In this document: positions 1 through 33,086 of the stretch, piece by piece
Layout of the letters: every line of letters starts with the position of its first letter
Numbering within the stretch: the first letter of the stretch is position 1
Virus record (IMG/VR): IMGVR_UViG_2541047931_000005
Location: 1 to 33,086 of that record
Strand: one strand, 5' to 3'
Length of the DNA stretch: 33,086 nucleotides
Source: a virus
Lineage: Duplodnaviria > Heunggongvirae > Uroviricota > Caudoviricetes
Position numbers and translations under genes: made by a program
Notes under the pieces: model-generated
The model's input: the letters and a program-made list of their open reading frames with translations, nothing else
The model's database searches: none
Told to the model about the DNA's origin: nothing

Positions 1-129
1 GGCTGCTACACCATGTTGCCGGGCAACGAGGGAGACCGTCATCCCCGGTTCAAAGCTCTGCTGAACAATTGCGATCTTTTCCTGTGTGGTACGCCGTCTG
101 CGTTTCTCCGGCCCTAAGACATCAATCAT
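1..129 (-). CDS. insC: IS2 transposase OrfA (InsC) N-terminal part, partial (runs off window)
   Basis: Minus-strand translation from ATG at 129-127: [43 protein letters not shown], the characteristic IS2 InsC N-terminus. Confidence 0.85.
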
Positions 130-220
130 CTGTTCTCCAATGACTAGTCTAAAAACTAGTATTAAGACTATCACTTATTTAAGTGATATTGGTTGTCTGG
201 AGATTCAGGGGGCCAGTCTA
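1..220 (-). mobile_element. IS2 (IS3 family) terminal segment, partial; element continues beyond window start
   Basis: Reverse complement of 1-220 matches the remembered IS2 left end (TAGACTGGCCCCCTGAATCTCCAGACAACC...) followed by the start of the IS2 orfA reading frame; boundary at 220. Confidence 0.85.
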
Positions 221-273
221 TGTTCCATTACATCCTGCGGATGCTCTTCGAACTCTTCAAATTCTTCTTCCAT
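221..273 (-). pseudogene. 5' fragment of an ORF (MEEEFEEFEEHPQDVMEH...) interrupted by the IS2 insertion
   Basis: ATG at 273 with upstream GGTGAG; the frame runs directly into the IS2 terminal repeat at 220. Confidence 0.4.
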
Positions 274-331
274 ATCTCACCTCAAATAAGTGGTTTGCTG
301 CCTAATTTCATTTTCTGGCGACCAACACAAG

Positions 332-715
332 TCACCTCGCCGTCAGTTGTTTTGATTTCCGGTAGCCTGCCGCGTAAATGGCTACGTTTGGAAGACATAC
401 ACCAGTTTCTGGTTGCTTATGTCCAAACTCATTCGCGTACACAATGGCCGCTCGCTCCAGATTGCGTCTGTATTCTTTCTGTTGCCAGATCACGTCCTGT
501 GCCATGAACTTAATTGGCTTAGCGTCTTCTATGCGCTCAGGCGTTTCGTGAGTACCTTTAGCCTGAATCTGTGCCCGACTGAGGGTAGGGCGATGAAGTT
601 TCTCTGAACTGATAACCTCTTCACGAGCTTCAACACCCTGTGCAATGGCTTGCGCCTTTAAACGTTCACGGCGACGAGCTGCTGATGAACCTTTGAAAGC
701 TGTTCTGCGTGTCAT
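332..715 (-). CDS. N: N-like transcription antiterminator (P22 gene 24 type)
   Basis: Arginine-rich motif SAARRRERLKAQ near the N-terminus and a C-terminus (YAAGYRKSKQLTAR) resembling P22 gp24; GGAGG RBS before ATG at 715; sits just downstream of pL/nutL. Confidence 0.75.
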   Translation of the reverse strand: MTRRTAFKGSSAARRRERLKAQAIAQGVEAREEVISSEKLHRPTLSRAQIQAKGTHETPERIEDAKPIKFMAQDVIWQQKEYRRNLERAAIVYANEFGHKQPETGVCLPNVAIYAAGYRKSKQLTAR

Positions 716-830
716 GGTGACCTCCTGATGAACTTTGGTGATGTGGGCGGTAACCAGCCGCACAAGTCAGGGCCATCTTCACGTTTTACCCTTTCTCGCT
801 TGCCACATCCCAAAGTTCACTTTGGTTATC

Positions 831-845
831 GCGCTTTGTCAGCGC
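831..845 (-). promoter_or_regulatory. nutL boxB hairpin (P22 type)
   Basis: Minus-strand RNA reads GCGCUGACAAAGCGC: 5-bp stem with a GACAA loop, between pL and N. Confidence 0.6.
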
Positions 846-915
846 CGTAGATTCATATTCGAATCGTTGTATATTCACCGACCTGGTGAGTAGTGCGTCC
901 TGCTGATGTGTTTAG

Positions 916-977
916 TATCACCGCTAGTGGTATTTATGTCAACACCGCTAGAGATAATTCATCACCGCAGATGGTTA
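916..977 (-). promoter_or_regulatory. OL operator triplet (OL1 916-932, OL2 941-957, OL3 961-977) overlapping the leftward promoter pL
   Basis: Three 17-bp sites TATCACCGCTAGTGGTA, CAACACCGCTAGAGATA, ATCACCGCAGATGGTTA matching the lambda cI operator consensus. Confidence 0.8.
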
Positions 978-1126
978 TCTGTATGTTTTTTATATGAATT
1001 TATTTTTTGCAGGGGTGCATTGTTTGGTAGGTGAGAGATCTGAATTGCTATGTTTAGTGAGTTGTATCTATTAATTTTCAAATAAATACAATTGGTTATG
1101 TGTTTTTTTGGGGGGGTTAGGCAAAG

Positions 1127-1153
1127 AAAACCCGGCGCTGAGGCCGGGTTCTT
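1127..1153 (-). terminator. Hairpin terminator downstream of the ParA-like gene
   Basis: CCCGGC-GCTGAG-GCCGGG stem-loop followed by a U-rich stretch on the minus strand, immediately after the stop at 1156. Confidence 0.55.
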
Positions 1154-1155
1154 GC

Positions 1156-2199
1156 TTAAAGAATACTTGCCAGATACTTAAGTTGTCTTTGATATCGAGT
1201 AACCGACTGGTTAACTTGTAACCTTTTCCCTTCACTTACTGTATGGAAGCGACCAACTTTTAGCTGTGATATTGGTATGCTTTCAGCCCCACTAATTTGC
1301 CCGCTTGATACAAAATCATCTGTAACCACAATTGCTTTGCTAACATCTTCATCGGCAAAGAGATGACTGTATTTTTCAGCGATTTTTACAGCTCTCTCTA
1401 TGTACATTTGAGATGCGCGACCTGGTGTTGATGATTTACGGCTTTTTGAACCAGCCATTGTCATTACGATCGCTGCTACTTTTGGAGCCCCAAGCCCACC
1501 CGCACGCTCATTCCATAATACAAAATCTTTTGATTTATTTGCCAGCATTTCCATTGTGAGATGAAGTGACTCAATTGAGTGTTCATCTACGCGTACAGGG
1601 ATAATCAATGCCTCAGACGCGCACCATGCTAGGTGTGTTCCTCCAGCATAGAAAGGGCTTGTATCCATCAATAAAATTTCGCATTTTTTGTCTTTCGCTT
1701 CATCGTTCATTATTGCGCGAAGAGAATTTAATAGTGTTGATACTGCTTTTGGTTCTCCGCGAGATAGCGCTACTTGTAGTTGTTGATACATGCTTGATGG
1801 GAAAGCGAATAGCTCAGGATCACCTGGAATCGCATAACATGCCTTACCACCTTTAAAATCTGGGCAGAAATTACTTACTCGATATGAAATATCTTCTGGC
1901 TGCTCACCAAAAGCTGGACCCAGCATTTTTGGTGTCAGTGCATTAGCTATTGTTACAACCGGTTTTTCACCACGCAATAGTGTCTCCGTTAAATTACATT
2001 GCGGGCATAAGTCAGCCACTAATACGGAGTTACGTCGTGACAGCTCATAGGCGAGGTTGAATGTCATCGTGGACTTACCAACACCACCGCGCAGATTGGA
2101 AACTGCATAACTTTTGAATTTTGGCCCGCCATCTACGACGTAACCTTCCTCAACAACTTGTGCATAGCGTGCCATTACTGACTCAACTACAGTGCTCAT
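1156..2199 (-). CDS. ParA/MinD/Soj-like P-loop ATPase with a C-terminal extension, function unknown (candidate accessory or exclusion gene)
   Basis: 347-aa ORF with deviant Walker A (LRGGVGKST), A'-like (VLVADLCPQCNLT) and Walker B-like (ILLMDTSP) motifs; AGGAGG RBS 7 nt before the ATG; AT-rich compared with its flanks. Confidence 0.85.
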   Translation of the reverse strand: MSTVVESVMARYAQVVEEGYVVDGGPKFKSYAVSNLRGGVGKSTMTFNLAYELSRRNSVLVADLCPQCNLTETLLRGEKPVVTIANALTPKMLGPAFGEQPEDISYRVSNFCPDFKGGKACYAIPGDPELFAFPSSMYQQLQVALSRGEPKAVSTLLNSLRAIMNDEAKDKKCEILLMDTSPFYAGGTHLAWCASEALIIPVRVDEHSIESLHLTMEMLANKSKDFVLWNERAGGLGAPKVAAIVMTMAGSKSRKSSTPGRASQMYIERAVKIAEKYSHLFADEDVSKAIVVTDDFVSSGQISGAESIPISQLKVGRFHTVSEGKRLQVNQSVTRYQRQLKYLASIL

Positions 2200-2225
2200 A
2201 TGAATTCCTCCTTTAAATTTTGAAT

Positions 2226-2254
2226 ATTAAAGCACCACAATGATGCAGGAGCAA
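2226..2254 (-). promoter_or_regulatory. Candidate sigma70 promoter for the ParA-like gene
   Basis: Minus strand: -35 TTGCTC, 17-bp spacer, TGn-extended -10 TTTAAT, about 25 nt upstream of the ATG at 2199. Sequence only. Confidence 0.35.
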
Positions 2255-2330
2255 TAAAAAAGCGCAGGAGAATGTAAAATTAGCAGGTGAATTAAAAATG
2301 CGCAGGAGATGTGATGTTTTGCAGGTTGAC
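2242..2330. repeat. Five phased direct repeats (core GCAGGAG/GCAGGTG/GCAGGTT, 18-20 bp period) each followed by an A/T tract
   Basis: GCAGG cores start at 2245, 2265, 2283, 2302 and 2321 on the plus strand, upstream of and overlapping the candidate promoter of the ParA-like gene. Confidence 0.6.
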
Positions 2331-2422
2331 TGAACAAATGCTGATGTATACCTCGTTTGTAGATAGGTATGTTAATTGCTATATAACATGCTTATGTTAT
2401 TGATATTTATATATATTAATCA

Positions 2423-2452
2423 TAAAAAAAGGCCGCACTTCTGTGCGACCTT
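2423..2452 (-). terminator. Intrinsic terminator immediately downstream of cI
   Basis: Minus strand GGUCGCAC-AGAA-GUGCGGCC hairpin followed by U7, beginning 5 nt after the cI stop codon. Confidence 0.65.
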
Positions 2453-2455
2453 TCA

Positions 2456-3172
<717 letters not shown>

Positions 3173-3179
3173 TTAAATC

Positions 3180-3245
3180 TATCACCGCAAGGGATAAACT
3201 TCTAACACCGTGCGTGTTGACTATTTTACCTCTAGCGGTGATAAT
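3180..3245. promoter_or_regulatory. OR3-OR2-OR1 operators with divergent pRM and pR
   Basis: OR3 TATCACCGCAAGGGATA (3180-3196), OR2 TAACACCGTGCGTGTTG (3203-3219), OR1 TACCTCTAGCGGTGATA (3227-3243); pR -35 TTGACT 3217-3222 and -10 GATAAT 3240-3245. Confidence 0.85.
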
Positions 3246-3269
3246 GATTACCTGTACTAAGGAGGTTGT

Positions 3270-3470
3270 ATGGAACAACGCATAACCCTGAAAGATTATG
3301 CAATACGCTTTGGGCAAACCAAGACGGCTAAAGATCTCGGCGTATATCAAAGCGCGATTAACAAGGCCATTCATGCAGGCCGAAAGATTTTTTTAACTAT
3401 AAACGCTGATGGAAGCGTTTATGCGGAAGAAATAAAGCCCTTCCCAAGTAACAAAAAAACAGCTGCATAA
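3270..3470 (+). CDS. cro: Cro repressor
   Basis: 66-aa [57 protein letters not shown]..., lambda Cro-like; AGGAGG RBS. Confidence 0.95.
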
Positions 3471-3508
3471 GTAACACCGTTCTTTTCACAATGGACATTC
3501 GTCCTACG

Positions 3509-3523
3509 TCGCTGACAAAGCGA
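3509..3523 (+). promoter_or_regulatory. nutR boxB hairpin
   Basis: UCGCUGACAAAGCGA stem-loop with the same GACAA loop as nutL, between cro and the cII-like gene. Confidence 0.5.
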
Positions 3524-3607
3524 GCCCCAAGATATCTGACCAACTAAGGCCATATGCGTTTCAACGCATACCTTTCAACTAACTATTCACTATTGGAAAA
3601 TTAACAA

Positions 3608-3904
3608 ATGACACAAGCAAGTTACAGCAAGCCAACACAGCGAGAAATTGATCGCGCAGAAACTGATTTACTCATCAACCTGTCAACGCTTACCCAGCGC
3701 GGTCTGGCAAAGATGATTGGCTGTCATGAATCGAAGATAAGCAGAACGGACTGGAGATTTATTGCTTCGGTCTTGTGTGCTTTCGGAATGGCATCAGACA
3801 TCAGTCCGATTAGCAGGGCTTTTAAGTATGCGCTTGATGAAATCACAAAGAAAAAATCCCCGGCCGCCACCGAGGATTTTAAGCAAATTGATATGCAATT
3901 CTGA
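3608..3904 (+). CDS. cII: CII-like transcriptional activator
   Basis: 98-aa ORF at the cII position; HTH-like core (SKISR) and a C-terminus [17 protein letters not shown] resembling lambda CII (KKRPAATERSEQIQMEF). Confidence 0.8.
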
Positions 3905-3936
3905 GGTCATTACTGGATCAATCCACAGGAGTAATT

Positions 3937-4083
3937 ATGACAAAACAACTCAGTCCTTACCAGGACAAAATTCACAAACACATACTACGTGATCGCTTCC
4001 TGTCCAGCTTCAAGCAGCCTGGTCGATTCCGGGCTGAGTTGGAAAAAGTGAAGCTGATGCAGAAGGAGAAAGGTCATGAGTAA
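3937..4083 (+). CDS. Small hypothetical protein (48 aa) between cII and the replication genes
   Basis: ATG at 3937 preceded by CAGGAG; stop overlaps the start of the O-like gene; below the 60-aa cutoff of the ORF track. Confidence 0.35.
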
Positions 4084-4936
4084 TCTTGCAACCGTAACAC
4101 ATTTAAGGCCTTCACAACGGCCTGTGGAGCGTCGTGTGGCAGAAGTTGAAGATGGTTATACCCGTCTTGCAAATGCCCTGTATGAAGAGCTTATCGGCGC
4201 AGATTTAACAAAAAATCAGAGTAAGGTTGCCCACGCCATATGCCGTAAAACATACGGATACGGTAAAAAGATGGATCGCATCTCTGATAGTCAGTTAGCT
4301 CAAATTACCAGGCTGCCAAGACAGAAGGTAAACAAGGCCAAGAATGAGCTTATCGCGATGAAGGTAATCCTTCGCGAAGGCCAGCAAATCGGGCCTAACA
4401 AGAACATCGAGGAATGGCAAATCGAAGGGTGTCACTACTCTGGTGATAATGTCACTGCATTGGTGACAAAAAGTGTCACCAAAACGGTGACAGCGCTGTC
4501 ACCAAAACAGGGACACACAAAAGAAACTATTACAAAAGAAAAAAGAAATAATAAAAACACTATGTCCGAAAGTGTTCGGACGGAGTGTGAAAAATCATCT
4601 GACCGTCACGAAGAAACCGACAAGGCATTCGAGGAAATATTCTGGTGTGCAGGCATGCGGAAAGCCGGGAAAAAAAACGCAGCTTCGGCATTCAGAACAC
4701 AGTTCAGGGAATGGCGTAAAACTACCAGGGGTACGGCAAGCGAGTTTGCCACGATGCTGGCAGAAGACATCGCATGCAGGAATGGTAAGCAGTTCGGATT
4801 CGACAGGTTGTTACCATCGAGCTACTTGAACGGTCAGCGCTGGAACGACGAAAAGCCAGAAACCATTCAACCACAATCCAAACCATCATCCGCAATCACC
4901 GTATCGAAAACTGGCTACGTGTTTTTCGACAGGTGA
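4076..4936 (+). CDS. Replication initiator with a lambda O-like N-terminal domain
   Basis: N-terminal similarity to lambda O ([26 protein letters not shown]...[15 protein letters not shown]...GPNKNI); ori-like iterons lie inside the gene. Confidence 0.85.
4451..4560. other. Putative replication origin: three 18-bp imperfect-palindrome iterons at a 23-bp period, then an A/T-rich tract
   Basis: GTCACTGCATTGGTGACA (4451), GTCACCAAAACGGTGACA (4474), GTCACCAAAACAGGGACA (4497), followed by an A-rich block 4515-4560, all inside the O-like gene as in lambda ori. Confidence 0.65.
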
Positions 4937-4939
4937 ACC

Positions 4940-5047
4940 ATGAAATCAAAAATCAAATCGCTACTGGTCGCTGGTTATAACCACGGCTGGTTAAGTATTT
5001 CGTTTGTCGATTTCTGGTTTAAAAATCTCAATCTGAGGGAATCATGA
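4940..5047 (+). CDS. Possible small ORF (35 aa) between the initiator and primase-helicase genes
   Basis: ATG at 4940 four nt after the O-like stop; its stop overlaps the primase-helicase start (ATGA). No recognisable family. Confidence 0.2.
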   Translation: MKSKIKSLLVAGYNHGWLSISFVDFWFKNLNLRES

Positions 5048-6924
5048 GGCCAAGTGAACTTAGCGACCTGCTTTGGGCGCAGGTTGACAGGGTGGCTCCG
5101 CACCTGTTGCCAAATGGCAAGAAAGAGGGGCATGAGTGGGTTGCCGGTAACGTCAACGGTGACAAGGGAAACAGCCTTAAGGTCAACCTTAGCGGCAAGA
5201 AAAAATGGGCTGATTTCGCTGAGGGAGACGGCGGTGACATGCTTGATTTGTGGATGGCATGTCGTGGAATTAACCTGCATCAGGCTATGCAGGAAGCGAA
5301 AGCATTTCTCGGTATCAAGGATGACGATCACCATTTCGATGCCAGACGTGAGAAGAAATTCTCCAGACCTGATCGCAAGAAAATCGCCCGCTACGTTACC
5401 AGAACAGAATCCCATCTTGAGTACCTGCAATCGCGTGGCATATCGCCAGAAGTCGTAAAGCGCTACGAGGTTGTCAGCGGCAAGGTGTGGAATGGAGAAC
5501 GAGAACTGGATGCTCTGGTGCTTCCGTACAAACGCGATGGTGAGTTGTTGCAGGTCAAGCGAATCAGCACTGAGCGCCCGGACGGGAAGAAAGTCATTAT
5601 GGCAGAAGGTGATTGCGAACCTTGTCTGTTCGGATGGCAGGCTCTGGACGCTGGCGTGAGGGCGGTTGTGCTTTGCGAAGGCGAAATTGATTGTATGAGC
5701 TATGCGCAATACGGCATCTCGGCATTATCCGTGCCGTTTGGTGGAGGGAAAGGCGCTAAGCAACAGTGGATTGAGTTTGAGTATCACAACCTCGACAGGT
5801 TTGAGGAAATATTCATCTCGATGGACGTTGATGATGTTGGTCGTGAAGCCGCAAGGGAAATCGCAAGCCGACTCGGTGAACATCGTTGCCGTCTTGTTAC
5901 TCTGCCGTACAAAGACATCAACGAATGCCTGATGAACGGTGTTACCGATGATGAAATCTGGCAGTACATCGGCACGGCATCCTACTTCGATCCTGAAGAA
6001 CTCTACAGCGCGCGAGAGTTTTACCAGGACACTATCAACGCTTTCTACGGCAAGCAGCAGTATCTGTTTAATCCACCGTGGGAATCTCTGGCAGATAAAT
6101 TCCAGTTCCGTGAGGCCGAGTTGACGCTGGTCAATGGTGTGAACGGTCACGGAAAAACGGAGGTTGTCGGGCATATGGCACTTGAGGCAATGCGTCAGGG
6201 TGTGAAGACGTGCATCGCGTCACTTGAGCTGAAGCCAGGCATTCTCCTTAAGCGACTTACCCGTCAGGCGACGTGCTGCAAGATGCCGCCAGTGCTGGAA
6301 ATTGACTCTGCATTTAAATTTTATGACGAAAGACTTTGGGTGTTTGGCCTGACCGGAACGGCGAAAGCCGACAGGCTGATCGAAATATTCGACTACGCTC
6401 GCCGCCGATACGGCATCCAGTTATTCATCATCGACAGCCTGATGAAATGTGGCATAGGCGACGATGACTATAACGGGCAGAAGGCGTTTGTTGACTCGAT
6501 TTGCGACTTCAAAAACAAAACAAACTCCCACGTCATTCTCGTTACTCACTCGCGAAAAGGAGACAGCGAAGAAAAACCAACCGGGAAAATGGACGTAAAA
6601 GGCTCTGGAGCGATAACAGACCTGACAGACAACCTTTTTATCATCTGGCGTAACAAGGCTCGCGAGAGAGCGTTACAGAGAGTTCAGAGTGGTGAAAAGA
6701 TGTCAGAGAAGGACGAACAGCTACTGGCGTCTCCTGCATCTGTTTTGATGCTTGAAAAACAACGTAACGGCGAAGGTTGGGAAGGTGGTGTCCCGTTGTT
6801 CCTTGACGAGCAATCGCACCAGTTCCTGCAACTTGAATCAGGATCGCCATATAGCTACATCGCCAATATGCCGAAATCGGAATATGACGAGGCGTGGCGA
6901 CAGGAAAACGTGACGGAGTATTAA
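5044..6924 (+). CDS. Bifunctional DNA primase (Toprim) / DnaB-like replicative helicase
   Basis: 626 aa; Toprim-like VVLCEGEIDCMSYAQYG in the N-terminal half; Walker A GVNGHGKTE and Walker B LFIIDSL in the C-terminal half. Confidence 0.85.
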   Translation: MRPSELSDLLWAQVDRVAPHLLPNGKKEGHEWVAGNVNGDKGNSLKVNLSGKKKWADFAEGDGGDMLDLWMACRGINLHQAMQEAKAFLGIKDDDHHFDARREKKFSRPDRKKIARYVTRTESHLEYLQSRGISPEVVKRYEVVSGKVWNGERELDALVLPYKRDGELLQVKRISTERPDGKKVIMAEGDCEPCLFGWQALDAGVRAVVLCEGEIDCMSYAQYGISALSVPFGGGKGAKQQWIEFEYHNLDRFEEIFISMDVDDVGREAAREIASRLGEHRCRLVTLPYKDINECLMNGVTDDEIWQYIGTASYFDPEELYSAREFYQDTINAFYGKQQYLFNPPWESLADKFQFREAELTLVNGVNGHGKTEVVGHMALEAMRQGVKTCIASLELKPGILLKRLTRQATCCKMPPVLEIDSAFKFYDERLWVFGLTGTAKADRLIEIFDYARRRYGIQLFIIDSLMKCGIGDDDYNGQKAFVDSICDFKNKTNSHVILVTHSRKGDSEEKPTGKMDVKGSGAITDLTDNLFIIWRNKARERALQRVQSGEKMSEKDEQLLASPASVLMLEKQRNGEGWEGGVPLFLDEQSHQFLQLESGSPYSYIANMPKSEYDEAWRQENVTEY

Positions 6925-7017
6925 ATGACCATCTACATCACTGAGTTAATAGCAGGCCTGCTGGTAATCGCAGGCCTTTTTATTTGGTGGAGAGTAATTG
7001 GAGGATTTAAGAAATGA
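6925..7017 (+). CDS. Possible small hydrophobic peptide (30 aa, single predicted TM helix)
   Basis: MTIYITELIAGLLVIAGLFIWWRVIGGFKK; its start abuts the helicase stop and its stop overlaps the next ATG. Confidence 0.3.
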   Translation: MTIYITELIAGLLVIAGLFIWWRVIGGFKK

Positions 7018-7229
7018 GTACGATAGCTGAGCTTGTCAGGGCTAATTTTCGTGAAGAGTTGGTGCGTTGGTATCGGTATCGTTCATCGTCAAGTTTGCCG
7101 CTTGATGAGTTGTATGAGCATTCACCAGCCGCACGACGCTATCCGCGTGACCGTGTTCTTCGGCGGTTGTTCAGACTCAACAATGAGTTTCAGCGCAACA
7201 GAATTATCCGGAGTCTGGATTTAAAGTGA
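7014..7229 (+). CDS. Hypothetical arginine-rich protein (71 aa), nin-region
   Basis: ORF with GGAGG RBS and tight coupling to neighbours; no family recognised. Confidence 0.5.
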   Translation: MSTIAELVRANFREELVRWYRYRSSSSLPLDELYEHSPAARRYPRDRVLRRLFRLNNEFQRNRIIRSLDLK

Positions 7230-7233
7230 AGGA

Positions 7234-7476
7234 GTGAGCATGAGCGACCTATCATTAACCCAGCCAAAGCTAAAAGAATGTCCGTTTTGCGGCGGTAATG
7301 CTCGTCTGTGGGTTGAGGCCGGAATAAATATTGATGTGTGGGGCTATGCAGAATGTGACCTCTGTGAAGCCAGGGGGGCATGGGCACCATCAGTTGCTGC
7401 GGCGGCTGAAAAATGGAACCGGAGAGCAGGAGATGAAGCAAACCTTTCTGCTTCGCAACGAAGCAATCAGAAATAA
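7234..7476 (+). CDS. Lar-family restriction-alleviation-like zinc-ribbon protein
   Basis: 80 aa with CPFCGG...ECDLCEARG...AAEKWNRR, the double CxxC arrangement and WNRR tail recalled for Lar-family proteins. Confidence 0.55.
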   Translation: MSMSDLSLTQPKLKECPFCGGNARLWVEAGINIDVWGYAECDLCEARGAWAPSVAAAAEKWNRRAGDEANLSASQRSNQK

Positions 7477-7753
7477 CGCCATAGACGCCATTCTCTCACT
7501 ACCCATCGACGACAAGTCACCCCACGAAGTCCACGTTAAAGAACCCAAGCGCAGCAAAGCGCAGAATGACCGTATGTGGCCGATGCTGAACGATGTTTCG
7601 CGTCAGGTGCTATGGCATGGTCAACGGCTGGCACCGGAAGACTGGAAAGACCTGTTCACTGCCTTGTGGCTTAAGACCAAAAAAATGGAGCAAAGAAGTG
7701 CGCGGCAGAGAATGCCAGGTACGTATTTACGGCGTATGCAATGGAAATCCTGA
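7433..7753 (+). CDS. ninB: NinB-like protein, apparently C-terminally truncated or altered
   Basis: MKQTF...QNDRMWPMLNDVSRQVLWHGQRLAPEDWKDLFTA resembles lambda NinB for about 80 residues, then diverges; overlaps the next ORF out of frame. Confidence 0.55.
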   Translation: MKQTFLLRNEAIRNNAIDAILSLPIDDKSPHEVHVKEPKRSKAQNDRMWPMLNDVSRQVLWHGQRLAPEDWKDLFTALWLKTKKMEQRSARQRMPGTYLRRMQWKS

Positions 7754-7967
7754 AACTACAGTTCTGGCACATTACCGGATGGCTGGAATTTGCGGAACTG
7801 GAATGAAGCCTGACGACCTGATCGGTGCATGGGCTTGTAGTGACTGCCACGCGGAGATCGACCGACGCACAAGGATTCTCGACAACAAAGACGCCAGACT
7901 TTACCACCTCGAAGGCGTGATCAGGACGCAGGCGATACTGCTGAAGGAGGGGAAGATTAAGTCATGA
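7593..7967 (+). CDS. DUF1364 / YbcO-like protein (putative nuclease); true start uncertain
   Basis: C-terminal about 95 residues (RECQVRIYGVCNGNPETTVLAHYRMAGICGTGMKPDDLIGAWACSDCHAEIDRRT...) resemble E. coli DLP12 YbcO; the upstream frame overlaps the NinB-like ORF. Confidence 0.6.
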   Translation: MFRVRCYGMVNGWHRKTGKTCSLPCGLRPKKWSKEVRGRECQVRIYGVCNGNPETTVLAHYRMAGICGTGMKPDDLIGAWACSDCHAEIDRRTRILDNKDARLYHLEGVIRTQAILLKEGKIKS

Positions 7968-8326
7968 ACGAATATCAGTTTGTGCTTCCATACCCGCCGT
8001 CGGTGAACACCTACTGGCGAAGACGGGGAAGCCAATACTACATCAGCGATAAAGGAGAGAAATACCGAAAAGACGTTCAGCAAATCATCCGCCAACTCAA
8101 GTTAGACATTTTCACTAAATCACGACTCCGCATCAAAGTCATCGCAGACGTTCCAGACTCCCGCCGCCGCGACCTCGATAACATCCTGAAAGGTTTACTC
8201 GACTCCCTTATCCACGCCGGATTTGCGGAAGACGACGAGCAATTCGATGACATTCGCGTAATTCGTGGTGTGAAAGTACCAGGCGGAAGGCTTGGAATAA
8301 AAATCACCAAACTGGAGAACGTATGA
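7964..8326 (+). CDS. rusA: RusA Holliday-junction resolvase
   Basis: 120 aa; VLPYPPSVNTYWRRRG...RRRDLDNILKGLLDSLIHAGF...GGRL, the RusA family pattern. Confidence 0.9.
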   Translation: MNEYQFVLPYPPSVNTYWRRRGSQYYISDKGEKYRKDVQQIIRQLKLDIFTKSRLRIKVIADVPDSRRRDLDNILKGLLDSLIHAGFAEDDEQFDDIRVIRGVKVPGGRLGIKITKLENV

Positions 8327-8511
8327 ACGCCACAATTCAAACGATACCAGAGCTTCTTATCCAGACACGAGGCAATCAGACCGAAGTGGCGAGGATGCTT
8401 TCCTGCGCAAGAGGAACGGTGCTCAAGTACAACCGAGACAGCAAAGGCGAACGTCACGTAATAGTTAACGGCGTCCTGATGGTCAAACAGGGCAAGAGGG
8501 GAAGACGATGA
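8323..8511 (+). CDS. ninH: NinH-like protein
   Basis: 62 aa; IQTIPELLIQTRGNQTEVARMLSCARGTVLKY resembles lambda NinH. Confidence 0.75.
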   Translation: MNATIQTIPELLIQTRGNQTEVARMLSCARGTVLKYNRDSKGERHVIVNGVLMVKQGKRGRR

Positions 8512-9131
8512 GACTCGAAAGCGTAGCTAAATTTCATTCGCCAAAAAGCCCGATGATGAGCGACTCACCACGGGCCACGGCTTCTGACTCTCTTTCCGGT
8601 ACTGATGTGATGGCTGCTATGGGGATGGCGCAATCACAAGCCGGATTCGGAATGGCTGCATTCTGCGGTAAGCATGAACTCAGCCAGAACGACAAACAAA
8701 AGGCTATCAACTATCTGATGCAATTTGCACACAAGGTATCGGGGAAATACCGTGGTGTGGCAAAGCTTGAAGGAAATACTAAGGCAAAGGTACTGCAAGT
8801 GCTCGCAACATTCGCTTATGCGGATTATTGCCGTAGTGCCGCGACGCCGGGCGCAAGATGCAGAGATTGCCACGGTACAGGCCGTGCGGTTGATATAGCC
8901 AAAACAGAGCTGTGGGGGAGAGTTGTTGAGAAAGAATGCGGAAGATGCAAAGGTGTCGGCTATTCAAGAATGCCAGCAAGTGCAGCATATCGCGCTGTGA
9001 CGATGCTAATCCCAAACCTTACCCAACCCACCTGGTCACGCACTGTTAAGCCGCTGCATGACGCTCTGGTGGTGCAATGCCACAAGGAAGAGTCAATCGC
9101 AGACAATATTTTGAATGCGGTCACACGTTAG
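8508..9131 (+). CDS. Q: Late-gene antiterminator Q (lambda type)
   Basis: 207 aa, essentially colinear with lambda Q as remembered (MRLESVAKFHSPKSPMMSDSPRATASDS ... CRDCHGTGRAVD ... CGRCKGVGY). Confidence 0.95.
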   Translation: MRLESVAKFHSPKSPMMSDSPRATASDSLSGTDVMAAMGMAQSQAGFGMAAFCGKHELSQNDKQKAINYLMQFAHKVSGKYRGVAKLEGNTKAKVLQVLATFAYADYCRSAATPGARCRDCHGTGRAVDIAKTELWGRVVEKECGRCKGVGYSRMPASAAYRAVTMLIPNLTQPTWSRTVKPLHDALVVQCHKEESIADNILNAVTR

Positions 9132-9173
9132 CAGCATGATTGCCACGGATGGCAACATATTAACGGCATGATA

Positions 9174-9203
9174 TTGACTTTTTGAATAAAATTGGGTAAA
9201 TTT
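9174..9203 (+). promoter_or_regulatory. Late promoter pR' (-35 TTGACT, -10 TAAATT), qut region
   Basis: TTGACT at 9174-9179 and TAAATT at 9198-9203, directly downstream of Q, matching the lambda pR' arrangement. Confidence 0.6.
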
Positions 9204-9237
9204 GACTCAACGATGGATAAATGCACTCGTTAAATAA

Positions 9238-9267
9238 AGCCCTGAGTTAATAGCTCGGGGCTTTTTG
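9238..9267 (+). terminator. tR'-like intrinsic terminator
   Basis: AGCCCUGAG...CUCGGGGCU hairpin followed by UUUUU, about 55 nt downstream of the predicted pR' start. Confidence 0.6.
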
Positions 9268-9687
9268 CGTTACAATCACAAAGGGAAGAGCGTTAGGTGA
9301 ATCGGCGATACTGCCCCATAAGCCCGTTAATCGATAGAGGTAGACTAGCGCTCTTCCTTTTGTGCTGAATTAAGCGAATGCCGGAAGCAGAACCGGATCA
9401 CCAAATGCGAACAGGCGTCATCGCCGCCCAGCAACAGCACAACCCAAACTGAGCCGTAGCCACTGGCTATCCTGAATTCATCAGTGATAGTTATGCTGCG
9501 GCCTTCTACACATGACCTTCGTGAAAGCGGGTGGCAAGAGGTTGCGCTAACAACCTCCTGCCGTTTTGCCCGTGCATATCGGTCACGAACAAATCTGATT
9601 ACTAAACACAGTAGCCTGGATTTGTTCTATCAGTAATCGACCTTATTCCTAATTAAATAGAGCAAATCCCCTTATTGGGGGTAAGAC

Positions 9688-10011
9688 ATGAAGATGCCAG
9701 AAAAACATGACCTGTTAGCCGCGATTCTCGCGGCAAAGGAACAAGGCATCGGGGCAATCCTTGCGTTTGCAATGGCGTACCTTCGCGGCAGATATAATGG
9801 CGGTGCGTTTACAAAAACAGTAATCGACGCAACGATGTGCGCCATTATCGCCTGGTTCATTCGTGACCTTCTCGACTTCGCCGGACTAAGTAGCAATCTC
9901 GCTTATATAACGAGCGTGTTCATCGGCTACATCGGTACTGACTCGATTGGTTCGCTTATCAAACGCTTCGCGGCTAAAAAAGCCGGAGTAGAAGATGGTG
10001 GAAATCAATAA
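9688..10011 (+). CDS. S: Holin S (class I, dual-start MKM motif)
   Basis: 107 aa, lambda S-like ([34 protein letters not shown]...). Confidence 0.95.
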
Positions 10012-10471
10012 TCAACGTAAGGCGTTCCTCGATATGCTGGCGTGGTCAGAGGGAACTGATAACGGACGTCAGAAAACCAGAAATCATGGTTATGACGTCA
10101 TTGTTGGCGGAGAGCTATTCACTGATTACTCCGATCACCCTCGCAAACTTGTCACGCTAAACCCCAAACTCAAATCAACAGCCGCCGGACGTTACCAGCT
10201 TCTTTCCCGTTGGTGGGATGCCTACCGTAAGCAGCTTGGCCTGAAAGATTTCTCTCCGAAAAGTCAGGACGCTGTGGCATTGCAGCAGATTAAAGAGCGT
10301 GGCGCTTTACCGATGATTGATCGCGGTGATATCCGTCAGGCAATCGACCGTTGCAGCAATATCTGGGCTTCGTTGCCGGGGGCTGGTTATGGCCAGTTCG
10401 AGCATAAGGCTGACAGCCTGATTGCAAAATTCAAAGAAGCTGGCGGAACAGTCAGAGAGATTGAGGTATGA
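9995..10471 (+). CDS. R: Endolysin R (lytic transglycosylase)
   Basis: 158 aa, lambda R-like ([39 protein letters not shown]...). Confidence 0.95.
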
Positions 10472-10935
10472 GCAGAGTAACCGCGATTATCTCCGCTCTG
10501 GTTATCTGCATCATCGTCTGCCTGTCATGGGCTGTTAATCATTACCGTGATAACGCCATCGCCTACAAAGAACAGCGCGATAAAAAAGTCAGTGAGCTGA
10601 AGCAGGCGACCGCCACCATTACTGACATGCAGCAGCGCCAGCGTGATGCTGATGCACTTGATGCTAAATACACGAAGGAGTTAGCTGATGCGAAAGCTGA
10701 AAATGATGCTCTTCGGCGGAAGCTTGATAATGGTGGCAGGGTGCTCGTCAAAGGAAAATGCCCTGTGCCATCCTCAGCCGAAACCTCCAGCGCCTCCGGC
10801 ATGGGCAATGATGCCACCGTCGAACTCTCTCCAGTTGCTGGACGAAACGTTCTCGGTGTCCGGGACGGAATTATCCGCGACCAAACAGCACTGAGAACGC
10901 TTCAGGAATACATCAGGACGCAATGCCTTCGATGA
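10468..10935 (+). CDS. Rz: Spanin inner-membrane subunit Rz
   Basis: 155 aa with N-terminal TM segment and coiled-coil region; N-terminal half lambda Rz-like, C-terminal part divergent. Confidence 0.85.
10688..10894 (+). CDS. Rz1: Spanin outer-membrane lipoprotein Rz1, embedded in Rz in the +1 frame
   Basis: [21 protein letters not shown]... with lipobox VAGC and a proline-rich segment, wholly inside Rz. Confidence 0.7.
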
Positions 10936-11109
10936 TAGCGATAATTTTACTCATCATCCTTCACATCTGGCTCTGTAGACAGGGTGGTGATCACTTCTGG
11001 AGTGAATCCAGATTAAACATCTCATTGCTGATGCTTGAAGTTGAGCATCTGGCGCGCAGTAAGGGGCTGCGTTGAGATAAGAGCCAGTTCATTACAAACA
11101 CCAGGATTT

Positions 11110-11136
11110 AGCCTCGCATTCGCGGGGCTTTTTTAT
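11110..11136 (+). terminator. Hairpin terminator downstream of the lysis cassette
   Basis: AGCCUCGC-AUUC-GCGGGGCU hairpin followed by UUUUUUAU. Confidence 0.5.
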
Positions 11137-11281
11137 ATCTGCAACAAACGCGCTTCACACGCGCGACTTCTGAACACAGAACCTTTCAGGATGACCCTTG
11201 AGGATGCCGGTTTGGTGATCGGTGCCTTTCTGTGGGCCGGAATCCTGTGTGACAAGGTTCATCACTAAAAGGTAACCACTG

Positions 11282-11812
11282 ATGAAGTACCCAACAGTTA
11301 TTGTCAATGGTGTGTCCGTTCGTGTTGATGAGGATGGACGCTACAACTTAAACGATCTCCATGCAGCAGCAGTTGCAAATGGAGAGGCTACAGAGCAACA
11401 GCGCCCAAGCCAGTTTTTGCGTAGCGCGCAGATAAAACGCTTCATAAAAGCACTGGAGGCCAAAGTGCAAAAAAGCACTTTGGAACAAATTCAACCACTT
11501 AAAATAATCAAAGGTGGTGCGGAACCAGGTGTGTGGGGTGTTGAACTTCTGGCAATCAGATATGCAGCATGGATTAAGCCGGAATTTGAAATCGAAGTTT
11601 ATGAAGTTTTCAAAACGGTTGTCCGTCTCGGCGTTGGCGCAATGTCCCGTCTGAATAGAATCGATCACATCATCAATACTGAAACCAAAGCGATAAGCCA
11701 GTGCGCAAGCCAAATGGCTAAGTGGGGCGTTGGTGGGCGAAAAAGATTGCTTCATGTTGCACGTGAGAGAGCGGCAAATGAAGTGCAAATGTATTTGCCC
11801 GGAATGGTGTGA
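11282..11812 (+). CDS. KilA-N domain protein
   Basis: 176 aa; N-terminus VIVNGVSVRVDEDGRYNLNDLHAAA typical of KilA-N/APSES-type domains. Confidence 0.7.
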   Translation: MKYPTVIVNGVSVRVDEDGRYNLNDLHAAAVANGEATEQQRPSQFLRSAQIKRFIKALEAKVQKSTLEQIQPLKIIKGGAEPGVWGVELLAIRYAAWIKPEFEIEVYEVFKTVVRLGVGAMSRLNRIDHIINTETKAISQCASQMAKWGVGGRKRLLHVARERAANEVQMYLPGMV

Positions 11813-12068
11813 TTTCGCAGGTTAATCCAGTTTGTACATTACGGCAGTACCACGAAGCGACCCAAGCCAGTAAGTGGGGAAATAACACTGGCAGCCACTG
11901 AAAGATGAACCTCCTGCCTTATGGCAAAAAAGATTCTTTGTGGTGGCGGACTGATGGAAAGACATCGGTTATTGCAGAGACCATTCAATGAGTGGTCTCG
12001 ACAATGGCTTATACCCTACACGGGATAACTTAACTGATATCCCTTTTAACGGATAAACGGAGCCAACA

Positions 12069-12311
12069 ATGGCAGAGATTATTCCCATGACTGAAGAACA
12101 GAAATTCCAGCTAGAGATTTACAAACTGGTCATGAACCAGAACGCAGCCGCAGAAGAAGCATTTCAGTTCATTGGCACTGACGAGCTGAAGCTTGAGCTA
12201 TTCAAAATTCACTTCCAGTCAGGCGGCGCTAATTCAGATATCACGACCCGCACAATCGAAGCGGTGCGTAAATCGAAGGAAGCGTTAGACCTGTTCACCA
12301 CCGGAGCATAA
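12069..12311 (+). CDS. Hypothetical protein (80 aa) upstream of terminase genes
   Basis: ORF with GGAG RBS, at the position where P22-like phages carry small ORFs before gene 3. Confidence 0.5.
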   Translation: MAEIIPMTEEQKFQLEIYKLVMNQNAAAEEAFQFIGTDELKLELFKIHFQSGGANSDITTRTIEAVRKSKEALDLFTTGA

Positions 12312-12390
12312 ACATGGCAACTCAAGGTTTCGACAACCCATCCAAATTCCGCGATGAATGGGATAAGCAAGCAGAAGGGAAATAATCAAT

Positions 12391-12879
12391 ATGGCAGCAC
12401 CAAAGGGCAACCGATTTTGGGAGGCCCGCAGTAGTCATGGGCGAAATCCTAAATTCGAATCGCCTGAGGCGCTGTGGGCTGCTTGTTGTGAATACTTCGA
12501 GTGGGCTGATGATAACCCGCTATGGGAGGGTAAGGTATTTTCATATCAGGGAGAAATAATTAAGGCTAATGTCCCTAAGATGCGAGCCATGACTATTTCA
12601 GGATTGTGTACCTTCCTTGATATCACCAGGCAAACATGGGGAACCTTCCGGTCAATGGAAGGTTTTTCTGACGTCACATCACGAGCGGAAGACATCATCT
12701 ACGACCAGAAATTCTCTGGCGCAGCCGCTGACCTTCTCAACGCTAACATCATCGCCCGTGATTTGGGCCTCAAAGAGCAGTCGCAAGTTGAAGACGTGAC
12801 ACCTGATAAGGGAGATCGCGATAAGCGGCGCTCTCGTATCAAGGAGCTATTCAACCGTGGAACTGGACGCGATTCTTGA
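12391..12879 (+). CDS. Terminase small subunit (P22 gp3-like)
   Basis: 162 aa; [38 protein letters not shown] motif; size and position match P22 gene 3. Confidence 0.85.
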
Positions 12880-14356
12880 TAACTTGAGCGACGAAGAGCA
12901 AATCGAATTGCTCGAGCTACTCGAAGAAGAAGAGAACTACCGGAACACACACCTGCTATATGAATTTACGCCATACAGCAAACAGCGTGAGTTCATCGAC
13001 GCCGGGCATGACTATCCAGAGCGCTGTTTTATGGCTGGTAACCAGCTTGGTAAGTCATTTACTGGTGCTGCTGAAGTCGCGTTTCACCTTACCGGGCGTT
13101 ATCCGGGCACAAAAGGCTATCCTGCTGATGGTAAATATGGCGGTGAGTGGAAAGGTAAGCGTTTCTATGAGCCTGTTGTCTTCTGGATTGGCGGCGAGAC
13201 AAACGAGACGGTAACCAAAACGACTCAACGCATCCTGTGCGGTCGTATTGAAGAGAATGATGAGCCGGGCTACGGTTCAATACCGAAAGAGGACATCATT
13301 AGCTGGAAGAAGTCTCCTTTCTTTCCGAACCTTGTTGATCATCTTCTGGTTAAGCATCACACGGCTGATGGCGTTGAAGATGGCATTTCAATCTGCTACT
13401 TCAAACCATACTCGCAAGGCCGCGCTCGCTGGCAGGGTGACACAATCCATGGCGTGTGGTTTGACGAAGAGCCGCCATACAGCATTTATGGCGAAGGGCT
13501 TACCCGTACCAACAAATACGGGCAATTCTCAATTCTGACGTTTACCCCGCTGATGGGGATGTCTGACGTTGTTACCAAGTTCCTGAAGAATCCCAGCAAG
13601 TCGCAGAAAGTGGTCAACATGACCATCTATGACGCTGAGCACTACACCGACGAGCAGAAAGAGCAAATCATCGCATCCTATCCTGAGCATGAGAGAGAGG
13701 CGCGTGCTCGCGGTATTCCTACGATGGGTAGTGGTCGAATCTTCCAGATACCGGAAGAGACGATTAAGTGTCAGCCGTTCGAGTGTCCTGATCACTTCTA
13801 CGTAATTGGCGGGATGGATTTCGGATGGGATCACCCACAGGCGCAGGTTCAGCTTTGGTGGGATAAGGACGCAGACATAATCTACCTTTCACGCGTTTGG
13901 AAGGCGAAAGAAAAGACAGCCGTTCAGGCGTGGGGAGCTGTTAAACCATGGGCGCATAAAGTGCCAACCGCATGGCCTCATGACGGAAACCAGCACGAGA
14001 AGGGCGGCGGTGAGCAGCTCAAAGGGCAGTATGCGGACGCTGGATTTATGATGTTGCAGGAGCATGCGACATGGCCTGATGGCGGTAACGCTGTTGAGCC
14101 TGGCATCACTGAATTGCGAGACATGATGCTCGACGGTCGCTTCAAAGTATTCAACACCTGTGAGCCATTCTTTGAGGAGTTCCGCCTCTATCACCGTGAT
14201 GAAAACGGGAAAATCGTCAAGCTTAACGATGACGTTCTCTCCGCCGTTCGCTATGCATACATGATGCGCCGCTTCGCAAAAATGATGCGCGACATCAAAA
14301 AACCAAAAGAGAAAAAGATACCAGCCCCAATCAGGCCAATCGCACGGAGAACTTAA
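12857..14356 (+). CDS. Terminase large subunit (P22 gp2-like)
   Basis: 499 aa, same length as P22 gp2; Walker A-like GNQLGKSF; overlaps the terS 3' end. Confidence 0.95.
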
Positions 14357-16522
14357 ATGGCCGACGAAAACAGACTCAATTCCATTCTGTGTAAGTTTGA
14401 CGCGGACTGGATGGCGAGCGATGAAGCCAGAACCGAGGCGACAAATGACCTGTATTTTAGCCGAGTGTCGCAATGGGATGACTGGCTATCAAACTACACC
14501 ACCCTGCAATATCGCGGACAATTCGATGTTGTTCGCCCGGTGGTCAGGAAACTGGTCGCAGAGATGCGCCGTAACCCTATCGATGTTCTCTTCAGACCAA
14601 AAGACGGAGCTAATCCTGATGCTGCCGATGTGCTGATGGGGATGTATCGTACTGATATGCGCCATAACACGGCAAAAATTGCCGTTAACGTTGGCGTTCG
14701 TGAGCAGATAGAGTCCGGCGTTGGTGCATGGCGTCTGGTCACGCAGTACGAAGACAACGACCCAACAAGCAACAATCAGGTAATCCGACGCCTTCCAATC
14801 CATGAAGCCTGCTCACACGTCATATGGGACGCCAACAGCAAGCAGATGGATAAGAGCGACGCTAAGCACTGCACGGTGATTAACGCTTTGTCACGCAATG
14901 GCTGGAAAGAGTTCGCAGAGGATTACGGTATTGATCCTGACACCCTGCCATCTTTCCAGAATCCGAACGATACATGGCTGTTTCCGTGGGTATCGAATGA
15001 TGTCGTCTACGTCGCTGAGTATTACGAGGTAGAAGAGAAGAAGGAGAAAGTCTTCATCTACCGCGACCCGCTGACAGGTGAGCCGGTCAGCTATTACCAG
15101 CAGGATATCAAAGACGTCATCGACGACCTGGCTAATCGTGGATTCATTAAGGTAGCAGAGCGTAAGGTCAAGCGTCGGCGTGTGTATAAGTCGATCATCA
15201 CCTGCACGCAGATACTGAAGGACCGAGAGAAGATAGCCGGAGAGCATATCCCAATCGTTCCTGTGTACGGCGAATGGTCATTCGCTGGTGACAAGGAGTG
15301 CTACGAAGGAGTGGTAAGGCTGACGAAAGACGGTCAGCGCCTTCGTAACATGATCATGTCATTCAACGCCGATATTGTTGCTCGTTCACCGAAGAAGAAA
15401 CCTACCTTCTTCCCTGAGCAAATAGAAGGCTACGAATACATGTACGGTGGAAATGATGACTATCCGTACTATCTCCAGAACAGGACTGATGAAAACGGTA
15501 ACGACCTGCCGATTGGTCCAATCTCCTACATGGAAAACCCTGAAGTGCCGCAAGCCAACGCTTACATGCTTGAGGCTGCCACCAACGCAGTGAAAGAAGT
15601 GGCTAGTCTTGGCGTGGATGCGCAGGCGGCAAATGGTCAGGTCGCTTTCGATACCGTCAATCAACTTAACATGCGGGCAGACCTTGAGACATACGTGTTT
15701 CAGGATAACCTGGCTACCGCAATGCGACGTGATGGCGAGATTTATGCCTCAATGGTCAACGATATTTATGACGTTCCTCGTCATGTAACGCTGACACTTG
15801 AAGATGGAAGCGAGAAAGACATTCAACTCTATGCGCAAGTTGTCGATTACCAGTCCGGCAATGTGGTCACACTCAACGACATTCGCGGTCGCTATGAGTG
15901 CTATACAGACGTAGGACCATCCTTCCAGAGTATGAAGGAACAGAACCGCGCAGAGATTCAGGAGTTGCTCACCAAGGTTCCGCAAGGTACTCCAGAGTTC
16001 CAGATGCTGATGCTGCAATACTTCACGCTGCTTGACGGTAAAGGCGTCGAGATGATGCGAGAGTACGCGAACAAGCAACTGGTGATGATGGGGCTGAAGA
16101 AGCCAGAAACACCTGAAGAGATGGAGATGGTACAGCAGGCTCAACAGCAGCCGCAGCAGCCATCAGCAGAGCAAATTCAGGCGCAGGGTATCCTTCTGCA
16201 AGGTCAGGCTGAATTGCTCAAGGCAGAGAACCAACAGGCGCAGATTCAGGTTGAAGCCGCCAAGGTTGAAGCCCAAAACCAACTCAACGCCGCGAAGATT
16301 GCAGAAATCTTCAACAATATGGACCTCGACAAGCAGGCAGAACTGCGTGAGTACCTCAAGCTCGTAGGTCAATTCCAGCAACAGCGCAGCAAAGATGCTC
16401 GTGCTAACGCTGAGCTGCTTCTTAAAGATGCAGACCAGACTCATTCACAACGCATGGATTTCGCGAATCTTATGCGTCAAGTTCAAATCCCCTCCGGCGG
16501 AGTAGCCGAGACACCTCAATAA
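14357..16522 (+). CDS. Portal protein (P22 gp1-like)
   Basis: 721 aa with a Q-rich coiled-coil C-terminal barrel region, immediately after terL. Confidence 0.95.
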
Positions 16523-16535
16523 GAGAGAGTTAATC

Positions 16536-17447
16536 ATGGACCAAACCACCGACATTCAGGCTTCTGAAGAATTAACCCTGCCCGGCAATCATGCAGCGGC
16601 ATCTGCTGATGGCTTAGTTGTCGATAATGCCAACGACAACGCAGGTCAGGAAGAAGGCTTCGAGATTGTCCTGAAAGACGATGAGAAACCAAAACAAGAC
16701 CCGGCAACTAATGCTGAATTTGCCCGTCGCCGCATCGAACGCAAACGCCAGCGTGAGCTTGAGCAACAGATGGAAGCGGTTAAGCGGGGAGAGTTGCCGG
16801 AGCACCTGCGGGTGAACCCTGAGTTACCAAAACAACCAGACCCTAACGATTATCTTTCCGAAGACGCACTGGCTAAGTACGACTATGACCAGAGCCGCGC
16901 ACTGGCTGCCTTCCAGCAGGCAAACAGTGAATGGCAGATCAAGGCTATGGACGCACGAAGCCAGGCTGTCGCCGAGCAGGGTCGCAAAACTCAGGAGTTC
17001 ACCCAGCAATCAGCGCAATACGTCGAGGCAGCCCGTAAGCACTACGACGCAGCGGAAAAGCTCAATATCCCTGACTATCAGGAGAAAGAGGATGTATTCA
17101 TGCAACTGGTGCCGCCAGCAGTCGGTGCCGACATCATGCGCCTCTTCCCGGAGAAATCCGCCGCTCTCATGTATCACCTTGGTGCTAATCCTGAGAAAAC
17201 ACGCCAGTTGCTGGCGATGGACGGGAAATCCGCGCTGATTGAACTCACTCTACTGTCAGAACGTTTAACTCTCAAGCCTCGAGCCAAACCTGTTTCAGAA
17301 GCCCCGCTACCTGATGAACCCATTCAGGGACACGCTGTTGCTGCAAATATATCTGCGATTGAAAAGCAGATGGAAGCGGCAGCAAACAAAGGGGATGTAG
17401 AGACATACCGCAAGCTTAAGGCGCAACTGAATAAAGGAATTCGATAA
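16536..17447 (+). CDS. Scaffolding protein (P22 gp8-like)
   Basis: 303 aa, acidic and helical, between portal and coat as in P22. Confidence 0.9.
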
Positions 17448-18742
17448 TGGCATTAAATGAAGGTCAACTAGTCACGTATGCTCTGGATGAAATCATCGAA
17501 ACCGTCCAGAACCTGACGCCAATGGCGTCCAAAGTGACAAAATACACCCCTCCGGCAGAATCCATGCAGCGTTCAAGCAACACCGTGTGGATGCCTGTTG
17601 AGCAGGAAGCGCCAACCCAGACTGGCTGGGATTTAACTGGCAACGCAACCGGGATTCTGGAACTCTCCGTGAAGTGCAACATGGGCGATCCGGATAACGA
17701 TTTCTTCGAGCTTCGTGCAGATGACCTGCGTGATGAGCGTTCTTACCGTCGCCGCATCCAGGCATCCGCCAAAAAACTGGCGAATAACATTGAGTCAGCG
17801 ATTGCCAAACAGGCAACTGAAATGGGCTCGCTTGTTGTTCACGATACCCGCGCAATTGGTCCATCTACTGGCCTGTCTGGCTGGGATTTTGTGTCTGATG
17901 CAGAGCGCCTGATGTTCTCCCGTGAGCTAAACCGCGATATGGGCATCAGTTACTTCCTGAACCCTGACGATTACCGTAAAGCAGGCCGCAACCTGGTAGA
18001 TGGTGACATCTTCGGGCGCGTTCCTGAAGAAGCGTATCGCAACGGTACTATTCAGCGTCAGATTGCTGGCTTTGATGAAATTCTTCGCTCACCGAAACTT
18101 CCGGCAGTTACCAAGTCAACCGCTACTGGTGTAACTGTGTCTGGTGCGCAGAAGTTTAAGCCGCAGGCATACACCCTTGATACCGATGGTAACAAAGAGA
18201 ACGTCGACAACCGTGTTGCAACGGTGACCGTATCCTCCACCACCGGATTTAAGCGCGGCGACAAAATCAGCTTCACTGGTGTGAAATTCCTGTCTCAGAT
18301 GGCGAAGAACGTGCTGACTGATGATGCAACTTTCTCAATCACCCGTGTGATCGATAGTACTCACATCGAAATCACGCCGAAACCGATTGCACTGGATGAC
18401 GCGTCACTGACAAAAGAAGAGAAGGCTTACGCTAACGTAAACACTTCTCTTGCTGATACCACTCCGGTAAACGTTCTGAACGTGGCAACAACCACCGCTA
18501 ACGTGTTCTGGGCTGATGACTCAATCCGCCTACTGTCTCAGCCGATCCCGGTAACCCATGAACTGTTTGCTGGCATGAAAACTTCTTCCTTCAGCATTCC
18601 TGGCATTGGTGTTAACGGCATCTTCGCAACGCAGGGTGATATCAACACTCTGTCTGGTAAGTGCCGTATTGCTGTGTGGTATTCAGCATGTGCTGTACGA
18701 CCAGAGGCAATTGGCGTTGGTCTGCCTAACCAGACTGCGTGA
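17447..18742 (+). CDS. Major coat protein (P22 gp5-like)
   Basis: 431 aa at the canonical position, followed by a strong terminator hairpin. Confidence 0.95.
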
Positions 18743-18750
18743 TAACCAGA

Positions 18751-18772
18751 GGGAGCTTCGGCTCCCTTTTTT
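18751..18772 (+). terminator. Intrinsic terminator after the coat gene
   Basis: GGGAGC-TTCG-GCTCCC hairpin followed by TTTTTT. Confidence 0.6.
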
Positions 18773-18786
18773 ATCTGGAGACAAAC

Positions 18787-19023
18787 ATGACACACATGAT
18801 CTTTCGTCATGGCGACATGAAGAAGTGGAAAGGCGTTGGCTACGACTTTGAAATCGTGAAAGCCGAAGAGATTCAGGAATATCTGGATGCTGGTTGGTTT
18901 GCACATCCCGATGACCTTCTTAAGGACGTTGCAGAGCCAGAGCCAGAGCCAGAAGAAAAACAGCGTAAAAAGCCTGGTCGAAAACCTAAGGCGGCAGCAG
19001 ATGAACCTGACAACGAAGGGTGA
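18787..19023 (+). CDS. Small hypothetical protein (78 aa) with EPEPEPEE low-complexity segment
   Basis: ATG at 18787 with GGAGA RBS; its 3' end overlaps the gp4 start. Confidence 0.4.
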
Positions 19024-19501
19024 TTTAGTTCTTGCGGCATTACGTAAGCTCGGTGTGGCATCAAATGCCACGTTAACCGATGTCGAACCTCAGTCCATGG
19101 AAGATGGCGTCAACGACCTTGAAATGATGATGGCTGAATGGCTTGGCGGTGATGTGTCACCTGGTATCAACGTTGGCTACATTTTTGCTGATGCAGATGT
19201 CGCTCCAGATCCGGGAGATGAGCACGGATTATCAAATAACGCTATAAATGCCGTCATTTTCAACCTTGCCTGCCGCATTGCTCCAGATTATGCGCTGGAA
19301 GCGTCTGCAAAACTTATAACCACTGCCAGATACGGGAAAGAGCGACTCGTCAAACTGTCTGCAATGGACAGAGCAAAAGCCGCTAAATGTAAGTCCGGTT
19401 ATCCAAACCGTATGCCTGTTGGTAGTGGTAACCAGTTGGCGAAGTGGAACGGTTGGAATTACTTCCACCGAAAGGAACCTTGCGATAACGGGAGCGAATA
19501 A
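19001..19501 (+). CDS. Head-completion / tail-accessory protein (P22 gp4-like)
   Basis: 166 aa from the internal ATG at 19001 ([32 protein letters not shown]...), matching P22 gp4 size and N-terminus. Confidence 0.85.
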
Positions 19502-20919
19502 TGCCGATTCAGCAACTTCCGCTTATGAAAGGTGTCGGCAAAGACTTTCGAAACGCCGACTATATCGACTATCTGCCAGTGAATATGTTGGCTACACCCA
19601 AAGAAATCCTGAACAGCAGCGGATATCTTCGCTCATTCCCGGGCATTGCCAAACGTTCTGATGTGAACGGCGTATCGCGGGGCGTCGAGTACAACATGGC
19701 GCAGAATGCTGTTTATCGCGTATGTGGTGGTAAGCTGTACAAAGGAGAAAGTGAAGTCGGTGACGTCGCCGGAAGTGGTCGCGTATCAATGGCGCATGGT
19801 CGAACATCTCAGGCTGTAGGCGTTAATGGTCAACTGGTCGAGTATCGCTATGATGGTACGGTTAAAACCGTCTCAAACTGGCCTACAGACAGCGGATTCA
19901 CGCAGTATGAGTTAGGCTCAGTCCGCGACATTACGCGATTACGTGGGCGTTATGCGTGGTCAAAAGACGGTACTGATTCATGGTTTATCACTGACCTTGA
20001 AGACGAATCTCATCCTGACCGCTACAGCGCACAATATCGCGCAGAATCGCAGCCTGACGGCATCATCGGCATCGGAACATGGCGAGACTTCATCGTATGC
20101 TTTGGTTCATCAACGATTGAATATTTCTCCCTGACAGGTGCAACCACTGTTGGTGCCGCTTTGTATGTCGCACAGCCATCGCTGATGGTGCAAAAAGGAA
20201 TCGCCGGAACCTACTGCAAAACGCCGTTTGCTGATTCGTATGCGTTCATCAGCAATCCGGCAACAGGTGCGCCGTCTGTGTATATCATCGGCTCCGGTCA
20301 GGTATCACCAATCGCCAGCGCGAGCATTGAGAAAATCCTTCGTTCCTACACTGCTGATGAACTGGCTGATGGCGTGATGGAATCGCTGCGATTTGATGCG
20401 CATGAGTTGCTGATTATCCACCTTCCGCGCCATGTTCTGGTGTACGACGCATCTTCAAGTGCCAATGGTCCGCAATGGTGTGTGCTGAAAACAGGCCTGT
20501 ATGACGATGTGTACCGCGCTATCGACTTCATTTACGAAGGCAATCAGATAACGTGCGGCGATAAGCTTGAATCGATGACAGGAAAATTGCAGTTCGATAT
20601 CAGCAGCCAGTACGACAAGCAACAGGAACACCTGCTGTTTACTCCGTTGTTCAAAGCGGATAACGCCAGAGTTTTCGACCTTGAAGTTGAATCGTCAACT
20701 GGAGTTGCGCAGTACGCCGACCGCCTGTTCCTCTCTGCAACCACTGACGGCATAAATTATGGTCGTGAGCAGATGATTGAGCAGAATGAACCGTTCGTTT
20801 ACGACAAACGCGTTTTGTGGAAGCGTGTCGGGCGAATCAGGAAAAATGTTGGCTTCAAATTGCGCGTTATCACGAAGTCACCTGTAACTCTTTCTGGCGC
20901 TCAGATAAGGATTGAGTAA
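19501..20919 (+). CDS. Tail-accessory protein (P22 gp10-like)
   Basis: 472 aa, same size and position as P22 gp10; start overlaps the gp4 stop (TAATG). Confidence 0.9.
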
Positions 20920-21620
20920 TGGCGGATTCGAATCTCAACACTCCTGTTATTGTGCAGGCGACGCGGCTCGATACATCAATCCTTCCACGCAATATCTTCA
21001 GCCAGTCTTACCTGTTGTATGTCATTAATCAGGGGGCTGATGTCGGCGCAATTGCCGGGAAGGCAAATCAGGCTGGTCAGGGCGCTTACGATGCACAGGT
21101 GAAAAACGATGAACAGGATGTCGAACTGGCTGATCACGACGCAAGAATCACCGCAAACACAAAAGCGATAAATCTACTTGAGGTCAGGTTAACAACTGCC
21201 GAAGGGAAGATAGTCGTACTGCGTAGCGATGTTGATTACTTGCTGGATGAGGTTATCGATATTCAGGCGCATCTGGTCACTGTTGACCAAAGACTGGATG
21301 ACGTAGAAAACGATGTCTCTGGCATTAAGAGTGATTACGTATCGAAAACCGTAACCGAATTGCAGTCTCTTGAGTCACCGCTGGATGTAAAAACATCATA
21401 TTCAGTTGATGGAATTCAGGTTGTTGGAGCAAGAAATACCGGATGGACTGCAGCCACAGGTACGCCACTTCTTGGCTCATTCAACGCTAACCAGTCATAC
21501 ACTGTCGGCACTACGTACACACAATCCGAAGTCGCAGCTCTCGCTACAGGTTTGCAGCAGGCGCGGCAGCGTATTCTGGCGCTTGAAACAGCACTTAGAT
21601 TACATGGGCTGATTGACTGA
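20919..21620 (+). CDS. Tail needle protein (P22 gp26-like)
   Basis: 233 aa with heptad-repeat coiled-coil character; size and position as P22 gp26. Confidence 0.85.
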
Positions 21621-22075
21621 TGATTACATTCAAACCAACGCGAAACATCGACCTGATAGAAGCAGTAGGAAATCACCCTGACATTATTGCTGGAAGCAAC
21701 AACGGTGATGGATACGACTACAAGCCTGAATGCCGTTACTTTGAGGTTAACGTGCACGGTCAGTTTGGCGGCATTGTTTACTACCAGGAGATTCAGCCGC
21801 TTACATTCGATTGCCACGCCATGTACCTGCCAGAGGTTCGCGGATTCAGCAAGGAAATCGGGCTGGCGTTCTGGCGATACATTCTGACTAACACCACCGT
21901 TCAGTGCGTCACATCGTTCGCTGCACGCAAATTCCGCCACGGGCAGATGTACTGCGCAATTATTGGCCTTAAGCGTGTAGGAACCATCAAGAAATACTTC
22001 AAAGGCGTGGATGACGTGACTTTTTACAGCGCCACACGCGAAGAACTAATCGACTTCCTGAATCACGGGAGATAG
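21620..22075 (+). CDS. Head assembly protein (P22 gp14-like)
   Basis: 151 aa, canonical position and size. Confidence 0.8.
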   Translation: MITFKPTRNIDLIEAVGNHPDIIAGSNNGDGYDYKPECRYFEVNVHGQFGGIVYYQEIQPLTFDCHAMYLPEVRGFSKEIGLAFWRYILTNTTVQCVTSFAARKFRHGQMYCAIIGLKRVGTIKKYFKGVDDVTFYSATREELIDFLNHGR

Positions 22076-22077
22076 CC

Positions 22078-22770
22078 ATGTTATATGCATTTAAGCTGGG
22101 CAGAAAACTGCGCGGCGAGGAACCTTATCACCCTGAAAAAGGCGGGAAGGGTGGCTCCGATAAAAGCGCAAAGTATGCAGCAGAAGCTCAGAAGTATGCC
22201 GCAGACCTGCAACATCAGCAGTGGCAGACGATCATGAAAAACCTTGCTCCGTTCACGCCTCTTGCGGAGCAGTATGTTAACCAGCTTCAGAACCTTTCCA
22301 GTTTAGAAGGTCAGGGGCAGGCACTTAACCAGTATTACAACTCTCAGCAGTACAAAGATCTTGCTGGTCAGGCTCGCTATCAGAGTCTGGCGGCAGCGGA
22401 AGCAACAGGTGGATTGGGTTCCACTGCAACCGGTAATCAGTTAGCAACAATCGCACCAACGCTTGGTCAGCAGTGGCTGTCTGGTCAGATGAACAACTAC
22501 AACAACCTGGCAAACATTGGCCTTGGTGCGCTGCAAGGTCAGGCAAACGCCGGGCAGACATATGCCAACAACATGAGTCAGATTTCGCAGCAAAGTGCGG
22601 CTCTTGCCGCTGCTAATGCCAATAAACCATCAGGCCTTCAGACAGCAATTAGCGGCGGAGCTTCAGGGGCTATGACTGGCGCTGCTCTTGGCTCTATTGT
22701 TCCAGGACTTGGCACTGGATTAGGTGCGGCAATTGGCGGCGGACTTGGCCTGCTTGGCTCGTTGTTTTAA
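22078..22770 (+). CDS. Ejection protein (P22 gp7-like)
   Basis: 230 aa, Q/G/A-rich, canonical position. Confidence 0.8.
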   Translation: MLYAFKLGRKLRGEEPYHPEKGGKGGSDKSAKYAAEAQKYAADLQHQQWQTIMKNLAPFTPLAEQYVNQLQNLSSLEGQGQALNQYYNSQQYKDLAGQARYQSLAAAEATGGLGSTATGNQLATIAPTLGQQWLSGQMNNYNNLANIGLGALQGQANAGQTYANNMSQISQQSAALAAANANKPSGLQTAISGGASGAMTGAALGSIVPGLGTGLGAAIGGGLGLLGSLF

Positions 22771-22779
22771 GGGGTAATC

Positions 22780-24246
22780 ATGGCTACTTGGCAAGGAACA
22801 AATGGCGGATTGTTGGCTGGTATCGGTGGTGTCAACTCAAACGCTCCGAGCGTAAATGACATCGGCAATACGCTTCAGCTTATCAGGCAGAACAATGATA
22901 TTGAGCGTTCAGGCGCTAACAATGTTGGGCTGACTGCTTTGCAAGGCCTTTCAGGTATTGCAGGGGTGTTTCAGCAGGAAAAGCAGGCTCAGCGGCAGAA
23001 AGAATTTCAGCAGGCGTACGCTAATGCTTATGCGTCTGGTGATCGCGGTGCTTTGCGTCAGTTGGCTACTCAATATCCAGACCAGATTGAATCTGTTCGC
23101 AAAGGCATGGGATTCATTGATGAAGACCAGCGCAATTCTATCGGCACCTTAGCGGCTGGCGCACGCCTTGCGGCCTCGTCTCCAGAAGCAATGCAATCAT
23201 GGCTGCAAAACAACGCCAAGGAACTGACTCGCGTCGGTGTTGACCCTAATAACGTTGCTCAGATGTATCAGCAGAATCCTTCAGGATTTGGTGAGTTTGT
23301 TGATCACCTTGGGATGGCTGCTCTTGGTCCGATTGATTACTTCAATGTTCAGGACAAGATGGCTGGTCGTGAGATTGACCGAGGCAGACTGGCAGAGACA
23401 ATCCGCAGCAATCAGGCTGGTGAAGCACTTCAGGCGAGAGGGCAGGATATTAGCCGAGCAAATGCGTTAACGTCAGCATATGCACCAACAGCCGCAATGC
23501 AGAATTACAATCAGTACGCGCAAATGTTAAAGGTAGATCCAGATGGTGCAGCGGCATTTGCGGCAGCGGCGGGAATTAATCCCAATGCTAAGAAATTACT
23601 TAAGGTTGAAACCAATCCTGATGGCTCGGTAACTAAGTATTACACCGATGGCAGCGAGGAAGCCGGAAAACTAAACCAACCTATATCTGGTGATGGCATT
23701 AAACCAATTAGCTTGCCACAAGCGCAAAGCATCATAGATAAGGCTAATGAGGGTTCCAAGAAGGCGGCGGGATTTGCTTTGCGATTAAAAGATTCAATGG
23801 ACTCAATGAATCAGCTTAGTAAAAGCATTGACCCTAAGCGAGTTGCATTAATAAATCGCTCTCTTGGTGATGGAACTATTGCAAATTTAAGCCTATCACC
23901 AGCGGAGCAGCAATATATGGTAAATGCGAGAGACGCCTTGTATGCAATTTTGCGCCCAGAAACAGGTGCAGCAATTACTCTGCCAGAGATGCAGGAGTAT
24001 TCCAAAATGTACCTCCCTCAGCCCGGTGATTCCAAGGCTGCTACTGAAACAAAAATGCGAAAAATGCAGGGCCAATATAACTCATTACGTGGTCAGTCTG
24101 GTCGCGTTTATGATGCTTTGGTGGTTTCAAGTGCTGCAAATAGTCAACAACAGAGCAATAGCCAACAACCGACAAATACCCAACAGCAGCAGAGTCAATC
24201 CGGATCATATACCTCAAAATCAGGCATTCAATTTACGGTGGAATGA
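22780..24246 (+). CDS. Ejection protein (P22 gp20-like)
   Basis: 488 aa, canonical position. Confidence 0.8.
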
Positions 24247-26084
24247 TGAAAGTAACTGCAAACGGTAAGACATTTACCTTTCCTGATGGTACGAGCACCG
24301 AAGATATTGGCACCGCCATTGATGAGTATTTTGCTGGTCAGGCTGTTCAGCAACAAACAGTTAATCAGGCCAATAATGCACCAACACGGGAAGAACCATC
24401 ATTGATGCAACAAGCTGGCGATTGGCTCACTGGTGGTCAAAGTGCAGAGCAAATTGCAGAACAGGCTGGTCGTGGTCTGGTAAACATACCATTTGACGTA
24501 TTGCAGGGTGGCGCAAGTCTGATTAATGCAATCAGTCAGGGGCTTGGTGGACCCAAGGTTTTGGATGATGTTTATCGTCCAGTAGACAGACCGACAGACC
24601 CCTACGCACAAGCCGGTGAAACAATTGGTGGGTATTTAGTTCCAGGAGTTGGAACGGCAGGAAGCATGGCTATTGGATCACTGGCAGAGGCCGCAAATCA
24701 GAAAGGCGATTTCGCACAAAATGCAGCTAAAAATGCCGGAGTTAACCTTGCCGCTCAGGGTGTTCTTTCCGCCGCAGCAAAGGGAATAGGGCGTGGAATA
24801 ACGGCTATAAAAGGTGATATTGCGCCAGAAGTGGCGAAGAAAATTGCCACATCAGAATCGATGGGCGTGACACCAATGACATCTGATGTTATCCCGCCGA
24901 AAAATGCTTTCACTCGCGGCCTTACTCAGGATGCCGAGGGGGCTTTGCTCGGGACAGGCTCAAAGCGAGCGGAGCAATATGCAACGCGTAGTAAGCTGGT
25001 AAGTAATTATTTTGACCGTTTTGGTGAGTACAACCCTGATGATGTGGTGAAATCTCTGACCACCACGTTAAGGGGGAGGAAGGATGCCGCTGGCGCTGTT
25101 ATCAATGACGTCACCAATAAAATGGGTAATGCCGCAGTTGATACCACAAATACCATGAATGCTCTGAATACAGCGATCGCAAGACAGGAACGACTTGGGA
25201 CGTCTGCCAATCAAAGCCTGCTTACATCCTTGCGTAACCTACGTGAAGAATTAGCAAACCCTGCAACTGATTTGGATGTTACGTTTGATCTCTTGCGTCA
25301 GCACAGAACAGCATTTAGATCTAATGTTCAGGGAGATGCTATGGTCTTCCCCAACCAGGCAAAAGCAGCTACCAATATGGTAGAGAATGCAATGTCAAAA
25401 GACCTTCGTAACGCAGTTGCTAAAAACCTCGGTGCATCAGACGCAGCAAAATACCTTAAAGCAAATTCCGATTATGCAAACGTTTATAATAAGGTGCTTA
25501 ATAAAAACATTGCTAACAAACTCAACAAGGCAAGCAGTGAAGCCAGTCCTGAACTTATAAATACCGTTGTATTAAGCAGAAAACCATCTGACGTGAAACG
25601 AATCTGGAGCGCACTGGATGATAAAGGGAAAGATGCTATGCGTGCAGCTTACGTCAGCAAAATAGCGGAAAAGGCCGGTGACTCTCCAGCCAAGTTCATC
25701 ACTGAAGTTAATAAGCTGAAATCTCAGTCAGGCGGTGAAATTTACAACACTATTTTTTCTGGAAAGCACATGAAAGAACTTGATGCTCTTCATGAAGTTC
25801 TGCAGCAAACAGCAAGGTCAGACACCGCAAATGTAGTAACTCAGACGGGGCAATCGCAAGCCAACAGGATAAGGACGATTGGCGCAACTGCGACTCTTGG
25901 CGTATCAATGGGGCTTGAGGCTGGTTTCGGTGCAATGATGCGCTTGTATGAGTCCAAAGCAGCAAGGAATGCGCTCTTACGTCTGGCAAACACCAAAGCA
26001 GGAACACCAGCCTATGAAAGAGCGTTGAGTAACGCTGCAAATGCCATCAGGCCGCTGCTTGCTACTGAGGCAACACAGCAGTAA
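24243..26084 (+). CDS. Ejection protein (P22 gp16-like)
   Basis: 613 aa, canonical position; last gene of the rightward virion block before the accessory region. Confidence 0.8.
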
Positions 26085-26108
26085 CGTATGGGGAATTGGA
26101 TTCAATCG

Positions 26109-26498
26109 TTAACATTTTCTTTTTACTTTTCCAACAAAAGCTTTGGTTGAATCCATATTCCCATAACCAGAAATGGTTTTTGACATTAAAACTGTTCCAG
26201 TAGGATGTATTACCCATGAGTCGATAACGCGTTGAGTTTCGCCATTCGCGCCGATTCCTATGATGGAGTTTTTAGACAATGCTTTGTAAGCCATGCCGCC
26301 CGCATCTGTCCCAGAATATGTGATGCTGGCATCTTCACCGCTTGTCTTAATGATGAATGTTCCACTAAAACCATCTTCTTCCGGATGGAAATTATTTCGT
26401 TCTGAATAGCTTATTCCGCGCATATCTCCAACGACCCAGCACTCTGCTGTAGCCCCAAAAGATATGAATAAGAACATAGCAGCAAGAAATTGCTTCAC
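26109..26498 (-). CDS. Small secreted (Sec signal peptide) protein of unknown function
   Basis: GTG start at 26498 preceded by AAGGAG; N-terminus KQFLAAMFLFISFGATA then ECWVV... (predicted cleavage after ATA); about 110-aa mature protein with Cys near both ends. Confidence 0.55.
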   Translation of the reverse strand: MKQFLAAMFLFISFGATAECWVVGDMRGISYSERNNFHPEEDGFSGTFIIKTSGEDASITYSGTDAGGMAYKALSKNSIIGIGANGETQRVIDSWVIHPTGTVLMSKTISGYGNMDSTKAFVGKVKRKC

Positions 26499-26528
26499 AC
26501 CAAGCTCCTTAGTTTTGAGCAGGATACC

Positions 26529-26894
26529 ATGAAAAAAGTTAACATTGGAAACGTACCAAAGATGCTCGTTCCGCTCTTTGAGAGCGGTACAATTGTGTTT
26601 TGTAGAGACTTTCCAGAATGGCAACGCCTGCATCAAAAACTTGGCGTTGACGTGCATGACTCGGACGCCAACGGAGCGTCTCATACAATGAGCAGCGAGA
26701 ATGGTGTTTTGCATGTGATAGGCGTGTTCAATGGCAAACTATCTACTATTGCCCATGAGTGCGCTCACATGGCATTCGATATCTGCTCAAGGGTCGGTGT
26801 TGATGTTGAACCAGGAAGAGCCAATGAGACTTACTGCTACTTAATGAGCAGGCTTGTTGAGTTCTGCGAGCGACATATCAAAAAGCCGGAGTGA
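26529..26894 (+). CDS. HExxH-motif protein (putative zinc-metallopeptidase-like), unknown family
   Basis: 121 aa from ATG 26529; HECAH at 26754-26768; divergently arranged with the secreted-protein gene. Confidence 0.6.
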   Translation: MKKVNIGNVPKMLVPLFESGTIVFCRDFPEWQRLHQKLGVDVHDSDANGASHTMSSENGVLHVIGVFNGKLSTIAHECAHMAFDICSRVGVDVEPGRANETYCYLMSRLVEFCERHIKKPE

Positions 26895-26901
26895 CCCGGC
26901 T
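26879..26901 (-). terminator. Hairpin terminator for the small minus-strand gene (overlaps the HExxH gene 3' end)
   Basis: Minus strand AGCCGG-GUCACU-CCGGCU followed by UUUUU. Confidence 0.5.
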
Positions 26902-26907
26902 TGAGTA

Positions 26908-27087
26908 TTACTTTTTGCTGTCTGGAGTTCGCTTATCCAATACCCAGCCATGACCTGGCTTTGTTGTTGGTGGAAGCCTTTCGTTGTCCTTGACGGTTGC
27001 AAAATTGTCTTTCTTACCGCCGCGTGGGCCAACTTCTTGGTATATTCCGCCGTTTTTTCCTGTGTTTTCACCTGGTTTTTTCGCCAT
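26908..27087 (-). CDS. Small basic glycine-rich protein (59 aa), unknown function
   Basis: MAKKPGENTGKNGGIYQEVGPRGGKKDNFATVKDNERLPPTTKPGHGWVLDKRTPDSKK; ATG at 27087 with GAGG RBS 6 nt upstream. Confidence 0.5.
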   Translation of the reverse strand: MAKKPGENTGKNGGIYQEVGPRGGKKDNFATVKDNERLPPTTKPGHGWVLDKRTPDSKK

Positions 27088-27177
27088 GATATACCTCAAC
27101 ATATACCCGTTATTGGGCGATTAAATATTGATCTCATTTTATAAGTAGTCAATATGGCCCAGGTAAATGCAAAAATT

Positions 27178-27203
27178 AACCCACCGTCAGGTGGGTTTTT
27201 TTA
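27178..27203. terminator. Hairpin with flanking A/T tracts (possible bidirectional terminator)
   Basis: AACCCACC-GTCAG-GTGGGTT followed by T7 on the plus strand and preceded by an A-tract. Confidence 0.5.
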
Positions 27204-27234
27204 TCTTCTCTACTTTAAAGATTAAGGAAATACC

Positions 27235-27420
27235 ATGACCATAGAAGAACGTCTGAACAACATTGAGTTGAATCAAACCCTGCTTGACCAGCGACTTTCA
27301 GATCTTGAGCTTAAAGATCTAGATGTGCAAATATCAGAAGCAGAAGCCAAGCTCTCCAGCTTAAACCACCGCAGGAAGCAAATCCGCGACAGAATTACTC
27401 GTGGACGCGGAGGCTGTTAA
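27235..27420 (+). CDS. Small coiled-coil protein (61 aa)
   Basis: MTIEERLNNIELNQTLLDQRLSDLELKDLDVQISEAEAKLSSLNHRRKQIRDRITRGRGGC; AAGGA RBS; heptad-like leucine spacing. Confidence 0.5.
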   Translation: MTIEERLNNIELNQTLLDQRLSDLELKDLDVQISEAEAKLSSLNHRRKQIRDRITRGRGGC

Positions 27421-27497
27421 GGTGTGATGGTAATCCTTGCTCACTAAATTTAAGGATGCGAATCTTTCCGGCCATAGGAGTAATCATGATTTACCCA

Positions 27498-28034
27498 TCA
27501 AACAACCCACCAGTTTGCCTGATTGGATACCAGCCTTGCAGTTTTTATGGAATTAATTATGCCATGCTCAAGAGCCTTGTTAGCATCCAAAATGGTCGAG
27601 TCTGCTATCAGGGATGCCCACCTAATATGGGTTCCGATGTCGATATTGAACGTCTCAACGAAGCGATCAAGATCGTTATCGAGGCATTTCCCGTACTCTC
27701 TCAATCTGGCATGGTCGGCGGCTGGGGAGGCAAAGCACCATAATAGAGGATGTAACAGGAATCTTGATAATGGGTTTGCGAAACGTTCTGAGCCAGCCAG
27801 GAAAACGATATTAGCTATGGATTCAACATTGCTTATGTTGTGAGTTCTAACGGTAACAGGGAGTGACTTAAGAAAGTTATACGCAGTAAAGCCAGCGGCA
27901 GTTTCCCCTCCCTGACTTGATATATGGATATTTAATTCAGTTGCGCCTTGAGATAATGCGGTGAGACAGTGGTTCTGAAGTTGCCCAACAGTGGCAGTGT
28001 TAACGGGGCATAAGAAATGAATTGTGTGCAGCAT
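27498..28034 (-). CDS. ClpP-like (S14 family) serine peptidase homolog
   Basis: 178 aa; ISSQGGETAAGFTAYNFL matches the ClpP xSPGGxxxAGxxIYD region; plausible Ser (ESIAN), His (LLHPL), Asp (ADSTILDA) triad positions; start overlaps the Mnt-like stop (TAATG). Confidence 0.7.
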   Translation of the reverse strand: MLHTIHFLCPVNTATVGQLQNHCLTALSQGATELNIHISSQGGETAAGFTAYNFLKSLPVTVRTHNISNVESIANIVFLAGSERFANPLSRFLLHPLLWCFASPAADHARLREYGKCLDNDLDRFVETFNIDIGTHIRWASLIADSTILDANKALEHGIINSIKTARLVSNQANWWVV

Positions 28035-28288
28035 TATTTATCATCCTTGCCATAAATCTTTTTAAGTGTCTCAAACACAACGGCCTTGAACTGCTCTGCT
28101 TGCTGATCAGCCAAGCGTTCAGCTTCGTCTCGATAGCCTGCAATCGGTGATGGCTTTGAGAGAGCATCCTGAACGATTTGTAATAACTCAGAGTTCATTG
28201 ACCTTCCGTTAGCCTCTGCTCTTAATTTCAATTTTTCTCTTACTTCCAAAGGCATACGGAAGTTAAAGTGCGGATCGTTTCTAGCCAT
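28034..28288 (-). CDS. mnt: Mnt-like ribbon-helix-helix repressor
   Basis: 84 aa; MARNDPHFNFRMPLEVREKLKLRAEANGRSMNSELLQIVQDALSKPSP... closely resembles P22 Mnt. Confidence 0.85.
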   Translation of the reverse strand: MARNDPHFNFRMPLEVREKLKLRAEANGRSMNSELLQIVQDALSKPSPIAGYRDEAERLADQQAEQFKAVVFETLKKIYGKDDK

Positions 28289-28311
28289 GCCATCACCCCA
28301 AGTTAGTATCT

Positions 28312-28569
28312 CTAACTTTCGTCTTTATTGTTGCCATACATGCATTTCAACTTCTCAACATCATGTTCAAGATCTATCAATCGTGATGCTATAGTTGCAA
28401 GGTCTAGTGCTTGAATGTGTTTATTTTTTTCTGTCCACGCTTCAAGTGCCGCGACCATCTCAGCATTTAATGAACGAGAATTAGCCTCAGCCAGTTCAAT
28501 AAGACGTTCCTTTATCTCTACAGGAAGCCTCAGATTCACTTGAGGGTTTTTGTACTTACGATCAGACAT
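28312..28569 (-). CDS. Arc/Mnt-family ribbon-helix-helix protein (paralog 2)
   Basis: VNLRLPVEIKERLIELAEANSRSLNAEMVAALEAW; ATG at 28569 with AGGA 7 nt upstream (alternative GTG at 28575). Confidence 0.7.
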   Translation of the reverse strand: MSDRKYKNPQVNLRLPVEIKERLIELAEANSRSLNAEMVAALEAWTEKNKHIQALDLATIASRLIDLEHDVEKLKCMYGNNKDES

Positions 28570-28586
28570 CGGCACATCCTGAATAA

Positions 28587-28826
28587 TTATTTACCATACA
28601 TGGTCTTTAGCGTCTCAAGTAGCGCCTCTTTGAATTTATCAGCTTCTTGGTTAGCGAATCCTTCAAGTGAGCGAGAGCCATCAAGATTATCAACATGTTT
28701 TTGAAGGATAAGCACGATCTCTGAGTTCATTGATCTGCCGTTTTTATCCGCTTCTTGCTGAATGCGTTTCTTTAAATAGTCTGGAATCCTAATCCCCAAT
28801 GGACTGATATCTCTTGCACCTTTCAT
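28587..28826 (-). CDS. Arc/Mnt-family ribbon-helix-helix protein (paralog 3)
   Basis: MKGARDISPLGIRIPDYLKKRIQQEADKNGRSMNSEIVLILQKH...; ATG at 28826 with GGAGGAG RBS; N-terminus paralogous to the divergent Arc-like ORF. Confidence 0.7.
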   Translation of the reverse strand: MKGARDISPLGIRIPDYLKKRIQQEADKNGRSMNSEIVLILQKHVDNLDGSRSLEGFANQEADKFKEALLETLKTMYGK

Positions 28827-28844
28827 TTCTCCTCCTGCACGCTG

Positions 28845-28920
28845 TGCATAGCTACACAGTGTAGGCAAAAAAATTTTGACTTTAAATAAACACGGTGTAG
28901 TATTTAGTTATCACGGTGTA
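28845..28920. promoter_or_regulatory. Divergent promoter/operator region between the RHH operon and arc-ant
   Basis: Perfect inverted repeat CTACAC-A-GTGTAG (28850-28862) plus two direct copies of CACGGTGTAG (28891-28900, 28912-28921), with TTGACT and TATTTAGTTA promoter-like elements. Confidence 0.5.
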
Positions 28921-28934
28921 GCAAGTGAGGGGAA

Positions 28935-29075
28935 ATGAAAGTTAGAGACATCGCTCCATTAGGGATTCGTATCCCGCCAGAGATTAAAGAAAAATTGAAG
29001 GAAAAGGCTAAGGAGGAGGGCAGGTCTTTAAATTCAGAAATAGTGCAGCGTCTTATTCGCAGCCTAAAAAGTTGA
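28935..29075 (+). CDS. arc: Arc-like ribbon-helix-helix repressor
   Basis: 46 aa; [46 protein letters not shown]; RBS GAGGGG; directly upstream of ant as in P22. Confidence 0.7.
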
Positions 29076-29137
29076 AGCCCCAACTGCGGGAACAGTCAGG
29101 GCTTCGGTTGTCAGTAAATCCGTGGAGAAAAACCAAC

Positions 29138-30040
29138 ATGAATAGTATAGCAATTTTAGAAGCGGTGAACACCTCTTACGTGCCATTCAACGGTCAGCAA
29201 ATTATCACCGCCATGGCTGCCGGAGTTGCATATGTTGCGATGAAGCCAATCGTTGAAAACCTCGGAATGAGCTGGTCAACGCAGCAAACAAAACTCATGA
29301 AGCAGATTAGCAAATTCAACTGTGTTCATATGAACATGGTTGCCGCTGATGGTAAGCTTCGTAAGCTACTCTGCCTTCCTTTGAAGAAGTTAAATGGATG
29401 GCTGTTCAGCATCAACCCTGAGAAAGTTCGTGCTGACATCCGCGATAAACTGATTCAGTACCAGGAAGAATGCTTTACTGTGCTGCATGACTACTGGACA
29501 AAGGGAGAGGCAGCAAATGCACGGAAGAAAACATCTGTTGATGACAGGACTCCGCTTCGTGATGCTGTAAATATGCTAGTCAGCAAAAAGCATCTAATGT
29601 ACCCAGAAGCTTATGCAATGATTCATCAGCGTTTCAATGTGGAAAGTATTGAAGAGCTTGATGCATCTCAGATACCGCAAGCCGTAGAGTACATCCACAG
29701 GGTAGTGCTTGAAGGTGAATTTATCGGCAAACAAGAGAGGAAAGTCAACGAGCTTTCTGCAAAAGAAGCAAACAGCCTTGTATGGTTATGGGATTATGCC
29801 AACCGCTCACAGGCATTATTCCGCGAATTGTATCCGGCGCTAAAACAAATTCAATCGAACTATTCAGGCAGATGTCATGACTGCGGTTATGAGTTCTCCC
29901 GTATTATCGATATGGCGAGAGATGTTTTAATCAACCATACACGAGATGTTGATATTAATGAGCCAGGCGGACCGACGAACCTTTCAGCATGGATAAGACT
30001 TAAGAATAAAGAATTACCTCCTTCAGTACATAACTACTGA
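29138..30040 (+). CDS. ant: Antirepressor Ant (P22 Ant-like)
   Basis: 300 aa from ATG 29138 ([21 protein letters not shown]...), same length and N-terminus as P22 Ant. Confidence 0.9.
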
Positions 30041-30055
30041 CAGATAACCAACGCA

Positions 30056-30083
30056 ACGACCCAGCTTCGGCTGGGTTTTTTTA
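30056..30083 (+). terminator. Intrinsic terminator after ant
   Basis: ACCCAGC-TTCG-GCTGGGT hairpin followed by T7. Confidence 0.7.
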
Positions 30084-30140
30084 TGCCCAAAATTCACCGT
30101 AGCCATGCTGCGGCGATTCCTTGTGTCTGGAGCAAATTAA

Positions 30141-33086
30141 ATGAGAGACATTACAGCCAATGTGATCGTATCGATGCCTTCGCAACTCTTCACTATGGCG
30201 CGTTCTTTTAAAGCCGTAGCCAATGGCAAAATTTATATCGGTAAAATTGACACTGACCCTGTAAATCCTGAAAACCAGATTCAGGTTTATGTGGAAAACG
30301 AAGACGGCTCTCACGTTCCTGTTTCGCAACCAATCATCATTAACGCTGCTGGATATCCTGTATATAACGGACAGATTGCCAAATTCGTAACTGTGCAAGG
30401 CCATTCTATGGCTGTTTATGATGCGTATGGTGCGCAGCAGTTCTATTTTCCGAATGTGCTGAAGTATGATCCTGATCAGTTACGGCGGCAATTAGAAGAC
30501 CCAGATGGAGCGAATAAATACCCAAAACTTCAGATAGCAAGATGGAGAGACAGTTATGATGTAAGAGGTTGGGGGGCTATTGGTGATGGTGTTCATGATG
30601 ATACATCAGCTCTATCAGAATTACTTTCTGTTGCAACAGGTGGTGAAAAGATAGATGGGCGAGGGCTTACTTTTAAAGTATCAAATCTTCCGGATGTCAG
30701 TCGATTTAAAAATGCTCGTTTTTTATTTGAGAGAATACCGGGTCAGCCTCTTTTTTATGCTTCTGAAGATTTTATCCAGGGAGAGTTATTTAAAATTACA
30801 GATACACCGTGGTACAACGCCTGGACGCAGGATAAAACGTTTGTATATGACAATGTCATCTATGCGCCTTTTATGGCTGGAGACCGCCATGGTGTAAATA
30901 ACCTCCATGTTGCATGGGTTCGCTCAGGAGATGACGGGAAGACCTGGACAACGCCGGAATGGCTTACAGATTTACATGAAAACTATCCCACAGTTAACTA
31001 TCACTGCATGAGTATGGGGGTTGTCAGAAATCGCCTTTTTGCTGTAATTGAGACGCGGACCGTGAGAGGAAATAAACTGCAGGTTGCAGAGTTGTGGGAT
31101 CGCCCAATGAGTCGCAGCCTTCGCGTTTATGGTGGTATAACGAAAGCAGCAAATCAGCAAGTCGCTTATATTCGCATTACTGATCACGGATTATTTGCTG
31201 GTGATTTTGTCAACTTCTCAAACTCTGGTGTTACAGGTGTTACCGGGAATATGACGGTGACTACTGTTATTGATAAAAATACTTTTACAGTTACGACGCA
31301 AAATACCCAGGATGTGGATCAGAATAACGAGGGTAGATACTGGAGTTTTGGTACATCATTTCACTCGTCACCATGGAGAAAAACCAGTCTTGGAACTATT
31401 CCTTCTTTTGTTGACGGAAGCACTCCTGTTACTGAGATTCACAGTTTTGCGACGATTAGCGATAACAGTTTTGCTGTTGGCTACCATAATGGTGATATTG
31501 GTCCACGCGAGCTTGGGATACTCTATTTCTCTGATGCTTTCGGTTCTCCTGGTAGCTTTGTTCGCAGACGCATACCTGCAGAATATGAGGCGAATGCATC
31601 TGAGCCATGTGTAAAATATTATGATGGCATTCTGTATCTGACGACCAGGGGGACATTAAGTACTCAACCCGGTAGTTCATTGCACAGAAGCTCTGATTTA
31701 GGTACATCATGGAATTCTCTTCGCTTCCCAAATAATGTTCATCACTCAAACCTTCCTTTTGCCAAAGTTGGCGATGAGCTGATTATTTTTGGCAGTGAGC
31801 GCGCATTTGGTGAGTGGGAAGGAGGAGAACCTGATAACCGTTATGCAGGAAATTATCCAAGAACATTTATGACCAGAGTTAACGTCAATGAGTGGAGTCT
31901 GGATAATGTAGAGTGGGTTAATGTTACTGATCAGATTTATCAGGGCGGAATAGTTAACTCTGCGGTTGGTGTTGGTTCAGTTTGTATCAAAGACAACTGG
32001 CTGTACTACATTTTCGGTGGGGAAGACTTTCTAAACCCATGGAGCATAGGGGATAACAACAGAAAATATCCTTATGTTCACGATGGTCACCCGGCTGATT
32101 TATATTGTTTCAGGGTGAAAATCAAACAGGAAGAATTTGTTTCAAGGGATTTTGTCTACGGAGCCACTCCTAACAGAACGCTTCCTACTTTGATGTCGAC
32201 GTCAGGCGTGAGGACGGTTCCTGTACCCGTTGATTTCACAGATGATGTTGCCGTCCAGTCACTGACTGTCCATGCAGGTACATCAGGACAAGTTCGCGCG
32301 GAAGTCAAACTTGAGGGTAATTACGCCATTATTGCGAAGAAAGTACCGTCTGATGATGTTACCGCTCAGAGATTAATCGTTAGCGGCGGTGAAACAACGT
32401 CTTCAGCAGATGGTGCAATGATAACGTTGCATGGTTCCAGAAGCAGTACTCCACGTCGCGCGGTATATAACGCACTCGAACATCTTTTTGAGAACGGAGA
32501 TGTTAAACCTTATCTTGATAATGTAAATGCTCTTGGTGGTCCGGGAAACAGGTTCTCGATAGTTTATCTTGGCTCCAATCCTGTGGTTACCAGTGACGGA
32601 ACATTAAAGACAGAGCCGGTCTCTCCTGACGAAGCATTGCTGGATGCCTGGGGTGACGTCAGGTATATCGCTTATAAATGGCTGAACGCTGTCGCTATAA
32701 AGGGGGAAGAAGGGGCGAGGATACATCATGGTGTAATCGCGCAGCAACTTCGTGATGTTCTTATTTCTCACGGACTCATGGAAGAAGAAAGCACAACATG
32801 CCGCTATGCCTTTCTTTGCTATGACGATTATCCCGCAGTATATGATGACGTCATTACTGGCCAAAGGGAAATGCCGCTGACTGATAATGACGGGAGCATC
32901 ATTGTTGATGAGGATGATAATCCAGTGATGGTAATGGAAGACATCATTGAGCGCGTTGAAATAACGCCAGCAGGATCTAGATGGGGGGTCAGACCTGATC
33001 TCTTATTCTATATCGAGGCGGCATGGCAGCGCAGAGAAATGGATAAGATAAAAGCTAGGTTAGACTTAATAGAAGGGAAGCACTAA
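30141..33086 (+). CDS. Tailspike: P22-type head-binding N-terminal domain fused to a sialidase-like (endosialidase-type) body and C-terminal chaperone-like domain
   Basis: N-terminal about 120 aa resemble P22 gp9 ([13 protein letters not shown]...[38 protein letters not shown]...[14 protein letters not shown]...VLKYDPDQ); two Asp-boxes SGDDGKTW (30924-30947) and SSDLGTSW (31689-31712). Confidence 0.85.

Follow-up and report, generated by a model that had tools for sequence, protein, structure and literature searches.

All the parts of the locus analysed here are already known: IS2, the orf28 gene of phage lambda, the N-antiterminated pL operon, and IS insertions in the early operons of lambdoid phages. 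The closest described cases are lambda r32 (IS2) and lambda r14 (IS1), in both of which an element has landed past a nut site of an early operon under N antitermination, adding terminators that the N-modified polymerase has to cross. Both sit in the rightward operon, upstream of essential replication genes, where partial polarity results in a growth phenotype. In galEP3 (gal3), IS2 lies in the gal leader and acts as a Rho-dependent terminator block between the promoter and the genes; transcription of gal is not N-modified and the polarity is strong. Phages r32 and r14 form plaques on wild-type E. coli and fail on nus mutants only; with nusA1 or delta-nusB hosts their defect exceeds that of wild-type lambda. 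Their elements are described as increasing termination and as making the phage sensitive to nus mutations (PMC4807359). They show that such insertions raise the dependence of a phage on fully efficient antitermination.

The second known part is orf28. In the lambda record this gene (lambdap47, NP_040623) spans 34271-34357 and overlaps ral (34087-34287). Both orf28 and ral are dispensable in lambda. Their knock-down by CRISPRi, of one or the other, left the plating of lambda on a restriction-less host unreduced (PMC10695390), and lambda strains with a delta-orf28-ral deletion could be constructed and grown (PMC2327257).

We analysed a window of 33,086 nucleotides, i.e., the whole stretch of DNA whose first lines are given above. 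The element that received IS2 is a P22-like prophage; it has lambda immunity and occupies att-lambda. In our judgement it is quite likely that a single IS2 transposed into codon 18 of its orf28 homologue, and that this was a recent, essentially neutral, strain-specific event of an ordinary kind that left the prophage inducible. Unlike the elements of r32 and r14, this IS2 is in the leftward operon, where only genes for accessory functions, recombination, and excision follow it. In contrast to galEP3, nutL and N should suppress its polarity.

The IS2 end and the interrupted orf28 frame

Four features, all on the minus strand, make up the start of the window:

1..220, minus strand: left (IRL) end of IS2, nucleotides 1-220 of the 1331-bp element, with 0 mismatches against IS2A of E. 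coli K-12 MG1655
1..129, minus strand: first 43 codons of insC/orfA (IS2 TnpA, HTH_Tnp_1), from the translation and from Pfam and NCBIfam matches
205..273, minus strand: chimeric 22-codon ORF, MEEEFEEFEEHPQDVME followed by HRLAP*, with a tail from the IS2 IRL, from the translation
221..273, minus strand: truncated homologue of lambda orf28 (lambdap47), codons 1-17 and 2 nt of codon 18, of 28; residues 1-17 are identical to those of lambda

The reverse complement of positions 1 to 220 is thus 100% identical to nucleotides 1 to 220 of IS2A. The two copies have in common the start of the IRL (TAGACTGGCCCC...), the leader hairpins, and the start of InsC, whose ATG (window 129-127, minus strand) corresponds to IS2 nucleotide 92, around 90 nt inside the IRL. 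The 43 codons of InsC were matched by the Pfam profile HTH_Tnp_1 (PF01527, E=3.9e-9) and by the NCBIfam profile NF006928, "IS2 repressor TnpA", at model positions 1-43 (E=1.8e-25). The initial annotation had taken these 220 bp for the end of an IS2 with the InsC start on the minus strand, and our results agree with it. IS2 sequence stops at base 220 and phage sequence starts at base 221; the matches of complete E. coli genomes aligned to the phage side mostly start at query base 221. The transposase genes point leftward, i.e., in the direction of transcription from pL (sense orientation). The element was sequenced at this one end; the remaining ~1.1 kb would fall within an assembly gap of 1565 Ns, together with orfB, the IRR, and a 5-bp target duplication of the kind seen at the MG1655 copy.

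On the phage side, the minus-strand ORF that starts at position 273 reads MEEEFEEFEEHPQDVMEH and then RLAP* out of IS2 sequence, so that window 273-205 translates as a whole to MEEEFEEFEEHPQDVMEHRLAP*. It shares with lambda orf28 the first 17 residues, the Shine-Dalgarno context, and probably the position directly upstream of ral. It differs from lambda orf28 by being cut in codon 18 and fused to IS2: this codon, CAG (Q) in the intact gene, is CAT (H) here, and IS2 supplies the next four codons and the stop. The break, after 17 codons and 2 nt, is where the initial annotation had placed it when stating that an ORF was cut after about 17 codons. At this site nine intact relatives read ...ATGGAACA/GTACCAGG, whereas the window reads ...ATGGAACA/TAGACTGG; the relatives continue from there into ral (...ATGGAACA/GTACCAGGACTATCCGTATG). 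Judged by these relatives, the insertion is 17 nt upstream of the ral ATG. The N stop codon precedes it by 111 nt and precedes the orf28 ATG by 58 nt. Intact orf28 has 28 codons (MEEEFEEFEEHPQDVMEQYQDYPYDYDY*, the identical translation being found in the lambda record), and its last 17 nt overlap the start of ral in lambda and in all intact relatives. The order of genes is that of phage 21, with orf28 directly after N, whereas lambda has sieB between them.

The intact orf28 of a relative matched PHROG 16060 (phrog_16060) over positions 1-28 of 28 (E=7e-19). This is a family of 28 positions with no function assigned, and searches of Pfam and NCBIfam with orf28 matched no family. The window carries a disrupted allele of PHROG 16060, without an intact 28-codon frame, and not a functional member of the family.

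A frame with these characteristics might not be a gene at all, in which case the interval from N to ral would be a non-coding spacer and the IS2 in it would truncate nothing. Orf28 is 28 codons long, acidic, and of low complexity, it lacks a Pfam or NCBIfam family, it is left out of many genome annotations, and it has no known function. The initial annotation had proposed to align the interrupted ORF to intact homologues, and we did so with 13 intact copies taken from E. coli prophages and from lambda, 21, HK140, ev017, P22, ST64T, BTP1, and UPF_BP1. The frame is open in all 13 and always of the same length, at nucleotide identities down to 87%, and a Shine-Dalgarno-like motif (GAGG/AGGT) precedes the ATG. 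When the count was restricted to the part of orf28 that does not overlap ral, 14 of the 17 variable sites were third codon positions (binomial P=4.7e-5, from 9 distinct sequences that form a small and related sample). A co-phased antisense frame would put these same changes at first positions. The gene is also annotated in lambda and forms a PHROG family. Judging from the pattern of substitutions, orf28 is in all appearance a translated gene under purifying selection, and it is extremely improbable that the target of IS2 was a non-coding spacer. We rejected the reading of orf28 as a spurious ORF on this codon-position pattern.

The assembly gap and the left arm

The window matches scaffold KE702254.1 of a draft E. 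coli genome (GCA_000461115.1), which was found through its exact N protein, with 0 mismatches in all 10,715 overlapping nt. In this scaffold, 1565 Ns begin directly at window base 1. The window therefore starts at a contig break, due to the repeated IS2, and not at a biological boundary. Past the gap, sequence is available again from the last 21 codons of ral on. Of ral, only this 3' end is seen on the far side; its 5' part and the 3' part of orf28 would lie among the Ns. The left arm then continues with a 52-aa ORF, cIII/kil, a 62-aa ORF, an ATPase and its partner, the anti-RecBCD gene (abc2), ead-like genes, DUF551, xis, and int, and is collinear with that of uninterrupted relatives. Its last feature is the lambda att core (TTAGTATAAAAAAGC), next to which stands the pectinesterase gene ybhC.

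This arrangement is read most economically as a single full copy of IS2 next to a left arm that is intact. A simple insertion predicts a gap of 1271 nt (1111 nt of IS2, 5 nt of duplication, and 155 nt of orf28'/ral), and the 1565 nt given by the scaffolder are of the same order, if ~290 nt larger. IS2 would then be full length and flanked by a 5-bp duplication, GAACA, by the convention under which the IS2A copy of MG1655 has an ATTAC duplication. The predicted far junction, made of the right end of IS2, the duplication, and the rest of orf28, would read ...GGGGCAAATCCA-GAACA-GTACCAGGAC..., or ...AGGGGCAAATCCA/GAACA/GTACCAGGAC when given with another extent.

Alternatively, the IS2 end might mark a rearrangement (deletion, inversion, or composite element) or a scaffolding error, and the left side would not consist of the remainder of IS2 followed by orf28'/ral. 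Several observations could be read in this way: Ns stand immediately left of window base 1, their number exceeds the prediction, the far contig starts in the middle of ral and not at an IS2 end, and the predicted far junction was found in none of the collections searched. Yet the 3' end of ral is on the same scaffold, correctly oriented and at roughly the expected distance, and the collinearity with uninterrupted relatives extends to int and to att beside ybhC. Furthermore, a contig break in the middle of ral is expected if the genome has another lambdoid prophage, because ral and orf28 are 93-99% identical among many phages. A rearrangement or a scaffolding error is thus highly improbable. 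Loss of the left arm mediated by IS2 was rejected, since the scaffold runs on to int and att.

Extending the sequence leftward had been proposed in the initial annotation as a means to find the other IS2 end with its 5-bp duplication, and to detect an assembly chimera. The collinear left arm argues against a chimera, whereas the other end of IS2 and the duplication lie in the 1565-N gap.

The junction between IS2 and orf28 was absent from 5,426 complete E. coli genomes, from the GTDB species representatives, and from the JGI metagenome contigs, and the predicted far junction with the GAACA duplication was likewise absent from the collections searched. The insertion therefore appears to be private to this assembly or strain. 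A related prophage (GCA_000951935.1, LM997272.1), with an identical N protein and intact orf28/ral, carries an IS3-family element at positions 13583-14796 of locus L004. This element has ORFs of 108 and 295 aa (HTH_Tnp_1 and rve) and lies between the anti-RecBCD gene (abc2) and a truncated DUF2737 gene, i.e., it is another element than the IS2 of the window, at another site of the left arm, and in the opposite orientation. Since a sister prophage carries a different IS in its left arm, insertions in this accessory region are recurrent and tolerated.

The early region upstream of the insertion and the mosaic prophage

The control elements of the early operons are as follows:

332..715, minus strand: full-length N antiterminator gene, 127 aa, of the H-19B/933W type (Pfam N_peptide, E=5.9e-15; PHROG 271)
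831..845, minus strand: nutL boxB-type hairpin GCGCTGACAAAGCGC in the pL leader, with a second copy after cro
914..942, minus strand: pL promoter, TTGACA-17 nt-GATACT, from a promoter scan
916-932, 940-956, and 960-976: lambda-type operators oL1, oL2, and oL3, overlapping pL, each identical to lambda at 16 of 17 positions
3509-3523, plus strand: boxB-type hairpin TCGCTGACAAAGCGA at the nutR position, just downstream of cro, matching the nutL hairpin

The interrupted ORF had been assigned to the early-left operon downstream of N, and the positions of pL (942-914) and N (715-332), on the same minus strand as the ORF, bear this out. N was matched by PF25694 and has the length and the arginine-rich RRRER motif described for the N protein of H-19B. 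The exact protein is encoded on at least 24 other contigs, and the same N allele is found with an uninterrupted orf28 on at least nine other contigs. Between this N and that of an intact relative, 116 of the 127 residues match.

The boxB-type hairpin had a chance expectation of 0.17 matches. The nutL and nutR copies agree in the GACAA loop and in the greater part of the stem, and their closing pairs are G-C in nutL and T-A in nutR, i.e., a double, compensatory change. In position and behaviour the second hairpin is what one expects of nutR. We did not identify boxA.

The differences of the operators from lambda follow a pattern. The same C-to-T change, at an equivalent position, is found in oL1 and oL2 (CCAG to CTAG), and oL3 has a T-to-C change at its first base. 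CI is identical to that of lambda at 234 of 237 residues (three differences), and Cro at 64 of 66. The changes in oL and the differences in cI may represent a co-varying immunity sub-variant.

The prophage as a whole (window 221-33086 and positions 12281-19734 of locus L005) is a four-way mosaic. It combines cI, cro, and oL of lambda, a lambda-type int at att-lambda beside ybhC, and an N of the H-19B type with a replication gene of the primase-helicase type (626 aa, Toprim_2), and with P22-like virion genes whose closest phages are APC_JM3.2, HZ41, and IME10. One joint of this mosaic can be placed next to the insertion. Immediately after the N stop codon, at window 282-335 (minus strand), an out-of-frame stretch reads ...VTCVGRQKMKLGSKPLI, which corresponds to the C-terminus of the N protein of phage 21 (...VTCVGRQKIKLGSKPLI). 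Between window 335 and the IS2 boundary the DNA is 96.5% identical to phage 21. The joint lies exactly at the N stop codon, where an N gene of the H-19B type has recombined onto a module of the phage 21 type (3' end of N, orf28, and ral).

A P-loop ATPase of the ParA/MinD type (347 aa, window 1156-2199, minus strand) is encoded between cI and pL, i.e., in the slot of rexA-rexB in lambda. It was matched by Pfam AAA_31/CbiA and by PHROG 164, "ParA-like partition protein", and showed a weak, sub-threshold match in PADLOC (PDC-M28B, E=1e-3). A terminator-like hairpin with a T-run comes after this gene (around 1150-1120, minus strand). The gene is in the same position in every relative with this N allele, and it may be an accessory or exclusion gene expressed in the lysogen.

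At the other extremity of the window, an ORF of 981 codons (30141-33086, plus strand) comes after the tail and injection genes, which are P22-like, and its stop codon ends at the last base of the window. It may be a gene of the tailspike type. The window stops short of attR, and the sequence covered includes neither the right end nor the full length of the prophage. A gain of 1.3 kb might conceivably be more than such a P22-like phage can package by the headful.

Expected effect on the pL operon

In a repressed lysogen the insertion would be silent, because pL is repressed, and its effect would be limited to 1.3 kb of added DNA. Upon induction, the pL transcript would pass nutL, N would be made, and the N-modified polymerase would enter IS2 through the IRL, in the sense direction. 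Since pL, the nutL boxB, and N are intact upstream of the insertion, transcription into IS2 should be N-modified and resistant to terminators. The polymerase would then cross all of IS2 (1.3 kb) with its Rho-dependent terminators, and ral, cIII, kil, the recombination genes, xis, and int would still be expressed. Their expression, from ral to int, is possibly reduced in quantity. The Shine-Dalgarno sequence and the ATG of ral are unchanged at the reconstructed far junction, and a scan of this junction found no hybrid outward promoter that would drive ral constitutively. The one certain functional loss is that of Orf28, and the direct loss would be limited to this 28-residue peptide.

The insertion could also have a more severe effect. 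If IS2 ended transcription from pL, then ral, cIII, kil, the recombination genes, xis, and int would be off, and the prophage would be defective in excision or altered in its induction. In the IS3 family most of orfB is expected to be poorly translated, a situation that favours Rho and thereby polarity. The enhancement of termination by the elements of r32 and r14 (PMC4807359) points in the same direction. Against such a knock-down stands, first of all, the position of the insertion, downstream of an intact pL, nutL boxB, and N. The release of insertion polarity by N in gal is said to be classical, and is reportedly due to Adhya, Gottesman and de Crombrugghe in 1974. The plating of r32 and r14 on wild-type hosts indicates that N overrides terminators borne by IS elements (PMC4807359), and the genes of the left operon located after N are non-essential for the lytic growth of lambda (PMC10695390). 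We therefore regard a polar knock-down of the operon as unlikely. The initial annotation had gone further: it expected that downstream delayed-early functions were probably lost and that the prophage might be defective or altered in induction. This part was not supported, given the intact pL, nutL boxB, and N upstream, the plating of r32 and r14, and the collinear left arm: nothing in the sequence supports calling this prophage defective.

The quite likely reading remains that of an essentially neutral transposition of a single IS2 into orf28. One may also ask if the element has acquired a role in the operon. Induction could drive strong N-antiterminated transcription from pL through insC/insD, and thus couple a burst of IS2 transposase, and of transposition, to the SOS response, or the terminators of IS2 could act as an N-conditional insulator against leaky expression of kil. 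We consider either role very unlikely. If the insulator reading were true, a lower leakage of the toxic kil and of its neighbours in the lysogen would amount to a small step in the domestication of the prophage.

The value of these results is mainly one of annotation: the contig ends, at an assembly gap, in an authentic IS2 junction, and the ORF that is cut there is orf28. As a modest by-product, the comparison of intact copies supports orf28 as a conserved coding gene across lambda-like and P22-like phages.

Follow-up and report, generated by a model that had tools for sequence, protein, structure and literature searches.

Modular composition of a P22-like Escherichia coli prophage region with a lambda-type immunity cassette and a K1 endosialidase tailspike

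Organization of the prophage region

The window, the whole 33,086-nucleotide stretch of DNA analysed here, covers the span from just left of N to the tailspike. It was compared by local blastn and tblastn with lambda, P22, CUS-3, phiv205-1, HK97, APC_JM3.2 and IME10. Beyond sequence identity, the analysis established the domain content, breakpoints and cognate cis sites, and showed that the element occurs independently in other assemblies. The following features were identified:

1-220, minus: left end of IS2 (NCBIfam IS2 repressor TnpA, residues 1-43 of 121)
332-715, minus: antiterminator N, HK97/H-19B type, 127 aa (PF25694, 56 bits, cutoff 27.9)
831-845, minus: nutL boxB hairpin GCGCTGACAAAGCGC / GCGCUGACAAAGCGC, 5-bp stem, GACAA loop; folds as predicted
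914-976, minus: pL with OL1 (916-932), OL2 (940-956) and OL3 (960-976), by alignment to lambda and HK97
1122-1148, minus: lambda-type terminator that ends the immunity transcript and forms the left border of the rex slot
1156-2454, minus: rex-slot cargo (solitary ParA-like ATPase, AT-rich leader, terminator-like hairpin)
2456-3169, minus: cI repressor, lambda immunity type, 237 aa
3180-3243, plus: OR3 (3180-3196), OR2 (3203-3219) and OR1 (3227-3243) with pR, by alignment, with promoter scan for pR
3270-3470, plus: Cro, lambda type, 66 aa
3509-3523, plus: nutR boxB hairpin TCGCTGACAAAGCGA / UCGCUGACAAAGCGA, P22 GACAA loop; fold checked
3608-4083, plus: cII (98 aa) and a DUF2740 gene (48 aa)
4076-6924, plus: replication module, O-like initiator and Toprim/DnaB-like primase-helicase (Pfam Phage_rep_O, Toprim_2, DnaB_C)
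6925-8511, plus: nin region (70-nt boundary, DUF7301, Lar-like, ninB, YbcO/DUF1364-like, rusA, ninH)
8508-9279, plus: Q antiterminator (207 aa) with lambda-type pR'/qut
9688-11075, plus: lysis cassette, S (107 aa), R (158 aa), Rz/Rz1 and a 50-aa ORF
11282-12311, plus: KilA-N protein (176 aa; Pfam KilA-N) and P22 ORF80/DUF2560 gene
12391-26084, plus: virion block gp3-gp2-portal-scaffold-coat-gp4-gp10-gp26-gp14-gp7-gp20-gp16 (Pfam P22 families throughout)
26109-27420, mixed strands: sieA slot and neighbours (P22 homology, PHROGs)
26109-26498, minus: 129-aa signal-peptide protein in place of sieA
27498-30040, mixed strands: immI-type region (Pfam Arc, Repressor_Mnt, CLP_protease, P22_AR_N, P22_AR_C), including a ClpP-like protein (minus; CLP_protease)
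28034-28868, minus: three tandem Mnt/Arc-like ribbon-helix-helix genes
28935-29075: Arc (Pfam Arc)
29070-29137, minus: sar antisense RNA (Rfam sar, 95.6 bits)
29138-30040: Ant (Pfam P22_AR_N, P22_AR_C)
30141-33086, plus: K1 endosialidase tailspike, 981 aa (six Pfam domains)

Residues 4-70 of cI, including the helix-turn-helix, are identical in lambda, and the three changes in Cro all lie outside the recognition helix, which is itself identical. Lambda OR3 and OR2 are reproduced exactly; OR1 carries one G-to-A change that is also present in HK97. The OL operators are of lambda type with single-base variants (G-to-A in OL1 and in OL2, one other base change in OL3), and pL was found in the promoter scan as TTGACA-17-GATACT. 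Lambda-type cI and Cro would act on these operators. cII is 100% identical to the HK97 protein, but only 35% to that of lambda.

The window N scores above the cutoff of the Pfam model built from P22 N, and lambda N falls into a different family. Pairwise, HK97 N is 91% identical in amino acids; P22 gp24, at only about 43%, has the arginine-rich motif and C-terminus in common. Positions of the motif agree with H-19B N (PMC3526286). The nutL boxB is identical to that of P22, and an 11-mer common to both boxB sites occurs twice, against 0.03 occurrences expected by chance. A canonical boxA, present in lambda and P22, was not found at the window nutL, and HK97 likewise lacks one. The initial annotation had described N and both boxB hairpins as P22-type; this applies to the boxB loops and the Pfam family, but the N gene itself is of HK97/H-19B type. 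Such an N, with its P22-like arginine-rich motif, would act on the GACAA-loop boxB at nutL and nutR, which flank the immunity cassette.

In the rex slot, the ParA-like ATPase (1156-2199, minus, 347 aa; Pfam AAA_31/CbiA) is accompanied by a 230-nt AT-rich leader, and the terminator-like hairpin (2427-2454) lies directly after cI. This cargo had no match among 50,697 phage records and occurred in five of 5,426 complete E. coli genomes, with cI as its neighbour in every case. Near-isogenic relatives carry rexAB or other cargo in place of the ATPase. The cI-N interval is a known hotspot, holding rexAB or bstA (PMC8585504), and the cI-to-pL slot would carry lysogen-expressed cargo.

The O-like initiator (286 aa) is accompanied by ori-like 19-nt iterons at 4450-4515, and the primase-helicase (626 aa) is 99% identical to that of APC_JM3.2. 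This combination of an O protein with a Toprim/DnaB-like protein is of neither lambda nor P22 type. The 70-nt boundary of the nin region is conserved. Within the region, ninB (7433-7753) is truncated and joined to the following gene in another frame; an internal joint lies at 7690-7703. Downstream, a single nucleotide separates the promoter/qut stretch from that of lambda, and lambda Q would act on it; a short P22/HK97-type leader and terminator follow, and the lambda 6S region is absent. The lambda-type sequence stops within Rz, at about 10715. Identity to phiv205-1 is 97-99% for Rz1 and for the C-terminus of Rz, and the periplasmic part of Rz would travel with its embedded Rz1. The KilA-N/ORF80 segment between lysis and packaging genes is 94% identical in nucleotides to the Salmonella P22-like phages MG40, SE1 and ST104 (ORF80 99% aa to P22 ORF80).

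The virion block had been said to follow P22 gene order and sizes exactly. The order stands. Protein lengths (window/P22) are 162/162 for gp3, 499/499 for gp2, 721/725 for portal, 303/303 for scaffold, 431/430 for coat, 166/166 for gp4, 472/472 for gp10, 233/233 for gp26, 151/151 for gp14, 230/229 for gp7, 488/471 for gp20 and 613/609 for gp16; sizes are therefore nearly, not exactly, equal.

The sieA slot further holds two plus-strand ORFs, of 121 and 61 aa, and a minus-strand gene resembling P22 orf59a. P22 homology begins exactly at the position of the sieA start codon, 26496. The proteins of this slot match PHROGs of unknown function, and sibling contigs have the same gene calls. The prophage would express cargo from the gp16-to-tailspike slot, namely the secreted 129-aa protein, the ClpP-like protein, three Mnt-like repressors, Arc, sar and Ant. 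Both this slot and the rex slot are framed by conserved flanks, as initially proposed.

The tailspike comprises a P22-type head-binding domain, an endosialidase and a C-terminal S74 chaperone. Its body, first noted as sialidase-like, belongs to a protein 99% identical to the CUS-3 K1 endosialidase SiaK1, whose record annotates the activity as experimentally shown; the phage is predicted to infect K1 strains. A CUS-3-type tailspike would bring a head-binding domain fitting the conserved gp4/gp10/gp26 tail hub, and an IME10-type small terminase would travel with its procapsid genes.

Module-specific identity and junctions

The aligned share of the window was 11% for lambda, 51% for P22 and 35% for CUS-3; P22 identity reached at least 90% over only 6% of the window. 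Besides three short patches of 70-102 nt, lambda matches above 200 nt were confined to four stretches:

875-1153: oL/pL, 91.5% nt
2455-3484: cI-oR-cro, 96.1% nt
8498-9231: Q and pR', 97.1% nt
9347-10715: S, R and 5' part of Rz, 95.5% nt

Protein identity to lambda was 98% for cI, 95% for Cro, 100% for Q, 99% for S, 99% for R and 62% for Rz, in agreement with the near-identity initially noted for the first five. Pairwise alignment thus bears out a lambdoid mosaic: identity differs module by module, and uniform divergence from a single reference was not observed. Junctions do fall at the usual places, but the three first listed are too few. Further ones lie inside O, ninB and Rz, at gp4/gp10 and gp7/gp20, within gp16 and at several points in immI.

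A recent recombinant of lambda, P22 and CUS-3 or very close kin, with every junction a recent crossover, was considered. It would account for the segments of 95-98% nucleotide identity to lambda (cI-cro, Q, S-R) and CUS-3 (tailspike) and for a 97% P22 patch at 26496-27201. However, the virion block is only 76-78% identical to P22 in nucleotides (most genes 73-93% aa), versus 95-96% to E. coli phages IME10 and APC_JM3.2 over 11839-23316, and the procapsid genes of CUS-3 are unrelated at the nucleotide level (coat 25% aa). About 30% of the window has no nucleotide match to lambda, P22, CUS-3 or HK97. Moreover, lambda homology stops at 875, with its other end at the position of the rexB stop (1153), and at 3484, both 875 and 3484 lying between operators and nut sites. 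HK97 homology continues through the nutR boxB, in one contiguous 97% match over cI-cro-nutR-cII (2460-3946), and HK97 also matches N-nutL-pL (83% nt). The arrangement of lambda immunity with P22-like nut sites is therefore old and shared, and these two joins did not arise in this phage. A recent three-parent origin is thus considered very unlikely. Lambda, P22 and CUS-3 serve as handy references rather than as parents: nearly every segment has much closer relatives among IME10, APC_JM3.2, phiv205-1 and E. coli prophages, such as one of strain 1190 (98.7% nt over 2455-6994).

Source, integrity and state of the element

Scaffold KE702254.1 (assembly GCA_000461115.1) matches the window at 100% identity. 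The prophage lies there at att-lambda and adjoins bio, with the lambda-type att core and P arm just outside the window; the int-to-ral left arm is also outside. Because the source scaffold is a draft and has a gap of 1,565 N inside the IS, immediately left of the window, which begins right after the N-run, different prophages of one genome might have been scaffolded together. However, the checked parts of the window contain no N runs. Two stretches of KE702254.1 and an independent read-assembly contig together cover 1-17753 and 14243-33086 at 100.000%, the contig matching 14243-33086 and the overlap being 3.5 kb. The nin-to-coat backbone recurs at 99.7-99.8% in three other assemblies, and the gp16-to-tailspike region is the same in several. 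An assembly chimera is accordingly regarded as exceedingly improbable. Over 12.7 kb, sibling prophages reach 99.7-99.8% identity but differ in slot cargo; the exact combination over at least 80% of 1-12500 or of 22000-33086 was absent from the complete E. coli genomes in the collection.

The mosaic could also be real in an element that is decaying, non-inducible and no longer a functional unit. The IS2 end, with the first 43 codons of the TnpA/InsC repressor (1-129, minus), breaks a lambda orf28-like ORF (221-274) in the pL (early-left) operon just downstream of N. With the truncation of ninB, this means that the prophage may be partly disabled. However, every P22/lambda essential gene within the window is a full-length ORF, and lambda can do without ninB. 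The truncated NinB protein recurs exactly in 53 blocks of public assemblies, and the joint therefore belongs to a spreading lineage. The siblings L026 and L028 lack the IS2 insertion and have ral-N intact. A decayed remnant is considered possible but rather unlikely.

The window very probably represents about 33 kb, the greater part, of a natural K1-capsule-specific, P22-like (Lederbergvirus-type) E. coli prophage with modules from the lambdoid gene pool. By analogy with lambda, HK97 and P22, the standard lambdoid circuit would operate, each trans-acting regulator still being linked to its own cis site. The patchwork follows the textbook lambdoid pattern, with close relatives for every piece. 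Such a mosaic genome is ordinary, and both accessory slots are real and already in the literature; P22-like phages have been reported to be mosaics, with Q genes identical to that of lambda and an 'ant moron' that varies (PMC2629481).

Comparison with known phages

With CUS-3 (CP000711), a K1-specific P22-like prophage of E. coli RS218, the element shares the tailspike, the ant-tailspike junction, the downstream 92 nt, gp10-gp26-gp14-gp7 (90% nt), two Mnt-like genes, DUF1364-rusA-ninH (96% nt), S and R. Unlike CUS-3, it has procapsid genes without relation in nucleotide sequence (portal 34% aa), a different terminase and different immunity, N, Q and replication genes, and no neuO after the tailspike. 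A CUS-3-like relative, L008, lies beside dsdC, unlike the source prophage beside bio.

IME10 (NC_019501) and APC_JM3.2 (MG197996), both Lederbergvirus, share the packaging-to-gp7 block, Q, S and R, and IME10 gp3 is 100% identical in amino acids. They differ in immunity regions, ejection-protein C-termini, immI content and tailspike bodies, with only the head-binding domain in common (about 72% aa).

HK97 (NC_002167) is similar in N, cI (99%), Cro (94%), cII, nutL context, nutR and the DUF1364-rusA-ninH-Q stretch (97.4% nt), but is a siphovirus with unrelated virion genes, has gp48/gp49 as cargo between cI and pL and uses a replication module of DnaB type.

Lambda resembles the element in cI, Cro, operators, Q, pR'/qut, S, R and the 5' part of Rz, but not in N, nut sites, rex genes, cII, O/P, most of the nin region, the 6S leader, the Rz C-terminus with Rz1 or any virion gene. 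Salmonella phage P22 differs in c2/cro immunity, replication genes, lysozyme type, sieA and tailspike body, and is alike in late-operon gene order, protein sizes, immI logic (mnt, arc, sar, ant), nutL boxB, N family and Q (95% aa).

Mosaic composition of the window

Each module was aligned pairwise to reference phages and identity was followed along the window, as the initial annotation had proposed. Features were mapped from six-frame ORFs and by comparison with annotated phage records, which gave a standard lambdoid layout.

Features of the window (nucleotide positions, strand where assigned, content)
1-220, end of an IS2 element
332-715, minus strand, N
831-976, nutL and pL/OL
about 1122-1148, terminator
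1156-2199, minus strand, ParA-like gene
2456-3169, minus strand, cI
3180-3243, OR/pR
3270-3470, cro
3509-3523, nutR
3608-4083, cII and a gene for 48 aa
4076-6924, O-like initiator and Toprim/DnaB-like protein
7014-8511, nin region
8508-9131, Q
to about 9687, pR' leader
9688-10935, S, R and Rz/Rz1
11282-12311, KilA-N gene and ORF80
12391-26084, virion genes in P22 order
26109-30040, variable region with immI genes
30141-33086, tailspike (981 aa)

No tRNA genes were found in the window by tRNA scan, and no RNA family other than sar passed the Rfam gathering threshold.

The alignment to lambda covered 11.1% of the window, in four blocks (nucleotide identity 91.5% for oL/pL, 96.1% for cI-oR-cro, 97.1% for Q-pR' and 95.5% for S-R-5'Rz) and three short patches. 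The lambda-type proteins are near-identical to their counterparts, as the initial annotation had stated (amino acid identity 98% for cI, 95% for Cro, 100% for Q, 99% for S and 99% for R). P22 aligned over 50.9% of the window, with at least 90% identity in only 6.3%. CUS-3 aligned over 34.5%, with gp10-gp7 at 90% and the tailspike at 98.2% (99% at the amino acid level). Identity was strongly module-specific, and uniform divergence from a single reference was not observed in these alignments. The breakpoints expected at nin, at pR' and behind the lysis cassette are real, yet they are a minority of all junctions.

The description as a lambdoid/P22-like mosaic is correct and unsurprising. Mosaicism is a defining, long-described trait of these phages. 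Published cases comprise P22-like phages whose Q is lambda-identical, procapsid clusters that are conserved, and variability of the ejection proteins, the tailspikes and the cI-N and ant regions (PMC2629481, PMC8585504, PMC10461980). The exact combination of modules was not found in 50,697 phage records or in 5,426 complete E. coli genomes; in the latter, megablast returned no place covering at least 80% of 1-12500 or 22000-33086. It recurs in draft and read assemblies.

A misassembled or chimeric origin was considered and rejected. By exact-protein matches the window was located in scaffold KE702254.1 (GCA_000461115.1), to which it is 100.000% identical over 1-17753 and 24141-33086; an independent contig from a read assembly matches 14243-33086 at 100%. 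These independent contigs overlap by 3.5 kb, which links the left and right halves and disfavours a chimera. In the scaffold, a gap of 1,565 N lies inside IS2 immediately left of position 1 of the window. The window itself starts within IS2, whose left inverted repeat ends at 220 and whose TnpA/InsC start is at 129 (minus strand). The element interrupts an ORF that resembles lambda orf28 and lies between N and ral (1-274). The 3' end of ral is found on the far side of the scaffold gap; in the sibling prophages L026 and L028, the ral-N interval is uninterrupted.

Immunity region, N protein and nut sites

Homology to lambda is lost between OL and nutL on the left (875) and between the stop codon of cro and nutR on the right (3484). 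The cI protein differs from that of lambda at four residues, none of them within residues 4-70, and Cro at three (positions 12, 55 and 65), all outside the recognition helix; the DNA-binding domain of cI and the recognition helix of Cro are of lambda type. OL and OR are tripartite with lambda 17-mers. OR2 and OR3 do not differ from lambda; a single G-to-A change is present in each of OR1, OL1 and OL2, and OL3 carries one change. The change in OR1 is also found in HK97. The immunity specificity is predicted to be that of lambda, so that the phage would be homoimmune with lambda.

Joins of lambda-type immunity to non-lambda nut sites could be read as specific to this phage. That reading was rejected, because HK97 has the same joins. 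The match to HK97 is unbroken at 97% over 2460-3946 (cI, OR, cro, nutR and cII) and amounts to 83% over N-nutL-pL; the cII protein is 100% identical to HK97 and 35% identical to lambda. The joins are old and shared and are not events in the window phage, and the immunity region is an HK97-like block.

N and both boxB hairpins had been called P22-type. For the hairpins this holds. The boxB at 831-845 (GCGCUGACAAAGCGC, minus-strand transcript from pL) is identical to the nutL boxB of P22, and the boxB at 3509-3523 (UCGCUGACAAAGCGA, pR transcript) shares its loop and closing pairs. Both hairpins are predicted to fold as a 5-bp stem with a GACAA pentaloop, and the 11-mer common to them occurs twice (0.03 expected). 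It also holds for the protein family: N (127 aa) passes PF25694 with 56 bits (cutoff 27.9), the Pfam family whose archetype is P22 gp24 (152 bits); lambda N matches another family, PF11438. Close orthology to P22 gene 24, expected at the DNA level, did not stand. No nucleotide match between window N and gene 24 was obtained with blastn, and the BLASTP alignment to gp24 was limited to the last 29 residues (69% identity; about 43% in a multiple alignment). HK97 N is 91% identical to window N at the amino acid level. On these values the accurate label is an HK97/H-19B-type N of the P22 N family, with P22-type boxB. The motif 12-AARRRER-18 of window N aligns with the arginine-rich motif 12-RSRRRER-18 of H-19B N, in which antitermination is abolished by mutations at R3, S11, R15 and R18 (PMC3526286). 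Lambda and P22 have a boxA of the form CGCTCTT(T)A, whereas no canonical boxA (CGCTCTTTA-like) is present upstream of the window nutL boxB, just as in HK97. A degenerate CGTTCTTTT is located upstream of nutR.

Junctions in the replication, lysis and virion genes

A change of partner lies inside the O gene at about 4552. From there APC_JM3.2 matches at 96.5% through the Toprim/DnaB-like gene (626 aa). Three 19-nt palindrome-like repeats (TGTCACC...GGTGACA, spaced by 23-24 nt) are located at 4450-4515 inside the O-like gene, at the position matching the ori iterons of lambda. In the sibling prophages L026, L028 and L029, O is separated from the primase-helicase gene by a gene for a 163-aa NUMOD4/HNH homing endonuclease (about 7124-7615 in those stretches); the window has no such gene at the corresponding position, 4936-5044.

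Just upstream of ninB, a 70-nt stretch (6925-6994) is 91-94% conserved in lambda, P22 and phiv205-1. Prophages of 483 complete E. coli genomes share the sequence from 6960 to about 7703 (DUF7301, a Lar-like gene and 5' ninB) at 98-99% identity. Within 7433-7967, at 7690-7703, this O157-prophage-type DUF7301-Lar-ninB segment is fused to an HK97-type DUF1364/YbcO gene that is without its own start, and NinB is thereby cut to 106 aa. Since 53 blocks of public assemblies contain the exact truncated protein, the ninB joint marks a lineage.

Q and pR'/qut are lambda-type up to 9231; the promoter/qut stretch differs from lambda by 1 nt and Q by no residue, so that the lambda Q/qut pair is present. 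Where lambda has the 6S region, 9232-9279 is a short P22/HK97-type leader with terminator. The following 67 nt (9280-9346) had no match in any fetched reference, and lambda-type sequence is found again from 9347. Lambda homology stops at about 10715, within Rz; for the remainder of Rz and for the embedded Rz1, amino acid identity to phiv205-1 is 97-99%. Salmonella P22-like phages match the region of the KilA-N gene at 94%.

The late operon is syntenic with P22 by ORF order, ORF lengths and tblastn (3-2-1-8-5-4-10-26-14-7-20-16, then the tailspike). Pfam matches were obtained for P22_portal, P22_CoatProtein, P22_Tail-4, GP3_package, Inj_translocase and Head_binding; P22_gp7 and Phage_P22_gp16 were assigned through precomputed annotation of identical proteins. 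By this synteny and these P22 families the window phage fits the P22-like (Lederbergvirus-type) group. Gene order and sizes had been described as following P22 exactly, which is right for the order; sizes are only nearly the same, being equal or a few residues apart with the exception of gp20 (488 vs 471 aa). Nucleotide identity of the block to P22 is 76-78% and protein identity mostly 73-93%, with lower values for gp4, gp26 and gp20 (49-60%).

Closer relatives were APC_JM3.2 and IME10, to which 11839-23316 is 95-96% identical. The gp3 protein is 100% identical to IME10 and 82% identical to APC_JM3.2 and P22, and gp20 and gp16 are patchworks. At least 95% identity to APC_JM3.2 extends over 49% of the window, a value for this part of the genome and not genome-wide.

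Accessory slots, tailspike and integration site

Both accessory slots had been proposed to lie between conserved flanks, and their coordinates are now fixed. The rex slot, the interval from cI to pL, has exact flanks at 1153/1154 and 2455/2456, formed by the terminator ending at about 1153, from which point (the rexB stop) the sequence is again homologous to lambda, and by the cI stop at 2456. It contains a solitary 347-aa ParA-like ATPase (Walker A RGGVGKST) and no ParB partner. In lambda, rexAB is co-transcribed with cI. In the window, a terminator-like hairpin (2427-2454, minus strand, 12-bp stem with T-run) directly follows the cI stop, and an AT-rich leader of 230 nt separates it from the ParA-like gene. 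Because of this hairpin, the gene may be driven by its own promoter in the AT-rich leader and not by co-transcription with cI.

None of the 50,697 phage records encodes the ATPase; among the 5,426 complete E. coli genomes, 5 do. Homologues (n = 997, 62-90% identity) occur in Enterobacterales, Pseudomonas, Chromobacterium, Cupriavidus and beyond, and six of the seven contexts read were inside a prophage. The gene follows a repressor gene in three cases, directly in the window and in Sodalis and with one small ORF between in Pseudomonas. PADLOC models, run on eight accessory proteins, gave nothing meaningful (a P-loop-level match for the ParA-like protein and primase-like matches for the replication protein). 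Comparison with PDB sequences gave only Soj/ParA P-loop matches of about 55 residues, and no described ParA-like prophage defence gene was found in the literature searched. That the gene is an undescribed prophage-borne exclusion or defence gene is a tentative reading to which we give rather less than an even chance. This cargo is the only part of the window that could hold new biology.

Other cargo occupies the slot in related prophages. In E. coli strain 1190, a prophage 98.7% identical over 2455-6994 has rexA-rexB, strain MLI106K1 has a 301-aa protein, and three further assemblies, which match the window at 99.2-99.8% between cI and the coat gene, have DUF6932 and a 310-aa protein. HK97 has gp48/gp49 in the same interval. 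The variants in near-isogenic prophages (rexAB, DUF6932 with the 310-aa protein, and the 301-aa protein) are a ready comparison set. The cI-N interval is a described hotspot holding rexAB or bstA (PMC8585504).

The sieA slot, on the side of gp16 towards the tailspike, is flanked by 26085 and 26496. P22 homology (97%) starts precisely where the start codon of sieA would lie (26496). In place of sieA lies a gene for a 129-aa protein (26109-26498, minus strand, PHROG 2651) with a signal-peptide-like N-terminus and no similarity to P22 SieA. NCBIfam and PHROGs assigned no function to the proteins of this slot. In P22-like phages, the stretch between gene 16 and the tailspike is known as the "ant moron" (PMC2629481). 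In the window it further encodes Ant, Arc, sar RNA (95.6 bits), three Mnt/Arc-like genes in tandem and a ClpP-like protein, the last two within 27498-28868 (minus strand). The three ribbon-helix-helix Mnt/Arc-like genes (84, about 85 and about 79 aa) compare with two in CUS-3 and one in P22, and sibling contigs have one, two or three. The ClpP-like gene (178 aa) follows them in the same orientation, its start overlapping the first Mnt stop.

The tailspike contains a P22 head-binding domain, End_N_terminal, End_beta_propel (E 5e-233), End_beta_barrel, End_tail_spike and Peptidase_S74. The four endosialidase domains and the S74 chaperone bear out the K1-type, sialidase-like tailspike of the initial annotation. 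Cleavage of alpha-2,8 polysialic acid is predicted from the 99% identity to the CUS-3 protein, whose record cites direct assay evidence of endosialidase activity. In public assemblies, 140 blocks list this exact protein.

By analogy with what is established for lambda, HK97 and P22, cI would shut pL and pR in the lysogen. After induction, N would load at the two GACAA boxB sites and carry transcription past the early terminators, O and the primase-helicase would fire an origin inside O, and Q would alter polymerase at pR'/qut for reading of the lysis and virion genes. DNA would be packaged by P22-type headful machinery, Ant would be controlled by Mnt, Arc and sar, and the endosialidase tailspike would digest the K1 capsule at adsorption. 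Each trans factor adjoins or brackets its matching cis site, as expected if recombinants in which such pairs are separated do not persist.

The prophage is integrated at att-lambda. In the source scaffold, the exact lambda att core GCTTTTTTATACTAA is located 618 nt after the tailspike stop. A lambda-like attP P arm (86.7% identity across 210 nt) precedes it and ybhB-bioABFCD follows; together these place the prophage and add one more lambda-type module outside the window. To the right of the tailspike (L033, the adjoining scaffold stretch, 8947-9700; L009, a further stretch, 18280-19000), the order is CUS-3 sequence for 92 nt, what is left of the CUS-3 int 3' end (326 nt), P arm and core. No neuO was found after the tailspike in the source scaffold or in L009.

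As one more correctly annotated lambdoid/P22-like mosaic, with both slots already recognised in the literature, the finding matters little. Its practical value is the map, with exact slot flanks and cis/trans regulatory pairs that stay linked across junctions. The lineage, probably K1-specific (IME10-type head, lambda immunity and att-lambda, without neuO), may interest workers on K1 phages or prophage-borne exclusion genes. Identity with phage CUS-3 itself was rejected (coat protein 25% identical, terminase unrelated). The identical 981-aa tailspike is also encoded in prophages (L030, L032) whose right end adjoins torT-torR-torCA-like genes, as judged by domains. With att-lambda included, prophages that carry this tailspike thus occupy at least two or three different integration sites. 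A CUS-3-like relative lies next to dsdC, whereas the window prophage has the lambda att core beside ybhB-bio and lacks neuO.

What the first reader, a model, noticed from the sequence alone, without database searches (positions are those of the whole stretch)
1127..2455. ParA/MinD-like ATPase gene occupies the rexA-rexB slot of a lambda-type immunity region
In lambda the interval between OL/pL and cI holds the rexA-rexB exclusion system. Here it holds a single 347-aa ORF with ParA/MinD-type motifs but Arg at the signature-lysine position of the deviant Walker A (RGGVGKST), Cys in the A' motif (DLCPQCN), and an unrecognised C-terminal extension of about 90 aa. No ParB-like partner is present. 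The gene is AT-rich compared with the flanking cI and N sequence and looks like an insulated module: a strong hairpin terminator sits right after cI (2423-2452), it has its own candidate promoter and phased repeats (2226-2330), and a second hairpin follows it (1127-1153). Lysogeny-expressed cargo at this position is typically a phage-exclusion or defence function, and I do not recognise a described system built on a solo ParA-like protein of this architecture.
Basis: partly seen in the sequence, partly recalled or inferred. Interest (0 to 1): 0.85.

Follow-up and report, generated by a model that had tools for sequence, protein, structure and literature searches.

The report
Self-regulated solo ParA-like prophage cassette
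A lone ParA-type ATPase gene has replaced the rexA-rexB exclusion genes of a lambda-type prophage, and it travels between distant bacteria as a self-contained cassette with a precisely spaced array of short DNA sites over its own promoter; what it does for the phage is still unknown.

Summary
Window 1158-2454 replaces lambda rexB-rexA exactly, between the tIMM terminator and the cI stop codon, and encodes one 347-aa ParA/Soj-fold ATPase (1156-2199, minus strand). Five CCTGC(A/G) motifs lie exactly 19 bp apart and run into a TTGCTC-N17-TTTAAT promoter. All 51 close homologues examined (57% identity or more, several phyla) carry 3-12 such motifs on a 9/19-bp lattice with unrelated spacers. Two divergent clades carry different operator motifs at their own promoters, so the protein most likely binds its own promoter. 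The ATP pocket has the two substitutions documented in BcsQ (Arg for the trans lysine, Cys for the catalytic aspartate), which predicts long-lived ATP dimers rather than a cycling partition motor. The gene is always solo. It is absent from 72,556 plasmids and recurs in prophage accessory slots: after CI-type repressors, after Q, beside att. It matches no known defence family, and I found no functional literature. Defence or exclusion is the leading but untested reading. Complication: similar arrays also occur without the gene in other phages.

The parts
2417..2454 (-). Upstream insulating terminator, directly after the cI stop codon (stem 2454-2427 plus T-run)
   Evidence: 12-pair stem, 6 GC, T-rich tail. 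A similar hairpin, ggtcgcaNagaTgcggccttttt, precedes the array in cassette copies L011, L015, L016, L017, L025, L026 and L053, so it appears to travel with the cassette.
2326..2416 (-). AT-rich spacer between the terminator and the array
   Evidence: The whole 2200-2455 interval is 33% GC. No ORF of 40 aa or more lies on the gene strand.
2244..2325 (-). Array of five direct CCTGC(A/G/T) motifs at exact 19-bp spacing (+ strand coordinates 2320-2325, 2301-2306, 2282-2287, 2263-2268, 2244-2249); proposed operator array
   Evidence: Equivalent arrays occur upstream of 51/51 close homologues; inter-motif spacings are 19 bp x174 and 9 bp x61.
2226..2254 (-). Predicted sigma-70 promoter TTGCTC-N17-(TG-n)TTTAAT; the last motif overlaps the -35 hexamer and spacer
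   Evidence: Read from sequence. A TTGnnn-N16-18 promoter-like match (17 bp in 23 of 25) whose -35 or spacer overlaps a CCTGC is found in 25/35 main-clade loci. The generic consensus scan did not report it. Not tested experimentally.
2207..2211 (-). Ribosome-binding site GGAGG, 7 nt before the ATG
   Evidence: Read from sequence.
1156..2199 (-). 347-aa ParA/Soj-fold ATPase. R37 at the signature-lysine position, K42 in the P-loop, C65 at the catalytic-Asp position, D179 in Walker B; conserved C-terminal hairpin and helix (about 294-347)
1127..1153 (-). Terminator hairpin serving the gene; lies in lambda-homologous DNA (tIMM)
   Evidence: Lambda homology 875-1157 at 91.6%; sequence. Similar CCCGGCC...GCCGGG-T hairpins follow homologues in Pseudomonas and Franconibacter.

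Best explanation
Window 1158-2454 is a self-contained, horizontally mobile accessory ('moron') cassette that has replaced rexA-rexB in the lambda-type immunity region of a P22-like prophage. In order it holds a terminator that blocks read-through from cI/pRM, an AT-rich spacer, five CCTGC(A/G) sites on a 19-bp lattice that run into the gene's own promoter, one gene, and a terminator. The gene encodes a ParA/Soj-fold ATPase whose nucleotide pocket carries the BcsQ-type substitutions (Arg for the trans-acting lysine, Cys for the water-activating aspartate). Proposed mechanism: the protein forms long-lived ATP-sandwich dimers, these bind cooperatively to the array and occlude the -35 and spacer, and the gene is therefore tightly autorepressed and held at a set level in lysogens independently of cI. 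Its output activity probably works through the C-terminal element that is conserved in all clades, through non-specific DNA binding, or both. That output is most likely aimed at other mobile DNA (phage exclusion or defence), and the array may also act as a titration or self-immunity site in the way aba does for BstA. Status of the steps: the cassette architecture and its conservation are shown; ParA fold and active-site substitutions are shown; own-promoter binding is inferred from co-variation (about 0.7); slow ATP hydrolysis is inferred from the BcsQ precedent (about 0.6); a defence or exclusion output is inferred from position only (about 0.35).
For: Exact replacement of rexB-rexA. The window array is non-random. 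Arrays precede 51/51 close homologues from Enterobacterales, Pseudomonas, Burkholderiales, Myxococcota and others, with only the motif and its spacing conserved. The promoter is embedded in the array in 25/35 loci. Protein and operator co-vary: all five loci of the alphaproteobacterial subclade carry CGACA/TGTCG half-sites, forming three (near-)palindromic CGACA-N3-5-TGTCG operators in four of them; 43/59 loci of a third clade carry TTAGTT and/or AACTAA within 130 bp of the start; neither clade has a CCTGC array. The gene is solo everywhere and has no conserved neighbour: 163 Pfam families among 145 neighbours, none present more than three times. R37 and C65 are invariant. The same position is the engineered hydrolysis trap in Soj D44A, McdA D38A and HpSoj D41A. 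BcsQ has the same Arg and Cys/Ser and purifies as an ATP-loaded dimer with weak ATPase (PMC7840130). There are no close homologues on 72,556 plasmids. The cassette recurs directly after diverse S24 CI-type repressors, after Q antiterminators, or beside att/integrase, and a distant relative in phage phi297 also follows CI. BstA-aba shows that a solo prophage defence gene in this slot can have a cognate DNA element at its own 5' end (PMC8585504).
Against: Nothing was tested experimentally: not binding, ATPase activity, transcription or phenotype. There is no hit to any PADLOC defence model beyond the P-loop. Defence genes are only sporadic among the neighbours of divergent homologues. The main-clade arrays (5-12 sites) are far larger than autoregulation needs. 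CCTGCA arrays with the same lattice also occur without the gene, inside EaA ORFs of Klebsiella phages and over a lipoprotein gene start in Pseudomonas-type prophages, so another binder or another role for the array is possible. The protein has no recognisable sequence-specific DNA-binding domain. The predicted -10 element is weak, and the generic promoter scan did not report the site.
Confidence: 0.5

Rival explanations
1. Single-protein partition or tethering module. The array is a centromere and the ParA-like protein binds both the array and the nucleoid, so excised, pseudolysogenic or not-yet-integrated phage genomes are carried along with the chromosome.
For: The layout resembles type Ib par loci, which have direct-repeat centromere/operators upstream of a small ParA (own knowledge: pTAR, TP228, pB171, pSM19035). 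The arrays are larger than an operator needs. Gene-less arrays in other phages could be centromere-only free-riders. Rousset et al. read ParA-like genes in P2 hotspots as plasmid-maintenance genes.
Against: No adaptor or ParB is present in any locus. No close homologue occurs on 72,556 plasmids. Hosts are integrated prophages with integrases. The catalytic Asp is replaced, which argues against a hydrolysis-driven gradient motor. The Aeromonas plasmids that carry a distant relative have their own ParA-ParG pair.
Confidence: 0.13
2. Trans-acting regulator. The protein is an ATP-dependent repressor or roadblock whose real targets are CCTGCA arrays elsewhere (in co-resident or incoming phages, or in the host), and the promoter array is only the autoregulatory member of that set.
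For: Arrays lacking the gene keep the motifs and lattice while their spacers drift, and the motifs fall in all three codon phases of the overlapping ORFs, which indicates DNA-level selection. They lie in transcribed early (EaA) and lysis regions of temperate phages from genera that also carry the gene.
Against: There is no second array in this 33-kb window or in the loci that carry the gene. The class X array is not found in complete E. coli genomes. Some orphan arrays are plainly remnants of cassettes whose gene was deleted (L198).
Confidence: 0.15
3. The array is not bound by the ParA-like protein. It is an independent mobile promoter, recombination-joint or other-factor binding element that happens to drive this gene.
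For: Many arrays exist without the gene and sit at mosaic junctions. The terminators flanking the cassette resemble lambda tIMM and could act as recombination joints.
Against: Motif type tracks protein clade strictly. The association is 51/51 across phyla, where no common host factor is plausible. The array-promoter register is fixed.
Confidence: 0.08
4. Modulator of host physiology. It would act like MipZ/MinD (cell division) or Soj (DnaA control), changing lysogen growth or division rather than fighting other mobile elements.
For: The ParA/MinD fold. The C-terminal element is conserved across phyla, which suggests a universal target. Tight autoregulation fits a dose-sensitive or toxic protein.
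Against: No similarity beyond the core fold to MipZ, MinD or their partner-binding surfaces. Nothing in the genomic context links it to division or replication genes.
Confidence: 0.1

Closest known systems
Type Ib plasmid partition loci (pTAR parA; TP228 ParF-ParG/parH; pB171 ParA-ParB/parC; pSM19035 delta-omega)
   Same: A small Walker-type ParA without an N-terminal HTH, and an upstream array of short direct repeats that overlaps the operon promoter and acts as operator (and centromere). The pSM19035 delta protein is among the structural hits (2oze).
   Different: All of them need a second, centromere-binding adaptor protein and live on plasmids. Here there is no second gene in any locus, no plasmid copies, about 100 extra residues, and a replaced catalytic Asp. 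The comparison with the pTAR, TP228 and pB171 repeat architecture comes from my own knowledge and was not tested here.
BcsQ (cellulose secretion MinD/ParA-family ATPase)
   Same: Arg at the trans-acting Walker A lysine position and Cys (Ser in some members) at the water-activating Asp. BcsRQ is an ATP-loaded sandwich dimer with weak ATPase (PMC7840130). Some databases label family members 'BcsQ'.
   Different: Sequence similarity is limited to residues about 31-70 and lies far below the family cut-off (TIGR03371 26.7 bits against 157.85; PDB BcsQ E 0.11). BcsQ lacks the cis lysine, whereas this protein keeps GKS/T. There is no bcsR or bcsA context, and BcsQ has no DNA role.
BstA-aba (prophage abortive-infection protein with a cognate DNA self-immunity element)
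   Same: A solo prophage gene, described by Owen et al. as commonly sitting downstream of the repressor, with a cognate DNA element containing direct repeats at its own 5' end. The protein and its element are matched pairs that differ between variants (PMC8585504).
   Different: The protein is unrelated (no PADLOC BstA hit). aba is 63 bp with two terminal repeats rather than a 5-12-site phased array. A defence function is proven for BstA and untested here.
Lambda RexA-RexB
   Same: The same genomic slot between cI and tIMM/OL, and lysogen-expressed cargo.
   Different: No DNA homology in 1158-2454. One gene instead of two. An own promoter and an insulating terminator instead of co-transcription with cI from pRM.
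Chromosomal Soj/ParA and type Ia ParA (P1, F SopA)
   Same: The core fold and ATP-sandwich dimer logic (Soj is the best structural match). Type Ia ParAs also autorepress their own promoter (own knowledge).
   Different: Type Ia proteins use an N-terminal HTH, which is absent here. Soj binds DNA non-specifically and needs Spo0J. Here the clade-specific residues fall at about 91-110 and 236-270 rather than in an added DNA-binding domain.

Membership tests
ParA/MinD (SIMIBI) P-loop ATPase superfamily | Deviant Walker A xKGGxGK[ST], with a signature lysine acting in trans | tested here: inconclusive
   The motif is present as LRGGVGKS/T. The cis lysine is kept, but the signature lysine is an invariant Arg. 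The same variation is documented in the accepted family member BcsQ.
ParA/MinD (SIMIBI) P-loop ATPase superfamily | Core fold, Walker B aspartate and Switch regions | tested here: met
   AF2 model pLDDT 84.7. Foldseek: Soj, McdA, HpSoj, delta and pNOB8 ParA at E 1e-9 to 7e-12. D179 is invariant. Pfam AAA_31 and CbiA score above their gathering cut-offs.
Type I ParABS partition system | A cognate ParB or adaptor gene in the same operon | tested here: not met
   The neighbours are cI and N. The terminator starts 3 nt after the stop codon. No conserved partner appears in about 100 homologue loci.
Type I ParABS partition system | A cis-acting centromere of repeated sites | tested here: inconclusive
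   A repeat array exists, but centromere activity cannot be assessed with these tools.
Type I ParABS partition system | Residence on a low-copy replicon that needs partition | tested here: not met
   No close homologue on 72,556 plasmids. The copies are in integrated prophages and chromosomes.
Type I ParABS partition system | Partner-stimulated ATP hydrolysis using the Switch I catalytic Asp | tested here: not met
   The Asp is replaced by an invariant Cys. The enzymology itself could not be tested.
BcsQ / cellulose_yhjQ | Full-length match above the curated cut-off, and bcsR/bcsA operon context | tested here: not met
   TIGR03371 26.7 bits against a cut-off of 157.85, over residues 32-70 only. 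Pfam CBP_BcsQ 18.5 against 21.3. No bcs genes nearby.
Known anti-phage defence systems (PADLOC-DB 2.0) | A significant match to a defence-protein model | tested here: not met
   The only hit is PDC-M28B at E 0.0011 over 36 P-loop residues.
Known anti-phage defence systems (any) | A phage-resistance phenotype on expression | not testable with these tools
   This requires plating assays.
Autoregulated DNA-binding repressor (functional class) | Cognate operator sites overlapping its own promoter that co-vary with the protein | tested here: met
   Three protein clades have three operator motifs. The -35 or spacer overlaps a motif in 25/35 loci. Direct binding was not tested.

The most novel reading that the evidence does not exclude
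This is a previously undescribed family of single-gene, prophage-borne systems for conflict between mobile elements. An ATP-locked ParA-fold protein is held on a cognate phased DNA array that serves as both operator and self-immunity or titration site. The gene-less CCTGCA arrays embedded in other temperate phages (Klebsiella EaA genes, Pseudomonas lysis regions) would then be counter-defence decoys or hijacked binding sites, giving a protein-DNA arms race that also explains why different clades use different operator motifs.
Probability: 0.2. Interest if true: 0.9.

Novelty: new variant of a known kind. Interest (0 to 1): 0.72.

Why it matters
ParA/MinD ATPases are understood as positioning motors that work with partner proteins. 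This family shows the fold used differently: a solo, apparently sequence-specific, self-regulating DNA-binding switch. It is packaged as a plug-in cassette that moves between phages of different bacterial phyla and repeatedly lands in the slots where prophages keep their lysogen-expressed weapons. If it proves to be a defence or exclusion factor, it adds a new protein class and a new protein-plus-DNA-element logic (so far known only from BstA-aba) to prophage immunity. The strict 9/19-bp lattice also provides a tractable system for studying how ParA dimers assemble on specific DNA. Even if the output turns out to be ordinary, hundreds of database entries now labelled 'chromosome partitioning protein' or 'BcsQ' are misleadingly named.

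Tried and rejected
- PADLOC, NCBIfam and PHROGs scans of the protein gave only generic ParA or P-loop matches.
- Sequence search of the PDB, with the single protein and with a profile, matched only the N-terminal P-loop region.
- The repeat finder on the upstream region missed the array, because only 5-6 bp are conserved per 19-bp unit.
- A hydrophobic-moment test for a MinD-like membrane-targeting C-terminal helix was dropped because the MinD controls did not score.
- I looked for a conserved partner gene among neighbours of the viral loci by reading the flanking ORFs, and among 49 divergent genome loci by batch scan. None was found.
- The whole-collection scan for the array pattern returned many perfect 19-bp tandem repeats that merely contain CCTGC. 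I set these aside as unrelated minisatellites because their whole unit is conserved.
- The class X orphan array was searched in E. coli genomes and gave no match.
- Eight literature searches for solo ParA-like prophage genes, defence or immunity-region cargo found only annotation-level mentions.
- I considered an internal start at the invariant M265 that would yield a ParG-sized C-terminal protein, and rejected it because the Met is not conserved in other clades.
- I did not predict the C-terminal fragment's structure separately, because that tail is shared by clades with different operators and so is unlikely to determine specificity.
Full report
**What is in the window.** A 347-aa ORF lies at 1156..2199 on the minus strand, between an N-type antiterminator gene (332..763, Pfam N_peptide) and a lambda-type cI gene (2456..3169, HTH_3 plus Peptidase_S24). 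blastn against lambda shows homology over 875-1157 (OL operators and the tIMM terminator) and again from 2455, the cI stop codon. So 1158-2454 replaces rexB-rexA to the base. HK97, mEp234 and HK106, phages that share this cI/cro immunity region, carry other cargo in the same slot. The rest of the window is a P22-like phage: P22 portal, coat, scaffold and ejection proteins, an endosialidase tailspike, and no ParB-like family among those listed. Only 5 of 5,426 complete E. coli genomes carry the insert, each time next to cI.

**The protein.** Pfam AAA_31 and CbiA and phrog_164 identify a ParA/MinD P-loop protein. No curated NCBIfam model comes near its cut-off, and PADLOC gives only a P-loop-level hit. 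An AlphaFold2 model built on 21 homologues is confident (pLDDT 84.7, pTM 0.88). Its best structural matches are Thermus Soj, McdA, H. pylori Soj, DIP2308, pSM19035 delta and pNOB8 ParA, at 15-20% identity. Soj aligns across almost the whole query, so the real C-terminal addition is a beta-hairpin plus a helix of about 30-40 aa, not 90 aa.

Two active-site residues are unusual, and both are invariant in the family. R37 replaces the trans-acting signature lysine. C65 replaces the Switch I aspartate. That aspartate is the residue mutated to trap ATP dimers in the structures 2bek (Soj D44A), 6nop (McdA D38A) and 8jml (HpSoj D41A). The same natural pair, Arg plus Cys or Ser, is documented in BcsQ, which purifies as an ATP-loaded sandwich dimer with weak ATPase activity (PMC7840130). 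By inference, this protein also forms long-lived ATP dimers and is not a fast-cycling partition motor.

**The family.** There are at least 997 homologues. Nearly all of the best 120 are full length (about 345-347 aa) and 61-100% identical, although they come from Enterobacterales, Pseudomonas, Burkholderiales, Myxococcota, Verrucomicrobia and Acidobacteria. An exhaustive search of 50%-identity representatives finds only 35 clusters below E 1e-30 before scores fall to generic ParA levels, so this is a tight, distinct clade. All public names are generic: 'ParA family protein', 'chromosome partitioning protein', 'BcsQ'.

**The cassette.** In gene orientation, the upstream region of the window holds five CCTGC motifs at -126, -107, -88, -69 and -50, exactly 19 bp apart. 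In 2,000 Markov-simulated windows the longest such chain was 2. The same element precedes every close homologue examined: 51 of 51 loci have 3-12 same-strand motifs, almost none on the other strand or inside the gene. Spacings are quantised at 19 bp (174 intervals) and 9 bp (61 intervals), which implies a lattice of about 9.5 bp, and the spacers are unrelated apart from T-richness. The last motif overlaps a TTGnnn-N17-TAnnnT-type promoter in 25 of 35 loci; in the window this is TTGCTC-N17-TG-c-TTTAAT at 2226-2254. The terminator upstream of the array (2417-2454) recurs in seven cassette copies from other contexts, and a terminator follows the stop codon within a few bases. The unit is therefore terminator - array/promoter - gene - terminator. 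In the window, the downstream terminator is lambda's own tIMM.

**Who binds the array.** Divergent relatives (30-56% identical to the window protein) have the same layout but different sites.
- An alphaproteobacterial subclade (5/5 loci) has CGACA/TGTCG half-sites. In four of the loci these form three palindromic or near-palindromic CGACA-N3-5-TGTCG operators over the promoter, with 28-bp spacings in two loci.
- A third clade, found in Firmicutes, Desulfovibrionaceae, Planctomycetes and others, has TTAGTT...AACTAA inverted repeats around a TTGACA/TATAAT promoter (43/59 loci carry at least one half-site within 130 bp of the start).
- Neither clade has CCTGC arrays, and the main clade never has the other motifs.

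The gene is the only coding sequence in the unit and no neighbour is conserved. The simplest reading is that each protein recognises its own promoter. Residues that are conserved within clades but differ between them cluster at about 91-110 and 236-270. By offset from Soj, these lie about where ParA proteins contact DNA. The C-terminal signature (DDFxSxGRIS...VN.S) is common to all clades and so probably serves a shared function (inference).

**Where the cassette lives.** It is always solo.
- In viral contigs it sits directly downstream of HTH/S24 CI-type repressors of quite different lineages (at least 11 of 31 non-redundant loci; seven confirmed by Pfam). In several of these an N-type gene follows, as in the window.
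- It also sits downstream of Q antiterminators (four loci, two confirmed by Pfam).
- It lies beside attP in the P2-like Ralstonia phage RsoM1USA, next to a DUF3800 gene.
- It lies between integrase and tail fibre genes in Franconibacter.
- A distant relative in Pseudomonas phage phi297 also follows CI.

No close homologue occurs on 72,556 plasmids. The 30-32% relatives on Aeromonas plasmids are also solo, and at least one of those plasmids has its own ParA-ParG pair. These are the classic slots for lysogen-expressed accessory genes, including rexAB and BstA (PMC8585504). That is the only evidence for a defence or exclusion role. Among the neighbours of divergent homologues, defence genes appear only sporadically.

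**A complication.** A scan of IMG/VR for four motifs on the 19-bp lattice returned at least 119 stretches. Of the 80 loci I could read, only 10 were followed by the gene.
- About 15 are perfect 19-bp tandem repeats and are noise.
- One (L198) is terminator - array - terminator, with the same downstream terminator core as the Pseudomonas cassette. It is a cassette that has lost its gene.
- Two groups look like real arrays without the gene. One lies antisense inside EaA/Eaa ORFs of Klebsiella temperate phages. The other lies over the 5' end of a lipobox (spanin-like) gene in Pseudomonas-type prophages. In the Klebsiella group, seven sequence variants keep all four motifs while the spacers drift, and the motifs fall in all three codon phases. 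That indicates selection on the DNA.

These arrays could be trans targets, decoys analogous to aba, centromere-only free-riders, or sites for another factor. I could not decide between these readings.

**Literature.** Eight full-text searches found no functional study. RsoM1USA's authors merely list a 'ParA family protein' without homologues in other Ralstonia phages. Rousset et al. set aside partition-like genes in P2 hotspots as plasmid-maintenance genes.

**Verdict.** The item is a new variant within the ParA/MinD family: a solo, insulated, self-regulated cassette with a phased operator array and a BcsQ-like nucleotide pocket. Its biological output is unknown. Exclusion or defence is the leading hypothesis, and tethering/partition, trans-regulation and host modulation remain open.

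Noticed in passing
L164:6809-6870 (also L168, L172, L195, L209, L210, L213, L163, L152, L192, L206, L146, L175): Gene-less CCTGCA arrays (four motifs, 19-bp lattice, T-rich spacers) lie antisense inside mosaic 'EaA/Eaa protein' ORFs of Klebsiella temperate phages and encode a linker such as ...AAMLQELKKSAGTEAICRSDENVQVL.... The motifs are invariant across seven variants while the spacers drift, and the motifs fall in all three codon phases.
   Followed up: partly
L165:10726-10787 (also L145, L167, L178, L184, L189, L191, L201, L212 and others): In Pseudomonas-type prophage contigs (60-66% GC), a 5-6-motif CCTGC array on the 9+19 lattice overlies, antisense, the 5' end of a lipobox protein (MKLQAWRKTAGAAIFGRCSRKAQVVQVLGLVFALAGC...), probably a spanin. 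No ParA-like gene lies within the stored locus.
   Followed up: partly
L198:1897-1958: An 'empty cassette': terminator - five CCTGC motifs - terminator. The downstream terminator core (cccgccactgagcgggctttttt) matches the second hairpin after the ParA-like gene in P. chlororaphis L003, so the gene appears to have been cleanly deleted.
   Followed up: partly
window 1127-1153; L006 and L003 just after the homologue stop codons: The terminators that follow cassette copies in Franconibacter and Pseudomonas (AACCCGGCC-N-GCCGGGTTTTT) closely resemble lambda tIMM. Shared terminators may be the recombination joints by which the cassette swaps into immunity regions.
   Followed up: no
window 30141-33086: The tailspike ORF, cut off by the window end, matches endosialidase domains (End_N_terminal, End_beta_propel, End_tail_spike). 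This P22-like, lambda-immunity phage is therefore probably specific for K1 polysialic-acid capsule.
   Followed up: no
L259:3468-4520 (Pseudomonas phage phi297, NC_016762.1 15492-16544): A cultured temperate phage encodes a distant full-length relative (27% identity, same C-terminal ...QVN...RYQR... tail, Cys in DMCPQ, but signature Lys retained). It sits immediately downstream of the CI-like repressor and is followed by DUF1654, as in the P. chlororaphis prophage. It would make a convenient experimental model.
   Followed up: partly
L173:338-647, L203, L204, L211, L159:5350-5601, L188:782-862: Many viral contigs carry long perfect tandem repeats with a 19-bp unit, often at contig ends. They are unrelated to the ParA arrays and their function is unknown.
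   Followed up: no
L059:3515-3600 (Aeromonas caviae plasmid pKAM345_3): About 340-420 bp upstream of the distant solo ParA-like gene lies a run of GG(T/G)ACA(G/A)AA-type repeats with a period of roughly 11 bp. It might be that clade's operator or a plasmid iteron set.
   Followed up: no
L068 (Aneurinibacillus terranovensis), upstream of 5001: A Firmicute homologue only 43% identical to the window protein still has CCTGC motifs at 19-bp spacing ahead of a TATAAT box, so CCTGC recognition reaches beyond the 57%-or-more clade.
   Followed up: no
window 332-763: The mechanically listed N ORF starts at a GTG and is 143 aa. The conserved N sequence begins at the internal ATG (MTRRTAFKGSS...), so the real gene is probably about 127 aa.
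   Followed up: no

Follow-up and report, generated by a model that had tools for sequence, protein, structure and literature searches.

ParA proteins normally bind DNA non-specifically, and site recognition in the family is thought to need a partner, be it ParB, ParG, ParR or an N-terminal helix-turn-helix (HTH) domain. In type Ia ParA proteins, which act together with ParB, this HTH domain forms an N-terminal extension of about 100 residues and the operator is an inverted repeat. In the parC/ParR system of plasmid R1, an array of repeats serves as both operator and assembly site. The parH array of plasmid TP228 has the same two roles, in a system where ParG is a ribbon-helix-helix protein and ParF a ParA-type ATPase (PMC3130281), and a comparable operator and assembly layout is formed by the omega heptad arrays of the pSM19035 omega/delta system (PMC4498918). 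Plasmid Par proteins repress their own promoters (PMC4010829). ParA-like ATPases are also described from the Gifsy-1 prophage: GiPD474 is a single-gene system encoding a 361-aa ParA/MinD/Soj-like protein with broad phage resistance, also in E. coli (PMC12724215), and STM14_3218 is the ParA-like member of the three-gene RemAIN system (STM14_3218-3220; PMC9879122, PMC12724215).

The window analysed here is the whole 33,086-nucleotide stretch of IMG/VR record IMGVR_UViG_2541047931_000005, a virus of the class Caudoviricetes. On the minus strand its immunity region comprises N, a ParA-like gene, an intrinsic terminator and a lambda-type cI (Table 1), so that the ParA-like cassette occupies the place of rexAB, between cI and N. 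Exclusion and defence genes that are expressed in the lysogen, such as rexAB, are known to reside in this slot immediately after cI. Because the 50 bp downstream of the ParA-like gene (~ 1106-1157) correspond, in many lambdoid phages, to the 3′ end of lambda rexB and the terminator region, the cassette can be described as a clean rexAB replacement in a cI/oR lambda-immunity background; the gene is followed by this rexB-end/terminator remnant and then by N, and no parB is present. Megablast against 50,697 phage records gave no match for positions 1100-2460 beyond the remnant. The predicted terminator insulates the cassette from PRM transcription. Only five of 5,426 complete E. coli genomes carried the cassette, always on the chromosome, with a LexA-family (cI) gene on one side and the N region on the other. 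What fills the rexAB slot in this lambda-immunity prophage is an uncharacterised, probably lysogen-expressed cassette.

Table 1 Features of the immunity region and of the box array in the window
Feature	Position	Strand	Basis or remark
N	332-763	-	Pfam N_peptide
ParA/Soj-fold ATPase gene, 347 aa	1156..2199	-	Pfam, motifs, AF2 model
Shine-Dalgarno AGGAGG (2212->2207) and ATG (2199->2197)	2197..2212	-	
Putative sigma-70 promoter of the ParA-like gene	2226..2254	-	Read by eye and family comparison
Box 1 (CCTGC), promoter-proximal	2245..2249	-	First C also ends the -35-like hexamer
Box 2 (CTCCTGCGCTTTTTT)	2264..2268	-	
Box 3 (CACCTGCTAATTTT)	2283..2287	-	
Box 4 (CTCCTGCGCATTTTT)	2302..2306	-	
Box 5 (AACCTGCAAAAC), distal	2321..2325	-	
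Intrinsic terminator, directly after cI	2427..2454	-	Strong, predicted
Lambda-type cI repressor	2456..3169	-	HTH_3 and Peptidase_S24
cro	3270-3470	+	Divergent from cI

Pfam recognised AAA_31 (2.8e-13) and CbiA domains in the ParA-like protein, and Walker A (RGGVGKS(T), residues 37-44), A′ (D63) and Walker B (D179) were invariant in an alignment of 16 diverse members. The signature lysine of the deviant Walker A motif (KGGxGK) is replaced throughout the family by an invariant arginine (RGGVGK), residue 37 in the window. The best Foldseek matches of an AF2 model (pLDDT 82, pTM 0.87) were McdA, Soj, HpSoj, pNOB8 ParA and pSM19035 delta (probability 1.0, TM about 0.45-0.65), and the Walker motifs together with the ParA/Soj fold place the protein in the ParA/MinD (SIMIBI) superfamily of P-loop ATPases. 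No N-terminal HTH domain was found, Walker A starting already at residue 37, and a Pfam search of the C-terminal 95 residues at E ≤ 10 returned nothing. When aligned by eye, the last ~ 60 residues appear to follow the canonical ParA C-terminus, with a β-hairpin inserted before the terminal helix. This insert (~ 316-331, FHTV-EGKRLQVN), which is the lowest-confidence part of the AF2 model (pLDDT 55-71), is a candidate for the element that reads the boxes described below. Identity with a known defence protein was dropped, as PADLOC gave only a non-significant match (E = 0.0011 over 36 residues).

Upstream of the ParA-like gene, GCAGG occurs on the plus strand at 2245, 2264, 2283, 2302 and 2321, giving five boxes on an exact 19-bp lattice, each reading CCTGC on the coding (minus) strand. 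From distal to proximal, the minus-strand units are CAACCTGCAAAACATC, TCTCCTGCGCATTTTT, TCACCTGCTAATTTT, TCTCCTGCGCTTTTTT and GCTCCTGCATCATTGTGG; on this strand they share the form W-CCTGC-R, and three of the five run on into a T-rich tract. Tandem Repeats Finder reported a period-19 array at 2245-2309. Outside this five-box array, no two GCAGG/CCTGC words followed each other at 19-bp spacing on either strand of the window. When the window was simulated 2000 times with a first-order Markov model, the longest chain at this spacing held one box 1868 times, two boxes 131 times and three boxes once. The GC content of the array region was 33%, versus 48% window-wide. GCAGG/CCTGC was itself over-represented across the window, with 93 matches against 68.5 ± 7.3 in dinucleotide shuffles (93 reached in 0 of 100), and a loose cluster of the same word, off the 19-bp lattice, lay at 22960-23014 (spacings 14, 9 and 27).

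An earlier sequence-only reading of this DNA had reported five phased repeats here. Its positions agree with ours except for 2265, which is off by one (2264), and its statement that nothing comparable exists elsewhere in the window held. The period, given as 18-20 bp, proved to be exactly 19 bp; the unit given as CTCCTGCG plus a T-tract fits two units and not the other three, and the A/T tract described after each core is found after only three. Phased curvature, also proposed there, survives in altered form: with a helical repeat of 10.5 bp, a period of exactly 19 bp leaves each unit about 69-70 degrees short of two turns, so a superhelical path would be expected instead of a planar bend, with successive units spiralling left-handedly round the DNA at roughly one superhelical turn per five units.

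On the transcript-sense strand of the array nothing came near an Rfam gathering score, and the corresponding RNA folded no better than its shuffles (z = + 0.24). An RNA element was dropped as a reading on these two results, and with neither an RNA family match nor a structural signal in the RNA, the array is taken to act at the DNA level.

The candidate promoter of the ParA-like gene consists of a -35-like TTGCTC (2254->2249), a 17-nt spacer and a -10 TTTAAT (2231->2226), which can be extended to TGcTTTAAT (2234->2226). It was not called by a consensus promoter scanner, for which reason it rests on manual reading and family comparison. Box 1 is fused to the -35 hexamer, the first C of the box being common to both; an overlap of the last copy with the -35 had been noted earlier from the letters. 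The same fusion, TTGC[A/T]C-CTGC, was seen again in many homologous loci.

Conservation of the array was assessed in the 300 nt upstream of the start codon at 105 homologous loci (homologues 49-100% identical), which yielded 95 non-identical regions. In the last 150 nt, the median number of CCTGC copies on the gene strand was 5, where the composition of the remaining locus sequence would predict 0.26; on the opposite strand the median was 0. Linkage of array and gene was near-universal: 86 of the 95 loci had at least four same-strand CCTGC boxes on the 19-bp lattice within 150 nt before the start codon, so the search for the repeat unit upstream of homologous genes, which the earlier reading had proposed, came out clearly in its favour. 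An unbiased k-mer count likewise returned CCTGC/CCTGCA as by far the most recurrent upstream word. Successive boxes were separated by 19 bp (270 cases), 9 bp (114), 28 bp (21) or 38 bp (8), while distances of 18 or 20 bp accounted for only 8. Two kinds of array result: single-box arrays, in which every step is + 19 (period 19), and doublet arrays, in which steps of + 9 and + 19 alternate (period 28). Across the family the unit consensus is W-CCTGC-A-n-W-TTTT, with T at 57-65% in positions + 8 to + 11 after the box.

Throughout 768 kb of flanking DNA, lattice arrays of at least three boxes were found directly upstream of the gene and on the gene strand, with one exception. The exception (L024) has six inverted GCAGG boxes at 9-bp spacing, from about -155 to -106, adjoining a normal CCTGC array. 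Two layouts of boxes and promoter elements were distinguishable. In the first, to which the window belongs, -35 and box are joined as TTGC(A/T)C-CTGC, with boxes at + 5/+ 14 from the start of the -35, the second box being often present; in the other, the -35 is TTGACG, with one box between the two hexamers and a second within the -10, TA(A/G)CCT.

The ParA-like family forms a compact island, with only 35 of 1.84 billion cluster representatives matching at E ≤ 1e-30. Members 57-65% identical to the window protein were present in at least eight phyla (Proteobacteria, Actinobacteria, Verrucomicrobia, Acidobacteria, Planctomycetes, Bacteroidota, Chlorobi and Myxococcota) and on 48 IMG/VR viral contigs, and the elements that carry the family have an integrase or attP. 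Among 72,556 plasmids (PLSDB), none had a member at ≥ 50% identity. Aeromonas relatives (30-32% identity) had no CCTGC array, only separate 11-bp iterons. With the family absent from PLSDB and these relatives devoid of the array, a plasmid partition reading was set aside. Among phages, tblastn found one true family member, a 62% identical protein of the P2-like Ralstonia phage RsoM1USA, where five CCTGCA boxes end at TATAAT. In this phage (L001, 3587-4357) the module has attP/int on one side and, towards the end of the genome, a DUF3800 gene on the other, which places it in the P2 ‘moron’ region, home of old and tin in P2; the paper on RsoM1USA is silent on the function of its ParA-like gene. 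A literature search on the ParA-like family, orphan prophage ParA, immunity-region ParA-like genes and 19-bp repeats returned nothing on this family or its box array.

The commonest neighbours were a same-strand repressor gene of cI/LexA type immediately upstream, at ~ 30 of 94 loci and also in the window, and two genes seen in Actinobacteria, Verrucomicrobia, Acidobacteria and Planctomycetes, namely an IS1-family DDE gene in divergent orientation (~ 20 loci) and a convergent gene for a small basic protein (14 loci). In these four phyla, array and ParA-like gene belong to a conserved block of ~ 2.27 kb that also contains the divergent, transposase-like DDE gene and the convergent small-protein gene, spanning about -1000 to + 1270 from the ParA-like start codon (loci L013, L016, L031, L033, L014, L012, L032 and others), whose homology stops at the gene ends. 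The small convergent protein has a HicB-like N-terminus at some loci and a basic KKGGxARAxxLTPExR C-terminus. We considered that the IS1-like context might mark transposon ends, and abandoned this when no terminal inverted repeats were found despite the conserved block.

Partner genes were sought by clustering ORFs of ≥ 70 aa within 3 kb of the module and ORFs of ≥ 35 aa within 600 bp downstream. The clustering revealed no ParB/ParG/ParR-like or other conserved partner gene around the module, and no conserved same-strand downstream ORF of ≥ 35 aa in 89 loci. A hidden partner gene was set aside on this basis.

A divergent clade, ~ 50% identical to the window protein and represented by 11 loci from Rhizobiales, Paraburkholderia and metagenomes in prophage-like contexts, kept an exact 19-bp lattice of five to nine boxes and the T-tract, with the core ACC-RC-RC (CCACAC, CCGCAC, CCGCGC) in place of ACC-TG-CA. 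Comparison of 209 main-clade with 9 variant-clade proteins gave 12 fixed differences. Four of these fall in the last 30 residues (F318S, Q328E, N330Y and S332A) and convert KRLQVNxS to KRLEVYEA, a clustering in the C-terminal β-hairpin (RLQVN to RLEVY). Where RLQVN is retained at 44-48% identity (L122, L124, L125), the boxes are again (C)CTGC, and the choice between single-box and doublet (9 + 19) arrays follows the protein tree. The well-sampled covariation of box and protein amounts to essentially one evolutionary switch, variant-clade members being 81-89% identical to each other. More distant relatives (34-39% identity) showed other pairings of hairpin and repeat, each a single observation: GTGAA-type boxes off the 19-bp lattice, in the upstream 120 nt, with a KLFIN hairpin (L127/L128), and two GGGACA boxes 21 bp apart flanking the -35, TTGACT, in the upstream 60 nt, with a TRLTVN hairpin (L130/L131).

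Since the array accompanies a single gene from phylum to phylum and varies together with the encoded protein, that protein is the candidate binder, and we infer that the ParA-like ATPase itself binds the array, with an apparent hairpin-based box specificity. The reading that we consider rather probable is that the five boxes are the cognate operator and nucleation site of the ATPase encoded just downstream, giving autoregulation. ATP-form dimers would read each W-CCTGC-A box, probably through the C-terminal β-hairpin (KRLQVN), contact the T-rich spacer after the box and polymerise cooperatively into a filament on the strict 19-bp lattice. With box 1 sharing a base with the -35 hexamer, RNA polymerase would be kept off the -35/-10 once the array is filled, and negative autoregulation would hold the protein level steady, the four upstream boxes acting as a platform for nucleation and cooperativity. 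Gene and array would together form a self-contained one-gene module that moves between prophage immunity regions and other mobile contexts. A wider version, which we regard as tentative, is that the ParA-type ATPase reads its own 19-bp-phased array by means of the hairpin in an anti-phage or DNA-tethering module that has spread through the prophage immunity regions of several phyla, with the array as a sensing platform; the ATPase would then be titrated between the array and invading or replicating DNA, which would set its expression and activity.

Other readings of the array were weighed against these observations. A centromere-like or tethering site, at which the ATPase would bind the array specifically and the nucleoid non-specifically so as to partition or anchor an excised or unintegrated element, seems unlikely, even if it would be compatible with the operator reading, autoregulation being then a by-product as at R1 parC, TP228 parH and the pSM19035 omega sites. 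Arrays of 4-12 boxes over 80-190 bp exceed the needs of simple autorepression, short boxes with AT-rich spacers upstream of and over a ParA-type promoter recall TP228 parH (PMC3130281), and a ParA/Soj/McdA fold with intact Walker motifs would suit such a role. However, the family had 0 members at ≥ 50% identity among the 72,556 plasmids, all five E. coli copies are chromosomal prophages, the carriers have integrases or attP, each locus has one array only and a ParB/ParG/ParR-type partner is not conserved. The centromere-like site offered by the sequence-only reading is weakened likewise. Its suggestion that the repeats are iterons bound by a regulator, which might be the ParA-like protein, gains support from conservation and covariation. 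Its other candidates, a host factor or CI, fared poorly. Binding by another protein, whether a host global regulator, CI or some further phage factor, is quite improbable in our view, although the ATPase has no recognised specific DNA-binding domain and cI is directly upstream at about 30 of the 94 loci. The array follows the gene across at least eight phyla, also in contexts that lack cI, such as beside an IS1-like DDE gene or beside int/attP, and no other gene is conserved with it; the boxes are unlike the lambda operators at 3170-3260. Box sequence and architecture track the ATPase phylogeny and not host taxonomy, the variant clade being found in both Rhizobiales and Paraburkholderia, which favours the ParA-like protein over a host factor or CI.

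Two further readings dispense with the ATPase as binder, and we hold both to be very improbable, the second slightly more so. Phased T-tracts might act as an UP-element or curved-DNA enhancer, a promoter architecture that would work independently of any protein binder and leave CCTGC incidental. The T-rich tract after most boxes (T 57-65% at + 8 to + 11) and the low GC of the region (33%, window 48%) are in line with this. It is the GC-rich CCTGC core, however, and not the T-tract, that is invariant, and core and lattice persist in high-GC Actinobacteria and Myxococcota, where the spacers are not AT-rich; a 19-bp period would in addition be out of phase with the helical repeat. The iterons of a replication origin would account for 19-bp direct repeats beside an AT-rich stretch (2340-2425 in the window), with an iteron-like period. 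Against this, no Rep-type initiator gene is conserved beside the array, the phage has replication genes of its own downstream of cII, the array is always fixed on the ATPase promoter, and the related Aeromonas plasmid has separate 11-bp iterons and lacks a CCTGC array.

With regard to described systems, the ATPases of GiPD474 and RemAIN (~ 350-360 aa) match the window gene in fold and in position, both lying in a lambdoid immunity region beside cI/cro/cII. A ParA-like protein of the same size from a Klebsiella phage, which has the motif GGVGKT and is presumed to be of the GiPD474 type, shares 24% identity with the window protein (E 4e-21), and judged by this presumed representative the window family is a different sequence family. 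A second ParA-like family, at 24-26% identity, was observed in Pseudomonas phage phi297 (L112, 1968-3020) and Klebsiella phage ST11-VIM1phi8.2 (L113, 1953-3029), its ~ 350-aa proteins being encoded directly downstream of the phage repressor gene; no box array was found upstream of these two genes. This second family is probably the GiPD474 type of defence ATPase (PMC12724215), and prophages seem repeatedly to carry a ParA-like gene after cI. By analogy with GiPD474 in the same prophage position, the window module may have a wider anti-phage role. With the presumed GiPD474-like relatives distant and devoid of the array, and with PADLOC negative, the analogy is one of position and fold.

If the operator reading is true, a compact, conserved ParA-like family appears to have acquired its own site specificity with no partner. 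Protein and site would make a simple, portable pair with an apparent specificity-switching hairpin, and the lattice would provide a structural ruler for ParA assembly on DNA, at 19 bp per subunit or dimer. It would also offer a regulatory handle on the ATPases of prophage immunity regions, whose analogues GiPD474 and RemAIN are being shown to be anti-phage.

The closest likeness in layout is to parH/ParG/ParF of TP228, where, as in the window, about 100 bp of short degenerate boxes with AT-rich spacers lie upstream of and over the promoter of a ParA-type gene (PMC3130281). In TP228, pSM19035 and R1, however, a separate downstream gene supplies the small centromere-binding protein that reads the boxes, and no such gene is conserved here; those systems are plasmid-borne, whereas the present family is absent from PLSDB and resides in integrated prophages. 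The exact 19-bp (or 9 + 19) lattice and the CCTGC core are new with respect to all three. Compared with type Ib/II partition loci, the window has the upstream, promoter-overlapping repeat array and lacks both the small centromere-binding protein and carriage on a low-copy plasmid. Like plasmid replication iterons, the units are direct repeats of ~ 19-22 bp with a conserved core and an adjoining AT-rich stretch, but the array has no linked Rep initiator, is locked to the ATPase promoter and lies in integrated elements. Type Ia ParA proteins (P1 ParA, F SopA) are ParA-family ATPases that bind and repress their own promoter, as we propose for the window protein, which differs from them in having Walker A from residue 37 with no N-terminal domain, direct repeats and no ParB. 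ParA-type genes with a repeat array on the promoter are already known; what is new is the combination of no partner or HTH domain, a rigid 19-bp (or 9 + 19) lattice kept across phyla, an apparent hairpin specificity and a habitat linked to prophage immunity regions or IS elements instead of plasmids.

Follow-up and report, generated by a model that had tools for sequence, protein, structure and literature searches.

A P22-like lambdoid phage combines a lambda-type origin, within the initiator gene, with a T7-type primase-helicase

In phage lambda, the replication origin lies within the initiator gene O, between the parts coding for the N- and C-terminal domains of the protein. It contains four palindromic iterons of about 19 bp (ATCCCTC-N5-GAGGGAT; annotated at 39034, 39054, 39078 and 39101), followed by an A/T-rich block and a palindrome to its right, and the partner of O is the helicase loader P. 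In P22, gene 18 also codes for an O-type initiator with internal iterons; it is followed by gene 12, coding for a phage replicative helicase, and there is no loader. The gp12 protein is homologous to DnaB, has no primase domain and works with host DnaG. T7 gp4 and Twinkle represent another type of enzyme, in which a Toprim core is fused to an SF4 RecA-type ring helicase. An O-type initiator followed by a protein of this kind was annotated about twenty years ago in phage ES18 (gp59-gp60-gp61), so the architecture treated here is not new: in the RefSeq entry the initiator is called O-like, the origin is labelled 'rep_origin similar to lambda ori' and the downstream protein 'putative primase/helicase; similar to phage T7 gene 4'. 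The equivalent proteins of epsilon34 (gp50-52) have been described (PMC2629481).

The DNA analysed here, referred to as the window, is a stretch of 33,086 nt from a P22-like lambdoid phage. The module at positions 4076-6924 consists of ordinary, already catalogued replication genes of lambda-like E. coli phages, in which an initiator gene holding the origin is followed by a T7-type primase-helicase that replaces lambda's helicase loader (Table 1). Near-identical modules are annotated in mEp043, Sf101, ES18, epsilon34 and Phi24B, and the module is carried by around 5% of complete E. coli genomes. The whole module shows 98–99% DNA identity to those of mEp043, Sf101 and vB_EcoP-720R6, and 92% to that of Salmonella phage SEN22; in these four phages the iterons are identical to those of the window and the proteins are annotated as 'DNA replication protein O' and 'DNA primase/helicase'. 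The four differ from the window in their immunity, nin and virion modules, and essentially not within the replication module. As a discovery the locus thus carries little weight, since modules 98–99% identical to it are already on record, under correct names, in several phage genomes. A search of the accessible literature found no experiment on this family of replication modules.

Table 1. Features of the replication module and of the genes flanking it (window coordinates)
Feature	Position	Strand	Evidence or remark
DUF2740 ORF, 48 aa	3937..4083	+	Pfam DUF2740, E=9e-29
Lambda-O-type replication initiator, 286 aa	4076..4936	+	Phage_rep_O, TIGR01610
Four 19-bp palindromic iterons, TGTCAC-N7-GTGACA	4430..4515		Spacing 20/24/23 bp
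A/T-rich block, A-rich on the + strand	4517..4559		GC 0.15; presumed DNA-unwinding element
Inverted repeat right of the A/T-rich block	4557..4588		Fold and covariation
Conserved 35-aa gene, ES18 gp60 homologue	4940..5047	+	PHROG 21848, E=4e-26
T7 gp4/Twinkle-type bifunctional primase-helicase, 626 aa	5044..6924	+	Pfam, PDB and PHROG matches
NinA-like hydrophobic ORF, 30 aa	6925..7017	+	90% identity to PhiR12_1 NinA

An earlier note on this DNA had proposed that the first protein of the module is an O-like initiator, and domain searches bear this out (Pfam Phage_rep_O, E=1.1e-37, 128.8 bits for a cutoff of 28.7; TIGR01610 phage_O_Nterm, E=1.6e-30, 105.4 bits for a cutoff of 45.5). The N-terminal origin-binding domain (aa 20-114, nt 4133-4417) belongs to the same Pfam and TIGRFAM family as that of lambda O, to which it is 50% identical. 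It is joined through a linker encoded by the origin itself to a C-terminal domain (aa ~163-286, nt 4562-4936) unrelated to that of lambda: the lambda-type, P-binding half is absent (17% identity over 69 aligned residues). The C-domain is instead 97% identical to that of ES18 gp59 and also matches PHROG 33384; judged from its sequence, it is of the type that accompanies the primase-helicase, not of the lambda type. A model of the C-domain (pLDDT 57) and an AlphaFold model of the helicase (pLDDT 52) were of low confidence and add nothing. The end of the DUF2740 ORF overlaps the initiator start by 8 nt. A small gene between cII and O is common in lambdoid phages, and ES18 (gp58), 720R6 and PhiR12_1 all have an annotated DUF2740 gene ahead of O; the label 'tail protein' that PHROG and PGAP give to this ORF is a misnomer.

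The origin lies after the Phage_rep_O domain and before the C-domain (4430-4559), inside the initiator ORF, as the earlier note had indicated. The note had described three 18-bp imperfect palindromes with an exact 23-bp period. The units are indeed imperfect palindromes followed by an A/T-rich block, but there are four of them, each of 19 bp with 0–1 mismatches (4430-4448, 4450-4468, 4474-4492 and 4497-4515), and they start 20, 24 and 23 bp apart; the first had been overlooked and the second placed one base off. When up to two mismatches were allowed, the pattern occurred six times in the 33 kb, against an expected 1.5 ± 1.25, and none of 100 shuffled sequences reached six matches. All four matches with 0–1 mismatches fall within 86 bp. 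The A/T-rich block, measured in 40-nt windows, has a GC content as low as 0.15 (at 4520-4559), and is nearly base-for-base identical to the A/T-rich segment of the lambda and ES18 origins. The claim that the locus mirrors the organization of the lambda origin thus stands, and can be taken further: since the iteron spacing equals that of lambda and the A/T-rich blocks are nearly identical, the repeats and the block are homologous to ori-lambda, beyond mere similarity. The sequences of the iterons themselves differ between lambda and the window, and so does, in consequence, the specificity of the origin.

Which parts of the module are inherited together was examined by comparing the window with lambda, ES18, PhiR12_1 and Proteus phage BPM-V3. 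PhiR12_1 has an N-domain 100% identical to that of the window and identical iterons, but its C-domain is that of lambda (100%) and is followed by lambda P (97%). ES18 presents the reciprocal arrangement, with a lambda-type N-domain (87%) and lambda iterons joined to the C-domain of the window, and it shares with the window the 35-aa gene, the primase-helicase (94%), the A/T-rich block and the inverted repeat to its right. Epsilon34 resembles ES18 in having lambda specificity in both N-domain and iterons, while in the window both are of TGTCAC specificity. In BPM-V3, an N-domain 72% identical to that of the window and TGTCAC iterons are combined with a third type of C-domain and a DnaB-type helicase. 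The crossover in these mosaics falls in the shared A/T-rich block. The Stx2 phages Phi24B, Min27 and F451 have the same O C-domain, 35-aa gene and primase-helicase, and to the right of window position ~4552 their DNA is ~97% identical to that of the window; their N-domain, however, is of the HTH_36 type, with GGGCAG-N3-CTGCCC repeats, and an intein carrying a LAGLIDADG endonuclease splits the Walker A motif of their helicase, which is thereby 968 aa long.

Among 80 viral contigs with a primase-helicase at least 99% identical to that of the window, three types of N-domain were found fused in frame to the same C-domain, and all 77 loci anchored on the C-domain had the primase-helicase downstream. 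Six classes of iteron sequence, all with the same four-copy geometry, occur in prophages of Enterobacterales, each with its own variant of the N-domain; the same geometry with other sequences was seen in prophages of Proteus, Xenorhabdus and Pantoea. The natural mosaics show that the N-domain of O travels with the iterons and the C-domain with the partner protein. In these mosaics and in the six specificity classes, each type of N-domain comes with its own iteron sequence, the iterons being the predicted binding sites of that domain. The linkage between C-domain and primase-helicase is not absolute: in some prophages (loci L089, L099, L103, L107-L109 and L119) the primase-helicase is found behind initiators that lack this C-domain, or without the 35-aa gene.

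An inverted repeat absent from the earlier note is present to the right of the A/T-rich block. Its core stem (4564-4570 paired with 4575-4581) has the sequence GTCCGAA-AGTG-TTCGGAC and is extended by outer arms ACACT/AGTGT. Folded as single-stranded DNA it has an energy of -11.9 kcal/mol (z=-6.9). Over 16 distinct origins, the pair at positions 13-28 of the repeat appears as C-G (7), T-A (6) or A-T (2), and the covariation score was 0.204; shuffles gave 0.074 ± 0.018, and sliding the partners gave no more than 0.069. Lambda and PhiR12_1 have in its place lambda's own palindrome, of different sequence; the repeat changes with the type of helicase, not with that of the iterons.

The downstream partner of the initiator had been proposed to be a fused Toprim primase and DnaB-like helicase and not a P-type loader, and domain searches confirmed both points. 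The 626-aa protein contains a Toprim primase core (aa 209-296, nt 5668-5931; Pfam Toprim_2, E=3e-12, 47.1 bits for a cutoff of 22.1) and an SF4 helicase domain (aa ~355-594, nt 6106-6825; AAA_25, E=2e-6, 28.0 bits for a cutoff of 27), with a Walker A motif, GVNGHGKT, at nt 6136-6159. The match to DnaB_C (E=3e-5, 23.8 bits) is below the cutoff of 27. Residues 192-539 match T7 gp4 structures (PDB 5ikn, 6n7i and 1q57; E=1e-23 over 350 residues, with about 25–30% identity), and phmmer aligned them with gp4 residues 138-507 in one alignment that spans the Toprim and helicase domains (E=2.5e-23). Matches to Twinkle (E=8e-14) and to PHROG 239 'DNA primase/helicase' (E=4e-171) agree with this assignment. 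No similarity to lambda P was detected in the 626-aa protein, a scan of seven ORFs, cII through DUF7301, gave no match to a helicase-loader family, and the interval from cII to the nin genes contains nothing that resembles P or DnaC. Lambda's Ren is likewise absent.

An alignment of 11 members of the primase-helicase family showed the catalytic residues to be invariant. The conserved motifs are EGEID, DxD, KD(I)NEC, the GKT of Walker A, the D of Walker B and the H of motif 3, which we take to correspond to T7 E157/E159/D161, D207/D209, D237, K318, D424 and H465, respectively. The protein differs from T7 gp4 and Twinkle in having an invariant lysine aligned with the arginine finger R522 of T7, and in the lack of the Cys4 zinc site. 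Its N-terminal region (aa ~26-92) is a DnaG-like ribbon without zinc ligands: in all 11 family members the ligand positions are free of Cys and His and read N/G...D-F-A-E. The match of this ribbon to Zn_ribbon_DnaG is sub-threshold (E=0.1), although the complete protein matches TIGR01391 dnaG (E=1.5e-9), the best stretch being aa 26-143. The zinc domain of T7 gp4 is required for template-directed priming; with the zinc ligands lost, the primase activity of the 626-aa protein could be altered or lost. It also differs from gp4 and Twinkle in its setting, since it serves a temperate phage that has no polymerase and is encoded downstream of an origin-binding initiator.

Two small ORFs had been considered tightly coupled to the replication genes. 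Both abut or overlap their neighbours, but only the first can be counted with the module. The initiator and the 35-aa ORF meet at TGAaccATG, and the stop codon of the latter overlaps the start of the primase-helicase gene (ATGA, 5044-5047). Intact 35-aa versions of this ORF were found in Escherichia, Salmonella, Proteus, Xenorhabdus and Pantoea loci, with non-synonymous differences (pN) of 0.17–0.28 and synonymous differences (pS) of 0.45–0.87, a pattern that identifies it, on sequence grounds, as a genuine gene kept by purifying selection. Of 40 genome loci, about 28 have it, including some whose primase-helicase is only 58% identical, and others lack it; its product matched no domain family in Pfam and TIGRFAM searches. 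The second ORF abuts the primase-helicase gene (TAAATG, 6922-6927), overlaps its next neighbour in ATGA (7014-7017) and includes a terminator-like hairpin (6954-6977 plus a T-run). Its product is identical at 27 of 30 residues to the annotated NinA of PhiR12_1, and its equivalents are NinA-like in ES18 (gp63) and named ninA in Phi24B and Sf101. In PhiR12_1, ninA follows P-ren, so this ORF opens the nin region whichever type of replication gene precedes it and cannot count as their partner; it is ninA itself, the first gene of the nin region, outside the replication module.

Taken together, these observations make it likely that this early-right replication module works like that of lambda up to the opening of the origin and relies on a different helicase afterwards. 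Dimers of the winged-helix N-domain of the initiator would bind the four iterons within their own gene, and the 20/24/23-bp phasing would let them build an 'O-some' that strains and opens the A/T-rich block. The C-domain, not being of the type that captures the lambda P-DnaB complex, would recruit the phage primase-helicase to the opened DNA, a step in which the 35-aa protein may help, as may the inverted repeat beside the A/T-rich block. The ring helicase would then unwind the DNA and the Toprim domain prime it, leaving DNA synthesis to host Pol III. Neither host DnaB nor a P- or DnaC-type loader would then be needed, host DnaG would presumably be dispensable as well, and so, probably, would the DnaK/DnaJ/GrpE step that releases P. 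Independence from host DnaB, which the earlier note had also proposed, is a reasonable inference, since the SF4 helicase is intact, no loader is present and P22 gene 12 provides a precedent (PMC8022706).

Several points of this scheme admit other explanations. The 626-aa protein might supply only the helicase, its primase half being inactive or repurposed and host DnaG making the primers. The missing zinc ligands in all 11 family members and the poor Zn_ribbon_DnaG match would fit this, as does the fact that human Twinkle is primase-dead. Twinkle, however, has lost catalytic residues too, while the acidic Toprim residues (EGEID, DxD, KDxNE) are invariant here across relatives 69–100% identical, and conservation is also strong within the ribbon-like domain (W55, D57-F-A-E-G61, G64-D65), which indicates selection for a function; a helicase-only role is rather unlikely. 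Another explanation assigns the hand-off to the 35-aa protein, which as adaptor or loader would link the O-some to the primase-helicase, a miniature functional analogue of lambda P, the C-domain making no direct contact. Its gene is translationally coupled between those of initiator and helicase, is under purifying selection and follows the primase-helicase to 58% identity, even behind unrelated initiators. It is missing, however, where O ends just before the helicase (L103, L119) or the initiator differs (L089, L107-L109), and since the module is otherwise intact there, these lineages at least can do without it; the protein matches no domain family, and T7 gp4 loads itself without a loader. 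This role for the 35-aa protein seems improbable.

It is very unlikely that host DnaB remains the replicative helicase and that the gp4-like protein acts only as a primase, an accessory helicase or a recruiter of DnaB. The sole argument for this is that tau is the usual link between E. coli Pol III and DnaB, and that the phage brings no polymerase of its own. The SF4 domain is, however, complete, with conserved Walker A and B motifs, catalytic Glu and sensor His; the operon has no loader to capture DnaB; and in the mosaics the primase-helicase is exchanged one for one with lambda P or a P22-type DnaB homologue. The idea that the repeats are by-products of a repetitive peptide linker and not protein-binding sites draws on their translation as VT-K/A repeats, and can be given hardly any credence. 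Each unit is a palindrome at the DNA level, the four copies and their 20/24/23 phasing recur with six iteron sequences that have no relation to one another, nor do the peptides they encode, and the iteron sequence changes with the type of N-domain, not with that of the C-domain. In addition, experiments have established that O binds the equivalent units of lambda (Tsurimoto and Matsubara 1981, cited in PMC8022706).

The locus is of modest value for comparative work, in which it illustrates cleanly how modular lambdoid phages are. The module is also present in major Shiga-toxin phages, including the well-studied Stx2 phage Phi24B, and since Stx production depends on prophage replication, its host requirements have some applied relevance. 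A more specific proposal, which is possible but must be considered tentative, is a hand-off free of any loader, in which the O-some would recruit a zinc-less gp4-type enzyme through the C-domain, the 35-aa protein and the covarying palindrome would specify this step, and the enzyme would couple to Pol III. If this were true, a common prophage module would represent a natural, genetically tractable T7-type primosome that works with the E. coli replicase.

Four 19-bp imperfect palindromes of the form TGTCAC-N7-GTGACA lie within the initiator (O) gene of the window, with start-to-start distances of 20, 24 and 23 bp (coordinates of all features are collected in the table below). The earlier note had placed palindromes within this ORF, as is the case, but had counted three with an exact 23-bp period, missing the first unit. 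A search for this pattern allowing up to two mismatches gave six matches in the 33 kb, compared with 1.5 ± 1.25 in shuffled sequences (six were reached in 0 of 100 shuffles), and all four matches with zero or one mismatch fell inside 86 bp; the iteron cluster is more than chance. The GC content drops to 15% in the block next after the iterons, which agrees with the A/T-rich block noted earlier. In the lambda reference record the ori iterons are annotated at 39034, 39054, 39078 and 39101, exactly the spacing found in the window, and the right half of iteron 4 plus the A/T block is near base-for-base the same in the window, lambda and ES18: CAAAACAGGG(G)GACACAAAAGA(A/C)ACTATTACAAAAGAAAAAAG. The iteron cores, however, are TGTCAC...GTGACA in the window and ATCCCTC...GAGGGA in lambda. 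The lambda-ori-like organisation that had been proposed is borne out by the aligned A/T block and the shared spacing. Since these two match and the cores differ, the window origin is homologous to ori-lambda, more than a look-alike, and would differ from it in binding specificity.

Coordinates of features in the window and in compared loci
Feature	Record	Position	Strand	Remark
cI, lambda-type	window	2456-3169	-	
cro, lambda-type	window	3270-3470		
cII homologue	window	3608-3904		
DUF2740 ORF	window	3937-4083	+	48 aa; overlaps O gene start
Initiator (O) gene	window	4076-4936		286 aa
Iteron 1	window	4430-4448		
Iteron 2	window	4450-4468		
Iteron 3	window	4474-4492		
Iteron 4	window	4497-4515		
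A/T block	window	4517-4559		
Inverted repeat	window	4557-4588		core 4564-4581
35-aa ORF	window	4940-5047		
Primase-helicase gene	window	5044-6924		626 aa
Ribbon-like N-terminus	window	5044-5330		aa 1-95
Lys519 codon	window	6598-6600		
30-aa ORF	window	6925-7017		
Terminator-like hairpin	window	6954-6987	+	within 30-aa ORF
sar RNA match	window	29070-29137	-	
Intein-split primase-helicase	L158 (Phi24B)	1696-4602		
Intein-split primase-helicase	L159 (Stx2a_F451)	1696-4602		
Intein-split primase-helicase	L003 (Min27)	2995-5903		
HTH_36 initiator	L003 (Min27)	2400-2463		
Different initiator before primase-helicase	L089 (E. coli)	1845-2963		
Different initiator before primase-helicase	L099 (Enterobacter)	2128-2892		

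The same A/T block, preceded by four palindromic units, was also present in the O-type genes of prophages of Proteus, Xenorhabdus, Pantoea, Pseudocitrobacter, Citrobacter, Leclercia, Providencia and others, the primase-helicases of which are 66–92% identical to that of the window; the spacing was again 20/24/23 bp, give or take 1. At least six iteron sequence classes could be distinguished (TGTCAC, ATCCCTC, TTTACC, TTACCC, TTAGC and GTAGCT), each paired with its own N-domain variant. This argues strongly, at the level of sequence, for the repeats being protein-binding sites set out for a defined nucleoprotein structure. The iterons might instead be a by-product of a peptide repeat; this is very unlikely, since the geometry is kept across classes that encode unrelated linker peptides.

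The window belongs to a lambdoid, P22-like (Lederbergvirus-type) E. coli phage or prophage, with virion genes matching those of IME10/APC_JM3.2-type podoviruses, and the replication module makes up the genes that follow the cII homologue in its early-right operon. A match to sar RNA (Rfam; the P22 immI antisense RNA; 95.6 bits) indicates a P22-type immI region alongside the lambda-type cI and cro. No RNA family was matched in an Rfam search of the replication module. The 'tail protein' label (PHROG, PGAP-derived) carried by the DUF2740 ORF is very unlikely to be correct, given its position between cII and O.

Domain searches on the two proteins agreed with the earlier note. In the initiator, residues 20–114 matched Pfam Phage_rep_O (E = 1e-37) and TIGR01610, the O N-terminal domain (E = 2e-30). 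The partner, described as a single Toprim plus DnaB-like protein, matched Toprim_2 (E = 3e-12), AAA_25 and PHROG 239 ('DNA primase/helicase', E = 4e-171), with DnaB_C below threshold, and its residues 192–539 gave one continuous alignment with the T7 gp4 structures 5ikn, 6n7i and 1q57 (E = 1e-23) and with human Twinkle (E = 8e-14). The acidic residues of the T7 primase (EGEID, DxD, KDxNE) and the helicase Walker A GKT, catalytic Glu, Walker B Asp and sensor His were aligned, and are invariant in an 11-member alignment (69–100% identity). Lys519, also family-invariant, aligns with the T7 arginine finger R522, and the C-terminus is an acidic tail with an aromatic end (…EYDEAWRQENVTEY) reminiscent of the tails through which T7 gp4 and SSB bind their partners. 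The N-terminal ∼90 residues are weakly like the DnaG/T7 zinc ribbon (E = 0.1; TIGR01391 matched the whole protein with E = 1.5e-9), and no Cys/His zinc ligand is present in the ribbon family-wide, D-F-A-E standing where C-F-G-C is expected; with such a ribbon, either the phage enzyme or DnaG might do the priming. The structure predicted from the 11-sequence alignment (AlphaFold) had a pLDDT of 52, too low for use in a fold search. The family includes at least 2115 proteins (E ≤ 1e-10) across Enterobacterales, named 'bifunctional DNA primase/helicase' or 'toprim domain-containing protein' by NCBI. As the note had also stated, the partner is not a P-type loader, and P-like or DnaC-like genes are absent between cII and the nin genes. 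In major Stx2 phages (Phi24B, Stx2a_F451 and Min27), an intein of ∼342 aa with Hint and LAGLIDADG homing-endonuclease domains sits inside the Walker A motif of the same primase-helicase (GHGK, then the intein ending in HN, then T), resulting in a 968-aa 'P'.

Across related phages, as judged from sequence, the iterons are co-inherited with the initiator N-domain and the partner protein with the C-domain, and exchange takes place at the shared A/T block (see the following table). Lambda O binds ori through its N-terminal half and engages the helicase-delivery protein through its C-terminal half, and the domain-swap pattern matches this classical picture.

Combinations of initiator domains, iterons and partner proteins
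Phage	N-domain	Iterons	C-domain	Partner
Window	type W	TGTCAC	type PH	626-aa primase-helicase
ES18	lambda type (87% to lambda)	lambda	type PH (97% to window)	primase-helicase (94%)
Lambda	lambda	lambda	lambda	P
PhiR12_1	type W (100%)	identical TGTCAC	lambda (100%)	P (97%), then Ren
Proteus phage BPM-V3	type-W-like (72%)	four TGTCAC-N7-GTGACA	third type	456-aa DnaB-type helicase

A set of 80 IMG/VR contigs, with primase-helicases matching that of the window at 99% identity or more, contained three unrelated N-domain types fused in frame to the same C-domain: type W, lambda type, and HTH_36 (with GGAGAAR repeats). When the C-domain was used as the anchor, the primase-helicase lay downstream in 77 of the 77 loci with enough sequence, these being close relatives and hence not independent. 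The N-domain point was made for ES18 and epsilon34 in the epsilon34 paper (PMC2629481). No relative of solved structure was found in a PDB sequence search with the initiator. The C-domain had no Pfam match at E ≤ 10, and its predicted model (pLDDT 57), in which three helices form a bundle and the tail is disordered, matched nothing in the PDB under E = 1.4 (Foldseek); a large-database search with it gave 80 candidates, nearly all partial proteins, used for a small alignment only.

The HTH_36 initiators (in Min27 and among the IMG/VR loci L007–L086) have the same C-domain and contain in-gene palindromic GGGCAG-N3-CTGCCC units 21–24 bp apart. These units are read in the protein as the GGAGAAR repeats, occur in 1 to 5 copies depending on the contig, and are probably a separate iteron class of variable copy number. 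Primase-helicases 58–77% identical to that of the window were also present behind quite different initiators (loci L089, L099, L111, L115, L120 and L121); one of these has 372 aa, no Pfam match and no 35-aa gene; others have unrelated N-termini but keep a C-terminal YLNxxRW motif. Evidently, the primase-helicase has been combined with many origin-recognition proteins.

Directly after the A/T block lies an inverted repeat, absent from the earlier note, with the core GTCCGAA-AGTG-TTCGGAC; folded as single-stranded DNA it gave −11.9 kcal/mol (z = −6.9). In an alignment of 16 distinct origins, all of the primase-helicase type, column pair 13–28 of the stem was C-G in seven, T-A in six and A-T in two, while pair 14–27 was C-G in 12 and G-C in two; the compensatory changes include a serine codon switch from TCC to AGC, matched by ACG to TCG in the opposite arm. 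The stem paired in 78% of cells, versus 11–36% with the partners slid, and its covariation score was 0.204 versus 0.074 ± 0.018 when shuffled (0 of 500) and at most 0.069 with slid partners; position 15–26 was mismatched in 10 of the 16 origins. Since the 16 sequences are related, the covariation is suggestive, short of proof, of core stem pairing being maintained by compensatory change. In lambda and PhiR12_1 the same place is taken by lambda's own palindrome; the inverted repeat therefore segregates with the C-domain and the helicase type.

The inverted repeat might serve as an entry site for the helicase or as a site for a protein, form a hairpin in RNA, or act as a leftward terminator-like signal. 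Together with a T-run it does score as a leftward terminator-like site, but transcription in that direction is not known there and the T-run begins 6 nt past the stem, making this only a minor alternative. An internal start at the ATG/TTG/CTG bordering the palindrome on its left, from which the C-domain would be made as a protein of its own, was considered and rejected: it has no Shine-Dalgarno sequence, and the M/L exchange is an ordinary substitution. Min27, in which the O C-domain is out of frame and 'P' is split, might be taken as a further sign of such a protein; both genes, however, are intact and in frame in Phi24B, Stx2a_F451 and ∼20 IMG/VR loci, and the Min27 frameshifts, absent from Phi24B and F451, are probably sequencing errors.

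The small ORFs had been described as tightly coupled to the replication genes. Their junctions are tight or overlapping, but the 30-aa ORF is, by homology, NinA, a member of the nin region lying outside the replication module. In PhiR12_1 an annotated NinA lies behind P-ren, and the window ORF is identical to it at 27 of 30 residues; the counterparts in Phi24B and Sf101 carry the name ninA, and that in ES18 is labelled NinA-like. The intrinsic-terminator-like hairpin within it (AGGCCTGC...GCAGGCCT, then TTTTATTT), just past the replication genes, is plausibly a tR2-type terminator, a known feature of the nin region. The 35-aa ORF (ES18 gp60; PHROG 21848) is a real gene as judged from its conservation: it is intact, with its exact length kept, in Escherichia, Salmonella, Proteus, Xenorhabdus and Pantoea loci, shows the pattern MK..IK..L..GY..G..S..V..WF..L.L, and has a non-synonymous difference (pN) of 0.17–0.28 versus a synonymous difference (pS) of 0.45–0.87. 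In a species-wide scan it stood beside the primase-helicase in ∼28 of 40 loci, with primase-helicase identities as low as 58% and even with unrelated initiators. Its product looks like an accessory factor, since the gene is missing from some otherwise intact modules (loci L089, L103, L107–L109 and L119). PGAP omits it in complete RefSeq E. coli genomes (e.g. NZ_CP024886.1, 318963–321811), listing the DUF2740, replication and toprim proteins.

The comparisons establish, from sequence, the homology and anatomy of all module parts and the pattern of their co-inheritance. In the mechanism that we propose, N-domain dimers would bind the four iterons to form an O-some, the A/T block would open, and the C-domain would recruit a self-loading gp4-type ring helicase-primase, a step in which the palindrome and the 35-aa protein may assist. 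The phage would then need neither host DnaB nor the DnaB loader and would skip the release step that depends on chaperones; host Pol III would carry out DNA synthesis. P22 gene 18/gene 12 provides a precedent for a lambdoid phage with its own helicase (PMC8022706).

The same module, correctly named, is present in vB_EcoP-720R6, mEp043 and Sf101 (98–99% DNA identity) and in SEN22 (92%). The ES18 RefSeq record lists an O-like protein, a 'rep_origin similar to lambda ori', gp60 and a 'putative primase/helicase; similar to phage T7 gene 4', the corresponding region was described in the epsilon34 paper (PMC2629481), and the Phi24B record contains O plus a 'P' with a 'Gp4D helicase region'. Given these named near-identical copies and annotations, the module, found in 298 of 5426 complete E. 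coli genomes, was already known. In the searchable literature, no experiments on lambdoid primase-helicases or on the DnaB- or host-independence of this family were found; the TGTCAC specificity class, the 35-aa protein and the covarying palindrome were found nowhere, and the initiator/primase-helicase pairing is not detailed in the 'Eru' papers, which deal with replication regions of Stx phages. These three features, together with the putative host independence of replication, are incremental points added to a known module.

Follow-up and report, generated by a model that had tools for sequence, protein, structure and literature searches.

In the nin region of an E. coli prophage, a NinB-like open reading frame runs out of frame into a gene of the DUF1364/YbcO family close to a run of seven adenines (A7). 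This arrangement raises the question of how the two genes came to lie next to each other in different frames, and whether either of them still yields a functional product. A preliminary description of the locus had proposed a nin-region deletion that removed the 3′ part of ninB, together with an additional 1-nt indel at the A7 tract, leaving one or both genes disrupted or expressed from an upstream alternative start. Here, the locus was analyzed in the context of the whole 33,086-nt stretch of DNA, referred to as the window, to which all coordinates apply unless a different locus is named.

Gene layout and structure of the joint

The window represents a P22-like (Lederbergvirus-type) prophage with an HK97-like nin module. 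Positions 1433-13753 showed 100% identity to scaffold KE702254.1 of E. coli UMEA 3271-1 (84165-96485), and the nearest isolated phages were APC_JM3.2, HZ41, and IME10. The closest of these, APC_JM3.2, was rejected as a comparator for the joint; its nin module is unrelated and of the ninG type. The segment 7200-8330 is part of the early-right operon, in which genes encoding a primase/helicase (5044-6924), a 30-aa hydrophobic ORF (6925-7017), DUF7301 (7014-7229), and Lar (7240-7476) precede the truncated NinB/Orf gene, here called ninB′ (7433-7753, plus strand; 106 codons plus TGA). The DUF1364/YbcO His-Me-finger gene, here called ybcO′, occupies 7698-7967 on the plus strand and encodes 89 aa if started at a GTG; the longest ORF in its frame, +1 relative to ninB′, extends from 7593 to 7967 (plus strand, 124 aa). 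Its stop codon overlaps the start of an intact gene for the Holliday-junction resolvase RusA (ATGA; rusA at 7964-8326, plus strand, identified by Pfam RusA), in the order of HK97 gp66-gp67. Downstream follow ninH (8323-8511), Q (8508-9131), and, after 9131, lysis genes and then P22-type structural genes.

Some further features of this region were noted. Lar and ninB′ overlap by 44 nt (7433-7476) in different frames; since the intact relatives L001 and L020 share this overlap, it is native and not part of the scar. Two promoter-like sites are located at 9174-9202 and 9247-9276, where pR′ would be expected. The window contains no tRNA genes, while tRNA-Asn and tRNA-Thr genes are found between Q and the holin gene of the relative L001.

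In BLAST searches of the region (5426 complete E. coli genomes; 50,697 phage records), all ninB matches ended at 7703 and all DUF1364 matches (HK97 gp66, HK022, HK620, and others) began at 7690. This pattern was shared by the matching records, which numbered more than 1200 from E. coli and 190 from phages. In a three-way alignment with the intact locus of the E. coli SY3626 prophage (L004), the window agreed with intact ninB alleles without mismatch through 7703, and with the DUF1364 gene from 7690 on with a single mismatch at T7699 (C in DUF1364 genes). The stretch common to both parents (7690-7703, plus strand; GCAAAGAAGTGCGC in the window) reads GCAAAGAAG[T/C]GCGC, is identical at 13 of 14 positions, and corresponds to ninB codons 86-90 and DUF1364 codons 5-9. 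Because the window matches ninB through 7703 but mismatches DUF1364 at T7699, the exchange is confined by this alignment to GCGC at 7700-7703, and the crossover is placed inside this tetranucleotide, 15-18 nt downstream of the A7 tract. Comparison with intact ninB and ybcO homologs, which the preliminary description had suggested as a check, thus bore out the deletion, with its breakpoint at 7700-7703, and showed no indel.

The intact L004 locus comprises ninB, an N6-adenine methyltransferase gene, ninE, ninF, the roi/KilAC antirepressor gene, the DUF1364 gene, rusA, ninH, and Q, which is the gene order of HK97 gp61-gp69; it was found in HK97 and in four E. coli prophages. As had been proposed, the 3′ part of ninB is gone, and alignment to intact loci showed that the loss continues as far as the 5′ end of the DUF1364 gene. 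Relative to L004, 1787 bp are absent (remainder 2 on division by 3), with both this length and the deleted content inferred from HK97-type relatives, as no direct parent with both flanks identical was found in the collections. A parent resembling phage S9-5 would imply a smaller loss of roughly 0.9 kb, estimated from match spans. Direct pairs with at least 13 of 14 identical positions were rare in the intact 2.9-kb nin region (three, compared with 0.8 ± 0.9 in shuffles). The joint is located at one of these three, as predicted by short-homology illegitimate recombination.

The reading that we prefer, with a probability of about 0.9, is that a microhomology-mediated deletion joined ninB codon 90 to DUF1364 codon 9 in the +1 frame, with no further mutation. 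In a lambdoid/P22-like E. coli prophage, illegitimate short-homology recombination would have occurred across the imperfect direct repeat in the nin region. From ninB, it would have removed the last 58 codons, and from the DUF1364 gene the ribosome-binding site (RBS), the ATG, and codons 1-8. All genes between the two would also have been lost, namely those for the methyltransferase, NinE, NinF, and Roi if the parent was of the HK97 type. Mechanistically, the event may have been replication slippage or a recombinase-assisted exchange between two genomes. Lytic growth does not require the nin-region genes, which presumably explains why the deletion was tolerated. Perhaps the DUF1364 gene was rescued by a GGAG-N7-GTG motif that ninB happened to supply.

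Occurrence of the joint and coding capacity of the two genes

No joint-spanning record was found by BLAST with a 201-nt junction query in the 5426 complete E. coli genomes or the 50,697 phage records, and this first suggested that the joint was a singleton. An exact-protein look-up led us to reject this notion: in the assembly collection, 53 indexed blocks contained the identical 106-aa NinB′, which was recorded on about 29 contigs (ERB30462.1 and others), and the 89-aa GTG-started product ERB30463.1 was found on 27 contigs. Searches with exact and degenerate junction patterns gave no hit in the one-genome-per-species collection or in IMG/VR, and one contig in the metagenome collection. As a sequence tag for carriers, we propose the 32-mer ATGGAGCAAAGAAGTGCGCGGCAGAGAATGCC.

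Of the ten carrier loci retrieved, three came from NCBI draft genomes, three from ENA metagenome assemblies, and four from Logan runs. All ten were 99.7-100% identical to the window over 6925-9131 (2.2 kb), without any difference between 7014 and 8158. Their flanks differed: a NUMOD4/HNH_3 gene is situated before the primase gene in L007, L009, L010, L011, and L016, L013 has a different Q and holin, and L014 an Sf6-type terminase. The same joint was present on the metagenome contig L005 (ERZ857629) at approximately 1% divergence (~99% identity). We also looked for homologs that combine the same overlap with full-length proteins, which the preliminary description had named as counterevidence; all loci with this overlap carried the identical truncated joint.

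Two side observations concern these loci. The NUMOD4/HNH_3 gene, encoding a homing-endonuclease-like protein of 163 aa, represents a presence/absence polymorphism directly 5′ of the primase/helicase gene (window ~5047-5056; L007 3124-3615) and is absent from the window, L008, L012, and L013. L005, the only carrier diverged by ~1%, displayed two gaps, one of 7 nt in Lar (window 7273-7279) and one of 13 nt where DUF7301 starts (7014-7026); at a coverage of only 2.3x, these gaps may be errors or further decay.

NinB′ consists of 90 native residues followed by residues 91-106 (RQRMPGTYLRRMQWKS), which by translation correspond to ybcO read in the wrong frame. Its DNA was 97-99% identical to annotated ninB genes. 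The protein scored 103.2 bits against Pfam NinB (PF05772; cut-off 23.8) over profile positions 1-90 of 131 and matched lambda Orf (PDB 1PC6) over residues 2-78 (E = 1.9e-14), consistent with the early end of NinB similarity reported in the preliminary description. NinB′ is hence a homolog of the NinB family with an incomplete domain (~146-148 aa when complete); intact ninB alleles encode 148 aa, 58 of which are absent here. In lambda Orf, Arg103 presumably lies past residue 90 and falls in the deleted part. The Arg103/Val106 motif and the C-terminal helix contribute to DNA binding by Orf, and R103E was the mutant most defective in this activity (Curtis et al. 2014, PMC4118853). Truncated before these elements, NinB′ is very likely inactive.

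The suggestion of one or both genes being disrupted holds for ninB; the DUF1364 gene is truncated at its 5′ end with its in-frame core kept. It lost its own ATG, a strong RBS, and codons 1-8, and retained codons 9-96, covering positions 8-91 of 92 in Pfam YbcO (PF07102; 137.6 bits, cut-off 29.9) with 97% identity to 96-aa homologs. The longer ORF at 7593-7967 covered Pfam YbcO positions 4-91 of 92 and matched PDB 3G27 (E = 2.5e-34). In an alignment of 60 sequences that included the window protein, all 24 invariant columns were kept in the ybcO′ product. The kept core includes C13, C21, N22, H32, C54, C57, and H58 (96-aa numbering), and thereby the Cys/His ligands and the His-Me histidine. Lost were L4 and A8, which are at least 90% conserved in the family. 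DUF1364 proteins are almost uniformly 94-96 aa long with a conserved N-terminus (M-x-N-L-R-K-E-A); ybcO′ shares the homology and invariant core of this family but is short of full length and of an ATG and RBS of its own. AlphaFold models a 96-aa homolog (pLDDT 90) with only a short helix, residues 5-8, in the lost segment. Nuclease activity of the DUF1364/YbcO family has been predicted from its fold (PMC4999995, PMC5714182).

The best candidate start for the truncated gene could be the GTG at 7698-7700, preceded by GGAG at 7687-7690 with a 7-nt spacer (7687-7700, plus strand). This site is wholly derived from ninB, with T7699 being ninB-specific. Its calculated anti-Shine-Dalgarno (SD) duplex amounts to -5.6 kcal/mol, compared with -6.6 for the start of ninB itself, -6.4 for ninH, and -11.2 for native gp66. 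The GTG is located within the translated ninB′ frame, 53 nt before the ninB′ stop, at the base of a small hairpin; the native DUF1364 start was coupled to the roi stop. Two in-frame ATGs further upstream (7593 and 7617) were rejected as poorer starts, with SD duplexes calculated at only -1.5 and -3.8 kcal/mol and more structure around them. Contrary to the upstream alternative start considered in the preliminary description, the GTG in situ is the better candidate, and several gene callers chose it: the 89-aa product is annotated in L009, L011, L012, L013, L015, and L016 as well as in ERB30463.1. In L007, L010, and L014, no gene was annotated at ybcO′.

Whether this start sustains a functional gene is finely balanced. 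We see about even chances that a functional 89-aa DUF1364 product with an intact predicted His-Me finger core is translated from the GTG at a reduced level. A serious alternative, which we rate as plausible though below even odds, is that both genes are dead, with ninB′ and ybcO′ persisting as untranslated or unstable pseudogene remnants and rusA and the following genes being expressed without them. It would fit the disappearance of the native RBS, ATG, and roi stop-start coupling, the weakness of the replacement SD next to that of gp66, the use of GTG inside a translated frame, the loss of the conserved L4 and A8, and the three annotations without a gene. Against it speak the canonical geometry of GGAG-N7-GTG, with a strength similar to that of the ninB start, and the retention of all invariant catalytic and zinc residues. 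The 88 native codons also form an open frame in all carriers, but the intactness of this ORF is uninformative because the carriers are too young. Likewise, the carriers are too uniform to show selection: the ten loci, a set that was picked for identical NinB′, had 0 substitutions at 7014-8158.

Frame offset at the A7 tract and inheritance of the joint

The A7 tract (7679-7685, plus strand) is followed by an ATG at 7685-7687 (plus strand), as had been reported. Both belong to ninB, where they form the codons Lys83-Lys84-Met85. YbcO similarity had been described as beginning in the +1 frame immediately after this ATG; the frame is indeed +1, but the ATG is NinB codon 85, and the homology starts at 7690. 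The frame offset itself follows from the microhomology, which is read as G-CAA-AGA-AGT-GCG-C (Q R S A) in ninB and as C-AAA-GAA-GCG-CGC (K E A R) in the DUF1364 gene. Because it sits in different codon registers of the two parent genes, the joint is +1 out of frame, and no 1-nt indel is needed, whatever the deleted content.

These observations bear directly on the indel invoked in the preliminary description, according to which the nin deletion was accompanied by a separate 1-nt change at A7, either a mutation or a homopolymer sequencing error, that destroyed a clean ybcO start codon. Homopolymers are prone to indels, and the run with its ATG at 7685-7687 directly precedes the change of frame. 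However, the intact 148-aa ninB genes of four complete E. coli genomes (L004, L017, L018, and L019) read ...CCAAAAAAATGGAGCAAAGAAGTGCGC... exactly like the window, with an identical A7-ATGGAGCAAAGAAGTGCGC and, specifically, A7 followed by ATGGAG, and identity to ninB continues for 18 nt beyond A7, to 7703. Other ninB alleles (L001 and L020) read A6C at this site, giving CTG (Leu): AAAAAACTGG. This comparison of alleles identifies the A7 tract and its ATG at 7685 as native features of one ninB allele and not as the site of an indel.

Nor did the supposed clean start, ATGAGCAAAGAAGTG with the translation MSKEVRGRECQ, agree with the family: genuine DUF1364 genes begin with MANLRKEARGRECQ or ATGGCTAACCTACGCAAAGAAGCG (MANLRKEA), and a ATGAGCAAAGAAGTG or MSKEV start had no counterpart among 668 homologs. 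The native start is preceded by GGGGAGG (GGGGAGG-N7-ATG) and overlaps the roi stop; its ATG, 13 nt upstream of the start of homology, is gone from the window. With the register of the microhomology accounting fully for the offset, and with the sequence being identical in at least ten independent assemblies, we regard an additional indel as very improbable.

An equally slim chance was given to recoding, in which a +1 ribosomal slip, or the loss of one A from the transcript, on A7 would fuse NinB residues 1-84 to the DUF1364 nuclease. The ybcO frame lies exactly +1 of ninB′ at an AAA-AAA-A run, natural proteins with an Orf-like N-terminus and an HNH C-terminus (DUF968) exist (PMC4118853), and DUF1364 groups with DUF968 among the His-Me fingers (PMC5714182). 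If true, recoding at A7 would yield a newly born fusion nuclease made by deletion and mimicking the Orf-HNH (DUF968) architecture. Yet A7 also occurs in intact ninB alleles that have no downstream +1 ORF partner and allow no fusion, and it was therefore not selected for recoding; the pattern expected of a programmed frameshift or slippage site was not seen. No stimulatory element (upstream SD, rare A-site codon) was evident at the tract, the Orf fragment would be without 40% of the fold, and no called database protein spans both parts. In addition, appreciable slippage in E. coli is known from runs longer than A7.

The chance that the joint is an assembly chimera or sequencing artefact, with reads mis-joined at a short repeat and the true nin region being intact, is negligible: a 14-nt repeat could in principle be collapsed by assemblers, and the complete E. 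coli genomes and deposited phages contained no spanning record, but 14 nt is far below assembler k-mer sizes, and the identical joint was recovered from NCBI isolate drafts, ENA metagenome assemblies, and Logan assemblies of unrelated runs, on high-coverage contigs (e.g. cov 86.8 in ERZ15610136), and within different mosaic flanks.

Since the same joint is found in at least ten independent assemblies and in several mosaic backgrounds, it is inherited. The allele is genuine, rare, and of recent origin, and it has entered these different backgrounds.

For annotation, this means that ninB should be listed as a truncated, pseudogene-like remnant and the DUF1364 gene as 5′-truncated with a possible GTG restart, without a homopolymer error. 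Beyond annotation, the feature has little significance. It does offer a clean and datable microhomology-mediated novel joint inside coding sequence, persisting and spreading among P22-like E. coli prophages, and the carriers are natural variants without ninB, the methyltransferase gene, ninE, ninF, and roi that could be used as controls when nin-region function is studied. The chance RBS and start codon supplied by upstream coding sequence would, if used, illustrate how a deletion can rescue a downstream gene.

Comparison with known systems

Outside the deletion, the gene order is that of HK97, HK022, and HK620 (gp61 ninB, gp62, gp63, gp64, roi, gp66, gp67 rusA, gp68 ninH, Q). The right arm (7690-8330) is 97% identical to HK97 gp66-gp68, and the ninB of the left arm is of the same family as that of HK97. 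The genes separating ninB codon 90 from gp66 codon 9 in HK97 are absent from the window, which, unlike HK97, has a P22-like left flank (primase/helicase, DUF7301, and Lar) and P22-like structural genes.

A different scar was noted in L001 (E. coli O114:H49 90-9280), where a 3′-truncated NinE pseudogene lies beside a 5′-truncated DUF1364 pseudogene (2667-2960). Judging from this second arrangement, internal nin deletions that hit the DUF1364 gene appear to recur independently.

The lambdoid nin region is variable, as illustrated by the nin deletions of lambda (e.g. nin5). Classical nin deletions are defined by the loss of tR2-type terminators, which results in N-independence. Similar to these, the deletion described here affects an otherwise complete genome and is internal to the dispensable block that separates the replication genes from Q. 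It differs from the nin5 type in that it starts inside ninB and not upstream, and in that the only strong, intrinsic-terminator-like hairpin, upstream of the nin genes (6954-6977, plus strand), is kept. In the intact L004, this hairpin occupies 2239-2262. A simple consensus scan, which is blind to Rho-dependent or weak terminators, detected only chance-level weak sites in the deleted interval of L004 and lent no support to a nin5-like loss of terminators. As a separate observation, the hairpin (AGGCCTGC...GCAGGCCT followed by a T-run) is located inside the 30-aa hydrophobic ORF at 6925-7017, and four clustered substitutions just 5′ of its stem (6946-6952) split the carrier loci into two groups.

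Illegitimate recombination at short homologies generates the novel joints of mosaic phage genomes. Random events of this kind are expected inside coding sequence and survive only where the genes are dispensable. A homology of 14 nt is shorter than those known to be used in exchange by Rad52-like recombinases. Relaxed recombination is a topic of PMC3945230. The joint in the window resembles such novel joints in its position inside coding sequences and at a 14-nt repeat that is among the best in the region.

The locus also shares with the Orf-HNH fusions of the DUF968/YdfU type the succession of an Orf segment and a DUF1364-related His-Me finger, in the same order. In contrast to these fusions, the two parts are in different frames, Orf is cut at residue 90, and no ORF spans both, and the resemblance is coincidental to the deletion. 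Compared with these systems, the feature is an ordinary deletion scar, possibly with a rescued downstream gene, and a further case of a familiar type of event.

Follow-up and report, generated by a model that had tools for sequence, protein, structure and literature searches.

A predicted secreted Hex-family protein and the zincin-like hkcC product are encoded divergently at the sieA position of a P22-like phage

Introduction

Phage morons with envelope exclusion proteins include HK97 gp15, Cor, Llp, Ltp and T4 Sp/Imm. In relatives of the phage studied here, the junction between genes 16 and 9 is an exclusion locus that encodes SieA (PMC10883804), and in phage BTP1 this junction carries the antisense RNA STnc6030 (PMC7067206). 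A segment of 85 bp upstream of sieA sufficed for expression and single-copy exclusion (PMC10883804), and Leavitt et al. reported that sieA transcription goes up on induction. Late-promoter transcription traverses the ant moron to gene 9 (PMC2629481). The same study lists hkcC among the P22 genes whose function is unknown; hkcC is missing from most P22 annotations.

A second described system is Hex of phage 434, a 'heterologous exclusion' protein that is annotated as 'repressor protection protein'. According to Susskind & Botstein (1980), as cited in PMC3564112, 434 hex is needed for P22 exclusion in Salmonella lambda-imm434 lysogens. PMC3564112 itself, the sole biochemical study of this family, describes a cytoplasmic role for 434 Hex, in which a fragment of the protein inhibits the autocleavage that RecA stimulates in the 434 and P22 repressors. 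Here we describe the region that follows gene 16 in a P22-like phage, using a stretch of 33,086 nucleotides that we refer to as the window.

Results

Gene layout and the sieA slot

Downstream of the gene 16 homologue we found two divergent genes (Table 1), both located where the original prediction had put them and with exactly 30 bp between their start codons. The gene 16 homologue can be aligned with P22 gp16 from residue 1, and Pfam Phage_P22_gp16 is present in the equivalent 613-aa genes of loci L103-L105.

Table 1. Features of the window between gene 16 and the remainder of the ant moron.
Feature	Position	Strand	Basis or remark
Gene 16 homologue (ejection / DNA-transfer protein), left border of the 'ant moron'	24243..26084	+	613-aa ORF
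Predicted secreted beta-barrel gene of the Hex family (phrog_2651), 129 aa, GTG start, at the P22 sieA position	26109..26498	-
Signal-peptide codons (aa 1-18, MKQFLAAMFLFISFGATA), predicted cleavage before Glu19	26445..26498	-	Sequence reading
Divergent spacer, 30 bp, with both ribosome-binding sites	26499..26528	None	Near-identical before 11 of 13 cassettes
Putative PsieA-equivalent promoter of the cassette gene, inside hkcC codons 1-10	26529..26559	-
hkcC homologue, 121-aa gluzincin-like protein (ATG 26529 to TGA 26894)	26529..26894	+	99% identity to HK620 hkcC
hkcC/orf59a bidirectional terminator hairpin (t_mnt / tORF59A of P22 and HK620)	26883..26902	None	Terminator scan and P22/HK620 annotation
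orf59a homologue, 59 aa, weakly YjzC-like, convergent with hkcC	26908..27087	-
Candidate sigma-70 promoter of orf59a, TTGACT-17-AATATT	27124..27152	-	Consensus scan only
Bidirectional terminator-like hairpin between the hkcC/orf59a module and the rest of the ant moron	27178..27197	None	Terminator scan

The homology with P22 ends exactly at the GTG start codon of sieA, which is common to both genes, so the sieA-slot location proposed for the minus-strand gene is exact. Across 90 loci, at least 13 unrelated cassettes (slot genes were called by the longest-ORF rule) interchange upstream of hkcC. This makes the P22 sieA position one allele of a cassette slot that holds mostly envelope-targeted genes. 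The cargo consists nearly entirely of predicted envelope proteins, namely SieA, a lipoprotein, hkcB, small transmembrane proteins and Rap1a, the last of which was confirmed by Pfam (E 5e-15). In 11 of the 13 cassettes, an interval of exactly 30 nt separates the start of the slot gene from the hkcC ATG, and this spacer is nearly identical among them. As the cassettes are joined exactly at the GTG start codon, they reuse one Shine-Dalgarno sequence and the putative PsieA that lies in the first hkcC codons.

Within the spacer, AAGGAG (26505-26510, minus strand) stands 6 nt before the GTG of the minus-strand gene, and AGGA (26521-26524) serves hkcC. The adjoining putative promoter equals the 'P sieA' of P22-pbi (record positions 13861-13891; alignment A1, columns 98-128) in both position and sequence; its consensus is weak, the consensus promoter scan missed it, and we treat it as putative throughout. 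The original prediction had the promoter of each gene lying inside the other. This holds for the minus-strand gene, whose promoter falls inside hkcC according to the P22 PsieA annotation and the 85 bp found to be enough (PMC10883804), but not for hkcC: conservation upstream of this gene is limited to 30 bp, which leaves no room inside the neighbour for a conserved promoter of its own. The consensus scan likewise found no plus-strand promoter for hkcC. As sieA transcription rises on induction, lysogenic versus lytic expression of the two strands is not cleanly exclusive.

The minus-strand gene encodes a predicted secreted beta-barrel

The best start of the minus-strand gene is the GTG at 26498, which with a stop at 26109-26111 gives a protein of 129 aa. 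An extension to 26714 (201 aa) was rejected as an artefact of the open antisense frame, and P22 sieA has the same antisense artefact. The N-terminus runs from MKQFLAAMFLFISFGATA into ECW, with a basic n-region, a hydrophobic core and small residues at -3/-1. By inspection, it reads as a Sec signal peptide cleaved by signal peptidase I (MK-QFLAAMFLFISFG-ATA, followed by E), judged against a hydrophobic core of 10-15 residues. The hydrophobic cores of the homologues are unrelated, yet the small -3/-1 residues are kept and are followed by (E/S)CW.

The original description of a signal-peptide protein with a Cys near both ends fits well: the predicted mature part is 111 aa long, Cys20 is its second residue and Cys129 its last. 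Cys20 is invariant among the homologues, and every full-length homologue has a Cys at or beside the C-terminus. The mature protein has a dN/dS of ~0.2 (pairwise, against an 87%-identical allele), and the gene is a real one under purifying selection, not a chance ORF.

AF2 modelled the protein as an all-beta barrel with one N-terminal helix, with residues 1-18 as a low-confidence helix apart from the barrel. A soluble barrel is likelier than an outer-membrane barrel, given the 111 mature residues and the non-aromatic C-terminus. Outer-membrane 8-strand barrels of the OmpX/NspA/OmpW/PagP type, for which we looked for membrane-spanning strands, a C-terminal aromatic beta-signal and ~150 or more residues, were rejected on size and C-terminus. 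A lipoprotein was also rejected, as the Glu at -1 of Cys20 rules out a lipobox.

Pfam, NCBIfam and PADLOC gave nothing significant for this protein (PADLOC none at E<=1), and it was not assigned to the MliC/PliC lysozyme inhibitors or the Rap1a type VI immunity proteins, as it matches neither family model. A search of PDB sequences with the family profile returned no significant match, with noise below the threshold, and Foldseek against viral models gave no match at E<=0.001. Identity with SieA of types A, B or C was rejected, since the P22 alignment stops at the start codon; the slot proteins cluster separately, the FxRYPxEAxxFNK motif is absent from the secreted protein, and its modelled fold is all-beta.

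The secreted protein is related to 434 Hex by profile

The original prediction recognised neither protein family, and both now have names, Hex/phrog_2651 and hkcC/phrog_1365. The secreted protein matches phrog_2651 with an E-value of 9e-61, and 434 Hex matches the same profile with 1.4e-58. Compared directly with 434 Hex / Sf6 gp38, hhalign gave a probability of 98.2% (E 4e-14) over 128 columns, the full length. With tblastn, the identity to Sf6 gp38 / 434 Hex is 28% across the whole mature length, a match that is weak alone (E 0.04). The proteins have in common the signal peptide, (E/S)CW(V/I)V, a TW.I motif, STK.FVG.V, a Cys at or near the C-terminus and a similar size (129 aa for the window protein, 134 aa for Hex). 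By these profile matches and motifs, the secreted protein is a distant homologue of phage 434 Hex / Sf6 gp38. A superinfection-exclusion factor, originally one of several candidates, is a better-founded guess for a homologue of 434 Hex (PMC3564112).

In 434 and Sf6 the gene follows cI, whereas the window gene stands between gene 16 and hkcC and follows the putative PsieA. The location downstream of cI is a positional feature and no requirement for Hex homology. The published cytoplasmic role of Hex conflicts with the predicted export of Hex-family proteins.

hkcC has the signature of a minimal gluzincin

The plus-strand HExxH gene is, as judged by sequence identity, hkcC of HK620: its protein is 98-100% (~99%) identical to HK620 hkcC and to an unannotated 121-aa ORF of P22, and it matches phrog_1365 (E 2e-39). 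P22 itself carries hkcC between sieA and orf59a, adjoining sieA. The ORF is intact in 85 of 85 loci, with 2, 2 and 27 polymorphic sites at the first, second and third codon positions, and hkcC is a real gene under purifying selection rather than a chance ORF. Conservation merely as promoter-carrying DNA was rejected on this third-position bias and on the presence of the catalytic motif in distant homologues.

An exhaustive profile search recovered at least 514 clusters of the hkcC family, nearly all of them stand-alone proteins of 110-130 aa. Among 115 diverse homologues (23-44% identity to the query), H76, E77, H80 and E100 are the only invariant columns, and Y104 is conserved in at least 90%. 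The HECAH codons are at 26754-26768 and the Glu100 codon at 26826-26828. The AF2 model (pLDDT 89) consists of a beta-sheet, then the HExxH helix and then a Glu helix (100-116), at the start of which E100 stands 20 residues after H80. In thermolysin, the third ligand Glu lies exactly 20 residues after the second His. The HECAH protein, originally proposed to be metallopeptidase-like, does carry such a signature, with these residues as its sole invariants. The signature is of the gluzincin type, and the hkcC product may act by zinc-dependent proteolysis.

There was no significant match of hkcC in Pfam, NCBIfam or PADLOC (Pfam and PADLOC none at E<=1). SprT-like and ImmA-IrrE (M78) identities were rejected, as the query has no Pfam match at E<=1; SprT-like matches occur in just 3 of the 115 relatives (best E 1e-4) and M78 matches in none. 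Against PDB sequences, the family profile gave nothing significant, and the sub-threshold matches were zinc peptidases. The best weak structural or sequence matches include zinc peptidases of the M3, M9, myroilysin and astacin types.

hkcC is read in the direction of genes 16 and 9. Its relatives include SE1 orf64 (phrog_1365) and, at a greater distance, ST64T Orf-129, phage L Orf129 and epsilon34 gp70. Distant homologues adjoin terminase genes on the same strand, both in epsilon34/L/ST64T and in mEp021 and four other prophages. Our literature searches found no functional study of hkcC, orf59a or phage HExxH anti-defence proteins. What this analysis adds for hkcC is its invariant HExxH+E signature, the extent of the family, the position of distant relatives in late operons and the link to orf59a described below. 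The gene belongs to a large family of minimal zincin-like proteins, so far uncharacterised, of a kind typically encoded in the late operons of phages.

hkcC is linked to orf59a and not to the slot gene

The original prediction read the two divergent genes as a coupled pair, either an exclusion factor and its peptidase partner or a toxin and its modulator, and we checked whether they are conserved as such. Adjacency is the minority state. The two genes are present in 147 and 131 of 5,426 complete E. coli genomes and adjacent in 21 of these, and they are adjacent in 12 of 80 IMG/VR loci. The neighbour of hkcC is sieA in P22, hkcB in HK620 and one of at least 11 other cassettes elsewhere. Conversely, phage Emek, E. 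coli O111 and mnt-Rap1a-barrel operons have the secreted gene without hkcC. Away from hkcC, the gene adjoins a DUF4065 gene, a lipoprotein gene or Rap1a, or stands near a resolvase. Nothing supports a toxin/modulator pair, as the genes are divergent and do not obligately co-occur. These are two real, independent genes and not a functional pair, which corrects a tempting reading of the divergent arrangement.

The conserved neighbour of hkcC is orf59a. The homologue in the window is 98-100% identical to orf59a of P22 and HK620 and matches phrog_3202 (E 7e-31); a Pfam YjzC match (E 0.0013) is below the cut-off. It adjoins hkcC in 6 of 7 diverged loci, a count in which L011 and L012 are one prophage sequence, and in ~68 of 80 near-identical loci. 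The hairpin between the two genes is found at the same junction in diverged Klebsiella and Proteus modules with different stem sequences. A related-locus search of genome contigs with alignment A2 returned 3 loci only. By consensus scan, the candidate orf59a promoter is present at the equivalent P22 position.

Discussion

We consider it probable on balance that this locus consists of a Hex-family exclusion cassette and an independent late zincin gene, hkcC, which share the 30-bp control spacer only. The cassette gene is fused at its GTG to the conserved AAGGAG and to the putative PsieA in the first 31 nt of hkcC, and would be expressed from the prophage. Its product is predicted to be exported by the Sec signal peptide and, once periplasmic, to fold as a small beta-barrel that a Cys20-Cys129 disulfide probably closes. 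There it may shield the lysogen through envelope-level exclusion of superinfecting P22-like phages, most plausibly by interference with the trans-periplasmic DNA-delivery apparatus, and it would be a soluble periplasmic counterpart of the inner-membrane SieA. The hkcC product would be a cytoplasmic, minimal gluzincin-type zinc metallopeptidase with presumed proteolytic activity. The gene moves with orf59a as a compact convergent module with a bidirectional terminator in common. It lacks a conserved promoter of its own, and we propose that hkcC is transcribed by late-operon read-through, from gene 16 to gene 9, in lytic growth.

A wider reading is possible but doubtful, and we offer it tentatively: Hex-family proteins, 434 Hex included, may be exported periplasmic barrels that intercept the ejection conduit or the wall-degrading activity of P22-like phages, and the sieA slot may be a start-codon-precise exchange site of envelope exclusion proteins. 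If true, short-tailed phages would face a superinfection exclusion that is soluble and periplasmic, and the cytoplasmic anti-RecA model in the literature would be overturned. The sieA slot would then sample many unrelated envelope exclusion proteins behind one fixed promoter embedded in hkcC.

The secreted barrel could instead be an orphan periplasmic immunity protein or inhibitor, directed against type VI cell-wall effectors, lysozymes or colicin-like toxins. We regard this as unlikely. The benefit would be a competitive one for the lysogen, unrelated to phage exclusion. Genomic context speaks for it: the 87%-identical allele lies 15 nt downstream of a Rap1a gene in the mnt-Rap1a-barrel operon of many P22-like prophages, and a lone Rap1a gene fills the same slot upstream of hkcC in one locus (L014). 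Members of the Rap1a family confer immunity to amidase effectors of type VI secretion. A barrel encoded just after a Rap1a-family gene in other P22-like prophages fits immunity to a periplasmic toxin equally well. However, the sequence matches neither MliC/PliC nor any immunity family, PhiA ranked just 37th among generic barrels, and 434 Hex, the sole genetically defined relative, shows phage exclusion. The two readings also overlap, as an inhibitor of muralytic enzymes could itself exclude phage. T4 Spackle, for example, acts on gp5 lysozyme as a phage-exclusion factor.

For hkcC, the linkage to orf59a might reflect functional coupling, for example if the peptidase acts on, or is inhibited by, the YjzC-like protein, which we think distinctly unlikely. 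The convergent pair is kept, 4-17 nt apart and with the hairpin, at loci where hkcC identity has dropped to 55-63%, in Klebsiella, Rosenbergiella, Xenorhabdus and Proteus as well as in two virion types: the podovirus ant moron and the siphovirus gap between the tail-chaperone and tape-measure genes. In P22, orf59a is on the lysogen-expressed mnt strand and hkcC on the late strand. The orf59a protein is small and Lys/Gly-rich, and under this reading the two strands would be expressed in different life-cycle states. Against coupling, the tight packing means that the linkage could be merely physical, orf59a is absent from ~11 of 80 near-identical hkcC loci, and distant hkcC relatives (25-44% identity) have no orf59a nearby.

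More improbable is that the Hex-like protein is a cytoplasmic lysogeny stabiliser, which would block RecA-stimulated autocleavage of the prophage repressor and so lower spontaneous induction. In work on 434, deletion of hex raised spontaneous lambda-imm434 induction in a recA-dependent manner, the 61-residue fragment sHex blocked RecA-stimulated cleavage of the 434 and P22 repressors in vitro, and sHex partly complemented the deletion (PMC3564112); in a P22-like phage such as this one, a repressor of the P22 type would be a plausible target. Yet a canonical signal peptide at the N-terminus, followed by (E/S)CW, and a Cys at or near the C-terminus are common to all family members. sHex begins exactly where signal peptidase is predicted to cut (E43 in the 158-aa ORF, equal to E19 in the 134-aa protein). 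It comprises only the N-terminal 61 of the 116 residues in mature 434 Hex, and guanidine was used in its purification. Over-expressed full-length Hex is lethal, and lethality on over-expression is frequent with secreted proteins. The window gene, moreover, is unlinked to a repressor gene, and the other cargo of the slot is predicted to be membrane, lipoprotein or periplasmic.

We give almost no credence to a functional unit of the secreted and HExxH proteins with coupled divergent expression: despite the 30-bp spacing, the promoter of one gene inside the other and the 21 E. coli genomes and 12 viral contigs with both, hkcC remains ~99% identical beside 12 other unrelated cassettes (sieA of P22 included) and keeps orf59a rather than the slot gene as its neighbour, the barrel gene is found without hkcC in several contexts, distant hkcC relatives stand beside terminase genes with no secreted neighbour, and one protein is predicted to be periplasmic, the other cytoplasmic.

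The preferred reading, a Hex-family cassette beside an independent hkcC, offers a testable function for a gene in ~3% of complete E. coli genomes and for the 45-year-old, mechanistically unexplained exclusion of P22 by Hex. It also brings out that the export predicted for Hex-family proteins is at odds with the one mechanism published. With its fixed promoter, ribosome-binding site and start codon, the slot is a source of candidate exclusion and immunity proteins.

Comparison with known systems

Like the gluzincins of the thermolysin type, hkcC has its HExxH on a long helix after a beta-sheet and a putative third ligand Glu on the next helix. It differs from them in being just 121 aa long and in having no Pfam model that matches the query.

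The secreted protein resembles the products of the exclusion morons, which are small, prophage- or early-expressed envelope proteins encoded within a late operon that block the entry of related phages, but none of HK97 gp15, Cor, Llp, Ltp and T4 Sp/Imm is homologous to it. The hkcC/orf59a module is also found at the tail-chaperone/tape-measure gap, where HK97 has gp15. In these searches we found no description of a soluble periplasmic beta-barrel acting against short-tailed phages.

With 434 Hex, the window protein shares the phrog_2651 family and a gene site that is transcribed in the prophage, and Hex excludes P22, the phage type of this window. The two differ in that their identity is only ~28% and that hex comes immediately after cI on the PRM transcript, at the rexAB position. 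The mechanism published for Hex also misfits the export predicted for the window protein. The exclusion phenotype is known for the 434 protein only, 28% identical to this one.

P22 SieA is the closest counterpart by location, with an identical genomic position, orientation, start codon, ribosome-binding site and putative promoter. There is no kinship in sequence or fold. SieA has 164 aa, passes the inner membrane several times and carries the FxRYPxEAxxFNK motif, whereas the window protein is predicted to be soluble and all-beta with a cleavable signal peptide. Both would be prophage-expressed and envelope-located, and their shared outcome is likely blocked DNA delivery by P22-like phages.

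Gene content of the region 3′ of gene 16

The window derives from a phage or prophage that is P22-like (Lederbergvirus-type). Its gene 16 is followed by two ORFs and then by an orf59a homologue, one ClpP-like gene, three genes of Arc/Mnt type, an ORF of antirepressor size and the tailspike gene. The two ORFs are the minus-strand gene of a predicted secreted barrel protein, which occupies the position of P22 sieA (the slot), and hkcC, a plus-strand gene for an HExxH protein. The original prediction had described both accurately, including their coordinates, the signal peptide, the HECAH motif and the spacing of exactly 30 bp between the barrel GTG and the hkcC ATG. A length of 201 aa for the minus-strand ORF was rejected as an artefact of a frame that is open antisense to the neighbouring gene, an artefact also found for P22 sieA; 129 aa is the length called in many database homologues. 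Neither family was recognised in the original prediction; each is already on record, hkcC in published work and the slot gene as Hex/phrog_2651. This analysis adds the assignment of the slot gene to Hex, the prediction that all Hex-family proteins are exported, a cassette architecture precise to the start codon together with a census of the cassettes, the catalytic motif that is invariant in the hkcC family, the placement of this family in late operons, and the hkcC-orf59a module.

Features of the sieA-slot region, in window positions
Feature	Position	Strand	Length	Remarks
Gene 16	end 26084			left neighbour of both ORFs
Secreted barrel gene	26109-26498	-	129 aa	GTG start at 26498, AAGGAG 6 nt upstream
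Putative PsieA equivalent	26529-26559	-		inside hkcC codons 1-10
hkcC	26529-26894	+	121 aa	ATG at 26529; HECAH at residues 76-80
orf59a	26908-27087	-		convergent with hkcC
61-aa ORF	27235-27420	+	61 aa	heptad-like pattern (MTIEERLNNIELNQTLLDQRLSDLELKDLD...); between two terminator-like hairpins; no Pfam match
ClpP-like gene	27498-28034	-	178 aa	Pfam CLP_protease, E 2e-11; inside the ant moron
Mnt-like gene	28034-28288			upstream of the ClpP-like gene
Three Arc/Mnt-type genes	28034-28868	-	84, 87, 93 aa	consecutive, ribbon-helix-helix; Mnt C-terminal domain in the first only

The start of the ClpP-like gene overlaps the stop of the Mnt-like gene, as it also does in the annotation of E. coli CE10. 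A Clp-type peptidase is apparently co-transcribed with a maintenance repressor here, which is unusual for the immI region.

The sieA slot holds interchangeable cassettes

In 90 loci we took the minus-strand gene that directly adjoins hkcC on its upstream side and clustered the products; at least 13 unrelated genes occur there. These encode a 161-aa lipoprotein (18 loci), SieA (14), the secreted barrel of the window (13), HkcB with a transmembrane anchor and a coiled coil (10), a 75-aa protein with two transmembrane segments (8), other small proteins with transmembrane segments or signal peptides (several loci each) and, at one locus each, a Rap1a-family protein (Pfam E 5e-15) and an apparently cytoplasmic protein. 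Of the 13 cassettes, 11 begin at one common GTG, which is separated from the hkcC ATG by exactly 30 nt and preceded by one common spacer (ACCAACCTCCTTAGTTTT..GCAGGATACC); sequence identity between cassettes stops at this codon. The cassettes therefore have their ribosome-binding site in common, together with any promoter contained in the first hkcC codons.

For sieA, an upstream region of just 85 bp suffices for full exclusion in single copy (Leavitt et al., PMC10883804). This region consists of the spacer and hkcC nt 1-55 and is conserved in the window. The proposal that each promoter lies inside the other gene is therefore right for the cassette gene. It is not supported for hkcC, as only 30 bp 5′ of its ATG are conserved and the sequence beyond is cassette-specific, so that hkcC has no conserved promoter of its own. 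At the opposite end, several cassettes of the surveyed loci (L018-L097, L001, L004 and L014) are preceded, immediately beyond the stop codon, by a short semi-conserved sequence similar to CCA(T/C)GGATGG; it may serve as a recombination linker or belong to a terminator.

hkcC travels with orf59a and not with the slot gene

Among 5,426 complete E. coli genomes, the secreted barrel gene occurs in 147 and the window-type hkcC allele in 131, and a single place covers both in only 21. The barrel gene adjoins a DUF4065 gene in phage Emek, a lipoprotein gene in E. coli O111 and a truncated Arc gene in another strain; many P22-like prophages, such as L103-L105 (4399-5390), have an allele of 87% identity within an mnt-Rap1a-barrel operon, and a relative of 46% identity neighbours a resolvase gene. 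The combination in the window is one mosaic arrangement among many, which contradicts the idea of a coupled pair conserved together. In the index of the sequence collection, the operon's 87% allele appears in 39 blocks, and the operon's two predicted periplasmic proteins (Rap1a-family and barrel) would be co-transcribed with a maintenance repressor. In Emek (L003, 1259-2132), a DUF4065 gene overlapping a 161-aa ORF replaces hkcC and orf59a and looks like a two-gene toxin-antitoxin-type insert.

The conserved neighbour of hkcC is orf59a. Siphovirus-type prophages of Klebsiella oxytoca and Rosenbergiella carry an hkcC homologue (60-62% identity) in the gap that separates tail-chaperone from tape-measure gene; next to it comes a convergent gene of 59 aa that is 77-78% identical to orf59a, and this arrangement recurs in Xenorhabdus loci, Proteus loci and one P22-like contig. 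The stop codons of the two genes are 4-17 nt apart, and a hairpin is kept between them with stem sequences that differ between the Klebsiella and Proteus modules. About 68 of 80 near-identical viral hkcC loci retain orf59a (phrog_3202, weakly YjzC-like), and more distant hkcC relatives occur without it. At L011 (6001-6563) and L013 (6001-6556) the module sits between the tail-chaperone (YdaY) and tape-measure genes, a position that in HK97 is taken by the gp15 exclusion moron; at L011 a DUF2545/zinc-ribbon gene follows.

hkcC is a real gene for a predicted zincin

In a DNA search, window positions 26496-27202 were 97.7% identical to phage P22 itself. P22-pbi contains the same 121-aa ORF, unannotated and with one residue different, between sieA and orf59a; according to its record, PsieA lies within the first 31 nt of the ORF and the stop codon is the site of the mnt terminator. 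The name hkcC is that of the HK620 gene. In the epsilon34 genome paper, hkcC and 59a are the two P22 genes of unknown function within the 'ant moron', a region said to be in rapid flux (PMC2629481), and we found no functional study of hkcC in the literature searched. The first P22 sequence (AF217253, 37336-37698) matches the ORF at 71.9%, versus 99% in corrected records, presumably because of sequencing errors, which may explain the absence of hkcC from the P22 annotations BK000583, AF527608 and AB362338. Among 85 loci, the ORF is intact in every one of 39 DNA alleles, variable sites are distributed 2/2/27 over the codon positions, and 25 polymorphic codons are synonymous-only versus 5 with amino-acid changes. 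hkcC is a real gene.

An exhaustive profile search (E≤0.001) retrieved 514 clusters at 50% identity, almost all of which are stand-alone proteins 110-130 aa long. When 115 of them (23-44% identity to the query) are aligned, only H76, E77, H80 and E100 are invariant, and G49 and Y104 are conserved at 90% or more. Gluzincins combine HExxH with a Glu 20 residues beyond the second His, and the spacing in HkcC equals that of thermolysin. In the AlphaFold model (pLDDT 89), strands and a backing helix come first, then two more strands, the HExxH helix (71-88) and a helix that begins at E100. A deeper profile matched myroilysin, astacin-type and M35 peptidases, all below threshold; no Pfam model matches HkcC, and weak SprT-like matches appeared in 3 of the 115 relatives. 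The invariant residues uphold the metallopeptidase-like motif of the original prediction. HkcC belongs to no described family and is very probably a zinc-dependent hydrolase of the zincin type; that it is an active metallohydrolase is a likely prediction. A host defence protein, a host-takeover target and the orf59a protein are speculative substrates.

Relatives at 38-40% identity (ST64T Orf-129, phage L Orf129, epsilon34 gp70) have the lysis genes on one side and the dec/terminase genes on the other. In mEp021, prophages of Kosakonia and Yersinia and one metagenomic contig, the relative directly precedes the terminase genes on the late strand, and in a second contig it lies just after the large terminase gene. 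In P22-like phages hkcC points in the late-operon direction, and late-promoter transcripts traverse the ant moron to reach gene 9 (PMC2629481). Together with the lack of a promoter of its own, this suggests that hkcC is expressed by late read-through, an explanation we favour by a modest degree. We read hkcC as a separate, late-strand gene for a predicted cytoplasmic zincin. SE1, ST160, UAB_Phi20, ST-32 and ST-35 are among the P22-like phages with two hkcC matches per genome, presumably one ant-moron hkcC and one Orf-129-type paralogue near the terminase genes; the window has a single copy.

The slot gene encodes a predicted exported member of the Hex family

The N-terminus of the secreted barrel protein (MKQFLAAMFLFISFGATA then ECW) has the features of a signal-peptidase-I substrate, and Glu at -1 of the Cys excludes a lipobox. 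Its homologues have unrelated hydrophobic cores and keep small residues at -3/-1 followed by (E/S)CW, and all full-length members carry a Cys at or next to the C-terminus. The model (pLDDT 85) shows a signal helix and then nine beta-strands. Given 111 mature residues, many of them polar, and a KRKC C-terminus, the modelled barrel is more likely soluble and periplasmic than inserted in the outer membrane, and its terminal Cys pair could tie the first and last strands. Compared with the 87%-identical allele, the mature part is under purifying selection (dN/dS ~0.2) and the signal-peptide region has been exchanged.

The protein matches phrog_2651 (E 9e-61), a PHROG without assigned function, and nothing in Pfam, NCBIfam, PADLOC or PDB sequences. 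With the mature sequence as query and a permissive threshold, we found 28% identity over the whole length to Sf6 gene 38 and the 434 'repressor protection protein' (Hex). Profile comparison gave a probability of 98.2% (E 4e-14, 128 columns), aligning the signal peptides and the motifs ECW(V/I)V, TW.I and STK.FVG.V..C, and 434 Hex also matches phrog_2651 (E 1.4e-58).

We give envelope-level phage exclusion an even chance of being the function of the barrel. The cassette gene would be transcribed in the lysogen from the putative PsieA equivalent, and the exported product would act in the envelope against infection by P22-like phages, with DNA delivery as the step most likely blocked. Immunity against, or inhibition of, other periplasm-acting toxins is suggested by the association with Rap1a and seems unlikely, and some other function takes the remaining probability. 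Least probable among the specific roles, at a small chance, is the one published for Hex, which was proposed to be cytoplasmic and to block RecA-stimulated repressor autocleavage on the basis of a 61-residue fragment, sHex (E43-N103 of a 158-aa ORF; Shkilnyj et al., PMC3564112). However, in the translated 434 sequence (L110, 2372-2848) E43 is the first residue after the predicted signal-peptide cleavage site of a 134-aa protein, and N103 falls about halfway along the mature protein, so that sHex, judged from the model of the homologous window protein, would correspond to roughly half of the predicted barrel. Over-produced full-length Hex is lethal (PMC3564112), and we infer that this lethality and the fragment boundaries fit an exported protein better.

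Of the proposed exclusion factor with a metallopeptidase partner, the exclusion factor gains from Hex homology and the partnership is not supported, as hkcC and the barrel gene assort independently. In 434 and Sf6 the Hex-family gene lies directly downstream of cI, which is the rexAB position. The name Hex stands for heterologous exclusion (PMC3564112): in the account that Shkilnyj et al. give of Susskind and Botstein, lambda-imm434 lysogens of S. Typhimurium exclude superinfecting P22 and hex mutants do not (PMC3564112). This is the strongest evidence for the exclusion reading: the only relative with a genetic phenotype excludes P22, and the window, from a phage of this very type, has a family member in the sieA slot.

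Follow-up and report, generated by a model that had tools for sequence, protein, structure and literature searches.

The two small genes examined here are unrelated, are inherited independently, and do not form a linked pair. ORF A, on the minus strand, is the gene known in P22 as orf59a and, by profile comparison, belongs to the YjzC-like superfamily as a divergent member. ORF B, on the plus strand, belongs to the Emek orf61 family and is a predicted single-helix protein, probably a coiled-coil oligomer. The arrangement that we favor as the probable one has ORF A as a self-contained moron, ORF B as a passenger of late read-through transcription, and the tMNT terminator standing between them. 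The window, a 33,086-nucleotide stretch of DNA, is a P22-like (Lederbergvirus) prophage, and both genes belong to the "ant moron" (immI region), a hypervariable segment bounded by injection gene 16 on one side and the tailspike gene on the other (Table 1).

Cargo exchange at this hotspot has been described before. The study that defined the ant moron reports that polymerase initiated at PLate reads through the moron into the tailspike gene (PMC2629481). Positions 26,496–27,202 are ~98% identical to P22, whose record carries orf59a and a terminator at matching positions. To the right of the two-gene locus lie the sar RNA, arc, ant, and Mnt-type repressors; searched with Rfam across its full length, and more permissively over positions 26,400–29,200, the window yielded the sar RNA alone, with nothing inside the two-gene locus. 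The preliminary description had placed two small protein-coding genes on opposite strands, each with a good ribosome-binding site, among the cargo of an immunity region. All of this holds: both ORFs are present with GAGGT and AAGGA sites, their reading frames are conserved in relatives, and the place is the cargo-rich immunity I region of a temperate phage. The terms "orphan" and "easily missed" fare less well. Homologues fall into 110 clusters for ORF A and 41 for ORF B, both genes belong to PHROG families, and both are annotated coding sequences in RefSeq/GenBank. PGAP calls each of them (WP_001085430.1 and WP_001554901.1, respectively), P22 orf59a has been annotated for ~25 years, and the Emek annotation includes orf61. 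Public records of P22, HK620, Emek, Kapi1, and RefSeq E. coli genomes already annotate both genes and both adjoining hairpins, and, being annotated and ordinary, the genes carry little weight as a discovery. What becomes clearer is that P22 orf59a belongs to the YjzC-like superfamily and behaves as a portable reverse-strand moron of several unrelated prophage types, and that ORF A and ORF B should not be handled as a unit.

Table 1. Features of the two-gene locus and its right flank, in window coordinates
Feature	Position	Strand	Description
Hairpin 1, AAGCCGG-AGTGAC-CCGGCTT	26883..26902	both	Rho-independent terminator of ORF A; minus-strand tail TTTTTGAT
ORF A, 59 aa	26908..27087	minus	P22 orf59a / HK620 HkcD (phrog_3202); small basic protein, predicted beta fold, divergent YjzC-like superfamily member
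ORF A Shine-Dalgarno, GAGGT	27093..27097	minus	5 nt before ATG; read from sequence
Promoter-like site, TTGACT-17 nt-AATATT	27124..27152	minus	36 nt upstream of ORF A; consensus match only
Hairpin 2, AACCCACC-GTCA-GGTGGGTT	27178..27204 (stem 27178-27197)	both	Bidirectional terminator; perfect 8-bp stem
ORF B Shine-Dalgarno, AAGGA	27224..27228	plus	6 nt before ATG
ORF B, 61 aa	27235..27420	plus	Emek orf61 / phrog_7586 family
Remnant of convergent gene orf69 (phrog_16466), 30 aa	27395..27487	minus	C-terminus SHLNSLRVHE vs SHLNSFRVPE in Emek orf69
ClpP-like gene	27498..28034	minus	Truncates orf69 here

ORF A encodes a protein with 10 glycines and a net charge of about +6, and residues 1–58 matched phrog_3202 in a profile search (E = 7.3e-31). 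Its product is 98.3% identical to that of P22 orf59a, the DNA being ~98% identical as well, and it shares with P22 orf59a and HK620 HkcD the upstream region, the terminator, and a place downstream of the mnt-side hairpin. Synteny gives the same assignment: the gene lies in the ant moron on the leftward strand and is followed by the t-mnt/tORF59A terminator. P22 differs upstream, where the neighbor is mnt; here, it is a terminator hairpin and then the oppositely oriented ORF B. In the survey that defined the ant moron, "hkcC, 59a" are entered among the P22 genes of unknown function (PMC2629481). The GAGGT sequence is invariant in P22, HK620, and one E. coli prophage. A 64-aa form starting at an in-frame ATG at position 27,102 was rejected because it lacks a comparable Shine-Dalgarno sequence and the N-termini of homologues align at the 59-aa start, so that both considerations favor the shorter form only. 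Comparisons with the Morganella, S. bongori, and Xenorhabdus homologues gave pS values of 0.78–0.89 and pN values of 0.12–0.30, and relatives retain 63–81% protein identity despite saturated synonymous sites. By these measures, ORF A is under strong purifying selection.

The relationship to YjzC emerges from family profiles and predicted structure. Against Pfam PF14168 (YjzC), ORF A scored 19.4 bits (E = 0.0013), under the gathering threshold of 25 bits; 43 of 90 aligned ORF A relatives matched the same model, with E-values to 4e-10. Alignment of the ORF A family with its Pfam-YjzC-labeled relatives using hhalign gave a probability of 98.9% (E = 1e-17) over 52 columns. The core motif YQEvGPRGG ... 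LPPT is common to the ORF A family and YjzC, the two are homologous at the profile level, and residues G14, E18, G20, P21, R22, G23, and P39 are invariant in the alignment. The AlphaFold2 model of ORF A contains three strands (pLDDT 86.5), and the sole significant match in a Foldseek search of predicted viral structures was a "YjzC-like protein" (E = 7e-5). We conclude that ORF A is a divergent member of the superfamily, though not a member by the Pfam threshold. With B. subtilis YjzC and M. tuberculosis Rv1954A, it shares a length of 55–65 aa and the motifs PG..G.YQEVGPRGG and LPPT..G. The enterobacterial ORF A subfamily stands apart by a C-terminal motif of its own, W..(x)5 TPDSK, and by residing in prophages rather than in chromosomal operons.

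Each of the two hairpins is a terminator that serves both strands. Hairpin 1 (−12.1 kcal/mol, z = −2.8), which also ends the hkcC-like gene on the plus strand, is annotated as "t mnt" in P22-pbi and as "bidirectional terminator; tORF59A" in HK620. Hairpin 2 (−15.5 kcal/mol, z = −5.2; none of 200 shuffled sequences matches its folding energy), annotated as "tMNT" in HK620, has a T7 tail on the plus strand and an AATTTTT tail on the minus strand. In one relative, its stem is kept via compensatory changes (CCAGCC/GGCTGG). The P22 counterpart carries two mismatches and extends into the 3' end of mnt, covering its final codons and stop codon; because of these mismatches, orf59a could simply be co-transcribed with mnt in that phage. 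Homology to P22, HK620, and one E. coli relative stops right past hairpin 2, and in Emek and context L007, too, ORF B is preceded by this hairpin. Hairpin 2 thus marks a mosaic joint between ORF A and ORF B, and it would insulate the two transcription directions while doubling as a recombination joint.

ORF A resembles phage morons, the term used for the ant moron itself (PMC2629481), in its reverse-strand position within a late operon and in its terminator and promoter-like site. Its terminator lies directly downstream, the gene is present in some syntenic relatives and absent from others, and its orientation opposes the surrounding operon. The promoter-like site matches 9 of 12 consensus positions and has a weak −10 hexamer (AATATT); a scan found fewer such sites in the ORF A/ORF B region than in shuffled sequence. 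P22, HK620, and E. coli relatives carry the site unchanged, and the Morganella homologue has both hexamers and their spacing intact upstream, with the flanking sequence otherwise diverged. TTGAAA-16-CATATT precedes the Xenorhabdus homologue, and the scan found no promoter-like site in the region upstream of the S. bongori homologue. Among the contexts inspected, terminators also lie 3' of the Morganella and S. bongori homologues. As reverse-strand inserts, ORF A homologues occupy at least five unrelated prophage settings: the ant moron of P22-like phages, the space between lysis and terminase genes in S. bongori, the Xenorhabdus lysis region, and clusters of tail genes in Rosenbergiella and of head genes in a Clostridium phage.

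In the model that we favor, ORF A would be a self-contained leftward unit consisting of a sigma-70-like promoter, a strong ribosome-binding site, the gene, and a rho-independent terminator, and it would share its strand with the prophage-expressed mnt and sieA against the late operon. Given this strand and organization, the lysogen most likely produces the predicted protein, as is classical for a "moron." The protein would be cytoplasmic and may bind some host or phage macromolecule. The likeness to morons has two limits: prophage expression of ORF A is a prediction, and ORF B, being opposite in orientation and without its own promoter, fits the definition loosely. A literature search covering orf59a, YjzC, hkcC, and the P22 and Kapi1 lysogen transcriptomes found no functional or gene-specific expression data, the matches for hkcC being mostly to unrelated acronyms.

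ORF B matched phrog_7586 along its entire length (residues 1–61 of 61; E = 1.1e-43). It is 92% identical to Emek orf61/Kapi1_061, which has the same strand and the same place between gene 16 and mnt, and the upstream hairpin is a further likeness to Emek. Throughout the family, the gene keeps to the plus (late) strand and to the interval from gene 16 to mnt, and its range covers only P22-like prophages of Escherichia, Salmonella, and Serratia. The ATG is constant, and the purine-rich ribosome-binding sequences ahead of it differ between contexts. Values of dN/dS were 0.04–0.2, with synonymous sites saturated against Serratia, and relatives retain 66–74% protein identity despite such saturation. 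An exhaustive profile search for remote relatives among 1.84 billion representatives returned its own phrog_7586-type family, of only ~9 clusters, plus two weak matches to long repetitive proteins. The 3' boundary sets this prophage apart: the end of ORF B overlaps an intact convergent orf69 by 26 nt in Emek, Kapi1, and Serratia, whereas here, only a remnant of orf69 is left, followed by the ClpP-like gene. As constant partner genes, orf69, a phrog_6067 lipoprotein, and the SocA_Panacea gene pair were tried, and each varies across contexts. The AlphaFold2 model of ORF B (pLDDT 94.2) is one continuous helix spanning residues 3–59, and the C-terminus is a basic tail with Cys as its final residue. 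Profile searches of PDB sequences gave nothing for ORF A and leucine-zipper noise for ORF B (E above 0.01).

We propose that ORF B would be translated from the antiterminated PLate transcript running into the tailspike gene, as a passenger gene of late infection. It lies on the late strand behind a terminator or a divergent gene start, 11–37 nt past the terminator in Emek, L007, and this prophage and 27 nt from the divergent gene start in Serratia and L007. Because this leaves no room for a promoter, PLate read-through is most likely, and the position directly 3' of a terminator makes lysogen expression doubtful. An alternative with some remaining weight, although we think it unlikely, is that ORF B is transcribed from a promoter of its own and is prophage-expressed like mnt rather than late. 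Kapi1_061 is absent from the list of undetected genes in the Kapi1 lysogen RNA-seq paper, a list that includes mnt, and in Serratia, L007, or Kapi1, a promoter could sit within the divergent genes that lie upstream. In this prophage, however, a plus-strand scan upstream of ORF B found no promoter-like site, and the T7-tailed terminator lies 37 nt from the ATG; the Emek leader is 11 nt and differs in length and largely in sequence. The Kapi1 authors themselves explain the lytic-gene signal of their cultures by spontaneous induction, and the status of Kapi1_061 is compatible with expression in the lysogen as well as with late transcripts made by cells that had induced spontaneously. Late read-through is the source of ORF B transcripts that we prefer.

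Rather improbable, in our estimate, is a role for one or both proteins as superinfection-exclusion, defense, or anti-defense factors, a narrower form of the suggestion in the preliminary description that such cargo often encodes regulators or anti-defense factors. The idea draws on location and company: in P22-like phages, sieA and other functions expressed from the prophage are housed at the ORF A site, and ORF A homologues occur amid defense and toxin-antitoxin genes (GmrSD, HEPN, and HigB in contexts L012-L014; Tad2-like in L015). In BTP1, a leftward transcript at the equivalent genome position confers immunity (PMC7067206). The YjzC-like protein Rv1954A heads the higBA-chaperone operon of M. 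tuberculosis, the function of the family being unknown (PMC3912914). Direct searches point the other way. PADLOC gave zero matches for ORF A and a weak partial match of ORF B to the 652-position PbeC model (E = 0.001, 15.7 bits), which, like a sub-threshold XhlA match, was taken as coiled-coil noise. Pfam and NCBIfam scans and PDB sequence searches with both proteins, as well as fold searches with ORF A, found no match with a function, and the neighbors of ORF A homologues vary from prophage to prophage. According to the P22 SieA paper, sieA alone suffices for exclusion, which makes orf59a dispensable for it.

A more ambitious extension, which we consider a long shot, is that YjzC-like proteins, P22 orf59a included, constitute a cross-phylum class of prophage-expressed morons, placed on the reverse strand of late operons in phages of Proteobacteria and Firmicutes and sharing one conserved cytoplasmic activity. 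Such an activity might, for example, modulate a toxin-antitoxin or defense pathway or a host stress response; if so, the genetics of a widespread, functionally uncharacterized domain could readily be studied in P22. For assigning YjzC domain function, P22 offers a tractable system.

Relatives of ORF B carry another functional label, which makes it an XhlA-family membrane-associated lysis or hemolysin accessory factor, following the PGAP/CDD name of a 93-aa form; we find this very doubtful. RefSeq names that form "hemolysin XhlA family protein," the Kapi1 record bears a CDD XhlA note, and ORF B has a helical heptad-like segment and a weak match to Pfam XhlA (PF10779; E = 0.02, 15.5 bits). Expression from the late strand would also suit a lysis role. 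The score is nonetheless far under the gathering threshold of 34.7 bits, the 93-aa form gave zero XhlA matches when scanned, and the exhaustive profile search with the ORF B family found no XhlA relatives. The N-terminal extension of the 93-aa form lacks conservation and runs antisense to the coding sequence of a signal-peptide protein, which suggests that this form is probably an over-extended start call. XhlA of PBSX has a C-terminal membrane segment and is associated with a holin/lysin cassette. ORF B differs on both counts: its 61 residues form a single helix, amphipathic or charged, that ends in a basic tail and includes no transmembrane segment, and the gene never adjoins a lysis cassette, its neighbors being immI genes. 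ORF B is not demonstrably XhlA, and the "XhlA family" label on its relatives is unsupported by the tests run.

The preliminary description implied that the two genes work as one functional module, which could mean paired regulators or an islet of toxin-antitoxin type with hairpins as insulators; this is extremely improbable. They are adjacent and divergent here, and the region is rich in cargo that includes, in Emek and L007, a SocA_Panacea-domain gene and a second same-strand gene, possibly a toxin-antitoxin pair. Yet ORF A occurs without ORF B in P22, HK620, and Morganella prophages, and ORF B occurs without ORF A in Emek, Kapi1, and a Serratia prophage. Across 5,426 E. coli genomes, ORF A was found in 116, ORF B in 129, and either in 223; both occur, in the same divergent arrangement and with most of the whole segment, in just ~22. 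A strong bidirectional terminator and a mosaic joint lie between them. The compact islet of the preliminary description thus dissolves into two separately distributed genes, and its flanking hairpins are only partly borne out: both exist where described and adjoin the genes, but they enclose ORF A only, the second lying between the genes.

Finally, the possibility that either ORF, or both, arose by chance in non-coding sequence separating the terminators is effectively refuted: although frames of ~60 codons are common by chance (2.5 kb here is overlapped by 37 ORFs of 25 aa or more), so that length alone is not beyond chance, both are genes because they are conserved as proteins across saturated synonymous sites. 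Their starts are conserved behind differing ribosome-binding sites, both have confident AlphaFold2 models, and AT skew changes sign with the coding strand across the two-gene locus.

Two small genes, here termed ORF A (59 aa) and ORF B (61 aa), lie within the immI region ("ant moron") of a P22-like prophage. This placement rests on ~98% identity to Salmonella phage P22 and dozens of relatives over window positions 26496-27202 (megablast), together with genes for gene-16-type injection proteins on the left flank and Mnt/Arc-type repressors, arc, sar RNA, ant, and a tailspike gene on the right. The ant moron has been described as a hypervariable insert inside the late operon (Villafane et al.). 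An E. coli wastewater isolate carries 26800-27500 at 100% identity, and PGAP calls both small genes there (WP_001085430.1 and WP_001554901.1). The preliminary description had reported the two reading frames on opposite strands, each with a ribosome-binding site before its ATG, and two hairpins; all are present (see table). Its portrayal of orphan genes in an islet bracketed by hairpins does not hold: both genes are known and annotated (P22 orf59a, HK620 HkcD, Emek orf61; phrog_3202, phrog_7586; PGAP), and the hairpins flank ORF A alone, with hairpin 2 standing between ORF A and ORF B. The observation is real, but the features were already known and annotated.

Features of the immI segment and related loci (window coordinates unless a locus is named)
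Feature	Coordinates	Strand	Details
hkcB-like gene (phrog_2651)	26109..26456	-	
hkcC-like gene (phrog_1365)	26532..26894	+	HECAH (HExxH) motif
Hairpin 1	stem 26883-26902		-12.1 kcal/mol
ORF A, 59 aa	26908..27087	-	GAGGT 5 nt 5' of ATG
TTGACT-17-AATATT (promoter-like)	27152..27124	-	36 nt 5' of ORF A ATG
Hairpin 2	stem 27178-27197		perfect 8-bp stem; -15.5 kcal/mol, z -5.2
ORF B, 61 aa	27235..27420	+	AAGGA 6 nt 5' of ATG
orf69 remnant (phrog_16466)	27395..27487	-	30 aa
95-aa ORF	27456..27743	+	phrog_7758, E 1.6e-61
ClpP-like protease gene	27498..28034	-	178 aa; Pfam CLP_protease E 2e-11
Three tandem Arc/Mnt-type ribbon-helix-helix genes	28034..28868	-	leftward
arc gene	28935..29075	+	46 aa; before ant
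sar antisense RNA	29070..29137	-	canonical; before ant; Rfam RF00262, 95.6 bits
Intact orf69, Emek (L002)	3162..3371		69 aa
Intact orf69, Kapi1 (L003)	3161..3370		69 aa
Intact orf69, Serratia prophage (L006)	about 5161..5367		69 aa
SocA_Panacea gene and following gene, Emek (L002)	2088..2961		
SocA_Panacea gene and following gene, Salmonella P22-like prophage (L007)	6056..6923		
Lipoprotein gene (phrog_6067), L006	4512..4973	-	
Lipoprotein gene (phrog_6067), L007	5192..5677	-	
ORF B paralogue, L007	5001..5177		58 aa
ORF B paralogue, L007	6983..7168		61 aa
YjzC-like reading frame, Brochothrix phage NF5 (L019)	2711..2848		antisense to annotated gp50

ORF A and ORF B are not one unit. ORF A occurs without ORF B in P22, HK620, and Morganella prophages, and ORF B without ORF A in Emek, Kapi1, and a Serratia prophage. 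Among 5426 complete E. coli genomes, 116 carry ORF A and 129 carry ORF B; part of the 701-bp segment was present in 223 and most of it in 22. Hairpin 2, with a plus-strand T7 tail and a minus-strand AATTTTT tail, is a common module boundary between the two genes. P22 homology ends at 27202, directly past this hairpin, and P22 is one of three relatives, with HK620 and an E. coli relative, whose homology breaks there. The stem is retained by compensatory changes in one relative, and the loop is flipped in another.

The ORF A protein is 98% identical to P22 orf59a, which the P22-pbi record annotates together with a downstream "t mnt" terminator. HK620 labels the same elements "may encode hypothetical protein HkcD", "bidirectional terminator; tORF59A", and "tMNT". 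ORF A falls in phrog_3202, and a search of 5.8 billion proteins returned 110 homologous clusters, including Providencia, Morganella, Xenorhabdus, Rosenbergiella, and S. bongori, with Pfam YjzC on the weakest matches. Conservation of the reading frames had been proposed as a check, and both coding sequences are kept in homologues, synonymous change far exceeding non-synonymous change. Relative to Morganella, S. bongori, and Xenorhabdus, 78-89% of synonymous but 12-30% of non-synonymous ORF A sites are changed, showing that the ORF A protein is under purifying selection. By itself, ORF A scores 19.4 bits against PF14168, short of the threshold of 25. Because 43 of 90 relatives match PF14168 and profile-profile alignment joins the ORF A subfamily to the Pfam-labelled group at 98.9% probability, we place ORF A, on profile evidence, within the YjzC-like superfamily as a divergent member. 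Its AlphaFold2 model is small and confident (three beta strands, pLDDT 86.5), and the sole significant viral structural match is another YjzC-like protein. Rv1954A, a YjzC-family member from M. tuberculosis, is first in the higBA-chaperone operon (PMC3912914). Brochothrix phage NF5 also holds an unannotated YjzC-like reading frame.

The promoter-like stretch upstream of ORF A is unchanged in P22, HK620, and one E. coli relative. Ahead of the Morganella homologue, identical hexamers with identical spacing stand in otherwise diverged sequence, and Xenorhabdus has TTGAAA-16-CATATT; scanning upstream of the S. bongori homologue found no such site. Rho-independent terminators follow the homologues in the Morganella and S. 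bongori contexts. Reverse-strand homologues lie in a P22-like ant moron downstream of mnt (Morganella), between lysis genes and terminase (S. bongori), adjoining lysis genes (Xenorhabdus), within a tail-gene cluster (Rosenbergiella), adjoining a holin (metagenomic contig), and within the head-gene cluster of Clostridium phage phiCT9441A, whose record reads "YjzC family protein". These signals and settings are the classic moron pattern, from which we infer that ORF A is most likely expressed from the prophage. ORF A would then be a YjzC-like moron product acting in the cytoplasm. According to the P22 SieA paper, sieA by itself is enough for exclusion, making orf59a dispensable for that phenotype. 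The window has the hkcB-like gene in place of P22 sieA; the hydrophobic N-terminus of its product hints at export. The motif in the neighboring hkcC-like product suggests a small metallopeptidase-like protein.

ORF B matches Emek orf61, Kapi1_061, and one more Salmonella phage, as well as phrog_7586 (E 1e-43). Its homologues form only 41 clusters, and every one comes from Escherichia, Salmonella, or Serratia. When 1.84 billion representatives were searched exhaustively with a profile, only ~9 clusters fell in the family and no remote relatives were found. dN/dS is 0.04-0.2, with synonymous sites saturated against the Serratia gene, and the ATG is constant while the ribosome-binding site and upstream sequence vary between contexts. 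AlphaFold2 predicts a single helix (residues 3-59, pLDDT 94). Family members barely vary in the N-terminal half and have a basic C-terminal tail that usually ends in Cys. A 93-aa form goes by "hemolysin XhlA family protein" in RefSeq, a label we do not adopt: ORF B scores 15.5 bits against Pfam XhlA (threshold, 34.7), the 32 extra residues are unconserved and antisense to a small signal-peptide-protein gene, the protein has no membrane segment, and a scan of the 93-aa form gave no XhlA match. E. coli P0149 (58 aa) fuses ORF B residues 1-28 to C-terminal residues of Ant and looks like the outcome of a deletion that took out the entire immI core between these two plus-strand genes. Two diverged ORF B paralogues share a single ant moron in one Salmonella P22-like prophage.

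In all contexts, ORF B shares its strand with the late operon and has gene 16 on one side and the leftward mnt operon on the other. Since late transcription reportedly passes across the ant moron region (PMC2629481), the simplest model is that ORF B is translated from antiterminated late mRNA. ORF B may instead have a hidden promoter; a scan found no plus-strand promoter-like site. Kapi1_061 is absent from the list of undetected genes in Kapi1 lysogen RNA-seq, and, as the authors of that study point out, spontaneous induction contributed signal in their cultures. ORF B starts 11-37 nt past a common T-tailed hairpin in the window, Emek, and one Salmonella prophage; the leader is 11 nt in Emek versus 37 nt in the window and mostly different in sequence. 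In Serratia and a second Salmonella copy, 27 nt separate the ORF B start from the start codon of a divergent gene. Under the late-transcript model, ORF B would be a helical, oligomerising passenger protein.

Several neighbors vary. In Emek, Kapi1, and Serratia, orf69 is intact and shares 26 nt with the 3' end of ORF B; the Serratia copy is not called as a gene, and on our reading of the sequence its ATG and the mnt stop codon overlap in an ATGA. Emek and L007 have, immediately ahead of the hairpin and ORF B, a SocA_Panacea-domain protein gene and then a 147-161 aa gene; the two may form a Panacea-type toxin-antitoxin pair. Beside diverged ORF B copies lies the phrog_6067 lipoprotein gene (N-terminal lipobox; weak match to the Cor exclusion protein's N-terminus), whose orientation relative to ORF B is divergent in Serratia and convergent in Salmonella. 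To the right, the window has three tandem Arc/Mnt-type genes at the place of the single mnt of P22. The ClpP-like gene, uncommon cargo for immI, ends this leftward Mnt operon. PGAP calls the ClpP strand alone, and thus the phrog_7758 family matched by the antisense 95-aa ORF was probably built from shadow ORFs.
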